Of a stretch of DNA of 64,000 bases, positions 1 to 64,000 are shown one piece after another. The position numbers and the translations under genes are program-made. The notes beneath the pieces are model-generated. The model had not been told where the DNA came from. It saw nothing but the letters and a program-made list of their open reading frames with translations, and searched no databases. Numbering within the stretch: position 1 is the first letter of the stretch; each line of letters opens with the position of its first letter. The stretch is from Vicugna vicugna (lineage: Eukaryota), in contig MU061603.1 of the NCBI GenBank assembly GCA_013265495.1, positions 312,923 to 376,922 on the forward strand. Direction: 5' to 3'.

Positions 1-1337
1 CCCCCAGCCCCCCAGCCCCTGGCAGCCCCGAGTCCTCTTCCCCTCTGGCTGTCTTTACCTCTCCTGGGTGTTCCCTGTCAATGAAGCCACAGGAAAGGTG
101 GCTTTGCGGGCCTGCCCACGTGGCTTTAGCGGGGGCTGGTGATGTTTTGTTTTGCTTTCACTTGAAATAGCATTTTGATTATTTGAAAGGGAAATCCAGG
201 TGGGCTAAAGAGGTCATGTGCACAATGAAGCCCTTTCGGTAACTCTGTGCATAACCTCGGGGGAGGCACTGCTCTTCCCCCTGTGACACCACAGCCAGAA
301 GACAGAAGGGAGATGCTTAGCTCTTCCCTGGGGCAGAAACAAAACCAAGCAAATCAAGAAACCAGCAAAAGCCCAGAACTATAGCCGGAAAGGCAAACCA
401 CGTCCCGGAAGAAGCGTTCCTCAGAAGCCAAGGTTGGAGAAAGGCTGCACATCCCCGGGGTCCAAAAACCTCTCGAAACCCACTGCTCTAAACAAACAGA
501 ACACACACGGGCAGTTCCAACGAGAGGCAGAGCAGGTGGCCAGTGTGTGTTAGACGTGCTCGACCTCTCGGGGGAGGACACAGGCGGACGGACACACTGT
601 GGAGGGACAACACTGGTCACCATGACGCTGGCAGGACTTTAGCCTGGTGACAAAGTGAGGAGGCAGAGGCCCCAGCAGATCCCCCGGAGGGACGAGAGAA
701 CAGACACTCCTCTCCAGGGAAACAGTGTGCAGGACGCATCAAAGGGCCACAGGCGCAGCAGCCCTTCCCCGGCAGTGCCGATCCTTAGAGCTCACCCCAC
801 CAAAGTGCTCGCACAACTTGCAAAAAAGNNNNNNNNNNNNNNNNNNNNNNNNNNNNNNNNNNNNNNNNNNNNNNNNNNNNNNNNNNNNNNNNNNNNNNNN
901 NNNNNNNNNNNNNNNNNNNNNNNNNNNNNNNNNNNNNNNNNNNNNNNNNNNNNNNNNNNNNNNNNNNNNNNNNNNNNNNNNNNNNNNNNNNNNNNNNACA
1001 GAGAGGCGAGTGAGAGAAACGGAGAGAGAGAGAGAGAGATAGGACAGGCGCAGAGAGACAGAGGGAGAAGGAACCCTGGAGCTGGGAACGAGTGAAGTCA
1101 CGCCCATTTTCACACGTCACTCTGCACGTCAGAACCCGGTCCCAATGTCCATCCATCCTGCAGCGGAGTGTGTGGGGGTCACACAAGGACACGTGACCAG
1201 AAGGCATAAAAGCAGAGAGCATTGTGGGGCAGCCCATCCCAGAGGCCGAGATGAGACCAGTGGAAGCACGGTGTGGCTTTCAAACTAGCAAGGTTATGCA
1301 AAACTTTTTCCAGTCTGGCACAAAACATGACAGCTCA

Positions 1338-1470
1338 GGGGCCCGAGTGTACAGCTCAGTGGTAGAGTGAATGCTTACCATGCACGAGGTCCTGGGTTCA
1401 CGTCCCAGAATCTCCATTAATAAATACAGAAATAAATGCAATTACCACTTTGCTCACCAGGGGGAAAAAA
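1338..1470 (+). mobile_element. tRNA-derived SINE (camelid vic-1-like)
   Basis: A box (tacagctcagtggtagag), B box (ggtcctgggttcac), A-rich tail. Confidence 0.85.
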
Positions 1471-2375
1471 TTACTACTTCATTAATTTTAATAGGCCCAT
1501 TTATGTGATTTAAGGCTTGTGTACCAGAAATTAGACAGAAATTGACTTTTTGTCTCCTACTATACTTTAATTTAAAAAAAAATTTATTCATCAGCCCTTT
1601 AAAGTGGCACATTTTCTAGGCCCCCACTTAGGTAGTTTACATTTGTGTACCTCTAGCCCTCACACTCAGAGGTATAAAGTTCCAATATATCTAAATTTTA
1701 AGTGACACACTTGAGAGGATATGTTCCATTCAAGGAGCTATAAGGAGGAACATGTAGGTACCCACTGGGGATTTTGGTATGTTTTTAGCACCTGCTGCTT
1801 AAAAGGCTGCAAACTGAACTTTCACACGGTTTCAAAATGAAGACTGAGCTATTATGAGTAGTTTTTCCCCATGAAGCAGGCACACCCTGCGTCAGAAAGC
1901 CCAGCGTTCTTGTAATATGTGTGCAAGAGTGTGAGGGGTGTGTGTTCTATTTCAGAACCGCTCTTCCTTGAATTAAGAGCAAGCACTGTCTGAAGTAAAC
2001 AAGGAACATGGGTGTGCACGTTGCTTCTAAGACACTCACAGGACTCGGTGTGGGTGGTCACCAGACCCTGTCAGCTGGGACTAGTGGTGACACGGACCCA
2101 GAGAGCAAGGCCCAGCTGGTGGGGGAGGGCTTTCTCATCACACTCACTGTCGTCCAGACTCTGCTGTGATGCTTCTGATTTTAGATGGAGAGAGTCCAAG
2201 CTCCTCCTCCTGGGTGTGCGAGTCTGCAGTTACAGCCAGCTCTGCCTGGGTCACACACTGGCCATTGTGAAGGAAGTGAGGCCTGAATGGAATTTTTCAA
2301 CTTAATGTTTTCTGTTATTTCCCCAATATGTATTTGTCATAATAATATATATCTTTTTTATTTAATCTACGGAAG

Positions 2376-2485
2376 GATTATCTTCAGAATATAGAAGGCG
2401 GTATTTTTACAGACAGTCTCCATGACAAATGGCTTAGCGTCTTTGATGAAGGGAATGCGGAGGGAGAAATAACTGCAACCCAGAG
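2376..2485 (+). CDS. ARHGAP20-like RhoGAP exon (mid RhoGAP domain)
   Basis: aag|DYLQNIEGGIFTDSLHDKWLSVFDEGNAEGEITATQ(R)|gtaatg, 110 bp, resembling ARHGAP20 DFLRNIPGSIF...KINTVQR; phase matches the next exon. Confidence 0.78.
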
Positions 2486-3006
2486 GTAATGACGGTCACA
2501 CCCCGAAAATACAACCAACATCCTCTTAGGAAAACATCAGCTTATACTTTACAGCTTTGTCTACTAAAGTAATGACCAGTGTCGAAGGGCTGCATTTGCT
2601 ACCCACAGAAGCCACTTGAAAAACAGATGCAGGCACTCCTGCTGTTACTGAATTCTTGTTTTTATCCTGATCTTATTAATATGGACTCCATGACCAGTTA
2701 ACACCTGCTGAAGACACGGAACTGCTGCAGATGAAATCCACTGGTCAAAACAGAGATGCTACAGAACCAATCTGCCACTGTTATGATCTTAATTTTTCAA
2801 ACACTTAATCAACTACAGAAGTTAGTATCTCGTCCAGAAACTGAAATCAATGAAACATTTTTGTGTGCATTCATGCTTAGAACTCTGAGAGAGAGGACTG
2901 GGGGCATGGTTTATTTACCATGACGTACTCTGTTCTCTGTTTCTTTATTTCCACTTCCTAAGCAAAATGACATGCTTTGTTTAAAAGTGCATTTTTCTGC
3001 CCGTAG

Positions 3007-3196
3007 GCTTTTGGACCAGCTGCCAAGAGCCAATGGTGACCTCTTGAGACACCTTTTTGGAGTGCTGCACAACATTGAGCAACACTCCACATTCAACCAG
3101 ATGACGGCGTATAACTTAGCACGCTGTATAGCCCCAAGCCTTCTCGGTCCACCTAATGCCACCAGCTCACAATTACAAGAGGACTTCACAAAGAAG
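3007..3196 (+). CDS. ARHGAP20-like RhoGAP exon
   Basis: tag|LLDQLPRANGDLLRHLFGVLHNIEQHSTFNQMTAYNLARCIAPSLLGPPNATSSQLQEDFTKK|gtaatg, 190 bp, containing the RhoGAP N.M...NLA..APS motif. Confidence 0.9.
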
Positions 3197-4389
3197 GTAA
3201 TGAGACCTCTCATTTTCATGCCTTGTGGGGCACGGTCCCCACTTTGAACCTGAAACCTGAGGTACTAACCGTGATGTACCAGGTTTTTCAAGTGCACATT
3301 TTAAACACGCTTCCCTGGAGGGGCAGAGTCACTGACCTGGTGGGATGAGGGGAGGTGGTGGGTTGTTAAGTGGGAAACAGAGCAGTGGAGGCATTTCTGC
3401 TTTCCCACCCAGGACACTCAACCACAGAGAGATAAGAGTAGGATGATGAGACAGAACAGAACCTGAGCTTTGGGGTCTGGCAGCCAAGGTTCAACTCTCA
3501 GCCTAATCACTGAGGGAGTGTGAACTACGGCGAAGGTCGCATGGTTTCATCATCACATAATGACGACACCACCCAGCTCCTCTGCTCACTGCTAAGACAT
3601 CTCAGTGGCTTGGGCAACATGAGCACCCACAGCTCACACACTGGCCTTCCTCTGCCAGCTGTGGTCCCTCACAAGGACACTCGGCTCCTATGTCGCCCCC
3701 ACTGCAGGGTGAGGGGGCTAGTAAAAGATTCCAGAACATCCGAACAGAGCCACAACAGGCCTAATCAGATCACAACCCTGCCCCAATCTCAACCCGACAG
3801 CCAGCATGAGACGAGGCAGTGCAGTCAGACAGACACGCCTCCTCTCCACTGCTTCCTTCCTTCACGAGAAAAATCACAGAAATCTCTGCTTCTCAACTCT
3901 CACATATTTCCTCACTTTAGAAGTAAATTTCTGAAGTTCTTGTCTATTGGATGCTTTATTAATTTTCATAAGATGTTATATGTCAATTTATCTCAATAAA
4001 ACTGGAGAAAATCAAACAATAACAAATGAAACTTAGTAAGACAATATACAGATTCACCTCAAGCATCCTTCGTGGGTCACTTGAAAATTGTCCTAGTTTT
4101 AAAGTTGTAACCGTCATTACAAAAATGTTAGCTATGGAACGAGGAGACAAATTATAATTTTAACCCACTGATTAAAAGAGTTTTAAAATCTGTACCCAAA
4201 GTACTCTTGAAAGTTATCACTATTTCTTACAGAAAACGGATTTGTAGACTCATTTTTTAATCAACTCTGATTTTTCTCAGAAATCTCTTAATTTTTTTAA
4301 CAGTTTTTGGATGCAAGAGTTAGATATGAAATGATTTGTAACTATGCCATATGGAAAAGAACACCCCGTTTTGCCCTTATGTGTTTCAG

Positions 4390-4546
4390 ATTTCGCTGGT
4401 ACAGTTTCTCCTCGAAAAGTGCCTCCAGCTTTGGGGAGAAGACGTCCCTTCCCTCTGGGGAGAGCACGCAGTCATTCTTGACGAAGGTGACATCACTAGT
4501 GACAGGGAAGAGGCTGCAGGATGTGGGAACCATGTAACTGGCTTTG
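4390..4546 (+). CDS. ARHGAP20-like exon (end of RhoGAP domain); donor position uncertain
   Basis: cag|ISLVQFLLEKCLQLWGEDVPSL resembles ARHGAP20 VSLLIQFLIENCLRIFGEEITSL. Candidate donors after 4486 (phase 1), 4546 (phase 1) and 4650 (phase 0). Confidence 0.72.
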
Positions 4547-4989
4547 GTGAGAAAGGCAGCAAGGCTGACAGGGCTCATGGGAGATGCTCAGACAGTGCAG
4601 TTCTGGAGCCCAGATCACATCCCAAGAGCAATGATTTCCACCTGCTCCAGGTCAGGGTGGGTTTCATACCATCGTGAGACCAAAGAAAGGATGAGGCAGG
4701 TCTGGCTTCAGGAAGATGCTAGTACAGCATTAGGAGATATCAGGGTATAATACAGTGTTTGGAAATTTTTCCAAACAAAACTTTAAATGGGACTCATATA
4801 TATCAGATGTGCTCAGGCTGAAACTAGAGGGGCCCAGAGCACTGCCTTGTTTGTTTCCCATCCCCTGTTTTCCTGCTTAATAGTACCTAAGGTACCACAG
4901 TTTTTCAGTGCCTTTGAAACAGGTTGAAAAGAACCTGCATCAATGAGGAAAAACAGGACTTGGTTTGATGTGAAACCACCTTTCCATTC

Positions 4990-5130
4990 TGTCAGCTCCT
5001 GGGCCCCTGTTCACCAGCTGTGTTAACTCTGGCCAGTTATTTTAGCTCGCTTTCAGTTCCCTCATCTCTAAAATGGGAATAAAGACAACATCTAAATTTT
5101 AGGACTACTGCCAAAATCAATCATGGATGT
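4990..5130 (+). mobile_element. MIR
   Basis: cagttccctcatctctaaaatgggaataa resembles the MIR core. Confidence 0.6.
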
Positions 5131-5299
5131 AAACTAAATATGTAAAAAACCAATTGCTGGAGCCAGCAGAAGTTCCTCTGAGAATTCTGAGCTAGGACTG
5201 TCTGAGCCTAGGTCATCAGCTAATTGGCAGCAGTGCATTTCATAAGGATGAGATTAGATTCAGAACCTGGGGACACGGGTCATGAGACTCTTTGAATTT

Positions 5300-5432
5300 G
5301 GGGGGGCAGGTAATTAGGTTTGTTTGTTTGTATGTTTGTTTGTTTTTCATGTTAATGGAGGTACTTGGGCTTGAACCCAGGACCTCATGCGCAGTAAGCA
5401 CGCACTGAACCACTGAGCTATAAGCCTCTCCC
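5300..5432 (-). mobile_element. tRNA-derived SINE (camelid vic-1-like)
   Basis: Reverse complement gggagaggcttatagctcagtggttcagtgcg...gaggtcctgggttcaagccc, (AAAC)n tail, cctaattacc end. Confidence 0.88.
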
Positions 5433-5592
5433 AATCGCTTTGCAGTTTTGACATTTTTTGGTTTTAAGACATTTATCTCACTGCTTTCAGGAAATCTTTA
5501 GGAAAATCTATTTTATCAGGAATTTAGTTGAGTCTAGTACCTGAGAATGTGCTTTACTAAGATAACTGTTTTGAATTCATCATTGACAACAG

Positions 5593-5741
5593 GACAACCC
5601 CGTGAATCAATGAGAATGACAGTGGCAGTCATTCTCAAAAATCCACAAGGACAGTACGAGGCCAAGGGCCCATCTACCACAGGTCTGCGTACATGCCTGT
5701 CCACGATTTTGGAAGTCCCCGAAGAACAGAAATGGCCCTAA
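5593..5741 (+). CDS. Probable terminal coding exon of the ARHGAP20-like gene
   Basis: cag|(G)QPRESMRMTVAVILKNPQGQYEAKGPSTTGLRTCLSTILEVPEEQKWP* weakly aligns with the ARHGAP20 post-GAP segment (recalled as RPLESKPVNILVYTKIP...APS...YLST); phase 1 fits the 4486 or 4546 donor. Confidence 0.45.
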
Positions 5742-8700
5742 TCACATTTCACCCTTCCTCTCTTCTATCTTTATTCCACACATATTGTTTCACTTTTCTT
5801 CCTCCTCTACTCTGCATGTTTACCATGATTTATTAAGAATGCGTTAGAGAACTACTTTATTTGCTTATGGCCCATGTTAACCCCTTGGTGGAGGCGCATC
5901 GGGGCAGTCTGCGGTCTCAACTAAGGTCACTTCTGCACCTGCAGCCAGCGGGCGGCGCAGCTGGGGCTGACTCACGTGTCTGTTGCTTGGCGCTGGCTCT
6001 AGATGGAGCCCCATCTCTTCAGCAAGCGAGCCTGGCCTTCTTCATAGGGTGGAGGAAGAGTTCCCAACAGCAAGATGCTTTTCGTGAGTCCATGTAGGGG
6101 AGGGCTGCACAAAGGACCACAAAGACAATGAGTTACTCATCACTTCCTGAGGGCTATGACTGTCATCAACCACACATGATACTCAAAACTTGAGACAGCA
6201 TTCCTACCACACACCTACTCTTCTTCATGAGTTGTTAACCCTCTGTTCTTTAGATGAGCATTTTCCATAGGATATTAAGAAGTTTGGTAAGGAGTATCTT
6301 TGAAATAATCATTGATTTTTCACCCCCACATATTTCTTGCCTCTATCTTTCTCCCTGTCTTAAGCTGTCTTAAGAGACACATCATTTCCTCAGAGAACAG
6401 AAGCTACAGAAGAATATGAGGAGAATATGAGGCAGAGCTGTTTGTTGCCTATGAGTTTTAAACATTCAGTTTTGTAGGAAACAAAACCAATCCATGGCAT
6501 AAAGATTTAGGTGGAAATTTCATGGGGAAAGCCCAAAACAACGAGATGTATAGGACATGTGCACCATTTCCTGCATAGAAAACAAGAGGAATCAGGAAGC
6601 CCTCACAGAACTGCTAAATCGCATGTCTAAGACCGAGCCTGGTAGAGTCACACAGAACTTCTTGCACCTCAGCATGGAACAGATCAGTGAAATGATTCCA
6701 TCAATCTGAGTATAGTAGGGAAGGAATAAAGTCACTGGATTTGATGAGACAGGTCTCAGCAACAGCTGTGCAGGCCAGCTCCCCAGGACCAGACAGCAAC
6801 TAGGACAGCTCAGCAGGTGCCCAGTGTACGCAGATGACACAGAGGGCCAGGGAAGCGCCATTCCACCACCATCGAACTCCTTGGCAGTAGAAGACTGCAA
6901 AACACAGGCACACTCATGGGGAAAATGGAGAGACTTTGCATTGCTACCAATTTGGGAACAAAGAATTAAGCTGTAAATCACGTAAGTTATTTAAAATTAT
7001 AGACCAGTACCCATCTTACATATATCAGTTTGTAGACAGACTGGCCCAAGTATATGGAATTCATGATCCATGCCTTATTTTCCTAGAAAGGGTTCCATGG
7101 TCAAATAGGTTTGAGAAATGCTATTTTCCTTTTGGACATCAAAATGCCCATTAATATACTAATGTCTTAAAGAACCACAGTAAAGAAACCCAGTACTTTC
7201 CCCGTTGATTTCTTTTGAAGAAACTGTTGATTCTTTTGAAGAAACTCTGTTGATGAATGGTCCTGGGAACACATAGTAGTAAACACTGCTCTCAATTTAT
7301 CTTAAGTCATAGATTTTACTCTTTCACTCACCTGCTCAAAAACCTTCCGTGAGTTTCCATGGATCTTTAGGTTTTGTGTTTTTTTTTCAGGAAAATTTCT
7401 TTTTTAAGAGCCTCCACAATGAAACCTGCCCTAGTCATCAGTTTTCACTATTTCCCTGTGTAGCTCCTTTCCTTGAGCTAGGTCAAACGCTTCACTTTCC
7501 TGAACAAGACACACTCATGTTTCTAAGTACAATTCTCAACTCCCCGTGGTCTCTACAGACCCACAAACTAGGTGGCCATTTGGGTTCTACTCTCCCAGAA
7601 ATATCACAAAGCTGCCTCTGACTGTTCCAGCTCAAATTAGCTGTTCTCTTATAATGCACGAGCAGTTCGCCCTGTTAGAAGCTGGTTCCCACGGTGCTTT
7701 GCACCATCAGGATTACCCTAGTATGCTCATACACCATTCAACAAATCCAAATTCCTGTGGTAAATGATTGTATTTGTTAGTTTTATGTTACTTTCAGTGG
7801 CTGGCTAAATGCCTACCCCTAAAAATGGATGAATATGTGCACTTTTCTGAGTGTAGGAACTTTACATACATCGGTAACGACTGCAAAGTTCAAAGCTAAA
7901 GAGGTAGAACACAGCACACATGGAATTTCACCGGGGGGCAGTAAGACATCAGTTTCACTAAATAAGTTTGTTAGAGAGCACATCACAGTATTTACTATTC
8001 ACAAGTCCTGGAATACACTGTTTTTATTCATCATGGAAAAAAATGAGATATTGGTGTGATATACTTGGGAAGAATTGCACGCGTGTGTGAAATTTCTTTT
8101 AAACAGCAACAATTCCATAATCGAAGGGACAAAAAACATGGCTGGACAATGCACCTGTCAGTTGTTGAGCCAAGACAAGCAAAAGTCCCTCAAATTTGAG
8201 AAGGAGATAGAACAGTAGATAAAGAAAAGCTGAAATTCCCCTAATTTGTCCAATGCAACACCTACAGGACATTCTCGCCATGGGAAAATGGTTAAGAAAT
8301 GTTCGTTTCACCCTCAGGGTACTCAAGAACATCATTGAGAAAGTCAATTTACTACTTTTTAGAAAAGACGGTTGGAACTGATAAACTGTAAAAGGACCAA
8401 ATTGTCTAACCTAGAATGAACACAAGGCAGTTAGACTTTCTGATATCTGTCTTTATCATTGCTGGTAAGATCTGTGTAATCTTCAATCAACCTGCACTTA
8501 GTAGTGTAAATAAGGTTAAGTATTTTCAAAGGTAAAGCAAAGATACTGAGGATGAAAAGCTTATTTTATTTATTCCAGAAAAAAAAGCTACTCATAGGCT
8601 ATCTTTATTTGAGAAAACTAATTCTCTCCATGGTCATTAATTACTATGATATATTGAATGGAATATATACATGTTCCATTCAACATATACATATTTATAT

Positions 8701-9790
8701 GCTACAAAACATATNNNNNNNNNNNNNNNNNNNNNNNNNNNNNNNNNNNNNNNNNNNNNNNNNNNNNNNNNNNNNNNNNNNNNNNNNNNNNNNNNNNNNN
8801 NNNNNNNNNNNNNNNNNNNNNNNNNNNNNNNNNNNNNNNNNNNNNNNNNNNNNNNNNNNNNNNNNNNNNNNNNNNNNNNNNNNNNNNNNNNNNNNNNNNN
8901 NNNNNNNNNNNNNNNNNNNNNNNNNNNNNNNNNNNNNNNNNNNNNNNNNNNNNNNNNNNNNAAGAAACTGATTGGCCTTGGACCTAAATGTCACTATGCA
9001 TTTGGTTGGCTTAGCCTTCCCAAAGAATAAAATCATCCCTTTGTCACGTCAAAGAAACTACTAGAAAACAAAATAGTCAGAGGAGAGTTATAATTTCCTA
9101 CAATGGAAAAAGGACCTACCTTGTGAGAATGGGAGTTTTTCCAAATTATAAAGGAGTCAGATCAGTGGGGGGGGCGGCGGGAGGCACGGGCACCAGCCCG
9201 CTCCGGCCCCGCAGGGCGCGGGCGACTCCGAGTCCGGGCGCGGGCCGGGCTCGGCGGCGGCCCGAGCGCCACGGAGGCTTCCGCGCCCGTCGCCGGAGCG
9301 CCCAAGCGGCGGGGGCACAACTTTGGGGCCGCGGGAGGGGTGGGGAGCGACAAGGGCTCCGGGGTGGGGTNNNNNNNNNNNNNNNNNNNNNNNNNNNNNN
9401 NNNNNNNNNNNNNNNNNNNNNNNNNNNNNNNNNNNNNNNNNNNNNNNNNNNNNNNNNNNNNNNNNNNNNNNNNNNNNNNNNNNNNNNNNNNNNNNNNNNN
9501 NNNNNNNNNNNNNNNNNNNNNNNNNNNNNNNNNNNNNNNNNNNNNNNNNNNNNNNNNNNNNNNNNNNNNNNNNNNNNNNNNNNNNNNNNNNNNNNNNNNN
9601 NNNNNNNNNNNNNNNNNNNNNNNNNNNNNNNNNNNNNNNNNNNNNNNNNNNNNNNNNNNNNNNNNNNNNNNNNNNNNNNNNNNNNNNNNNNNNNNNNNNN
9701 NNNNNNNNNNNNNNNNNNNNNNNNNNNNNNNNGCGCCCCGCGCCCCGCGCCCCTAGCCCCGCGCCCCGCCGCCGCCGCCGCCGTACTCAC

Positions 9791-10110
9791 CTCAGGGGCG
9801 CAACCGGCACAGCCGGCCGTCGGCCTCGTTCCCGCCGAAGCGTCTCGGTGCGGTACTCCCTGCGTGGGCGGGGTGTTCCCCGGCGGTCGCAGGGGGTTCA
9901 GGGGTGGGGGGGCGGGGAGCAACGAACCGAAGCGCCGCCTGGTGGCATTTTCCACAGGCCGGCGCCACCGCAGCCGCCTTGGGTCCGCACAGCCCCCTGC
10001 CGGCCGCAGCTCTTGCTATCTCGCCGAGCCGACAAGCCTCCGCGGACAGGGGACGGAGCCGCGGCGCGAGACGGAGGCCGGTCGGAGGTGTGCGCAGACT
10101 CTTTCCTGTA
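9791..10110 (-). other. Candidate first exon of an unidentified leftward transcript
   Basis: Consensus donor GAG|GTGAGTAC at 9791/9790 followed by a GC-rich intron start (gccgccgcc), downstream of the NRF1/Sp1 cluster. The 5' end is approximate. Confidence 0.5.
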
Positions 10111-10134
10111 GGGACTGCGCGCATGCGCACCAGC

Positions 10135-10186
10135 GGGGCGGGACCCGCGGCCGCTGCGTGGGGGCGGGACCCGCGGCCGCTGCGTG
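10135..10186. repeat. Perfect 2 x 26-bp tandem repeat containing a GC box
   Basis: ggggcgggacccgcggccgctgcgtg at 10135-10160 and 10161-10186. Confidence 0.9.
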
Positions 10187-11639
10187 GGTGCCGGCCCCGC
10201 CCAGGGGCGCTGGTCCGGCTCAGCCAATCGCGAGCGCCGGGTACCTCGGCGCGGGAGCTTTGAATGGTTCGTGGGCCACCTGAGGCAGCCGCAGGGTTGC
10301 CACGCCGCTGCCGTTTTGGGAGCTTTTCTGAGATCGGGAGGGGAACCAGCCCCTCATCCTTTCGCCGGAGCCCCACCCTCGCCAGGCCTCGGGACTGGCA
10401 AAAAAAAAAACAGCTGGGAAAGTGAAACAACACTGACTTCAGGTAACAGTTACCTCTTTGGATGGAAGGAAGGGAATGGGATAAAGGAAAGGTGAAAAAG
10501 AGACTTCAAGCATTTGTATATTATTTGATTTCTTAAAAGAAAGAAGTTTAAATGCTAACATTTTTCCACAATGCTTAAATTTTTTAAAGAAATAGAATGT
10601 TAGTATGTAATTTTATTACATAAATACCCAAAATATATTCATTCATATGCACACAGATATGCATATTTTATATGTAAACGTAAAAAAAATTATTCAATGA
10701 CTAAAATTATAGAAATTTTCTTTATCATTGAACTTTATTCTTTTTCTTAACTTACGGTTATTTCAGGTACTTCAGGGCTCCAGAGCTTGCCAGGAGATGC
10801 ACATATCCAAGAAGGCCAGTCCCCAGCAGGGAAGCAGGATGGAGCCCCAGGTGCAGGTAGGTCACTGCAGGATGGGGGTGCTGGGGATGGTCGAAGGCAG
10901 GCAGGGAGGCTCGAGGTTGGGCAATGGGGAGGGAAGCATCTGGGTGTATGTGGGGCACAGGTAGGCCAAGGCAGGATGGAGTGAGGGGCGCTGTGTGGGA
11001 CCCAAGTAGGAAGGGAGGGGAGGGGTGCTTCAGGCGCCAGGGTCGGGGTATCCCCTCCCCTCACCTCCTGCCACCTCCCAAAGCAGCAGCTGAGTCCCTC
11101 CTGAGCTCCCTGCCGGACAGGCCCAGCTTTGGCATCTGCATCCTTGCCCCACGTTGCTACACAGCTCCCCTCATCTGGATCCCCCTGCCCACTTTTCTTC
11201 CCCGCCAGCGACCTGTGCTCAGAGGCCCCGCTGGCTGGGACACCAGACCCAGTGCACCGTCCCAGGGACACCAGGGGGATTCCCTTGTTCTGCTGCCCGG
11301 ACACCTGACACTCTGTCCATTTTCTGGTCCCTTCCACACCCACTTGTCAGCTGAGGCCTCTGTCCTGGGTCTCAGCCCTTCTGGGGAAAGCCAGGAGGCC
11401 AAGGGGACCAGTGGCCCAGAGCCAGAAGCAGGGGGAACCCATCTGACTCCCTGCTTCAGATGCGAAACGAAGAGCCGTGCTATAGAATGACAAAACAGGC
11501 CCCAGGTGAAGTTCAAAACCTGCTCTTCATAACCCTGTGCTTTGGCTCTAGTGGCACCAGCTGGCTCAGGACTCCTCACCACTTCCCCCAACCAGAGGGC
11601 CCCAGGTTATTTCTGAGTCTCCGTGAGCCTGGGTCTCTT

Positions 11640-13700
11640 AACCAGACAAGCAGAGGTTCCTTTTTCCCTTTTACATATGTAGACACGTAATGCATTCCTG
11701 TGGTTTCAAAATAAAAAAGCACAAGCAGGTACACAGGGCACCACACCGCCCTCTGTCCAGCCCCCACCATGAGTAAACATGTTTAGTCACTTCTAGAATT
11801 TATTTAGATTCTTACTTTTCCTCGGTTTGCACAAAAAGACACTACCTAAAACACAGAGATTTTTCCTCAACGGTACATAAAACAGAACACTGTTAGGGGT
11901 CTGTGCACGTTGATCCATTCAGTAGTCGGATTCTTCCTGGGTGTTAGGAAGATTAGCGTCTTATTTATCTTTTCTGGAACTTGTGGTTTGTCCTTTTTCA
12001 CTTAGTATATCATACTTTTTTAGAAAAAAATTGTATTTAACATATTTTTTCTTTTATGGCTTCTGTGTAGTGAGTTAGCGTTAGAAAGCCTTCCTTCTGA
12101 CAAGTTTACAGGGGAATTCATCACTATTTCCTTTCAACATTTAAATCTTTGTTTTTCTACATTTAAATCTTATATCCATTCAAAATATATCATGGTGAAT
12201 GGTGTGAATAAGAATACAACATTTTTTAGATTTTTAAAAATTATTATTTCGTCCTAGTAATCCATGAATTTTTAAAGAATATAAAATTCAATCCCCTGTA
12301 ATTTATTTTACGTACAGCATGAAGTAGGGAGATGGTTTTATTATTGTTTGTTTTTGTCTTTTTCCAAATGACCAACCACTCAAAACAACATATACTGAGA
12401 AAGAAAAAAACCTCTTTTCCTTCCCATTTGAAATCCTCTCTTTTCCCATAGGATGCCCCCGTGTGTATGTCTGGTAGAGCATCTTCTTTAAAACAGGACT
12501 GCGTTTTTTATCTGTAAGCCTTGTCTATATATTTGTAAAACAATAGTAAGTAGTTTTATCTGTAAGCTTTCAATATGCTACAGTGTCATTTTATTTAATT
12601 TAAAGACATATCAAGTTTCCAACATTGAATTAATGGTTCTTACTTCACTTTCATAAACAGATTATTTAAAATAGCTCGTGTTCATAAGAAAATATATTTA
12701 CCTTGAAGTTTCATTTCTGTAAAAGTCCCAGTCTTTCCCCTCACCCACTTCTTTATTCTGAGATGTTGGTCCCTATTGGAAGTAGAACAACTTAGTCTCC
12801 TTTAACAAGTGCTGATTGTCTCCCATGGGATTTGGATCACTTATTTTTCTCCTTGATCTATTAGGGGATTTTTTTTAAGTAAATTATCCTCACTAGCATA
12901 TTTCTGTTTCTTCTTATTTCTCCTTGGATTTTGCTCTATGAATGCTGATGTTACGCTATCTGGTGCAAAGATAATTATAACAGAAAAGCATTTTGGCTTT
13001 TTTTTTAATCACACTAAAGTTTTCTTTTTTGGTCTTAATGTATTTTGCCATGAATTCAGCCTTTTCCCATATAAGTAGTAAAGTCCCTACATTGTTTCAC
13101 TTGTAACTCCCTCGTTGTCTATGCCATCGTCTACATTGAAACCTTCTGAGCTCTTAGTCTTCAGTGCATCCGGCTGTGTATAGTGTGGAGCTGGGTTTCC
13201 TTCTAATCCAACCTGAGAGTCTTTTAATAGGTGCGTTTATTCTGTTTACCTTTGACGTGGCAACTGTTTGACCCTTACTTCACCAAACAGGATACATAAA
13301 TGGTAAATAGATGATACACAGGAAAAAAAGCCAGTATCATTAGTCATTACAGAAATTCAAATTAAAACCACTATGCAAAGAAGATACCACTACTCTCCTA
13401 TTGGAAAACTACAATTTTTAAAAGTTAAAAGCTGACAATATCAAATGCTGGTGAGGACGCGGAGGAACTGGAACTCCCCTACACTGCTGGTGGGATGGAG
13501 GACTGGCACAGCCGCTTTGGAAAATGGTCTGGCAGTTTCTGATACCAGCTCATTCTCTGAAGGAAATCCTATTCTTCTGGTTATAGTCATATTAAACCAT
13601 TTTTAAGGGTCTTGCTAAAGGAAATAATGTTCCGAAAGGACCCCAATTGCTACACAGTAGATGCCGTATAAACGGTCACGATCAGCTCATCCTCCAAGGC
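11640..13700. mobile_element. Cluster of highly degenerate L1M fragments in both orientations
   Basis: AT-rich block; e.g. caaatgctggtgaggacgcggaggaactggaactcccctacactgctggtggg at ~13442 (+) is a typical L1M ORF2-end motif. Confidence 0.6.
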
Positions 13701-15332
13701 GGAGGGGACACTTCCTCCTGGCTTTCTGACCGAGCACGAGACACCTTAACGTGTGAAGCCAGACCTGCACAGACATCAGCTCCACCTGCTCAGGTGCATA
13801 GCTTCTCCCTGCTCCTTACCTGCTTCCTGGGCTTCAGCGTCCCCTCAGATCACTGATGACGATCGCACTCACCTCATAAGAAAGCCGTGAGAAATTAAGG
13901 TGAGCAGATCTTGGATGCTCCAGCACATTCCATGATTATTGTTTCCATGGGGAACCCTCCCTAGACTGTATTTTTAGCACCTCTTGATTGTTTAATCACG
14001 TGTTTGTTTTGGAAGAAGAGAAAAATTTGGCCATGATGGAATTGCTCCCATCTGTCATCAGGTTTGGGACTGGGACACTATCAAGCTTTTCAAAAACATC
14101 ACAGCCAACCCCACCCTCAGCATCCCCACCTGCCCAACACAGTTTCATCATGGTTTTGCTATTTCATGTTGCGTTTCAATGTTAAGATGATCTCATTAAC
14201 ACTTAACATTTTCTTCCCTTAAAAAATGTTACCTGGAAGTCAGTCCTATCCTTAAAAACATCTTTTTGATTGACGTCAAATAGTTAAACATTTGACCTAA
14301 GAACGACAAAACTAGGGAAAAGACAGGCCCAGCAGGAGTGCACTCTTGTTCCGTGCTGGGTCTCATCTTGGTGCTGCAGGCTCCCCCTGAGGGGGCAGAA
14401 CTGGAGGGTCTGCCTCACGGTCATTGTACCTCAAGGACAATGTGCCCAGTTGGGCTTGGTGCCCGTCTTGAGGCTCAGCTCACTGTGACCCTCTAGGACG
14501 CCAACCTCTGTGCTTTGTTTTGACAGGTCCCTGCATTGAGCTCCCTGAGGAGATGAGCCTTTCTTCAGTGACCAGTCAGCCATCCTTGACAAGCGTCCCA
14601 AAGCACAGCCACCCTCAGCTGGCGCACGGAGCTATGGGGAGATGTCCCCTCCTGCCAGGAAGAGGGCCCTGCTGGTAGGTCCCCACTGCCTGCACACTCC
14701 TCCTGGGACCTCTCATCGTACCCGGCAGGGCTCAGCCCCAGGGGCCCCATCAGAGAGAGGCAGCTCTCCAGCATCCAGGCCTCTGAGGTGTCCAGTGAAC
14801 AGCGAGGGTCCTACTCAGACCCCTGCACTCCTAGGGAAGGCCTGCTTATGCCAGCCTCGACCGCCGGGCAGCAGCAGAAGCAGCAGCAGGGCAAGGCCCC
14901 AGGACAAGGAGATGGCCACTGAACTTGGGACTGCCCGGGATCCCGAATGTGGCCAGGGGTCATCGATGGCTGGGCTTTAACTTTGTTAATGATGCTGACA
15001 TGCAAAAGTTCTTTTATTTTAATATAATCATATTTATCACACTGTTAATGATTTCTGCATTGTGACATGTTTAGATGCTCCCTCCCTAGCCTGATAACAT
15101 AGGTTTTCCCTATGTTTGATTATAATTAACTTAAATTTGAGTTCATCTTGAGTTTATTTTGTAAGGACTGTGAGCCAGTGTTCTCCAGGTGGACAGTTTT
15201 CTCTGCCTCTCCTCCCGATGTGCAAGGCCTTCTCTCTAGGTGCTAAGGCCCTACACATTGACCTGTTTGGGTTTGTTTCTTGGCCTCCAATTTTACCCCG
15301 TCAGATGACTGTCCATAAGTTTATAAGAAGCC

Positions 15333-15660
15333 TTAACACCTAGGAGGGCAATGTAGGGCAATGTACTTGTTCTTATTCGATTTTATCTTGGCTCTTCTTA
15401 GAAATTCCTCATCCCCCACCCCTGATGTCCAAGTCCTTGGCTGCCCTGCAGCAAGAATCCTGGTGCTGGATACCTGACCAAGCTCCTCTTCGTACCTCTC
15501 CATCCACAGAGCCGCATACTCTGCCCGGTGGCCAAGAACCCTCAGCTGTCTTTGCTGTATCTGGAGTGGAGTCCAATCTCTCTCCCTTTTGGCACTAGCC
15601 TTGAATAAACTCTTTCCTACCATTTTTAACAAGTGTCCGGTGAATACTTTCTCCTCACCA
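15333..15660 (+). mobile_element. MER34/MER39-like LTR remnant
   Basis: cagcaagaatcctg...gctgtatctggagtggagtccaatctctctccc...cttgaataaactctttcctaccatttttaacaagtgtc; AATAAA at 15604-15609. Confidence 0.6.
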
Positions 15661-18600
15661 GCAGCACCATGGAGCCTGCCGCGTGGCGGTCACAGCTCAA
15701 GCACACCCAGGCTTACACCCTCAGTTAGTAGGTTCCCCCCACACACCCGCACGACACAGAACCTGAGAAAAGTCTGAGCACTTCCAGAGTGCGGAACCCG
15801 CGCACCCCACCTCTTCTCCAGTGTGTTCTCCTGGGGTCTCCTCCTGCGCCTCCCTCTGCCCATGGCTTCCCAGTGGTCCCGGCTCCCCACTGGCAGTTCT
15901 CAGGTCTCCATGGTGACCGCGCTCCTCTCCTGGCCATGCTTCGCACCACCCCACAGGCTCATTGGGCATGAAGCTTTGGAAGGTCCAGGGCAGGGATACA
16001 ACTTAACCTGCTCTCAAGGGGGACAGAGGCACCCACTGACATTCTCTGAGGATGCAGGAGATTTAGCATCTGCCACAATTAGGGCCCACACTCCACTCTG
16101 GGCTGGGATGAATTTTTTTCCCTAAATCACAATGACAGCCATCACTCACTCCACACTAAATGCTGTTCCCAGCAGCCCTGGATTGTGCTGTTTCACCGAG
16201 GCCTCTGCCTGGAGGTGGCCGTCCCCATCTGCCCAAAGGGCCCAGGACTCACTAGGTCTGCATGGGACACAGATCAACAGTGAGGCTGGACCCTAACTTC
16301 CATATTTCATTTCAGGCAGGCAAGATTTTTTCCTATTGTTTTATAAAAGATTAAAATAGCGGGAAGACACTGGTTAGAGAGACTAGTCATGAGGAATTAC
16401 AAATAATTCAAATATCAAATCTTCTGGAATCTCACATTTAGGTGCAAAAATTGAGCACCTAAGTATGCCCATCCACTGCTCCCACCTGTCACGAGATGGG
16501 GCTGCTCATCAGAAGGGGAGAAGACCCCCACGCCAGGGCCCCGAAGGAGGACAGGGTGACTGCATTGTAGAAAATGACAGGGTATGTGAATCGCACAGGA
16601 GTGTCTTTAAAACATCTACGCAATCTTCTGTTTTTCAATTAAATTGGCCACGGAGTTTAGTTNNNNNNNNNNNNNNNNNNNNNNNNNNNNNNNNNNNNNN
16701 NNNNNNNNNNNNNNNNNNNNNNNNNNNNNNNNNNNNNNNNNNNNNNNNNNNNNNNNNNNNNNNNNNNNNNNNNNNNNNNNNNNNNNNNNNNNNNTAAAAA
16801 TAGGACAAATTATTCAATGACTTGTCTCAATTTAACAATCTTGGAAAAGAAAGACTGGAATCTACAGTGTCCAGTTGATGTAAAAATAGACCCGTATTGA
16901 TTATACAAATCTATCATGAGAAGTTACCCAGTGATATTGAGTTGTTGTCCTTCCGACACAGACATCTCGTTTCCACGTCTAGAGAAGCGTTCTCAGTGAG
17001 CTCTACTGGTGGGAGGGTGTGTCACCCGGGCCACTCTGTGCCCAGGAAGGGACACGGAAGGGCTGAAGGGTTCCCACAACCCTTCTCAGTAAGTAAGGAG
17101 AACCCAAGAGTGGGCTTTGGGTTTACCTTAAATCAGAGTGGAATCTGCTGCTCAGAGGTGCCCATGATCACCTTACATCATCTCCGCGTGTGCAGGGTGG
17201 TGTGCGATCAGTGTGCACGAGAGACGGGGAGGGTGCCGGGGCCAAGTGGGGGCGCTGCAGGAGGGGTGCAGGAGCCGCTCAGGCATGGGGGCCAGGACCC
17301 ACCGGGGCGTGACGCTCTGCGGCCAGCCGGCGGACAACCAGTGATGGCCGGGACCTGTCCCTTTGCGCATGCTGCATGTCTTGGAATCCAAACTAAGTGA
17401 CACACAATTAGGAACTTCACGGCATGCGATGCTGAGTGCAAAGGGCTTGTGCAGCCACGGTTTCGGCAGGGGCAAAGGCAGAACTGCGGGCTTCTCTGGG
17501 ACTGATGCCTGGGCGGGGAGAGCCGGCACTCCAAGCCGGCAGGAGAGGCAGAGGTGTCTTTGTCAGGAGTCCCAGGACATGGGAGTGGTCCCCTGAGATG
17601 TGTGCTTCGTGCCTGGGCCTCAGGGGGCATGGGAGTTGCTGGTGGGAGGCAAGAAACAAGTTCTGGCTGCTGGTGGGCCCACTGCCCAATGCACATGCCC
17701 CGGGGAGTGAAAGCCTGTGGACGGGATGCTGCGTGGCTTGCCTGCAGGCGGCCCTGCACATGTTTACAAAGCCCAAGAGGTGGACAGATCTCTTGGGGAT
17801 TGGTCTGGGACTTCCTCGCTGTTTAAACACCAGTTCTTAGTAAATGACTGCCAGCTGTTTTGGAATCCACCCATCCAAAGTCTGATCTGCCTGGAACCAC
17901 AGAAGTCAGTGCCTGGGGGAGCCCAGGACACCCGTGCGCCAGCGGCTGCCAACTGCTCACCATCCATCACGATCCCCGTCTCGCCTCCCGCACATTTTCA
18001 GTGAAATCTGCTCTTGTATGTCCTCTCATCCCCAGGAAGGAACAGTGACCACCTACATCGCTCCACAGCATGACGGGGACACGGGAGGGCTCTGATCAGG
18101 CACTGGGGGCTGGGTTGGCTCCACATTAAGTGGAGAAGCGTGTGGAGTATGAGGGCATCTGGGGGCCCCCGTTCTCCCCCTAGCTGATGTCAAAGAGGCC
18201 TTACAGAAAGAAACAGGACAACTGTCCTCACTGAGGGAAGAGCCTGTGTTTTCTAAGACACGCTGGCAGGTGGCGCTGCCGGATACAGTTTTAGGATAGA
18301 ACGTACGCTAAGATAAGGCAGGGAGTTTTCAGGCCAAAGCTGTGTGACTTTGCTAGAGATCCGTTGTTAAAGCAGAGGCAGGGCTCAGCTGACAGTCCAT
18401 GTGCTGTTGCAATCTCACAGCATGAGGCCTACGTGAGGGTGACTCTGTGCCTGGGCACATCCGGGGGTGGGCAGTGGGGCAAATCCGATGCCTGGGCACC
18501 TTCCTGGCTGTTCAGAACCAGCCGGCCAGGCACCGCCACCACTGTGTGCGCTTGAGCTAAGGGCTCCAACACCACCAGCACAACTTTGCTGGTGTCACTG

Positions 18601-19112
18601 TTAGCTGAGAGGTGCTGAACATGAGTGGCTCCCTGGGTAACTGGGAGGGAGGTGGGCAGGGGGCTGCCGGCTCTTCCCTCCAGAATCCCTGCACCAACAC
18701 CCACCTGTGGCTCTCCCCTCAGGCCTCCATGTATACCCAAAACTCAAACACAACAAAATGAAACAAAGCACAAACTACGGAGAATGGGACCAATTCAGTG
18801 CCTTGATGCTGCGGGACTTCAGTAAAGGAAAAAAGAAAAGAGACTTTCTTCCTCTCTAGCAGATGTTGGAGACAGACGCCCAGGCACCACTGGGACCTTG
18901 GTGGGAGTCAAGGCCACCTCTGTGTCCCAGAGCTGCTGCCCCCTCTCCTCCCGGGGTCAGGATTTCTAGGGGAAGTCAAGTCATGGCTGTCAGGGAATGC
19001 CCTGGGGGTGGCAGTCGTCTGTCCGTACTCCAAGTTCATTTGTTCTTCATATGCATCCATCTTAATCCCAGGAACAAATAACTGATTTTAATTTTGCTTA
19101 TGCCATGCCATT

Positions 19113-19138
19113 CACACACACACACCACACACACACAC
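19113..19138. repeat. (CA)n microsatellite, interrupted
   Basis: cacacacacacaccacacacacacac. Confidence 0.85.
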
Positions 19139-22100
19139 TTGCATTAAGCATGACCTCTGGCAGAATAATTTCTTTTTATCTTAGAGAATAGATTTGATAT
19201 GGAACAGATTATATTTTCAGGGTAATTAAGGAATACAAATGTCTGAGTCGTTACCACAAAGTCAAGTCGTGTAAGGAGGTCTAGCCCCAAAATGGGGCCC
19301 TTGAAATTCGGTTTGTTATGAAACAGATGGAGGAGACAAATTCCGCTACACCATCACAGGACCTGCCTCCACGACGTGCGTGCACACACGAGAGACAAAA
19401 GGAAACTTCCCGAATCCTTTCCAAAGCATCCTGTGGCTTCCCAGACGTGGAAGTTCACCAGGCGCTCCCCGTCTGGGGTGCCGGCCCCTGACCCCGAGAG
19501 GGAAAATCTAGGTCAGGTTCCAGTTGCTGGGGCTGGGCCCATGGTCCATGCTGGTCTCACTGGCCGCCCTGCTGGCCACACCAACCACAGTCCCAGCCAC
19601 TCGAGTGCCCCCTGCACCCCACGCTCCTACATTCCTATGTTCAGCTGCTCCGCCCACACTGCCTCCCTCCGAGGCACGGGGCCTGCCTGTGGCTCTTGCC
19701 CATCAGATCACACAGAATCAAGGGTGCCCTCCCACCACTGAGGGACTGGGCGGTGGTGGACAACTGTCTGTCAGCGCTCCCTGGGGCCAGCTACCCCTGC
19801 CTTGGATGGGACGCCCTCGAGCTCCTGAGTCCATCCTGGGAAAACTCACAACTCAATTCCCCCCACTGCCCACTTTGCCAACCACTGGGCACCTGGCCTG
19901 GACTTTTCTTGCCACATACGTCACTGGACAATGGGTACTGTGGAATCAGAGCTCTTCAAAATTCTTTGCTGTACCCCAAAGTCAACTTGGAGGCCTGACC
20001 CATCACGACTGGCCTCCTGACACCCAGGTGGGGGTCCCCATCCTGCCTGCTGACCTCTGGGCCTGGTGACACAGCTCCCAGCAGACCTTGAAACCTCCTG
20101 ATTTAGACCCACCCACAGCCTCACAGCCTAAGGACTTGTGAAGCCAGATGAAACCCAACGCGCCGTATGGAGAAACGTCACGTCTTTCGTCATCCACTGC
20201 GGAACCTGGAGTATTACATGAAAATGAGAGGCTGCTAGTGCAAATTCGACTTTCAAAGCAAACCACAGCTGGGGAGGCGGGATATTCAGGCCCAGGGACA
20301 CTGCCGAGGCCGCCAACTGTCAGCTGGCCACAGCTCACCCCTCATTCATTTCACCAAACCAAAATATTTTGAAACTCATGGTCTCTATGGAGTTTGGATT
20401 TTTGGTTTTTGCTTTGTTGCTCTTTTTTTAATTGAAGCCATTACAAAACCAAGGATAAGTCAGTTTCTGGGGAGTTAGTTACACGTAACTAATGGGACTG
20501 CATACTGAGAATGACAAGTGTACCAGCAGATCTGTGACCCTCCCCAAGAGCGCTACTCAATGCAGGGCACACTGTGACCTTGCATTTCCTGCGCGGGCGA
20601 CACACACGGAGGCAGCGGTTGCCTTACGAGTCATGCATGCGGGTCAGGGGCAGGGCTGGCCAAGCGGGTAGACCAGCAGGATCTCAACTCAGGCGATTAC
20701 AGAACACACCATGCAGAAAGGTGGGCGCACCCTGGACCCTAGTTGGGGCCACCTGCCAGGGGGTGAACCTGGACAAGGTGACAGGCCAACCTAGCCCTTC
20801 CTTCTCGAGAGGGAGGTGAAAGCAGGGATTCAAGCACTCTATCCAGCTCGCTCCTGGGACGATGGTGCAGGATTTCTATCAGCTGCAGACAGAGCATCGC
20901 GTCTCTGAAGGCTGGCCGGATCCTGCCTGAGCCCAGAGCCCACCCATCAGCCAGGGTTTGGGGGTGTCAGCCCCCACAGTGCCCTGCAATCTGGGGAAAC
21001 TTGTACACGTGGCTTGTCTCTGAATCACCAATCTGCTTTGGACCAGACCTGTCTCTACAGTTTAGAATTAGTTATTGCTTCTAGTGACAGAAGATATTGG
21101 AAGTCCTGGTGGCTTTGGAGTCAGATAAACATGGCAGGCTCAGGGTGGCTGGGTCTGGGGGTCCACCCTGCAGGACACAGACCCCGGAGTGGACCGGCCC
21201 AGGGTCAGGGTCCATGGAAGCATTTGGAAGTTCGAGGCTATCCTCTACTCTACTGAGGCTGGAGCACAAGAGGCATGCAAGGGTCTCGAGGGGACACACG
21301 GAAGGGGTCGTTCCAAAGGGCAGCAGCCTCACCAAGCAGGGTGTGATGGGTTGGGAACCTCACACATCGGCTATGGCGGGCTGTCCACACAGGTGGTCGT
21401 GCCTGTCTTCATTTTGGTCAGAAGGAAACAGGCAGCACCTGTAAGCGGTGCACTATTTACAGAGCATCTTAAATAATTTAGAGAGACTCCTACTTAGAAG
21501 GCGCCAACATTTGTACACGAGTATTGTACAAGGTTGAAAGTAACTAAGGCAGTATCATACAGTGTAATCACAAATAAAAAGGGAGTTGTTGACCAAACCC
21601 TAAGGAACGTTATGGCTGAACGGGGCCCCTGTGCCCACAGGAAGCAGATAGGGTTTGGAACTGCTGATGATGGAGGAGGTGCTGCTCACAAAGGGGAATC
21701 TTGCTGTCTCAGCACATCCGAGGCCCCGATGGCTTCCCGTGGCCATGGTGACAGCTGGCCACACGTTCCATGGCTTTGCCAACACTTGTAGGGGGTCCCA
21801 CGGCTCTGCGGACCTGAGGTCCCGACACGGCCAGGCTGGGCTCTCGCCCAGAGGCTCAGGGTCCATCTCACTCGGGTCGACGTGAATTCAGCGCCCATGG
21901 GAGTGGGTTGTGGGAGTGCGGATCGCTTCCTCACTGGCTGACGGCTGGGGCGCCCTAACCTTAGACTGCCTGTGGCCCCTCAGCTTTCAACAGCAACCTC
22001 ATGCTTTGAATCTTCCTGACCGCCCGCCTGCCTTGTCCACTTCTAAGGGGCAACGTGGACACACCAAGCCAACCCAGATGGCCTAGGATCCCCTCCCCAG

Positions 22101-23894
22101 CTTGTGGCCTGAGCCCCGGTTCCCTTTGCACAGTCCCCTTTGCCATGTGACAGAGCATATTCATAGGGTCGTGAACCACTGGGCTGTCCCCTCACCCTGC
22201 CTGGGGTGGAGGCTCGGCCATGAGGTGCCGACGGGCGGAAGTGCGCACACCTCCACAGGCCAGTGCTCACTGGGTTCCAGAGATGGCTTGGTTTTCCCTG
22301 AAGGAACGGGGCCCTGTCTGTAAGGAGGGTAGGGAAATCCGGCCACCCATCCAGGGCACATCTGAGAAAAGAACCCTGTCACTGGCCTGCCCACGCACGG
22401 CAGGGTGGCTGACCCTGCTGGCTGCCTCTACACAGCAAAGAGTCACATGCCCACGATGGGGGCAGCCCAGGGGACACCGCTAGCCACCCCCGTGGGGCTC
22501 CGTGCAGAGTGAACTCCTGTTCCAATACTGAAAAGTCTGCCCTTGAGGAGGAGTGAGATGTAGGACCCCCAGGCCCACTGGTTCTACCAAGCAGGGCTCC
22601 CCTGCAAGCCACAGACCTCTCCTCGTCTCTGTCAGAGCTGAGGGTCTCTGGACGGCCATTCCCCCACTGACTTGCCTGTCCAGAGCCTTTGGTCTGGTTT
22701 CAAGCTTTCCTCTCCTTCTGCAGTCGAGAGCTGAGTTCCCCATGTCCAGCTATTTCTGGCCAGTGCCTTCCCATTGGCCCCCCCAGACCCCTGCCCCCAA
22801 CAGCACATCCCAGCACAGCCTCAGTCTTCATCTCCATGGCGACTGCAGCGAAGCGCAGGTCGGAGATCCCCAGACTCGCACAGAATTACTTGGAGTCACT
22901 TTCCCTGTAAATTAGAGCAGGGACCTCTCTATTTACAGCCATCAGCGAACTCCAAAATACCATGTCCAGGGCATGGTTCTGTCAGAGAAATGCCTTCCAT
23001 CCAGGAAGATTTCCCATGGTCGTGAGGTTCACTCGTTTTCAAAATCAACAAAGTCTCGTGCTGTTGTTCAGCGAACAGAAACCCAAGACGCCACTGCAGA
23101 GAGGTAAGAAATGACACCGGCCACCTTCTCTTCTTTGAACAAACACAGTGACGTGGGCAGAAAAAGGAATGTCCGGATTTGACGGGAGCCGATACGCTCA
23201 GGAGGGGCAGGTGGAGAACGCACAGGCGGAGCAGGAAGTGTGCTGGTCACCGTACAGAGACGTGTCTGCAGGGCCCCCAAGAATTCCAGGAGACCCGACT
23301 CTGGCTCTTAGTGAGAAACCAACCTTGAAGAAAGCCAGAGGCCACCACCCTCCGTGCAGTGGGACAAGGCTTCTCAATTATCCCCAGGCCTTCCGTCTAG
23401 GTCCATCCAGCTCTGGCCCAGCTGAGAGAGCCCTGACTCTCACTCTGGGCTCTGCAGGCCGCTGACCAGGGCTGGAGCCGCCCCCAGGGACACAGCTGGG
23501 CTGATGCTGACCGGTCTCGGGGCACACTCAAGGTGGGTCCCCCTGTCCACCTGCCAGCCAGACCTCCAGGGCTCTCCCCACAGCTTGCAGCCCTGGTGGA
23601 TGTTCTGAAGGTCCCGGTGCCCGATACTGACCCGGCCAACCTCCCTCTGGCACCGAGGAGTGGATGGAACAGGCACAGCCGCCGGGAAAGCCTTGGCGTC
23701 CGTGTGGCCAGGGCTGTCCCCTCACTGGAGTCGCTGCCCAGCTGCTTGGGGCCGTGCCTGGACAGTGACTTCTCCAGCCTGGCCGCTGGCCCCTGGCCCT
23801 GCTCTGCTGCCCGGGCTGGTCCCCGCAGGAGCCTGAGGCCCCTGAAGCCCCGAGCATTTGTGCCCTGTGTCCCCAGTAGCCCTTCTGGGCTCCA

Positions 23895-24233
23895 CTAAGC
23901 CTCCTTCCCAGCTGCTCCAGGGGGCAAGTGCTGACCTGGGGGGCAGGGGGTGAACCCCAAGCCCTGCAGAGCCCCCATCCCAGCTCTGACTGAGAGGCTG
24001 GCATCAGGGGGCACTGGGGGGTGGGCCGTGGCCAGTCTGCTCTGGAAGCCACCTCTTCCATAAAGACACATTTTCCGCTCTGAGTTCATGGACCTGGTTT
24101 GGGAGCCGTTTCCGTCGGTCCTGCCTTCCAGGAAGTATGTCAGCATCTCGCCCTCGCCCTTGACGCTGACTTTGCCTCGGCACACGAAGCGGTACGCAGC
24201 CCACCGCAGCAGCCGGTGAGCTTCCTCGGTCAC
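23895..24233 (-). pseudogene. ADCY1: ADCY1 exon 20 coding portion
   Basis: VTEEAHRLLRWAAYRFVCRGKVSVKGEGEMLTYFLEGRTDGNGSQ...PPGAAGKEA* (TAG 23895-23897); cag acceptor at 24234-24235. Confidence 0.92.
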
Positions 24234-25264
24234 CTGCAGCAGAGACATGCGGGCATCACTCTTGGTCAGTGGGGAGCCCACAGAGGGGTCCCTCCTCCAC
24301 CTGCACGGCCCATCCTGATCACCCAGCCCCTGGCCTCCCTAGCCCGGCCTGGGAGCCGGGTCCTCTGCTCTTCCTGTGGTGACTCTGCTCACTCTGTGAG
24401 AAGGACGTGATCCCACAAAGAGAGCAGGGGACTCAGAGGGGCCTAACCGGCCCCAGACAAGCAGGCGAGGATAGTGTTCCCCATGGATGATGGGTTGGCT
24501 GGACAGGGGACAGGGTGTGAGTTCCGTGGTCACCCCAACCTCCAGCCAGATGTGCAGACATCAAGCTCCAGCTGTGGACAGACAGGAGCAGGCCCGGCTC
24601 TCTGCAGGGCTCTCGGCACCTGCAGTAACCTCGGACAGCTTCGAGGGTTGGGGACTGGCAGGAAGGGCCCAGCACCAGGCTCGTATCCCTGTGGCCGGCA
24701 CAGAGCCCTCAGGGTCCAGGTGGGGTGCCCAGGCTCCTGGGGCTTCTGTGGGTCCAAAAGCGGGGCCACCAGCACAGACAGGGCAGTAGGCACATTCCCC
24801 TAGTGACAACGGGACATGACTTAACTCCCTCAATTCTTGGGTTCCCACACAATGTTAGCTAGAATTCCTGCCTCACAAAGTTAAAAAAAAAAGATGATAG
24901 AGGAGAAAGCACTTTCTAATAAGGTTCTTTAAGCAGAAGAGGACACAGTAACTTGGTTCCTCCTCGCCTTACACTGAAGGAGGAGACCACCTCCCTCCTG
25001 ATTCCCCCAGGTGCTGCTCTGAAAACCCCCCCATGTCATCTCTGGGATCTTTAGTTAAAATGACTCAGCCCTTCCAGGGCCCAGGGTCTCAGGTCCCCCG
25101 GGTGTCAGTCCCCGGCAGAGCTGGGCAGAGGACTGCTCTCTCCCCTGCCCGATGGGCTGGAACCTGGCCTTTCTCCCGCGTGGCCCTCGCACTCACTAAC
25201 CATCGGCCTGCTTCTGGCATGCACATTGTCTAATTCCCGCTCTGGACAGTGAGTGCCCCACACA

Positions 25265-25350
25265 AGGGGTCTTGTCTATCTCACCACGTCTTACCAGGGC
25301 TCCGTATTCATAAGTGCTTGTTGAATGAAAGAAGGAAGGAAGGAAGGTAG
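25265..25350 (+). mobile_element. L2 3' end with (GAAG)n
   Basis: cataagtgcttgttgaatgaaagaaggaaggaagg. Confidence 0.5.
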
Positions 25351-28300
25351 GCAGGCGGGCAACCAAGGCCTGAAGAAAACTGTTTATCCAGGGAAGCACA
25401 GAAATCACACATGACCACAGAAAATCAGAACCTGCCCAGCTCCCTCGACAGTGAAATCCGTCGATGGCTCTAAAATCCCCTGGGGAGAAACAAACAAAAC
25501 TGGCTGGTCCAGTGTAGACAGGAAGGGGTGGAACTGCGTCTGCTCGACCTATAGGAGGCGGCCCAGGGCGCTACCAGTGCCCTTAATTAACGACCTCTGC
25601 CAATTTCTGCAGCTGCTCCTCAGCAAGGCCCTGGCTGGTGCTGGCACGGAAGGGTTGGGGGCTGCCTTGCGTCTGCAGAAAGTCCCCTGGGGAGGAACCG
25701 AATGCCGCCATTCACCCACCCAGACAGAAAAGGGGAGGTGGACTCCTGAGGCCTGGACTCTCACCGGATGGGCTCCATCTCTTAGCCTTGGGAGCTGGTC
25801 AGGTGGTCCCTCCCACACCTGGTAAATGAGAAGGATGCTGTCCGCTGACAAGAAGAGTAACTTGGTCAGCCTGACGGTGGCTATCACAGTCACGAAGATT
25901 CAGATGGTCAAGAGAAAGTGGGGAGCGCTTAAACTCCCCAGGGCGCTGGCTGGCGGGTGGCCCCAAAGGCCCCGGTCTAAAGCCACACGACAGTGAGAGC
26001 CTCACTCAGGTCCCCCGCAGGGCTCGCTCAGTGCACCCTAAAGTCCTTCATGGAACTCAGGCAGAAACTCGCTGGTTACCGGGGGAGACACCGAGGTCAC
26101 CAAGGTCACCACTCAGATGTGGCCTCTAAGACTCAAGGTGTAAAAATGGATCGTGATCAAAGGCTCTGTTTTGCTCTTTCCTTTCACAACTGAACCCACA
26201 ATTCATCTGTTCAGAGACCTGTGCTCCGGAGACCCCACCATCCTGCTTGAGCCCCAAGATACACACTGACAAGCCGACAAAACCTCTGAGTCTGATCCTG
26301 ACCCTGAGCTTTTTCTTTCACTGTTTTCACTTGTTTTATGAAGAAAGGTAATAAAGAATCCAAAACATTGTGCAAAGAAATGCTGGAGGTAAGGATGACC
26401 CACTGCCACACACAGTAAAGCCGAGGTCTGACAGCAGGTGGGGACGGGCCAGGGGGTCCTTCCAGGCTGCAAGCTGCCCCTGTACGCCCCTCAGCCTTGA
26501 GAGTCCAGCCAGGAAGTCCCAGGCTGTGAATCAGGACAGCGCGTGCTGTTACCGGGGTGGGTCCTGGCGAGGGCCCAGGTCAGGAGCTCAGAGACACAAG
26601 GGCCTCAAGAGGCCACGAAGGCATCCCCCAGAATGTCCGATTCTTAGCCATCTGCGTGAGGGTCCCTGTGTCGAGGCAGAGTCGAGCTGGGGACGCTCCC
26701 TAGAGTTCCCTGTGAGGCCCGGCCGGCAGGGGAGGACCCACCGTACAGCCATGTCGAGCTCACTCTGCCTGAGAACAAGTGCTGGGCCCCATGGAGGCAT
26801 TTCCGGGGAAGCATCTGCTCGGTCCCCAAGCGGACGGCCGAGGTGGAATCTGGGCATCGTCGTGGTCAGCCTTCCCTTGGCTGCCTTACTCCTTGGAAAA
26901 TGGGGCCCCGAGATGTCCCTGGGACTTCAGCCTGCACAGAATCCTCGCCTGCCTCTCCTGGGAGAGGAGACACAGGTGGGAGGCAGTCTCCTTTTTTGGA
27001 TTTTTGACACAGAAGAAAAACGCTTCCACCAGAGGGCTGAGGAATGAGAATTCCGGCACGCGATGTCTAATTGACATATTTTCAGGAAAAAGTAAGATGC
27101 CTCTTTACAAACCTTTAACATTAAATCCCAGTCTCTCACTCCCTTCTTCAAGGGAAGAAGCAAAGGTTTAACATGGGCCAGCACAGGGAAGGGGCTCTCT
27201 CCTGGACCGTGACCAGGAACCCCTAAAAAGAACCACACAACAGGGGAGCGTAAGTGTTTCTCCCTTAAAACAGCGGGCAGGAGCCCGATGGGCCGAAAGC
27301 GCCCTCAGCAAAGAGGGCAGTCACATGGCCAGGCCGGGGGCAGGGACTGCTGGTCTCACCCAGGCTGACAAATGTCAGCAGAGCCCCGCTCTTGTCCTGC
27401 CCTGTCCCAGGCGCATGGATGCTGACACTCAAGCCAAATGAAGGAAGGCGAGGGGCCTGGTCTGCAAAAATCTTGCTTGATGCAGGCCCTCCCGGGAGGT
27501 CCATGCAGAGGGACCGTGGAGCCAAGACGTAGCACTGCCCTGTGGGAGCCCAGACGCGGACATCGCCAGGCAGCAGCTGGGGGAGGCTGGATGGTGTGAG
27601 GGAGGCCATGTGATGGCAAACAGCCCTCAAAAGAGGCTGAGGGAACAGGGGCGGTTCTGAGAAGAGGAGTGGCCGACTCAATCTGACTCCTGAAACTTAG
27701 AAACTTAACATTGGCTCTGGACGTGGCCAGGCTGGAGAGTGGGTGGGGCTCCCACCAGGTCTCCCCTGGGACATGACCAGCTCTTACAGAAGGCTGCGAG
27801 GAACAGGGGTGGAAGATCCTGTTAGGAAAGGAACACAGTGACCTAGGATTGACAGCCATACGACAATGCGCGTGCCCTTAACACTAGCGAGCTGGGCACT
27901 TAAAACTGCCCAAGATGGTCAATTTTATGTTATGTGTGTTTCACCACCTTAAGGGAAGCTTAAGAAAAAGAACCACAGATGCTGCATGGAGATCCCACCT
28001 ACATTCTGAGCAGCAAGAGAGCACCATAAGGATTTTGATCTGCTGGTCATTCAAGCTGATGGATCCAAGGGACCCATCAAGGTACCTGACCAAGAGTTAG
28101 TGCCCAGCAAATGCCAAGTGGGGCCACCGGAATCGTACAGGCACGAGGTGGGAGAGCCCCAGGCTTGCAACCTTCTCATTGGAACCACATCCTGCAGGGG
28201 GCTGTACCCCAGTGTCTTTGTCAAAACCCGGGTTGAATGCACATCTCACACGGTCTGCAGAGGACCAAGTGCGACTCTGTGATACAGCAAAAAGACCAGC

Positions 28301-28997
28301 GCTAACTGGCTGCAACGTGGTGACAGTCATTGGGCGCACAGTCCTCTGTCGCTGCCCCAAGGCCAGGCCACAGCAGGAAGGCAGCAGCCCTGCTTGTCAA
28401 GTGCTGCACTCTCTGCCCTGTCCCCCGGGGTCCCCAGAGGACAGCCACAGCCACACCCAGGGGACAGGCGCCTTCCCTCTGAGGCTCCCAGAGGCCTGCA
28501 GTGTCCAGCCTTGAGCTGACTCACACTTGCTTGTTCGTTCTAAAGGAAATTCAGAGAGTGCAACCACATTCCCACCTACCCATGAAGAGCAGGGGCCACT
28601 GCCCTCGAAACCTTCAGATGGCTCCCTGCTGGGGTCACAGCACCAGGGTCTCATCCCAGGTCAGGTGGCCCCACAGCCCTCTGCCCTTAGAATGGTGAAG
28701 AAGCCCCTTCCCTTCTAGGAGCGGTCACTCACTGTCCCCAACTGTCCCGGTCACTCACCACCCTGACTCTCCACATGGCCACACGGGGACCAACCCCCAA
28801 CGCCGCAGACACAATGAGCCCCCATCAGCGTACCTTCATGCAGCTTCGTGTCCCCACCCAGAAGAGGCAGACGAGGAAGGGAGGATGCAGGCTGCAGACC
28901 TGGGTGGCTGGCCCGCGCCTTACCCTTGCCTCTCCTGCCTCAGTCTCCCGCCTGCAGGAATGGGCACCTGCGCCTTGGGGGCTCTGAATGCACTGAC

Positions 28998-29122
28998 CTG
29001 GATCCTGCCCTGGACCCCGGTGCTGTCCATCTGACTGGCCACGTTGACTGTGTTTCCCCAAATGTCGTACTGGGGCCTGCAAGCTCCAATCACTCCGGCC
29101 ACCACGGGGCCAACGTTGATGC
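28998..29122 (-). pseudogene. ADCY1: ADCY1 exon 19 (catalytic motif, Arg->Gln)
   Basis: 125 bp, [42 protein letters not shown]; ASQM in place of ASRM (CAG at 29031-29033). Confidence 0.93.
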
Positions 29123-30357
29123 CTGGAAAACAGCCCCGGTGTGGTGTTAGTGGGGAGGTTTTGGAGGGGAGGCCATGGGGTCACTAAGTGCAAACCCCTC
29201 CCTAAAGCAGGGACCCCACAGCATCACTGAGCAGCTGCTCCCAGCCCCTGCTTGCACCCCACACCACCAGGAAGCAGTCCTGATCCCAGAAAAAGTCCCA
29301 TTTCCTGGAACAGCATCCTCAGACCAAGTCCTGCTGCTAAGGCGGCTGACCTTTCAGTCTGTAGAGCCACAGTGTGTGTCCCCCCCACCCCAGCTCCCTC
29401 TTTCAGTAAGGACAGTAGCTCCTGACTGTTTCCCAGGTGGGATCCCTCAGCTTCTCCGGGTGTGGGCCCAGAACAAAGTACTTCAGGATGCTCTGAAGGA
29501 GAGCGGAGGCCCCCTTCCCTTTATGTGATTTGGGGCCCACCCGGCCTGGGGGGTGACACAGGCCCGTGTGCCCCAGCTGTGTCTGGGCCGACACCAGGTC
29601 GTATCTTCTGATTCTGTCCTCGGGCATCGATCTTTCTGAGCTCAGCCAAGCTGTCAATAACGTTTCAGACACTGGCCTAGTCGATCCCCCAAAGCCTGGG
29701 CAGGCAGTGCTGGCATCCGCAGGAGAAGGTGGGGGAAGCGAGCAGAACTGGACGGTGTGAGCTGGGGGCACTCAGCCACGGGCCAGGTGGATGTGGGACC
29801 TCGAGGAAGAGCCCCAAAGGGCCCACTTCCCAGATGGCTGGTGGGACGCAGAGAGCCACCCTCTACCAACCCGGATGCCCCAGTCCACGTGAACGAGACG
29901 GAGCCAGGATCCAGTCTCGTGTGACTAGCCATCCAGGCACAGAGGGCACTGGCTGGTGGGTTCTCAGTAGGAGAGTAAACAATAGAATTTCCCTGATGGA
30001 CACTTGGATCTGTTCCCTGTCGCACCAGTACATCTATTAATCCGAGCTCGCAGCCCGGAAGAACTGACCGCTGGGGGTGAGGCGCAGAGGGCGCCCTGCC
30101 CCCACCTCCAGCCCGTCCCTCAGGCCAGGCACCAGGTCTAAGTTAGCGCTTGTGCTTAAGCGCATCAGAACTCCACCCACCCTGATGGACACCTGCTGCC
30201 CCCCTCACACTCAAACCCAGCGCTCAGTCCTGCTCTTAAGGCCACTAGACGTGTGAATTGTAAAACAGCCAGAAGTGTCCAGTTTAACTAACTGTATCGT
30301 GACTAGCAGGAAAGAGAGAGAGAGAGACAAAGGAGAAAAAGAAACCATAAATCTGCA

Positions 30358-30485
30358 GGGAGGAGGGCATATCTTAGTGGTAGGGTCCGTGCTTAGCACG
30401 AAAGAGGTCCTGGGTTCAATCCCCAGCATCCCATTAAAAAAGTAAATAAATAAGCCTAATTAACTCCCCCACTGAAAAATAAATT
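30358..30485 (+). mobile_element. tRNA-derived SINE (camelid vic-1-like)
   Basis: gggaggagggcatatcttagtggtag...gaggtcctgggttcaatccccagc...aaataagcctaattaactcccc. Confidence 0.88.
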
Positions 30486-31104
30486 GAAAAATCTAAAATA
30501 GTTAAGACAAAGATTTTTTTTAAAAAATCATAAATCTCTAGTTTAACTATATCCTTGACTAGCAAGAATTTTTGTGGGAAACTATCTTCTTCCCAGAAAA
30601 AAGCTGAATTTAAGAGTGAAAAAACCTATAGATTTATAAAAGCTAGAAAGGAACTTAGAGCTCTGATGGTCCCCCTCCTCACGCACAGGTGAGGGATGGG
30701 ACCCCAGGAGGACAAAGGACCCGCCTTGAGTCTGCACAGCTGGGCTCTGCACAGCTGCGGCCCCAGTGTTCCGGGCCTGCTGACAGGGAAATGGGGCATC
30801 TTCCTCCAGCTAAGTGTGGACTCAGAGGTGTATCTGAAAGCCTCTGAGATAATCTACATTTCTCATGTGTTTTGTGAGCTGGACAATAACTCTTCCAGGT
30901 CCTAAGTCACTGATACCCAGCTCTGAGGCACACCCAGCTGTCCCTGAGTCCCACTCACTCATCTGGGTGGCTCCACCCTCCTTCCTGAGACAAGGGAGCC
31001 TGGACCAATGACCTCCTAGGGGGAGGGCCGCGGCCACCAGCTCCTGGGGTGGACACGGGAAGGGTGTGCTGGCCCCCGGGATGGGACGGCCTGCAGCCAC
31101 GTAC

Positions 31105-31219
31105 CGACACGGAGCACAAAGTCGTTGTAAGACTGGTAGTTGATCTCATCCAGGACGTCGAACATCTCGATGGCAAAATCTGCCAACGTGCTGAGGTGGG
31201 AGGAGATGCACTTCTTCGC
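31105..31219 (-). pseudogene. ADCY1: ADCY1 exon 18
   Basis: 115 bp, AKKCISSHLSTLADFAIEMFDVLDEINYQSYNDFVLRV; cag/gtacgt. Confidence 0.93.
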
Positions 31220-31389
31220 CTGGATGTGAGCAGACACGGGTTATTACGTTCAAGGGGTGCAAGGGCAGAGGCAGCAGGGACACTCAGCCAGGGATCTGTC
31301 GGGGAGGGGTGCAGCCTGTACCCCTGATGAGCTCAGGGATTTGATCCCCACATCAGCAGTGCAGCAGCCGGGCTGCTTGAGTTAAATCT

Positions 31390-34300
31390 ACAGGTCAAGT
31401 TGGGAATCACTGACGTCTTAACGATGTCTTTCTACGCAGAAACATTGAATATCTTTCTGCTTATTTAGACCTTTGATTTCTTCATCCGAGTTTTACAGCT
31501 TTCCTCATAGACATACTACATTATCTTTAAAAGTTTGTACCTAATATTTTATTTTGAGGGAGGGAGTGCTAATGTAAACGGTATTGTATTTTTAAATTCC
31601 ACTTGTTCATTGCTGGTATATAAGAAAGTAATCGACTTTTGTTTATTAACTTTGCATTTTGCAACCTTGCTGTAATTGCTTATTGCAGATATTTTGTTGA
31701 TTCTTTTTTATTTTCTACATAAACATTCATGCTATCTAGGAACAAAGAGAGTTTCATTCCTTCCTTCCTTCCGTCTATGTACCTTTATTTCCTTTTCTTG
31801 TGTTACTGCACTAGTTAAGACTTCCAGCATGAATGTCAAATAGGAGTGGTGAGAGGGGCTTGCTTGCCATGCTCCTTACCTCATGGGGGAGGCATTTCTC
31901 ATCATTATGCATGTGGTTAAGCTACAGGTTTTTTTTGATAGGTGTTTTTTTATCAAGTTGAGGAAGTTTCCTTCTATATGTAGTTTGATGAGAAATTTTT
32001 CTTTAAATCAGGAAGGAGTGTTCTAGGCTGTCAAATAATTCTTCTGCATCCATTAATGTGATTTCTCTTCTTTATCCTGTTGATAAGGTGAATTTTATTA
32101 ATTAATTTTGACATGTTGAGCCAGCCTTGCCTATCTGGAATAAATTCAACAACTCGTTTGTGGTGTATAGTTCTTTTCGAACCTTGCTGGATTCAACTGG
32201 CTAATATTTGTTGAGAATTTATGCATTTGTGTTCAAAAGAAATACTGGCCCATAATTTTCCTTTTTGTAATTTCTTTATCTGGTTCAATATCATGGTAAT
32301 GCTGGACTCACAGAATGAGTTAGAAAGAATTTCTTCTACTTCTATATCCTGGAAGAGATTGTAGGGAACTGGGATGATTTCTTCCTTAAATGTTTCACAG
32401 AATCCACCAGGAAACCCATCTATGCCCAGCACCTTCTGTTTTGGAAAGTTATTAATTATTGATTCAATGTATTTAATAGACATATCCCCACCCAGATTAT
32501 CAGTTTCTTCTCAGCTGAGTTTTGGGAGATTGTGTCTTTCAAAAAACTGGTCCATTTCTCCTCATTTATCAAACTTGTGGGCATATAGTTGTACTTTTAA
32601 ATACTAATTGGAAATAGTAACTTTTAAAATGTTTGATTTTCTAATTGTCTACAGCTAATATACAGAGATAAAACAGAAATTCATATGTTAATTTTATATT
32701 CGGTAAACTCACTTAAAAATTTTAGCAGTTTATATATAAATATTTTAGTTAAGAATAATGGCTCCATTCCTACTTTTGCAATTCACAAATCTTCTATTTA
32801 TTGTCCTTCCCTTATTGGACTACTAGTTAGGACCTCCAGTGTAGCATCACAGAGCTGTTCACAATATACGTTAATATCTTTTTAATATCCATTGGTTCAG
32901 TGGAAATGGCCCCTCTTTCATTTCTAATATTTGTGTCTTCTCCCTTTTTTGTTGATTGGCATGGCTAGAGATCATCAATTTTATGGATCTTCTCAAAGAG
33001 CCAAATTTTGGTTTTGTCGAATCTCTTGTTTTCTTGTCTTTAATTTCATTGATTTGTGCTCTGACTTTTATTATTTATTTTCTTCTTCTTGCTTGAGGTT
33101 AGATCATTCTTCTTTCTCTACTTTTCTAAGGTGGAAGGTGGAAATTTAAACTATTGATTTGGGATTGGTTTTCTTTTCTAATATACAAATTGAATCATAC
33201 AAATTTCTCTCTAAATACTGCCTTTTCTGCATCCCACAAATTTTCATAAGTTTTATCTTCAATTTCATTTATTTCAAATTATTTTTCAACTTGAGATTTC
33301 TTCTTTGTCCCATGTGTCATTTAGAAGTGTATGGCTCCATCTCCAAATATTTTGGAATTTTCCAATTATCTCCTAGAAATAAGATTTCTACTTTAACTCC
33401 ATTCTGGTGTGAGAATATAGTTTACATGATTACAATTCTTTTAAATTTGTTAAACTGAGTTTTATGGCCCAGAGTGTGGTCTATCTTGGTAAATGTTTCA
33501 TGTGAGCCTTAAAAGTAGTGTATTCTGAGGTTGTTGAATGAAGTAGTCGATAGATGTCAATTACACCCAGGTGATTGATGACACTGTTCAATTCAGCTAC
33601 CTCTACAGATTTCCACCCGACTGGATCTACCAATCACTGATAGTGTGGCACTAAATTCTTCAACTGTAATAGTGGATTCATCTATTTCTCCATGCGGATC
33701 TATCAGTTTTGGCCCCCTGTTGTTAAGTGTATAAATATTGAAGATTGTTGAGTCTTCTTGGAGAATTGACTTGTTTTTCATTATGCAATGACCCTCTTCA
33801 TCCCTGATCATTTTCCTTGATCTGAAGCTTGCTTTGTCTGAAATTAAGATAGCTACTTGAGTTTTTAATAGTGCTGGCATTGTATTTATTTCTACATCCT
33901 TTTGTTTTTTACATTCTGTTATTTTTTTTCAGTTTTATTAGGTAGAATTATTACAATTGACTGCACATACACATTATATTGCATGTGAATACATATATAC
34001 AGTATACTGCACTTTTTTTTAGTTTACATATATGTACTAATTATTGTTTCTAAGAACGGATTAGATCTTTAGCCTTTTAAACTTTCATAGTTATCAAAGG
34101 AAAAAAGCCAACTACAAAATAAGAATCAACAGAATGTGGTAATCCAATCATAAAGGACAGTCAGATGTGCTTACACATATTCCAGACATCAAAATAATAA
34201 TTAGTTCATTTGAGTCCTTATTATTAGTTATTTTTTTTTAGATTCCTCATATAAATGATGTCATATGGCGTTTTTCTTTCTTTCCAGCCCACTTCACTTA

Positions 34301-34680
34301 GAATGACAATCTTCAGGTCCATCCATATTGCTGCAAATGGCATTATTTTATTCTTTTTCATGGCTGAGTAGTGTTCCATTGTATATATGTTCCACCACAT
34401 CCTCTTTATCAAGTCATCTGGTGATGGACATCTGGGTTGTTTACATCCTTTTATTTTTAATGTGTATGTGTCTTTATATTTAAAGTGTGTTTCTTGCAGA
34501 AAATCTAGTTGGGTCTTGCTTTTTAGCCACTTGATCAGTTTCTGTTCTTTAATTGGTGTATTTAGACCATTCACATTTAAGGTGATTATTGATACAATTA
34601 GATTAGTATCTACTGTATGTACAACTGCTTTCTAGCCATCGCACTTTTATTTTTTTTTTTTTTACATCTTCCTTTCTTTT
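31390..34680 (-). mobile_element. Old L1 (L1M-type) ORF2/3' fragments interrupted by a younger insert at 33904-34441
   Basis: Degenerate ORF2 peptides in the ORF track (KQKVLGIDGFPGGFCETFKEEIIP; QVAILISDKASFRSRKMIRDEEGHCIM; MNGLNTPIKEQKLIKWLK). Confidence 0.88.
33904..34441 (-). mobile_element. 5'-truncated L1-headed retro-insert with 11-bp TSD
   Basis: tacatcctttt at 33893-33903 and 34442-34452; L1 ORF2 end (KQPRCPS...WMDL...ILSEV) at ~34230-34441; minus-strand AATAAA at 33934-33939 followed by an A-rich tail. Confidence 0.75.
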
Positions 34681-35036
34681 TCTGTCTCTTTTATAGGAGC
34701 AACCTGAGGACTTTATTCACAATCCTGCATCAGAAAAGGGGAACATTCAGTGGTGCCAGGCTGCCACGGTGGTGGTGGTGGGGTGCCAGTGGGGAGGGAG
34801 CAGGGCTGGAGGAAGTCCCTAGGATGGGCCTTCCCTCTGTTGACTTTCCACAGGAGGTCGTGTCTAGAGAGAGCTGGTCACTGACAAGACAGCCTGCAGG
34901 CTGCTGCCCTAGTCCAATGCAAAGGGCAAACCAAAGCCCACAGTGGGGACTCTGTCCATGGTCCCTGGGCAGTTTGGGGCAGAGCTGGAACCCAGTCTCT
35001 GAGCAGGGCACACCTGGACAGCGGGCAGGCACTCAC

Positions 35037-35135
35037 CTTGGTCCCAGCTGTGGGCGCCAGCCCCACAGCAGCCATGTAGGTACTCCCAATGGTCTTGATC
35101 TTCTCCAGGTCCTTGTAAAAGTCTTTGTCCATGAG
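35037..35135 (-). pseudogene. ADCY1: ADCY1 exon 17
   Basis: 99 bp, LMDKDFYKDLEKIKTIGSTYMAAVGLAPTAGTK; aag/gtgagt. Confidence 0.93.
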
Positions 35136-35749
35136 CTTTGTTTGAAACACAAAACTGTTAAATGTTACATAACATTTTAGACAAGTCACGGCAGTGTACA
35201 GCCACCAGGAGTAACTGTGGAGCGGATGGGCACGTGCTGGAAAGCAACGTGTCTTCTTCATGTGGCTCTGAGATAAGTTCTGGGGCTGAACTGAAAAACT
35301 AAGGAACTCGGGCCTCAGGGGCACCTACAAAGGCATTTGAAAGAGGAGCCAGGGGAAGCATACAGAACACACTGTCTTTCAGGAGCTGAGGTCACAACCA
35401 CCCAGGAGGACGACGGGCCCCCAGCGAGGGAAGATCTGGCACAGACATGGGACCCAAGGTGGAGGATGCAGAGATGCCCACCCGTCCATCCTGTAAGTGA
35501 GGCCACCCACCTGAGCCCAGCATTTACAAGGTAGGGTACAGGTGCCAGCACCCCACCTCCTAGCCCAGAATCCATCCTCCCCAACCTAAGGCAAAGCCCC
35601 TTCCTCAACGGTCAAAGTCCGTTGGGATTCCCAAGGAGACAAAGTGTATGTGCATCTGCAGAGAACATGCTACACTTCAGAACTGTTGGGGGCTGGGTAC
35701 CCAGGCGCCCTCAGGCCCCAGGGGGTCGGGGCACTGGGGCGGCCCTTAC

Positions 35750-35896
35750 CTCATCGAAGTCGGTGATGATCTCGTTCAGGAGGCGCAGACACTCTACCCC
35801 CATGTTGTTGCCATCCAGCTCGATGTAGAAGTCGTTGAAGTTGGGGATGGAGGCGAACATGACCCCCACCTACGAGTACGACTGGTAGTACAGGTC
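35750..35896 (-). pseudogene. ADCY1: ADCY1 exon 16 (start of C2a) with premature TAG
   Basis: 147 bp, [48 protein letters not shown]; TAG at 35870-35872 (CAG->TAG). Confidence 0.93.
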
Positions 35897-36842
35897 CTGG
35901 GGGTCAAAGGTCGGGTCAGCCACCAGTGCCGAGACTGTGACCAGAACAGCTTTCAGCGCTGGTGCTGGGGACAGGCCCCACCAGGAACCCCTGCCTGGGC
36001 TGCCAGGATGTGCTGGGACCCCACACCGCACAAGGACGGGGCTTGGAGCATCCAGGACACCGCGAGGTCGTTCAGCTCACAGGTGGGAGCAGAGCCCCCT
36101 GAGAGGAGGGGAGGAGGCACCAGGGAGGGACACACTGTTCTGGGAAAACAAACCGCTCTGGACAGCCCCAGGCCCAGCAGGATGAGAGATGAGCCCGGGA
36201 GCTATTTCAGGCCAAAGATGGTCAAGCTGAGTCTTGGTGTTTGTGCCTTTAGGACCTAAAAAGCCAACCTGAGCCCCTTTATTTTTGAGTCAGATTTTCC
36301 AAGCCCTGTGCTGTGCTGCTGGGGTGGTTTTAGAGCTGCACCTCTAGGTCATGGCCCCTAACTGCGCTGAACATGGAGGAGGGAATGAACCACCGGCCCT
36401 GCAGCCAGATGGGCAGGGCCAGGCCATCCACACAAACTGAGCCAGGAGGGGGCGCCACCCAGAACATAAAGGCCTTGAAACAGCGCTTTCCCCCTTGAGT
36501 GTGGATTCCTGAAGCCCGATCTCCCGCCTTGTGGGGATGGTGAATGCTACTCTCTCTTTCAGGATCAAAGGGGAGGGCACACCAGTTCTGGTCATCTGTC
36601 AATCCCACGTCCCAGGGGCCTCCTGATGGCCCAGCCTCTGCCCTGCCCTTGGGGGTGGGCAGGGGGCCTCCCATCCTTGGTGCAGCTGAGGGCTTGGAAA
36701 TGGCCACCCTCTGCGACTTTAGGCTGGAGGAGGGTCCCTCTGGGTCAAACCTGCAGCCCCCACCAGACCAGCTCGGCTGGGAGGAGCACCCTGCTGGGTC
36801 TCAGTGCCCGGGAAGCAGCTGCCACGCAGGCCGCATGCTCAC

Positions 36843-36959
36843 CATGTTCCGGGGGTTGGACATAAGGAAGTGCTGGGCAACGTGGGCCGGCAGGAGGTTG
36901 AAGAGGACCCTCTTGTCGTCCAGCTTCACCCTCTCCATGTCGTCCTGCTCCTCCTCCGC
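36843..36959 (-). pseudogene. ADCY1: ADCY1 exon 15
   Basis: 117 bp, AEEEQDDMERVKLDDKRVLFNLLPAHVAQHFLMSNPRNM; cag/gtgagc. Confidence 0.93.
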
Positions 36960-37104
36960 CTGGGGAGGGCGGGATCCTCCATTAGTCACTCGCCTGCTCA
37001 TCCATGTTTCCTTCACTCGCTCAACAACCCGCCACCTGACAAGAGTCTCTCCTGGACCAGACTCTGAACCCTCTTCCCAACTGGGCCCTGACTTTGGGGC
37101 ATCC

Positions 37105-37450
37105 CTGTTCACTTCCACATTGTCCAGCTTTAGCAAGAACCCTGCTGAGCCAGCTCAACCAGACACCTCATCCCTGACATCAGATCACCCCACACATCTG
37201 ATTGGGTTCCTCATCTCCTTCCCTTCTCAGGTGATGTCTGATCACCTTGGCCTGTCCTCAGCATGAATCTTGTTAGATCAGCTTAGAAACCCCTCACCTC
37301 TGATTTCTCCTCTTAGCAACTTTACATCCACTGCCCCAACTCTGCCCCTTGACTACACACGCCCACCTGCCCTTGCTGTATTAGGGTGGAGCCTCGTCTC
37401 TCTCCCCCACCGCAAGACCCCCCCTGCAGTGGTCCTTACACCTACCACCA
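37105..37450 (+). mobile_element. MER39/MER21-like LTR remnant in ADCY1 intron 14
   Basis: ctttagcaagaaccctgct...tgatcaccttggcctgtcctcagcatgaatcttgttag...gcaagaccccccctgcagtggtcc. Confidence 0.6.
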
Positions 37451-37549
37451 CCCACAGGGCTGCTGGCATCTAGCCAGAAGCCCCTACATGACACCCCTCC
37501 CAAGGGACTCCCTTGCCGACCCCCAAGGAAGCAGAGGGGCTCCTCTTGC

Positions 37550-37676
37550 CTGCGCGGCCCAGAGGTAGTCCAGCCGCAGCTTGACATCCACCTGCCGGGC
37601 GTGCAGGGCCAGCGCACTGGAGAACAGCAGGATGGCCATGATCGGCTCGAAGCTGCGCCCGGAGATGCTGCCGCCC
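37550..37676 (-). pseudogene. ADCY1: ADCY1 exon 14
   Basis: 127 bp, GGSISGRSFEPIMAILLFSSALALHARQVDVKLRLDYLWAAQ; donor is GC (CAG|gcaaga). Confidence 0.9.
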
Positions 37677-37943
37677 CTTGTGAAAGAGAAGGAGGAAAAC
37701 GCACATCAGTGCCAAGAACATAGGACCCGTCCACAGAGGGCCCCTCAGACGTGCCCCCCCCCCCAGGGCTGAGAGCCACATCTCATGGGGAAACCCAATG
37801 ACTTGCTGGAACTGGCACCCAAGTGAAGTAAGGGAGAAACCCAGGCAGTAACGAGCTTCTAGTCAGCAAACTGGAACACGGGGCATCACAGGCGGGTATT
37901 TGAGATGCCCGCCCATGGGCTCTGGCAGGAGCAGCGTACCTAC

Positions 37944-38189
37944 CCCACGGCCTTTGTGTACCCGCTGAGCTCCAGGACCAGGATGTAGCGCGCCGAGCAG
38001 GATCACTTTGAGCAAGGAGGAGACACGCAGGAACACGGCCAGCAGGAGAGCGTCCACGAGGCCTCACAGCAGGGCGTGGGGCGCAGACTCGCAGGGCAGG
38101 GCAGGCAGCACTGGGGCCCGGCCCCCAGATGACAGGATCACCAGGGACCCGTTGGGGCTGGAGCTCCAGGCCCAGGGCAGGCAGCCCAC
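37944..38189 (-). pseudogene. ADCY1: ADCY1 exon 13 with TGA and frameshifting deletion
   Basis: VGCLPWAWSSSPNGSLVILSSGG...PHALL*GLV (TGA 38064-38066). After KVILL the ~LTTS codons are missing and YILVLELSGYTKAV resumes out of frame at ~37987. Length 246 bp is 0 mod 3 although the flanking exons require 2 mod 3. Confidence 0.9.
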
Positions 38190-38674
38190 CTGGAGGGGGA
38201 TGGAGGGCCCAGGAGTGTGGAGAGGGCCCCACTCAGGGCACACAGCACCCCCTCCTCCCCCGCTCTCTCCAGCCTCCGGCTCCGACCCACTCCCCAAGTG
38301 CCATCAGCCGGGCCTCAGACACTCCCACCCAGTTCCGGCCCTTAGAGGCTCCTCACTACCAGAAGGGGAGCCCCAGGAACTGGGCTGGGGGGCACGAGAC
38401 CCCTACCATCCTTCTAAACCACTCAGCTCCATCCTGTTCTCCCCACCACCCTCTCCTTCCTATTTCTCTGCCCAGCTTCTGTCCTTGGCACACTACGAAG
38501 GGCCAATCACGTTTCCTCCACTGGGTGACGTCCCCCTCGCCCTGGCTTCCTGGGGCACCCCAGGCCCATCTCTGACCCCCTTGTTTCCCTCCCCATCCTA
38601 GGNNNNNNNNNNNNNNAGGTGCCCCTCTGCACCTCACGGCTCTCTCCACGCCCAGCCCCCGCAGACAGGCTCAC

Positions 38675-38764
38675 CACACATCCTTGGGCCACAGAGTAGA
38701 TTAAGATGACTATGAAGATACACAAGATGGTGCAGATCTGGATCGTCAGGCATCCTGGAAAACA
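38675..38764 (-). pseudogene. ADCY1: ADCY1 exon 12
   Basis: 90 bp, CFPGCLTIQICTILCIFIVILIYSVAQGCV; poly-T cag/gtgagc. Confidence 0.92.
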
Positions 38765-39369
38765 CTGAAAAAAAAATACTATTGAAAACACAACCTGTTT
38801 TACAAAGTCGTTTGTGGCCACAGCAGATAATTCACAGTACAGAACGTCCAGAACCATCTGAACGCGGCGAGATCCTCACCCATAATTCATCTTCCACACA
38901 CGTTTCCTGGCTGATTTCATATAATTAATCTCCCAGGTGAAAAAGTTGCCAAAATTAAAAAACTGAAAGGTGACATATTTAAATTGAAAAGAGCAACACT
39001 TCCCACCATCTGCTCTACCCTGTGACACTGACTGGCACTGAAATTCACCGAATAGATTAACTTGACATTTTTATAATACTGCATCCTTCTATCTCAGAGA
39101 TGGTAAGAATTTCCCTTTATTTGTTTCTTCTCTTACATGCTTTAAGTTTTATCATTTTCTTCACACAGGCTTTATACAATTTTTGTTAAGTTATTAGAAA
39201 TTTTATTTTAAGCCTATTTAAACACATTTTTATAATATTTGACAAATGATTTCAAGGATAGTCAGAAGATCTTAGAATCACACTTCTGAAACTAGAAATG
39301 AAAACAAAAAAAGAGACCATGGGACGCTGCAGAAAGCACGGACCAGCGAGGGTGCCCTGGGCCGGGCGT

Positions 39370-39500
39370 GTGGTTACCCCTCTAACCCTCCCACCCCGTG
39401 AAGTCGGGTTCATTACGATCCCTGCTCTACAGGTGAGGAACCGGGGCCTGGACACCACCAGCCAACCTCACTCGCTCTACAGACCAGGACACAGAGCAGG
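39370..39500 (-). mobile_element. MIR
   Basis: ctacaggtgaggaaccgggg resembles the reverse MIR core. Confidence 0.5.
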
Positions 39501-40757
39501 TTGCTCAGCTCACGTGGAGCTGAGACAGATTCACGCACAGACCAAACAATAGCACGAGAACTAATTTGTCGTCACAGCAAAAAAAGACAGCTGATCCGAC
39601 ATGAACAATGGAAAATGCCCCTAGAATGGGACCCACGATTAGTCAAAGGCAGCCCAGTGGGGTGTTAGCTGTTGGACCATCCTCAAAGCTCGCTGTCACT
39701 GTCTCAGAAAGTGACTGTGTAGCAATGGCCAGGCTGGGCGTCCCGGACCCCACGGCCAGAGGCAGTTCACAGCCAGAGCTGAATTTCAGAAAGGGCCCCA
39801 ACAGCGGGATGAGGCCACAAAGCAGGAGGATGCAGGGCAAATGTGGAGCGAGACCCTGTGCTCTGCAGGGAGAGAAGCCGTGGAGCGTGCCGTGACCAGG
39901 ACACGACACAGGAGCACTGCAGCTGCACCAAATGGTCGTGGGAGGCAGGGTGGCCGCTGAGTGATGACCCCACCGTGCCTCAGCCCTGTGGCTGCGGAGT
40001 TTAAACAGTCTAGGCAAAGGGGATAACTACACAACCACATCCTTCTCCACTCAGCCGGCCATGCTCCTGGCTTATTCTCAGGGCTCCTGCCGTGCGTTAG
40101 GGGCCAGGAGAAGGTGTGGCCCAGCTCCCTGGACCACGTACTCCCACTGCGGGGGGAGCGGGGCATTCAAAGGCTTCCAACCAGGCGACAAACTAAGAAC
40201 CATATTGTAAATCACAGTCGCACAGACTACACACAACTCAAAGAGTTCCAGGAAACGCTGATGACAATCAATAGACCGACATTTTCATTCATTCTTGTTC
40301 TGTTTCTTTTGTTTACAACTCACACACACACACACAAAAGATTTCACAGCCCCCAGTGAGTCGCAATCTGAAGTTTAAAAAATACTGACAATCTATGCTA
40401 AATAAACGAACTCAGTCCCACACAGATACACTGCAGGAGCCACTGGGGCTGTGGCAGAAAATGATGTAACATGAGGACCAGGACTGGGCATTTGCAGGGG
40501 CTGGCAGGAGCTCCTGGGTTTGTCTCTGGGGTCCCTGCCCTCTGCTTGGGCTCCCTCTCTCTTCCCAAAGAGGGAAAACCTAGAGGTTTTCTAACTTTCT
40601 ACTCACTGTCCATTCATCAACCATGTCTAATTTATCTCACCAGAGTTGCAAACCTCCTCCTTGCCTTCCCCACCCACCGCAGGACTCTCAGGGTCTAGGG
40701 TGGGCTGGGCTGGGGGCGCTCTTCCTCCCTGGAGACCAGCCCTGCCAGGGCAGCAGG

Positions 40758-41294
40758 TGTAATAGAAAAGAACAAATTTGACTTCATATTAGATCTGTTT
40801 CTTTCGCTTTAACCCTGTACCCTGTTTTCTAGGCTCAGTCTTGCCAGCTCTGCACCTTTTGTAAAACAATGTTGCCTTTAGCCTGAAATAGACAGGAGAG
40901 CCTATTCTCTGAGCTCTGACCTTTAAAGATATTAACACTTTTGTACTTATATAGAGATGACAAGTTGCAGAATAGAAAATAACATTTGTTTTGTTAGAGG
41001 TTTTACAGGGACACCATGACCTGACCCACGTGGACAGCTGCAAGCACAAAGAATTCCAAGAACAGAATTCCTGCACCAAGAAGTCTGCAACAACCAACCA
41101 CAGCCCCTCTCCTTTTTAGTATAAAAGGAGCCTGTAATGTGACTTAGAGAAGATGGTTCTCCAGGACATTAGTTTGCCATCTTCTCAAGTCAGCCGGTTT
41201 TCTGAATACAGTCACTACTTCTTGCCCCAACACCTGGTCTCCTGATTTACTGGCCTATCATGTGGCAAGCAGAATGAGGTTGATCTTGGTAACA
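40758..41294 (+). mobile_element. Solo LTR (ERV1/MER41-like), copy 1
   Basis: TGTAATAG...GGTAACA termini, TATA-like tataaaagg, near-TSD cagg/caga; clearly homologous to 55697-56127. Confidence 0.8.
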
Positions 41295-43399
41295 CAGAGA
41301 GGGGAGGAAGCCCAAGTGAGGACTCTCATCTCCTGAGGGAGCCCCTCTGCCTGTGCTCAGAAGACCACAAAGGGGTGACTAGGACAGTGGATGGAAAAAA
41401 GAGGCTGAAATATGACCATCAGCACCATGCCTGGGTGAGAAAGATGAGGGGGGTTGCTGTCTAAGGCACAACGGCCTCCTTCCAAGTCACATCACCCTCG
41501 TGACCCCAGGAAGCAGAGAGGCCTGGAGCCCCAGAGAGCAAAGTGCACCTGAAACTGCAGGTGCCCAGTGACTGGTCCAGTGTGCACCCCTCTGGCACCC
41601 GCCTCACTGCTCCTCCTCCCCCCGCCCCACCTGCTCAGCCTTGGTCCCACCACATCCCCAACCAGGGCCAGCACCACTGCAGGAATGCCCTCGGCAGGCT
41701 GCGCAGCCTCAGCTGCGTCCGCACGCCTGGTCAGTCCAGCTCTGCCCCTTTCCAGCCCTCACCGTGACTCTCCAGCCACCTGCTCTCCTGCTCTCCCGCT
41801 CTCCACCCTGAGCCCTGTAGAGCGCCTCCTCTGGTCACGGCATCCTGGCCTCCAGGACGGACAGGGATCCCGCCCCTTTGCTTCACCGGCTTCTCCTCTT
41901 GTTCTAAGAATGTTCAGTTGCGCCTATGGCATCCCAGGCCCTGCTCCCAGGACTTTGCGAATATCAGCTCCAATTCCCATCCCTTTCACAGACAAAGACA
42001 CGAAGGCCATAGAGCTGGCAGCCCCTAGTGACGAGGGAGCCAGTGGGGTGGGTGAAGGGCCCAGGTGGTCCCAGAGCTGCCACACCAGCCCTGATGCCCT
42101 GGCTGTGGCCACTTCTATGTCACGGGGGAAAGCCCTCTGCTGGCTCCCAGACCTTCTTGGGGATGTGTGGCTGCAATGGGTCCCAACTCAGCCGCGTGCA
42201 CAGCTGTGCCCACTGGCATCATCTCCCTTCCTCGGTACGTGCTGGGCCTCTGCTGGACAGTTCTGTCCCACCTGCCGGCCCCCATCCTCCCCAGCTGGAT
42301 CCTGCTGACCATGCCCCCCTGTCTCCTGGCCCCAGTCTTCTGCACAAGCCCCGTGGTGAACTCAGAGCCCTGCTGTCACGTCCAGGGCCTCAGGAGGGGA
42401 GAGTGTCAGCACGAGGGTCGCCCCTGAACAGACACACGCCGGCTGGGTGAACTGAAGCCGCCTGCCGTCAGGACCGTGCGCTCTGCCCGAGCTGCTTCCT
42501 GACCCGCAGCCGGGAGGGGGACCTGCTGCCGCGCTGGGTCAAAATCATACTTAGAAAAAAATGCTCAGGCCAAGGAGGGAGGGCGAGGAGGGGTGAGCGG
42601 ACATTCAGAAAGAAAGGGGCTGGCGGAGCCTGGGCCCCCTCCACCAGGAGAGCTGTTTGTCCACCAGGCACACAGGTCCCCAACAATGGGGACGAGTGTG
42701 ACAGGACTTAGAAACCAGCATCTATTTGCAATGCTTTCACTTGAAATTAGGTGAATAAAGCCATCTTATGTGAAGTGGGAAGTTTCACTTGACCCAATCA
42801 GATGCCACTCCGTCTATGAAATCAAAGAGCTAGGATTGTGGTTATTTATTCAAATAGCATTTTTTGTTTTGTCTCAACCTAAATCAAGAAGGTACGCATG
42901 AATAATAAAGAATTTAAATAAATACACCTAGATTCAATCTTCTCACAAAGCAGTTGTTTTCAACAATTGTACAAAGATAACCCAGGGTCTCTCAAACATG
43001 ACAGCTGGGGGTCTAGGGGGGAAATGGGACTTTTGAAAAAGAAGGTTCAGAACAGAGCCCTCTCCTGGGAGCCTCGGGCGGCACGGGGCCACAAGCTCAA
43101 CCCTGGCTCCAAAGTCAAAGAATCTTCGAGAGTGTGGAGCCCCCAGTCTAGGACACGATCACATGACAGGGCACAGGACCCTCCTTTGGAGGGAACAGTG
43201 TCACCCCTTGTGTTCATTTATTCAGTCACCATCCACACCCACCCCTTGCGCCTACGGGGCACGCTCCCAGAACTCCAAACAGCACCCACACAGGATGGGG
43301 CCCAGTGAGTTTCTCCCACATGGATAAGGCTTTTCACCTGCCAGAAGGTGAGGGACAAACTGCCTCCACCTGTCCTGCCACGAGGGCATGCAGAGGCCG

Positions 43400-43575
43400 T
43401 GCACTTACCTGTGCAGGTGATAGGTACAAGACACACACACGTGCATCTGGACCAGGTAACGTGCAGGTGCATCTCACACACACGCGTGTACCTGGATCAG
43501 GTGAAGAGCAGGTACAGGACACACCATGCACGTACCTGGACCCGGGTGATGTGCAGGTACAGGACACAGGACACC
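43400..43575. repeat. Degenerate ~44-bp minisatellite derived from the ADCY1 exon 11 3' end
   Basis: About 4 units of gtacctggac..ggtga..tgcaggtacaggacac starting near 43400, 43441, 43486 and 43530. Confidence 0.75.
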
Positions 43576-43620
43576 AGGAAGCAGATGCAAAACACCAGCA
43601 GGAGCAGGACGGCCACACTC
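43536..43620 (-). pseudogene. ADCY1: ADCY1 exon 11
   Basis: 85 bp, SVAVLLLLVFCICFLVSCVLYLHITRVQ; tag/gtacgt. Confidence 0.92.
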
Positions 43621-44437
43621 CTAGGACAGATGACACACAGTCCCTGCAGGCTGGGCCAGGTGACGTGTGCCCAGAGGATGCCTGGGACCGCGCCCTTCCT
43701 CCCCTGCCCCACCCGGGTCCCAGCCCCGGGGAAGCAGCAGTGGTCTCTGGGGAGCTGCCCGTGATGGTCCTTTTCTAGCAGAGGAGCCCTTCCTGTGTCC
43801 CCCCTAAGTTCCCTGCCACCCCAGGGTCCCTCTAGCCCTGGGAGTGCCTGAGAGGCGCTCTCCTCATGCGGGAAGGACGAGGGCTGCACAGACTTGGCTG
43901 CTGGGCACTGCCCTCTTCCTGGGCCTCATCTGGAAAGGGTTTTTCTAGAAAAAGTTGGATCCCCAGGCAGGGCCATGCAGACGGCCACTGCGTGTCCACA
44001 GTGTCTGGGGCTGGGGGTGGCTTCCATGTGTTTTCTGGAAACTCACAGGGGAATCACTCCACTTGGGAGGTTTATTAACAAAGCCGTAGGTCTGCAAGAA
44101 AAGTGGAGATTTTCTGGGGTCTTTCTTGCCTCAAACCCAAAACTGCCAAACTCACTTTGATTCATAATGATTAAATGTTATTAAAATTATTATATCTGTG
44201 TTCCTTTCCAGAACCTACTTTTTCTCATTTTAATGTTTCTGAAAATTTGTTGACAAGCACCTGGAAATCAGGGTGCCTGTTTGGTCTGTTTCCTCTCGCA
44301 GAAACTGTCATGAAGCCAGTGGTGCACGTGCTGTGGACAGAGAGGACTTAGAATTGAGTAAATTTAAAATTAAAAACTGAGAACCAGCAGCCCCGCACAC
44401 CAGCCAGCAGGCTCGCACAGCCAGTTCCTCCAGGAAA

Positions 44438-44525
44438 TGACGTGTGTCCCGGGGGGGTGTGGACCTCGTTTGTAGAGAAAGAGGAGTGGTTCTGAGTTTT
44501 TCTGAGACTGTTCTCAACGCCCTCC
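44438..44525 (-). repeat. Degenerate partial duplicate of ADCY1 exon 9 in intron 10
   Basis: ~88 bp aligning by eye to 45012-45101 with roughly a dozen differences including two 1-bp gaps. Confidence 0.85.
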
Positions 44526-44630
44526 AGAGGCGGGGGCACCATGGGACTGTGACTGCGGGAGTCAAACCTGAACTTGAAAAGCAAAGGACTCTTGGTGACC
44601 TCTGACGGATGGACCCAGAACAACACTTAC

Positions 44631-44728
44631 TGCAGGATTATCAGCAGGTAGACAAGGCCGAATAAGGCGGCCAGAATGAGGGCCAGAATGACGGCGCTGG
44701 TAAAATACTCGTCCTGAAGCTGGTGGTA
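44631..44728 (-). pseudogene. ADCY1: ADCY1 exon 10 (first helix of second TM cluster)
   Basis: 98 bp, YHQLQDEYFTSAVILALILAALFGLVYLLIIL; tag/gtaagt. Confidence 0.92.
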
Positions 44729-44907
44729 CTACAAGACAGAAATCCCCCATCAGTGGTCTTGGCTTCCCAGAGACGCCAGGGTCTTCCCAAGGGTGCCGGG
44801 GATGCCCAGAACCACTGCAGCATTGAGAAGGGCCACAACCACGTTCACAGGATGTCCCAGGGACCCAGCCTCCCGCCACCCCCGACTGCCCCCACCCCGG
44901 CACCTAC

Positions 44908-45102
44908 CTTCCTCTCTCACTCAGCCTGCTTGTACTTCAGGGTGAAGAAGTTCAGGTCCGCCATCTCCAGCTCCATCTGCCGGGCTTCCAGGAGGCGGCC
45001 GATGTACCTGTTGACGCGTGTCCCGGGGGTGGCGTGGACCACGTTTGTAGAGAAAGAGGAGCGGTTTCTGAGCTTTTCCGAGGCTGTTCTCAGTGCCCTC
45101 CT
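44908..45102 (-). pseudogene. ADCY1: ADCY1 exon 9 with premature TGA
   Basis: 195 bp, RRALRTASEKLRNRSSFSTNVVHATPGTRVNRYIGRLLEARQMELEMADLNFFTLKYKQAE*ERK; TGA at 44917-44919 (probably CGA->TGA). Confidence 0.93.
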
Positions 45103-45429
45103 CTACCCATCACGGGAAGAAAGGAAGAAATGTTGTCAAACTCTCCACTTACCAAAAAAGAGAACTCTTATGTGTCCCTCCTTCTGGATCCTCGCCCACT
45201 GCAGCGTCTGGGGGGCCTGGTGTGGGGATCTGGGATGCAGGTGTGGCTCCACCACCTGCTGGTGGCAAGATCCCAGGTGAGTTATCTCATCACTGGTGTT
45301 TGGGCTCCTGTGTCTGTAAGTGGGGTTACACGGCACCTGAGTGGTGGCTCCGTGTGGAGGGTTTCTGGGCCCCATATGGAGAACTGGACAGTGCCCAGCA
45401 CACAGCAATGAACTTGGCTCTTTGAAAAT

Positions 45430-47198
45430 ACTGATAAAATCAGTAGGTCTCTAGCAGTAAATCTGACAGCTTAGATCAATGACCTACTCCTTGAAACACA
45501 CAAACTACCACAACTCACCCAACAGGAAAGATAATTGGGATAGCCCTGTACTTGCTAAAGAAAGTTAATTCATAATTTTAAAATTCATGAAAAAGTAATC
45601 TCCAGGCCGAGATGATTTCACCAGAGAATTCTACCAAACAGTTAAATAAAAATTAACAAAAATTCTATACAATAGATTCTAGAAAATAGAAGAGGAGATA
45701 ACAGTTTCCAGCTCACTTTATAAAGTCAACATTAACCTGACACCAAAACCAGACTAAGACAGCAAAAAAAAAAAAAATTACATTTGAGGCCATATTCCTC
45801 ATGAATACTGATGGAAAAAATCCTTGGCAAAACATTAGTAGATAGAATTTAGCAATATATAGAGGTATATAGCATGACCATTTCAAGATATGCAAGGCTG
45901 TTTAAATATTTGAACATCAGTGCAATTCATTATGTTAAAACCACATTAACCATCATGTGGAAAACCCCATGGTCATATCCATTGATACAGAAAAAGCACT
46001 GGACAAAATTCAATATCCATTCATGATAAACATGCTCAGAAAACTAGGAATGGAGGGAAACCTGCCCAACTTGATGAAAAACGTCTACAGCTAACATCAC
46101 ACTCAATGGTAAAAGACTGAATGTTGTCCCTCTACAATCTGCAGTCAGAGCTGTCCGTCTCACTCTCCTATTTGATATAGCGCTAGAACCCCCCTAACCG
46201 GTGTGATAAGGTAAGAAAAGGAAATAAAAAGCAGGTGGATCAGACAGAAAGAAAGCTGTCCCTATTTGCAGATGATATGATAGCCTACATAGAAAATCCT
46301 GATGGAAGAAAAGATCCTGGAACGAATGAGTAAGTTCCACAGGGTCACAGGATACAAGATAAACATTAAAAGTCAATCATATTTCTTCATACTAGCTATG
46401 AGCACGTGAAGACCAAAATTAAGATACAGTAACATTTACAATCACTGAGAAAGTGAAATACTAGTGAATCTAACAAAACACATACAGAACTGTAGGCTGA
46501 AAACTACAGAGCGCCAGTGAAAGAAAGCAAAGCAGACCACAGTAAATGGACATACTATCAAGGATTAGAAGATTCAACATAGTGAAGATGTCAATTCTTC
46601 CCACGTGGATGGACACAAGTTTAACATAATTCCCCTCAAATCCTAGAAGGACTTTTTTTTTTTTGGTAGAAATACAAGTTTATTCTAAATATGAAACGGA
46701 ATGGCAAAGGGACTAGAATAGGCCTTTTTCTTAAAAAGAATCAAGTGAGAGCAATCACTCTGACAGGGACTGACAGTGACTTACTATCTAAATCCGGACA
46801 ATGTGGTGATGGCACAGGGATAGATAGACACACAGATCAAGGGAACAGAACACAGAGCCCAGAAACAGCCTCACACAAGTGTGGGCAACTGATTTTTTGT
46901 TGTTGGGGCTGGTTTTTTGAGGGGGAGGTATTAAGCTTTATTTATTTCTTTATATATTTAGAGGAGGTACTGGGGATTGAACCCAGGACCTCATGCACGC
47001 TATGCATGCGCTCCACCACGTGAGCTATCCCCTCCTCTGCAATGGGCAACCGATTTTTGACAAAGTGCAAACGCAATTCAATGGAAAAAGCTTGGTTTTT
47101 CAACAAACAGTGTTGGGGCCTCTGCAGAGCCATTAGCAAAAACAAATAAATAAACCTTGACCCAAACTTCACACTTAATTTTAAAGAACTAACTCAGA
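45430..47198 (+). mobile_element. Old L1 ORF2 (RT region) fragment
   Basis: L1 ORF2-like runs (ccaggccgagatgatttcaccagagaattctaccaaac; ctatttgcagatgatatgat = LFADDM; tcacacaagtgtgggcaactgatttt). Confidence 0.88.
46919..47037 (-). mobile_element. tRNA-derived SINE nested in L1
   Basis: Reverse complement gaggaggggatagctcacgtggtggagcgcatgcatagc...gaggtcctgggttcaatccccagtacctcc. Confidence 0.88.
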
Positions 47199-48120
47199 AT
47201 GGATCCTAGGTGATCAAAAAGCACATGAAAAAATGCTCAATATCACTAATTATCAGAGAAATGCAAATCAAAACTACAATGAGGTATCACCTCATACCAG
47301 TCAGAATGGCCATCATNNNNNNNNNNNNNNNNNNNNNNNNNNNNNNNNNNNNNNNNNNNNNNNNNNNNNNNNNNNNNNNNNNNNNNNNNNNNNNNNNNNN
47401 NNNNNNNNNNNNNNNNNNNNNNNNNNNNNNNNNNNNNNNNNNNNNNNNNNNNNNNNNNNNNNNNNNNNNNNNNNNNNNNNNNNNNNNNNNNNNNNNNNGA
47501 AATCTACTTCAGGANNNNNNNNNNNNNNNNNNNNNNNNNNNNNNNNNNNNNNNNNNNNNNNNNNNNNNNNNNNNNNNNNNNNNNNNNNNNNNNNNNNNNN
47601 NNNNNNNNNNNNNNNNNNNNNNNNNNNNNNNNNNNNNNNNNNNNNNNNNNNNNNNNNNNNNNNNNNNNNCATTTGCAGTAACATGGATGCTCCTGGGAAA
47701 TGTCATTCTAAGTGAAGTAAGCCAGAAAGAGAAAGAAAAATACCATATGAGATCGCTCATATGTGGAATCTAAAAAACAAAAACAAAAACAAACAAACAA
47801 AAACAAAGCATAAATACAGGACAGAAATAGACTCATGGACAGAGAATACAGACTTGTGGTTACCAGGGGGGTAGAGGGTGGGAAGGGATAGACTGGGATT
47901 TCAAAATTGTAGAATAGATAAACAAGATTACACTGTATAGCACAATTACACTGTATAGCACAGGGAAATATACACAAAATGTTATGATAAATCACAGAGA
48001 AAAAAATGTGACAATGAGTGTGTAGTGTATATGCAATGACTGAAAAATTGTGCTGAACACTGGAATTTGACACAACATTGTAAAATGATTATAAATCAAT
48101 AGAAAATGTTAAAAAAAAAA
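47199..48120 (+). mobile_element. Young L1 3' end (ORF2 C-terminus plus camelid-type 3' UTR and poly-A)
   Basis: [33 protein letters not shown]...FAVTWMLLGNVILSEVSQKEKEKYHMRSLICGI*, then 3' UTR ending in poly-A at ~48110-48120; two N-gaps inside. Confidence 0.9.
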
Positions 48121-49190
48121 GAAAAGAAAATAAACACTTGAAGAGATGTGCGACATCATTAGCCATCAGGGAAATACAAAATAAAATCACAAAGAGATAT
48201 CCCCACACATTTGTTACAACAGTAATGTTTGGGGAAAAAAAAAAAGGAGTGACAGGACCAAGTGCTGACAAGGAAGCAGAGAAAACTGGATCACGCACAC
48301 ACTGCTGATGGGAAGGTGAAATGGGATGGTCACTTCAGAAAACAGTTTGGCTGTTCCCTATAAAAGAGATAACAAGTGAGGAGGCTATAGTTGTAGAGCA
48401 CATGCTTAGGATGCACAAGGTCCTGGGTTCAATCCCCAGCACTTCCAGTAAATCAATCAATCAATCAATCAATAAACCGTTACCACACCTCAAAAAACAA
48501 AAGAAAAAAACACGACCCATTAATGGCACACCTGAGCATCAATCTGAGACAATGAAAATTTATGTCTACATAAAAATCTGTACCTGCATGTTTATAGTAG
48601 TTGTATATGTAATATACAAATTGGAAGCAACCTAAATGTCCTTCAGCAGGTGAGTGGCTGAACAAAAGTGAGCCATCCCAGCCACGCCGTGCCAGCCAGC
48701 CACGGAAAGGAAGGCGCTACCCATCCCAACAATAACCCAGAAGGACACAGGGGCATGGAGCTGAGTGACGAAATGGCCAAGTTCCCAAGGTCACACACTG
48801 TGTGATTCCATTTACACCAAATTCTCAAGTGACAAAGTTACAGGCAGGGAGAACCAGTGTTAAGGATGGCTGTGGGGAGGGAGGCGGTGTGACCCTGAGC
48901 AGGGAGAGACCTTGGTGGTGATGGAAATGTTCTGTATGTAATGTCACGTGTGGATGGTTACACGAATCCACCATGTGATGAGGTGGCACAGGACTACACA
49001 CTCGGTGCTCCAATGTCCGTTTCCTAGTCTGGGTGTCACACTAGTTTTAAGATGCAACAGAAACCCCGTGGGAAACTGTGTGGAGGGTACAGGCTGCTTG
49101 ATTCCACAGCTCACACGCATGCAATCAACAGTCTATCAATTCTATCTCCAGAAAGCTGAAAAAATATTAAATAAGTAAATAAACAAAACC
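48121..49190 (+). mobile_element. Old L1 (L1MB/MC-like) ORF2 end and 3' UTR
   Basis: catcattagccatcagggaaatacaaa; ggaagcaacctaaatgtccttcagcaggtgagtgg; tggtgatggaaatgttctgtat. Confidence 0.8.
48378..48510 (+). mobile_element. tRNA-derived SINE nested in L1
   Basis: gtagagcacatgcttaggatgcacaaggtcctgggttcaatccccagc, (TCAA)n, A-rich tail. Confidence 0.85.
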
Positions 49191-51199
49191 TAAGTCACTC
49201 CCAATCTCTGCTTGGAAATAAACCGTCAGTCTTTTGCAGTACATCCCTCCAAATTTTTCCCTAAGCAAGTACCAGCCTGGGAATGTGTTATTTTCCAATC
49301 AGAGGCTCGCACTTCCAATTCCAGATGTGCTCTGGCCTCCCCTGGGCCTGAAACCAAGCACGGAAAAGACTGCAAGCGGGAGAGAAAGAAACTGTGAAGT
49401 CTGCCTTGAGTTAATGTGCGAGTGTCTTGTGCTCCTGTGAATTCTTTCTCCCTCTAGGACCTGACACATTTGTAAATATCAAGGAAATAAAAAAAGTTGA
49501 TGTTGTGTCTGTGAGACTGGGAGCTGGCTCTCCTGTGGGGAGGGCCCAGGAGGCTGCCTTTAGGCAGGTATCACACACAGTCATCAGATTTCAGGGTTTT
49601 GTGCTGAGTTATTTTGTGTGGGCAGGGCTGACATCTGGGGGGCAGATGTCACCCTCGGCCCTCAGGGCGGCTGAACAGTGGGATGGGAACTCCATCAGTG
49701 GAGAATGTTAACCATGGCCAGCTCCTGGCATCTGGCATCGTAATTACAGATTTTCCCCTTTGTCATGCTTTGCTCTTCTTTCCCACAACAAACATATACT
49801 TCCTTTAAAAACAAATCCAAATCAAGTCAAGGGAAAATATTGCTAATTTTGAAGTGATACTTGGCTTTCTGAGCGTCTTTCTTGACCCGCCAAAGGGAAG
49901 GATATCGCAGGGATGCAAAAACCAGGGGCTGTGCAACCTGAAGTGAGCTGCTTAACTTCTCTGTGCTCCACTTTCCTAGTTAGCGCTCATGAGGATCTAG
50001 AAATGTTCATACTCCAAGGAAAGACACCTGGCCCAGAGGGAGTCCTCCAGCTGGCCATCATTGTCCTGAAGCAGACAAGCAGCTGAGATCAATAAGTGTT
50101 CCCAAGTCTGCAAAGCACAGAGCTGTGTCTCGGGTCTCCTGCTCTGTCCAGCAGCTTTCCAGATACCAGTGCAGACTGTCCCCAGGTGGGCAGACCTGAC
50201 CTGGGTCTCGACCACAGTGAGTGACCTTCTACTCAGAAGCTTAGTGGCCAATGGTGACTGTAAGCTGGTCTGACTTATCTGGGGCTGATGGACCTTGGAG
50301 CCACCTCAGGTTAGCCTGTCACCTCAAGGTTTACAGTCTCCTCCTGCAGCAACTAAAAGCCACTGACAAAAGAGTGGCACATGCATCACTGTGATGGCAG
50401 AGAGGGGAGCCCTCGGCTGCCCCTCGCAGTGGGTGTACCTCAAGCATCCTGATTTAGCGGGGACAGAAAGTGAGTAAAAACCTACTAAACATCAAAGAAA
50501 CCTTGCAGGATCCTGTAACTCTGTTCACCCTGTAAGAGTCAGAGGAGAAGACCCACCAGACTGACCATCTCAAGAGATGCTGAATAGCATTTTCTAAAAT
50601 TCAACATCTCATTTTAAAAAGTGCACACACTCACTCACATGGGCTACTTTCTTGAGATAATTTGGTACCTATGACAACTTCTTAACCAAAAGCATTGCAA
50701 TTAATAGTAAACCTTTGTTTTAGCTAATTAAGGCCAGAATGGAAAAGAATGCCACTCATCAGCATCACTTAATAAAGGATGTAAAAGAGAAACAAAAATG
50801 ATCAGCATTTAAACATGATACTACTGTGAGCTCTGGAGTTACCCAGCTAGATAAGGATGAAATAGGAGTAGCTGGTGCCTTCCAAATGTGAGCAATGGTT
50901 CCCCTTCTAAAAAAAAAAAATAAATGTGATACTACTGTAGATCAAAAAAGTCGAAGGAAGTAAAAATTTACTAGAAGCATTTTCAGTAAGGGTGATCCAA
51001 CCAACATCAACTGGAATTTTATCTTCATTAAATTCAGATACTGGAAAATATATTTTTAAAGAATTCCTAGACATGTTTAAAACACAAAGCTGGGAGAAGG
51101 GGCAGGAAAGGCCCTCTGTGGCTCTGAAACAGGAGAGCAGGAGGGAAAGCAGGAGGGACAGCACGGAGCCAAAAATACTTCAAATGTGCTGAGCCCGAG

Positions 51200-51265
51200 G
51201 TCAGGGTAGAGCTCAGCGGGAGAGTGCGTGCTTACCAGCAGGCACCAGGTCCCGGGTTTAAGGCC
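51200..51265 (+). mobile_element. SINE 5' fragment
   Basis: agggtagagctcagcgggagagtgcgtgctt...ggtcccgggtttaa resembles the head of the same family. Confidence 0.55.
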
Positions 51266-53892
51266 GAGCTGGGCGTTCAGGAGGCTCAGAAAACAAGAGG
51301 AGAATGATTTGGTATCAGCTATCAAAAATTAAAATATATACACCATTTAACCCAGCAATTTCACTACAAAGAAGTGGCCCAGGCTTTCCTTATAAAGTTC
51401 ACTAAGATATATTTAAAAAAAAAAAAAAACAACGATCTGTGTCTGCAGGTGGAGGCCACCCGGCCCGCACCGCTAGGATCTCTGATGTCTGTTACTGAGT
51501 GAAAAAACAGGGTGTTGGGACAGTCAAATAGGTTAAATCCTATTTCCCGTCACCTTCTGGCACACTGCCAGATTCTTCTGGACGGTAACACAAAAAGATA
51601 AACAGTTTAGGGGATTTAATTTTTGCATTGTGTCTACATGTTATTTTATTTTTTTTAAATAGATATGTTTAGGTATTTTAAACACAAAGAGAAGGATAGA
51701 AGCAGCATTTCAAAAAAAGGAGAGAGAGCAGTGGGGAGGCACGTTCCCCACCTGCTGCTACAGGTTAATGCGGTCTTACCAGCTACAGACTCACTTTCAC
51801 AGGCACTCGACTCAGAGAATTCCATCACACAAAGCGATCAGAGATGTAAATGCAATTTCGTGGGCAAAAGTGCTGTGAATTACTTACTTTGATTAAAAAA
51901 AAACCTCAGAAACAAAAACCAGAAATGACCTAAATACCAATGGAAGTTGAGTAAGTAAGTGGTCTCTCAGGCTGAAAATCTACACGGTGATTAAAGAACC
52001 CTATTTTTGAGGAATATTCAGTAAGATAAGGAAATACTGGCAAGTGAAAATAAACAAGCAGCAAACTGTGTATCATCCCATCAATTTTACTGAAAAAATG
52101 TATAAATATACACACACTTAAGAAAGACCAAAATGTTAACGATAAATTGATTGCAAGTGGTTGGATTGTAAATGAATGCTTTTCATTGTCTTCTTTGTGC
52201 AGTTTTGTATCTTTCTATACTTTTTTCCACCATAAATTCGTTTTATGATCAGAAAGGAACATTGAAGGAAGAAACAGAACAAGCGTAAGCTCGTGGGGGT
52301 CGGGGTTTACGGCAGGTGCTTGTCCCTGCACATTAAGGGGAGCAGTCCGGGAAAGCCCAGCTGGCAGTCCTGAGACCAAACCCCAACAGCCCAGGCACTG
52401 CCAGGAGGCGCCCTGCACAGCATCGCCCCCTCAGGGCCAACCCACTCTGGGCTCCCACAGCCAGAGACCAGGTGGACCCAAGAGGGACCGTGATCTGAAG
52501 CTAACCACATACATCTGCAGGTCGCTCCCCAGAACTTGAGACACGATTTCTCCAAACACGGTGCGAAGACACAAAAGGCAGGGGAACCCACTGCCCTGAT
52601 CCCACCGGCTTCCCCTGCTCCATCTCCAAGGTGACCTCGATCAGGCTGTCAGGCCTGGAGATGCAGATGAAGTAAATGGAAGACAGGAACAAGAATGCTG
52701 AAACAGACTTCGTCCTAAAGCAGAGGCAGGATCTGAGACCCGCCAGGGAGAGGCAGCAGGTGGATGTGTTGCTCCCCATGCACGTGATCACTTGATGGGT
52801 CACTCACATCATCCCCCTACATGCCCAGGCTGGCCCTGTCCATGCACGGCCTCTCCAATCCATCCTTCCAGGACCACCAAGGACCTCCCGCCTCAGGCCA
52901 CCTGCCTGTCATTGCCCCATCTTCACCCTGATGCCATCCCATGTTGCAGACGCTGCTACCGGCCCCATTCTGGACTCTTTCTCACTAATCACAAGGCTAG
53001 TGGCGATGAAGAGGTGCAGAGCCAGGCAGCAGAGGTCCAGGCTCCCAGCTCGGCCCCCAGCCCACTGCACCTTCCTGTGGAGGCTGCACTGTCTGCCCTG
53101 CCAGGAGAGGAAATGCCAGGCCCACAGAGGCTGTCCATGGGGCAAGGGGTCAGAGATGGAGACCAAGGCGGAGAAGACGGTGCGTGGCTGAGTCTGGATG
53201 TACTAGCCAGCTGTTATCCAGGGTGTGGGAAGGGAGTTAGCGGGGACCCTCCCAGGGCAGGGAGCTCAAATAGGGAGCCTGGAAACCACATGATAGATGG
53301 GAGCTTGGCTTTGGACCCTGGAGTGAGGGCACAAGGTGACAGAAACAATCACTGGGGGAGCAGGCCCTGAGGTACACATGCACCCACTACCCTATAGCTC
53401 ACTGTAAAGCTTCTTCCAAGGGGGGGAAGGGGCTAGCCAGTCAGAGCTGGGGTCTGGGGGCCTGTGGGAGACTGTGGGACAGAGGGGCCAAAGACGAAAC
53501 CCAGGACCCCACCTCTCGTGCTCCCAGGGAGGGCGGGAAGGCCACAAAGCCAGGCAGGTGAAAGGCACGCAGGATGCGGGAATCCAGGAAGCCAAACGTG
53601 ACTCCTGACACTGGTATGAAGTGGGGGAGGGAAGGGGCCCTGCACGCAGGCAGTCTGTGACCTGGGATGGGAGGGATGGAGCTGCAGGTTCCTGCAGGGT
53701 CCTGGGCCACAGGGTCAGGGGAGGGGGCTGGAGACACTGGCCAGAGAAGGTGGGCCAGTGAGCCCAGGTGTGCAATTCCTCCTGGACCTCAGGAGCCGTG
53801 GGAGGAGCAGGGGCGGGTGCTGCTGGAGCTCCGAGGTCCAAGGGGGGACACTGAGGAGGCTGCCCAGCCCCAGCGAAGGAGAGACCCCTAAC

Positions 53893-54377
53893 TGTGTGGG
53901 TTAATCAGGTCGAATCCAGGGGTCACAGGTTCCTGCCGCTGGTCAGCGTGCTCTGCCCGGGAAAAGCCCGGACCCTTAGGTCTTGTCAATCCTCCTCTGT
54001 GAGGAGTCCTGGGGGAGATCAGCTCTTGCCTCGGGCTCCAGAATGGCTCTGGACTGCCCTGGCTTCACCCGAAATTTGATGTTTTTGTTCCTTGTGGATC
54101 CTTTTGGGTTACGTTTGAATTTTTAAAATATTGCACTAATTATTATTACTGTTACTTATCCTGATCCTGCATTTTGGACGCGTTTCAATTGTGCGCCTCA
54201 CTCCCCTCCCCCCGTTCCATCCCCGAGGGGTCAAGTTCAGTCAAGAGGGCTGGGGGTGGGGACGCTGGAGGAAGACGACAGCGATTAAATCCCTGTTTCT
54301 ACTCTGGCAATATTGGCAACAAGGAAGCCTGAAAGTTGTCCTGTTACAAATTCTAGGTAAATGTATTAACCCACACA
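53893..54377. mobile_element. 485-bp element with 13-bp terminal inverted repeats (ERVL-type LTR or DNA transposon)
   Basis: Starts tgtgtgggttaat and ends attaacccacaca (exact reverse complement); no TSD recognised. Confidence 0.55.
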
Positions 54378-54775
54378 TACTTTGAAACTCAGCAGTCAAG
54401 AAAGTAAGGAAAATGACCGGCGGCCAAAAGTGTCAAGACAGCAGGGATGCAGGCCAGGGAACGGGGCCACCATGGGAGCGGCCCGGGCTGCTGCAGTCTG
54501 AGGAGACCAGAGTTTCCTGAGTCCTTTAATGTTTCCCGGGCTCTCACAGAAAAGCTGGGGCCTGAGCAAGATGGGCAGGGAGGTTGAAGCCCTCTGGCTG
54601 AACCCCAGGCCCTGAGAGGCTCCATCAGCAAATATTGACCAGTGGAGACCGTGCACTGGGGAAGGCGAAAAAGCTGGCCTGTCTCAGACCCAGCTCTGTC
54701 CCGGAGGACCCCAGCAGTGTGTCTGCACCTGCCTGCCATCTGGGGCCAGCTTCCCCACCTGAGACTTCTAGAAAC

Positions 54776-55286
54776 TGAGACCGGAGGGAAGGGGGTAGGG
54801 CACAGCCATTAAAAGAAAGACACAGCAATTAGCACCAAGAAGGTGGAAGATTCATCTCCCACTGGACCTCAAGCTTCAATCTACGCTTATTAAAATACAA
54901 TCACATGATAATTGGCCCTCCCATGGGGGCCAGGACCGTTTCAAGGCTGTGAGAGGGTACGCAGTGGTCTGATTCCTGGGAATCCCCGCCCCTTCCCCAA
55001 AGTAGTTGGAATAATCCTGCCACCTGTTAGCATATGAAGTTAACCAAGCCCATAAAAACTGACATCCCCGCACCTCGTGACCACTCTCCCTTCTCATCGT
55101 GACGGCCTGCACTCTGTCTCTGAAGTGTATCTCTCTCTGAATGAATCTACCTTCACTCAGCTGTGGCTCACTCTTGAATTCTTTCCTGAGTGAAGCCAAG
55201 GACCCACACTCAGCAAGGCACATCCTAGGGACTCAACTGAGACCTGGGACACGGCCATCCTCTTGCTCCACAATTTTCCTGTATCA
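54776..55286 (+). mobile_element. Solo ERV1-type LTR with 4-bp TSD
   Basis: TGAGA...GTATCA termini flanked by AAAC/AAAC; cataaaaac TATA-like motif. Confidence 0.75.
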
Positions 55287-55696
55287 AAACCACAAGCATT
55301 TAGTTTAAAGCCACCAGCATGGCTGACAGAGGAAAGGCCAGTCTTCTTGAGGGAGTTCACCATCATCAGAGCTCTTAAGGGATTTCCAAATTAAGTTTTC
55401 CCAAATATGAACTCAAAAGCAAAGTCACAAAAAAAATCCCTCTATGATAAGGCACTACAAGTGAGACAGCAGGAGTTTGCTGCTTCCTGAAAAGGTTTGA
55501 AAAAGTGATGAAATTCCTTTCAAAGGCATAAAACCGACAAGGCAGAGAAAACAGGAGTGCAGAAGGTGGCAACGTAACCTCAGGAAACAGGCAATCAGTC
55601 ACTGCCATGCAGACCCGTGAACACAAAATGATGGGGAAAGAGAGAATGTTTAGGAGGCACAGGCGTCAGTGGAAGGGCAGGGGCTGGAGCGCAGAT

Positions 55697-56127
55697 TGTA
55701 ATAGAAAAGAAACAGATCTGACTTCATATTAGATCTGCCTGAAATAGTCAGGAAGTCTATTCTCTAGACTCTGATCGTTTTCAGATATTAACACTCTTGC
55801 ACTTACATAAAGATAACAAGTTGCAGAATAGAAAATACCATTTGTTTTACTGGAGGTTTACAGGGACGCCATGACCTGACCCACGCGGACAGATACAAGA
55901 GCAAAGAATTCCTGCACCAAGAAGTCTGCAACAATCAACCACACCCCTCCCCTTTTAGCATAAAAGGAGCCTGAATTCTGAAAAGGATGGTTCTCCAGGA
56001 CATTCGTCTGTCATCCTTTCGGTCTGTCAGCTTTCTGAATAAAGCCGCTACTCCTTGCCCCAACACCTCATCTCCCTATTTACCGGCCTGTCGTATGGCG
56101 AACAGAACGAGTTTGGACTTGGTAACA
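55697..56127 (+). mobile_element. Solo LTR, same family, copy 2 (internal deletion)
   Basis: Same TG...CA termini and internal blocks (caagttgcagaatagaaaata; catgacctgacccacg; gaattcctgcaccaagaagtctgcaacaa), AATAAA at ~56039; lacks ~90 bp after agatctg. Confidence 0.8.
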
Positions 56128-56203
56128 CAACGCCAAGAGGATATGTGGAAAATGCGGTCCCAACTGGTGTCTGCCGTGTCCCTGCACACTGGGGCTGACC
56201 TAC

Positions 56204-56359
56204 CTTGTCATCGTCCTCACAGGTCATGACATTGGAGGAAGGGATCTCCGCCTTGAACATCTTCCGGCAGTGCATGAGCTGCACCAGCAGGCAGCACACG
56301 GTCTTGAACTTCATCCTTTTGGCCAGTTTTATGTCCGAGAGAATCAGCCCTGGAAATAC
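56204..56359 (-). pseudogene. ADCY1: ADCY1 exon 8 (C1b)
   Basis: 156 bp, VFPGLILSDIKLAKRMKFKTVCCLLVQLMHCRKMFKAEIPSSNVMTCEDDDK; cag/gtaggt. Confidence 0.93.
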
Positions 56360-57681
56360 CTGTGCAGACGTGGGGCAAAGAGAAACGCTGTGAGTGGACA
56401 CACTCGTCCTGCCTGTCGGGAAGGGAGCACGAATGTGACAAGCAGGGAGGTCACAGCCACCTGCTCAAGGCCTGCTGCTCGCCAGATACAGCAGGGAGCA
56501 GAACCAGCAACCCAGTTCCAAACACACAGCTCTCAGATACCCACAAGGCCTCTGAAAGCCAGATTGATGGTGAATCCGGGGTGGATTCAGACTCGTGTGG
56601 ATTCAGGGACCTCTCCCAGCTGGGTCAGCATGAGGCTGATGAATGTCACCCATGAGCCCCCGGGGGCCTTCCCGCAGACTCCCCTTTTGCCTTTTGCCTT
56701 TTTCTCTCTCCTCATCCCAAACTTCTCCAAAGGGGCTGCTCCTTGTACAGACCTCATCACCCTGCTCACCCCCAAACCGCAGCCATGCCTGACACTGGTG
56801 CTTGATTCTGCATGACACGTAGGGTAGCATCCCTGCAGGGCACCGAGGCTCCCTCTCTGGCTCAGAACCTCCTGCATTCCTGCAGTGGCCCACAGGCCTC
56901 CCTCCTCGGCCCCTGCTCTTCGCTCCCAGGTCCCCAGTTTGACCCCCGCTGGTCACCCAAACCTCTCCCCGAGCTCTCCTCCCGGCCATGCTCACACCTG
57001 CAGTCTGCCCGCACACTGACTCCCTTTTTCAGGACTCAGCTCACCATGCCTGCCTGACCCCTCTGAGCCCCACTTCTCTCTCCTGGCCAGTGCCACTCCT
57101 GTCCACGGTCCCCATGTCACGTGAGTACCACTGCATCCCAGGGACCGAGAATGCACCAGGCAGCAAAACTCAAAAGTTTTACCTTGTATCCAACCTACTT
57201 GTGTCCTGAAGGAGCACTGGGGCCACCTGAGCCCAGCGCCCCTCACCTGAGCCCTGGAAGTGGCTCAGTCACCCTCGATCGTGTCCAGGTCACATTCCCT
57301 TGACAGAGTGACCTCCAGCGCCCCACACACGATGGTCACAAGCCTTTCTGTGTGCACAGATCTCTCAATCCATAGGGCACCCCACCCCTGACTTCCTGCA
57401 GAGGGTTCTCAAACCTGATTACAGGAGAGGCAGAGGGGAGGTGCGGGAGGATGCAGGATGGCCCAGCCCTTGAGGTCCCCAGGGCCTTGAACTCAAGTTA
57501 AGTCCCACTGCCCTCCCCTACTGCCCTCCCCACGTGCTAAGGTTGGGCCCAGGAACAAGGTTAGTGGGGACACCCTGCAGTGTGCACAGAGCTCAAGGCC
57601 TGAGAAGCAGTGATCTGAAGAGAAAAAAGGAGCCGTTAAGTCTTTGAGAAGGTGCAGCACGGGAAGGGTTCTGGAACCTAC

Positions 57682-57823
57682 CTTTCGCCTATGTGAGGGC
57701 ACGATAAAAAAAGTCTCGATATTATGAGTTTTCAGAAAACTGTTCCTCTCGTGTTCATGGCCCGGCTCCACCTCACAGTCACCATTCAGGCACGCCAGGG
57801 TGGTCTTTGTGATGTGAACCTTC
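57682..57823 (-). pseudogene. ADCY1: ADCY1 exon 7
   Basis: 142 bp, [47 protein letters not shown]; tag/gtaggt. Confidence 0.93.
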
Positions 57824-60800
57824 CTACAGAAAAGGAGGCAGAGATTTGGAAGGAACATTCAGGCAGAGGAGAGTAGGGGCCAGAGGGAGACAAGAAGCAA
57901 GTGTCAGGATTCAGTAGAGACGATGGGGAAGGAGAGGGCGGCCAGGTGAGGGGAGAAGTGAGGCCCCTCCCCAGTTGGCAGTCTGTCCCCGAAACCTGCA
58001 GGGTGGGAGGACCCGACCCAACATCAGGCCCACGCTGCCCCCACACAACGGGGGGCAGGTGGGAACAGTACCTTGTGGGTGGCATTCACACTCCCCCAAG
58101 TGAGTTTTCTGGCGACAGAAGAAATCCTCACCGTTAGCGCAACCTGAGCAGAAATCGATCCCATATGACCTAGACACGCAGCCTGAGCTCCCGCCCCTTA
58201 GTAAGGCCTGAGCCTAAGTCCTCGCATCTCTGCACAATCTCCTGAAATCCTTGCCAGCCTTGGGGATGGGGGAATGGGGAGGGGCAGACATGCAGGGCAC
58301 CAAGGCAGGAGTGAGTGTCCCCCCATGGCTGGCTCTGAGAGCACTTGGGACTCTGTCTCCCCATCAGCCTGGCCCTGAACTGCAAAAGGGACCCAGGCAC
58401 CAACAGTCTTTAGAAATGAGTGGGTGTCTGCTCATGCATTCACTGGTCCTCCCTCCCTTCTTCCTTTGCTTCCACAACAGAGATGGACGGCACTCCTGCT
58501 GCTGAGCTGAAGGGCCCACAGGGAGACAGGAATGTCAGCCATGGCGTTCAGTACAGAGCATCCCAGGCCTGGGAAAGAGGAGGAGTCTCGGGCGAGGCGG
58601 CCCTAAATGCACATAGTGGGAACGGACGGCACCCACGGTCCCACTCTGGACCCGCGGAGAAACTGGGGGCCTGGCTGGTCCTGAGCAGCAAGGACACTAA
58701 GGGGGACAGAGCCCCCTCACTAGTGAGCGCTGCCCTCACCAGGGGCGATCGCTCACCAGCACGTGCGGTGGGAGTGGAGACAGTCAGCCATGGGAGTGCA
58801 CCTTCCCTGGGGAGGGAGGGTGGCGATGCCCAGTGTCTGCCACCTCCAAGGCCCCTGGCACCAGAGGCCCGCTTACTTATGAGACTGTCCTGTCCACGAT
58901 GGCAGGGGTGGGGAGACATGAGGCCTGGGGCGGGGAGCCCACCATATGCTGGAGCTGGTTCTGGCCTGAGGGCCCCTGAGGGTGGGGAGGAGCATTTGCT
59001 CAGGATCCAATTTCACCTGCTTCTATGGCAGCCTGGAACCGCACCCAGCACACCGGTTTGGGGAAGACCAGGAGCTGCATGTGCTTGGGGCAGCAGAGCA
59101 GGGTGTGTGGTCTCCTGCTACCAAGAAGCTGGAAGCTGTCACCATGCAAGAAGCAGACCCCTCCCTGGCCTTGGCCTCTCCAAGACAACCACCCAGGGCC
59201 TAGGGACTTGGGAAGGAGCCCATGAACTGAGTCTCAGGAGTCCCAGCATGAGAGGGTGGGGTAAAGACACAGTGGTGATTCATTCCTCCCGTGGATGGAA
59301 GGAAGTATGGAGAATGGATGGTTGGGTGGATAAAGCAAGCAAAAGAAAAAAAATCACATTACAAGTTAACGCAAGAAACAGTAATCCTAAAGCGAGGCAA
59401 AGTGAGGAAACGGTGAGAAGCCTGAGGGTGGATGTCACCTCCTGGGGGTGGATGTCATCTCCAGGGGCCTGGGGGGGTCTCAGGTTACTAGAAAACCCCT
59501 ATCACTGCCCCCAACCCAAGGGCGGGGCAGGACCCTGAGGGATGCACATGCCAGGTGTGCCAGGCCCCTAAAGGCACTGGGGAGGGCGGGCTCGGTAGCC
59601 CCTGTCCCCACCATCAGGCAGCTTCCCAGCAGCCCCTCCCCGGCCAGCTTCCCTCTGCTCCTCCCGCCTCCCTGCCTGGGAGACCTGCAGTGCGCTGCCT
59701 CCCTGGAAGCACCCATGCTTTTGCCCTCCTGGTGCCCTGATCCCTCTGCTGAGGCCACCGCTGGCCCCATGCACCTGACCTGGTGTCCAGTCCTCATTTT
59801 GCTGCAAAAGAGCAGTGCTGAACACAGCTGACGGCCCTTCCTCCTCCGGGGGCACACTCCTTCCGGCTGCCCGTGCTCCCTCTAACCGTCCCCACCTCTC
59901 CCTGCTCCCCTTCTCTCAGGGACCTGGGGCCCAGGCTTGGCCCTTCATCATCATCTCTCTTTGTCGTGATTGGCACGGAGTTTCCAGGGCGTCAGTGCCC
60001 CGAGTGCCTGTGACCCCCCCCCTACACTCAACCTCCGGCCCAGACCCCTGCCCAGCCCCTGACCGACCTCTCACCTCAGTGCTGGGGAGACCTGGCCTGA
60101 CAGGTGATAAAGGACCCCCAGGCTCAGGGCCCCACGCCCAGCTCTGTGTTGATTAACACTGCCCCGCCCTGTGTCATGCTCCCCTCTTCTGCATTCCCTG
60201 TAGTGTTTCCTGTGGCCCCCCAAGAGCATGAACTCCACCTGGGCCGGGGTCTGTCTCTGCTGCCAAAGCCCACCTCCTGGAACAGCGCCTGCACACGACA
60301 TGCGCTCTGTAACACCGTGCTTCTGGCTGGCGGCATTTCTTTGGTGGTGGGTGGGGGACCATCTTTTAGAAATGGGTGGGGTGGAGGAGAGAAGGGAAGA
60401 AGTAGAGAACAGGGCAGGGAGTAGGCAGCCCCTCCTGCAGGTCTGGTAGGTGGAACAAGGGAAGAGAAGCTGGTCAGTCTGAACTTGAAAAAGGCGCTGG
60501 CCAGGCGAAGGGCTGGGGGAGGGGCTGCCTAGCAGTGGGAAATCTGTGCTTGTCCTGAACTGTGGAGCTGCAGGGCAGATGGAATGCACAGGACCTCAGC
60601 AGGGAGGCAGAGGAGAGAGGTGGGCAGCTCCTGTCACCACCTAGCCAGCTAAGGGTCAGGTATTTGTGCGGCACAGTGGGGCGGCAGGAGTGCTGTCAGT
60701 GGGCGGTCGCTTTGGCTGCCAGAGCGGGAGGGGCAGAGACAGTGAGAGGGTGCTTACAGCAACCCCCCAAGGCCCTGTGCTGAAGGGTGGAGGACAGGGG

Positions 60801-62003
60801 AGTGGGGGGCTGGCAGGAGGAGGGGTGGCAGGGAGGGGTCAGTGGCTGCGAGAGTCCCCCCACAAGGGGACGCTCAGAGGCAGCCCGGGATACAGACAAA
60901 AATGGTGTGGTTTTTGAGCCCATTTAGAAATGCTGTGGCCACTCCCATGGCTGGCTCAGCCGTGGTATTCAAGATGATTCTGAGCTCCCACCTCCCTTTT
61001 TCTGCTGTTGGATTCTAACTTCCATGCTTGCGACTACTGTGGTTCCAGTAAGCCTTCCTTTCATGTGGTTAGCAGCCGCTGTCCAGAGCGAGCACCGCTG
61101 GATCCTGGCTGTCCCCAGCCGAGCTCAGGGCCTCGGCACAGGGAAAGGGCTGTGTGTTTCAACCACCTCCTCTGAGGTCAGGCCGGGAGGGAGAGGGAAG
61201 GATGTGCCCAGAGGACACCAGGCCTGCAGGGTGAGAACAGGCCGTGTGGGGAGAGGGCAGGCAGCGAAGGTCAGAGGCCAGAGCAGAGGGTGCAGAGCTT
61301 TGCCCTGACGTTCACAGGACGTGTGCAGAAGCAGACGTGGGTGTGCGGGTGTCTAACGCTCAACTCCAGCACCTGGGAGCCACTGCTGGTCTCTGCAGTA
61401 GATGTGAGCACATCCTGTGATCTCCTCTAAGGGGAGGAAATCAGGATGGCGGGACCTCGAGCGTGAGCCTCAGAGCCCCCTTTCCTGCAGCCACATCAAT
61501 GTCCTTCGGCCCCCAGCTAGGGGAGGAAGGGGAGCTTCTGTAGTTTTTTGTTTTGTTTTGTTTTTCATACAGTATACTATGCCTCGGCTTTGTGAAAGGT
61601 TTGAAGAAAATGAGCCCAGAGAAGGCAAATGTAGTTAGAATGCATCAGAAGTGCACAGACCATTGAGAACTCATCCCCATTCTAGGAGGAAACCTGTAAC
61701 TTCCCCAGAGGGGCTCTGAAGCCACAGCACGTTCCCCTCTGAGTCTGAGAAAGAAGCCAAGTGTGACGAGGCCGTCAGCACTCCAGACAGCTCTGAGCCC
61801 GGCACATCGCCCCCGCCTCCAGTCTCCTCCTCCAGGGCCCTCTCGCCTGCTTTCTGTGGGGTTCATGGGGTCAGGTGCCTGAACCAGCCCAGAGAAAGTC
61901 TCTTCCATGTTGGTGGGGGGCCAAGATGGCCAGGCTTCCCAGATCCCCACACAGAAGGTCGGATTAGAATCCCCCACACCTGCCCTCAGGGTCCCAGACT
62001 CAC

Positions 62004-62164
62004 CTAGGCAGGCCGGCGGCTTCCATGACGTTGGCCAGGGTGTCACATCGTTGGACCACGTATCGTACTGCCACTTGCGCAGGCCCAGGACCCCGCAGAG
62101 GACCCTGCCGGTGTGCAGCCCCACACGCATGTTCAGGTCCACCTCAGTGGCCTCGGCCATGGAC
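62004..62164 (-). pseudogene. ADCY1: ADCY1 exon 6 (C1a), frameshifted
   Basis: [41 protein letters not shown], then 2 extra bases (GTGACACCCTGGCC vs expected GTGACCCTGGCC) before [11 protein letters not shown] resumes in another frame. 161 bp vs 159 expected; cag acceptor, gtgag donor. Confidence 0.93.
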
Positions 62165-64000
62165 CTGCAGCCAACAGACACAGGACGTGGGGATGGGTCC
62201 CCACTGTCTGCTCCCGGGACGGCACGAGGAAAGGAAAGCCGGGCCTTGTGCTGCCCCTGCTGTGAGGCCGGGCATGGTGCCCAGAGGAGAAGGAGCATGG
62301 GGGTCTCCTGACCTCATCAGCCCAATCCCTGAACTATGAACTGCTCCGGGCTGGCTCCCTGCACCTCCCTGGCCACTGGCCCTCTCACAATGCATCAGAT
62401 CCCCCCTTTCCCCTCCCCACCCAGGGCAGCCCTGAAGGGAAATGAGCCCAGGGTTCCAATCCCAGGACCCCGAGCCATCTCTGTGCACCACTGCCCTGGG
62501 CAGGGTGCTCACGCCTGCTTGCTAGCCAGAGGCCCGCATGAGAGCCACGGGGAGCATCTAACAGTCCCAGAAGCCCTGGGAACAGGCAAGCTCTGACCCT
62601 GGGCCCGTGACTGAGAGGGTGGGCTGCAGACCCAGCCTGCAGGGTGGCCCAAGGCTCTCCAAACCTGCCTTGAACAACAGATGGACTCCGTGGGCTGCAA
62701 ACTGTGTCTCAGTCACTTGTGGGAGAAACAAGATAATGTGCAAACGCCAAGATCAGACTGCAGGGCTCGGCACGCACCCCACCTCCCCAGCCACTCACGA
62801 CCCTGGGCTCCAGCCCCAGCTGGGGACACAGCAGCTCCAAGTCCTCCGGCGAGGCCCCGGGCGCGACCACCCTCGGAGGTGGGGGCAGCATCCCAGGAGC
62901 ACTTGCGCAAGGTAATGGGAGATGGCTTTAAAGGCTCCTTGTAAAGAGATTCACCGCAGTGGTGGAGGAGGGTTGTGCTCAGAAATCCTCTCAGGGGCCC
63001 CTGAGGGCGCCCCACACGGTTCCTCCAACTCCACGACGCCCACAGTGAAGTGAAAGCAGGAGGCGCATGACACGCCTTTGGTGGCACAGTCAGAGCTCAG
63101 GGCACGCACCACGGCCACAGTGATGCCCTCTGATGCTGTTTTCCTGTATTTTCCACTTTTCCCCCAAAAGGCAGACGTTATTTTACTTTTAAAAAGTCTG
63201 AAACAGGAAGCAGCATCGGGCCTGGCTGGTGTGCTCCAAGTAACAGAAGTGCAAGGTGGCCTTGAGGGAGGGGCGGGGGTCAGCCTCGGCGCCCCGGCCC
63301 CTCCCCAGCCTGGGCGTGTGAAGGCAGCCCTGAACGGCAGGTGTGTCAGTGGGACTCCCCAGACAGTGGTGACGTGCTGTAGCAAGAAGGCCAAGGAGGC
63401 CTAGTCGAGGGTAGGGGACACTGAAGCCCTGCGATTAGGACGTTGTCCGTGAGAAGGCAGGCAGGCCAGGAGACCAGGGTCACGCAGGGCCACACTGCCA
63501 CCACCCTCCAGCAGCCTGACACAGACTGCTCACCCTCAGGTCCCTCCCAGCAGCAGGTGCTCACAGTCCAACCACATCTCCACAACAGAGCAGATGCCCC
63601 GAGCCTGTGAGCTCACGGCCAAATCTCACTCCTGCTCCAAGACTCAGGGCTGATTGACGTGTCCACCTTGCTCAAATATGACACAGGCCCAGCCTGGATG
63701 CTGCCTCTCGGAAGCCCTCCCAGGTCCTTCACCAACGCTGACACGCAGCACCTGTCTCCTGACTAGCCGGGTACCAGGCTGAGCACACTGGTGAGGTGGT
63801 GCCCACCCCACCCCTGAACGCCCTGCTTCTGCACACAGTGTGCAGGCGTGCGGATGGCTGCGGGCCCCTCACAAGGAGGCACAGCGAGCCTGCCGTGTGC
63901 CCCCAGCTCTGCAGTCCTTTTGTTTGGACCATCTCCCTGTGCGTCCTTTCACCACGTCTTCCTCACACAATTCCTGTAATATGACTTCTATGCTCCCAAA

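Follow-up and report, generated by a model that had tools for sequence, protein, structure and literature searches.

A decaying ADCY1 pseudogene in the vicugna: loss of the only copy, or of a duplicate

Results

An ADCY1 copy with intact exon structure

ADCY1, the gene for adenylate cyclase type 1 (AC1), the Ca2+/calmodulin-stimulated neuronal cyclase, is the sole gene within the window, that is, the whole 64-kb stretch of vicugna DNA that was analysed. Exons 6-20 (15 exons) occupy the minus strand from 62164 to 23895 (Table 1), exons 1-5 being outside the window. When wallaby ADCY1 (P0180) was compared with the window by tblastn, its residues 381-1129 ran unbroken across 15 minus-strand exons, and ADCY1 proteins were likewise reached by phmmer with the ORF of the last exon as query; exon borders were set by eye and by motif. 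The encoded sequence is closest to ADCY1, not to other cyclase isoforms, and its isoform-specific C-terminal tail ends in ...GKEA, as in all ADCY1 proteins that were compared. Exon-intron structure and 3'UTR are conserved, as in an ADCY1 orthologue, with blocks of the 3'UTR matching those of the bank vole in order to at least 7 kb beyond the stop codon. Splice acceptors are AG in 14 of 14 introns and donors are GT in 13, the remaining donor, that of exon 14, being GC. Runs of N are present at 38603-38616 in intron 12 and at 47317-47498 and 47515-47669 in intron 8; all are intronic, exons 6-20 are complete and none of the lesions described below adjoins a gap. In the human genome, ADCY1 is preceded by RAMP3 upstream and followed by IGFBP1/3 downstream.

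Table 1. Features of the ADCY1 copy, its disabling lesions and the stretch shared with the alpaca array (window coordinates).
Feature	Position	Strand	Comment
Exon 6 (C1 catalytic domain)	62004..62164	-	161 nt, normally 159
Exon 7	57682..57823	-	tblastn with wallaby ADCY1
Exon 8, encodes the IKPAKRMKFKTVCYLL... stretch	56204..56359	-	tblastn with wallaby ADCY1
Exon 9	44908..45102	-	tblastn with wallaby ADCY1
Exon 10	44631..44728	-	borders by eye/motif
Exon 11	43536..43620	-	borders by eye/motif
Exon 12	38675..38764	-	borders by eye/motif
Exon 13	37944..38189	-	246 nt, normally 257
Exon 14, donor GC	37550..37676	-	muntjac donor also GC
Exon 15	36843..36959	-	borders by eye/motif
Exon 16 (C2 catalytic domain)	35750..35896	-	borders by eye/motif
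Exon 17	35037..35135	-	protein unchanged
Exon 18	31105..31219	-	protein unchanged
Exon 19	28998..29122	-	CAG at 29031-29033 in place of the NVASRMD arginine
Exon 20, with normal stop codon	23895..24233	-	KGKGEM to KGEGEM at 24153-24155
3'UTR	16795..23894	-	conserved blocks colinear with bank vole ADCY1 3'UTR
Lesion 1, exon 6: AC duplicated, 2-nt insertion, +2 frameshift	62040-62043	-	muntjac GTG--ACC, window GTGACACC
Lesion 2, exon 9: TGA stop	44917-44919	-	muntjac CGA; CpG transition
Lesion 3, exon 13: TGA stop	38064-38066	-	muntjac TGC; C>A in a CpG
Lesion 4, exon 13: 11-nt deletion, frameshift	junction 37988/37989	-	11 nt present in muntjac and vole
Lesion 5, exon 16: TAG stop	35870-35872	-	muntjac CAG
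Stretch homologous to an array unit	23751..44047	-	unit lacks 32482-36029

Five independent lesions and relaxed protein evolution

In the assembled sequence this copy carries five independent lesions, each of which ends or shifts the reading frame, the intact state at all five sites being given by the functional muntjac gene (L011) and, at the end of exon 13, also by the bank vole (L009). The sequence-only reading had described an ADCY1 copy that keeps its introns and bears at least five independent null lesions, and comparison with these relatives recovered every lesion it listed: (i) the +2 frameshift of exon 6, where an extra AC is present relative to muntjac; (ii) the stops in exons 9, 13 and 16, where TGA, TGA and TAG replace CGA, TGC and CAG; and (iii) the frameshifting deletion of exon 13, where 11 nt found in muntjac and vole are missing. 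Its description of exon sizes and nearly all splice sites as preserved is equally accurate, every acceptor being AG and the single GC donor ancestral, and exons 17 and 18, which it had called almost unchanged, show no change relative to the artiodactyl consensus. Introns are retained, as in a duplicated unprocessed pseudogene, and the disabling mutations affect a gene whose counterparts in relatives are functional, as in a unitary pseudogene. Judged by its sequence, the locus is a genuine ADCY1 pseudogene, and a transcript from it would at most encode a protein truncated inside the first catalytic domain. An exact look-up of 20 window ORFs spanning exons or lesions returned no match in the protein collection.

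The GC donor of exon 14 was considered as a sixth lesion and rejected: GC is also present in the muntjac and in an alpaca array of ADCY1-like units (see below), and intron 14 is thus an ordinary GC-AG intron. This intron (donor at 37548-37549) is GC-AG in the camelid, the array and the muntjac (L011, about 71370), and GT-AG in the bank vole. Also considered was a cryptic donor, CT/GTGAGG, at the exon-13 TGA, from which splicing to exon 14 would be in frame; it offers no rescue, because four other lesions remain and the alpaca array lacks its GT.

Decay is also apparent at the protein level. We compared the copy with 12 mammalian ADCY1 proteins, counting an amino-acid change as unique where the rest of the artiodactyl set (five members) is uniform, and found 46 unique changes in the window copy as opposed to 9 in warthog, 9 in hippo and 8 in dolphin. 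At sites invariant in the 12 mammals, unique changes numbered 26 in the window copy versus 1-5 in the others. One of the replacements, arginine to glutamine in the NVASRMD motif of exon 19, strikes the residue that aligns with the catalytic arginine of the solved cyclase C2 domains of types 2, 5 and 8, presumably Arg1029 by the usual type 2 numbering. Four others (I>V, P>L, Y>C and F>S) fall within the exon-8 IKPAKRMKFKTVCYLL... stretch, which is invariant in the 12 mammals and which we take to be the calmodulin-binding region. In exon 20, 12 nonsynonymous and 2 synonymous changes were assigned to the window branch, and nucleotide identity to muntjac ranges from 86 to 96% per exon.

Might the gene be functional, and the lesions errors of sequencing or assembly? 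The draft assembly has gaps, and the lesions are read from the assembled sequence, but errors would have to account for five lesions (base substitutions in three cases), along with the 26 replacements at mammal-invariant sites, all concentrated in 2.2 kb of exons, next to introns without an excess of window-unique differences and in the presence of an exon 20 dominated by nonsynonymous changes (12:2). We consider this explanation very improbable. In a three-way intron alignment of window, alpaca array and dromedary, 98 of 3817 sites were unique to the window (0.026), roughly half of what separates it from the dromedary in clean sequence (4.3-4.6%), and the quality of the assembly looks normal. 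The fraction of 31-mers from 34900-38600 that was found in DNA runs of three related organisms was 0.64-0.75. Words from the last exon and the 3'UTR (21500-24300) were present at 0.13-0.25 in RNA runs (likely RNA) of two other organisms and at 0.63-0.77 in two small runs of one related organism; the locus seems to be transcribed in relatives.

A dromedary orthologue and an alpaca tandem array

A dromedary protein of 117 amino acids, annotated as 'Adenylate cyclase type 1' (P0293), maps to CM016663.2 at 110.66 Mb (L010). Exon 20 and its flanks are 95.7% identical to the window there, with no gaps, whereas the remainder of the 9.4-kb dromedary contig shows 8-14% mismatches and 7-10% gap columns relative to the window and is read as an uncorrected long-read gap fill. 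A third old paralogue, as the overall identity of 81-85% could have suggested, was rejected when steps of 150 columns showed raw-read-quality sequence beside a clean orthologous 1.1 kb. The dromedary locus is the orthologue of the window copy, at species-level divergence, and is readable in exon 20 only. Its exon 20 has kept KGKGEM and has acquired 4 nonsynonymous changes and 1 synonymous change of its own, a weak hint that camel ADCY1 may also be relaxed. ORFs in the dromedary flanks had no Pfam match.

The dromedary gene is annotated only as this 117-residue fragment, and its 3' end sits on the 9.4-kb contig between runs of N, inverted relative to the neighbouring contig. The latter contains a 1.9-kb piece of the 3'UTR (95.4% identity) and lacks an equivalent of window 11699-20850. 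This arrangement reflects either a misassembly or a real rearrangement.

The alpaca proteins annotated as 'adenylate cyclase type 1-like' (P0007, P0276-P0278) derive from a tandem array in assembly GCA_048564905.1 (L001-L006, L012). The array has a period of 20.96 kb; an unplaced contig of 139.7 kb carries at least six of its units, and two further blocks are on chromosome CM108745.1, at about 0.97-1.0 Mb and at 1.45-1.48 Mb. A unit comprises exons 11-15 and 18-20 with their introns and is devoid of exons 1-10, 16 and 17. The sequence-only reading had assumed ADCY1 to be generally single-copy; as a strict statement this is wrong for camelids, since the alpaca has many old partial copies in this array. 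The array is an old and much more decayed partial copy that is not orthologous to the window copy.

The two blocks on CM108745.1 are 0.5 Mb apart and near the start of this 29.5-Mb chromosome. Array units are 99.9% alike, with one inverted junction among those of the unplaced contig, and the annotated protein models run across unit borders, splicing exon 20 to exon 11 of the following unit. The window segment absent from the unit, 32482-36029, comprises an AT-rich repeat block as well as exons 16 and 17; either the array lost it or the array arose from a copy that lacked it.

Late loss of constraint

The three-way intron alignment yielded 98 window-unique, 331 array-unique and 373 dromedary-unique sites, the last number being inflated by sequence errors, and derived tail residues are common to window and dromedary and absent from the array. 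These patterns give the tree ((window, dromedary), array). Over the 397 codons shared with the array, and with muntjac as outgroup, 21 nonsynonymous and 12 synonymous changes fall on the window branch (dN 0.024, dS 0.039), 95 and 32 on the array branch (omega 1.04). In the conserved exons 11, 12, 14, 15, 18 and 19 the ratio of nonsynonymous to synonymous changes is 3:6 for the window versus 62:10 for the array; with the vole as outgroup, the corresponding ratios are 7:9 and 53:11. The signature of relaxed selection is confined to the recent part of the window branch, as in a unitary pseudogene. These codon counts show that purifying selection still acted on the window lineage once the array had split off, and did so to a depth close to that of the camel-llama split, and that the array was neutral from its start, evolving about three times faster than the window.

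The excess of unique replacements, 37 over 749 codons, translates into about 0.022 neutral substitutions per site, and the catalytic exons alone give about 0.014-0.018; the comparison value accumulated since the camel-llama split is 0.026 substitutions per site. Published dates place the separation of camel and llama at 16-25 My ago. Set against these values, constraint was lost roughly 10-20 My ago, with an uncertainty that covers the camel-llama split itself. That the decay is fairly recent, as had been proposed from the sequence, agrees with a neutral period of only about 0.014-0.022 substitutions per site.

A stop codon shared with the array

Every unit of the alpaca array has the same exon-13 TGA as the window (about 8800 in L001), derived from TGC in a CpG context. 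The neighbouring 11-nt deletion is not common to the array, which has kept part of the deleted stretch and carries a different deletion instead. The TGA is thus shared by window and array although their lineages are 15-20% diverged and the window was constrained after the split. Homoplasy at the CpG, an old exchange of sequence or inheritance could each explain it. Recent gene conversion between window and array was rejected as a source, as 50-nt windows revealed no tract of raised identity and the shared changes are unclustered.

Under inheritance, ADCY1 would have died before the array arose, the exon-13 TGA would be the founding lesion passed on to both window and array, and camelids would have been without AC1 for far longer. 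The identical TGC>TGA in the window and all array units fits this scenario, as do the changes of dromedary exon 20 (4 nonsynonymous, 1 synonymous) and the pooled value over all exons, at which the omega of the window (0.61) is not significantly below that of the array. However, a TGA inherited from a common dead ancestor conflicts with the later constraint on exons downstream of it, where the conserved exons give 3:6 against 62:10 (estimated p of about 0.01 against neutrality), and the lesions and replacements are too few for so long a neutral period. Moreover, homoplasy does occur, as shown in exon 19 by a CGC>TGC change that arose in parallel in window and array and is absent from the dromedary sequence, which is of low quality; a parallel mutation is possible for the TGA as well. 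We regard death of the gene before the array arose as unlikely.

Discussion

The window contains a decaying ADCY1 pseudogene, and the chances seem to us evenly balanced that it occupies the native ADCY1 locus and that the only copy of the gene was lost. According to this reading, the native ADCY1 would have remained under purifying selection past the old array split and would then have accumulated 0.014-0.022 neutral substitutions per site; with no intact full-length ADCY1 elsewhere, as we infer, AC1 would have been lost in the llama lineage, possibly in all camelids. ADCY8, the other calmodulin-stimulated cyclase, would remain. In the Bactrian camel, ADCY8 is annotated and polymorphic (PMC11277051).

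The existence of a dromedary orthologue, the retention of the long 3'UTR and constraint until about the camel-llama split all fit a native locus, and the same three features also fit a duplication about 10-20 My ago. Counting against loss of the only copy are the following: (i) the 3' region of ADCY1 is demonstrably prone to duplication in camelids; (ii) the gene is a highly conserved neuronal one, with a low prior probability of loss. The copy could instead be a duplicated unprocessed pseudogene: a duplication some 10-20 My ago would have taken in 46 kb or more, with at least exons 6-20 and the 3'UTR, and the new copy would have decayed beside an ADCY1 that is still intact at another locus. 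Camelids have already duplicated the 3' part of the gene, as at least six units on the unplaced contig and two blocks on CM108745.1 attest, the short estimated neutral period is that expected of a copy decaying from birth, and all other mammals in the comparison show strong conservation of ADCY1. Conversely, the whole 3'UTR is kept and a dromedary orthologue exists, although a Lamini-specific duplicate would match the dromedary equally well. The 120 best profile matches, furthermore, include ADCY1 clusters for six other artiodactyl lineages (warthog, hippo, dolphin, sheep, musk deer and deer) and no intact camelid one, which is weak evidence, as camelid ADCY1 proteins could sit inside the large 90% clusters of this search (such as Ovis, with 100 members). 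On balance a duplicate is a serious contender, and somewhat less probable than loss of the only copy.

A loss of this kind might extend further, such that camelids as a whole are without functional type 1 adenylate cyclase. The native ADCY1 would then have died around or before the camel-llama split, and the shared exon-13 TGA would be its founding lesion or the product of exchange between the gene and its dead copies; we consider this broader version doubtful. A full-text literature search retrieved no report of a camelid ADCY1 pseudogene, loss or duplication.

In neurons, AC1 links the entry of calcium to cAMP. Mice depend on it for sensory-map patterning, for pain sensitisation and for certain forms of synaptic plasticity; in human it has been linked to hearing. 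If the loss is real, a lineage without AC1 would constitute a natural knockout, showing how far ADCY8 and other cyclases can compensate, and a conserved neuronal gene would join the list of camelid gene losses. For annotation, two points hold even should an intact copy exist: the several alpaca 'ADCY1-like' protein models represent pieces of a dead tandem array, and ADCY1 can wrongly be credited with reads that stem from pseudogene or array copies.

Akin to functional mammalian ADCY1 genes (muntjac L011, warthog P0385, sheep P0383), the window copy has the same sizes and phases of exons 6-20, a GC-AG intron 14 and the same type of C-terminal tail. It differs from them by two frameshifts, three premature stops and five times more unique amino-acid changes, and by replacement of the NVASRMD arginine and the KGKGEM lysine. 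With the alpaca array it has in common the source gene, the GC donor and the exon-13 TGA, yet the array is only 79-85% identical to the window, has been neutral throughout (omega 1.04) and has a branch about 3 times longer than that of the window. Natural loss of function of Adcy1 is known from the barrelless mouse, and a nonsense mutation in human ADCY1 occurs with deafness. In both species, loss of AC1 is compatible with life, as it would be here; these are, however, variants within a species, whereas a camelid loss would be fixed in a lineage.
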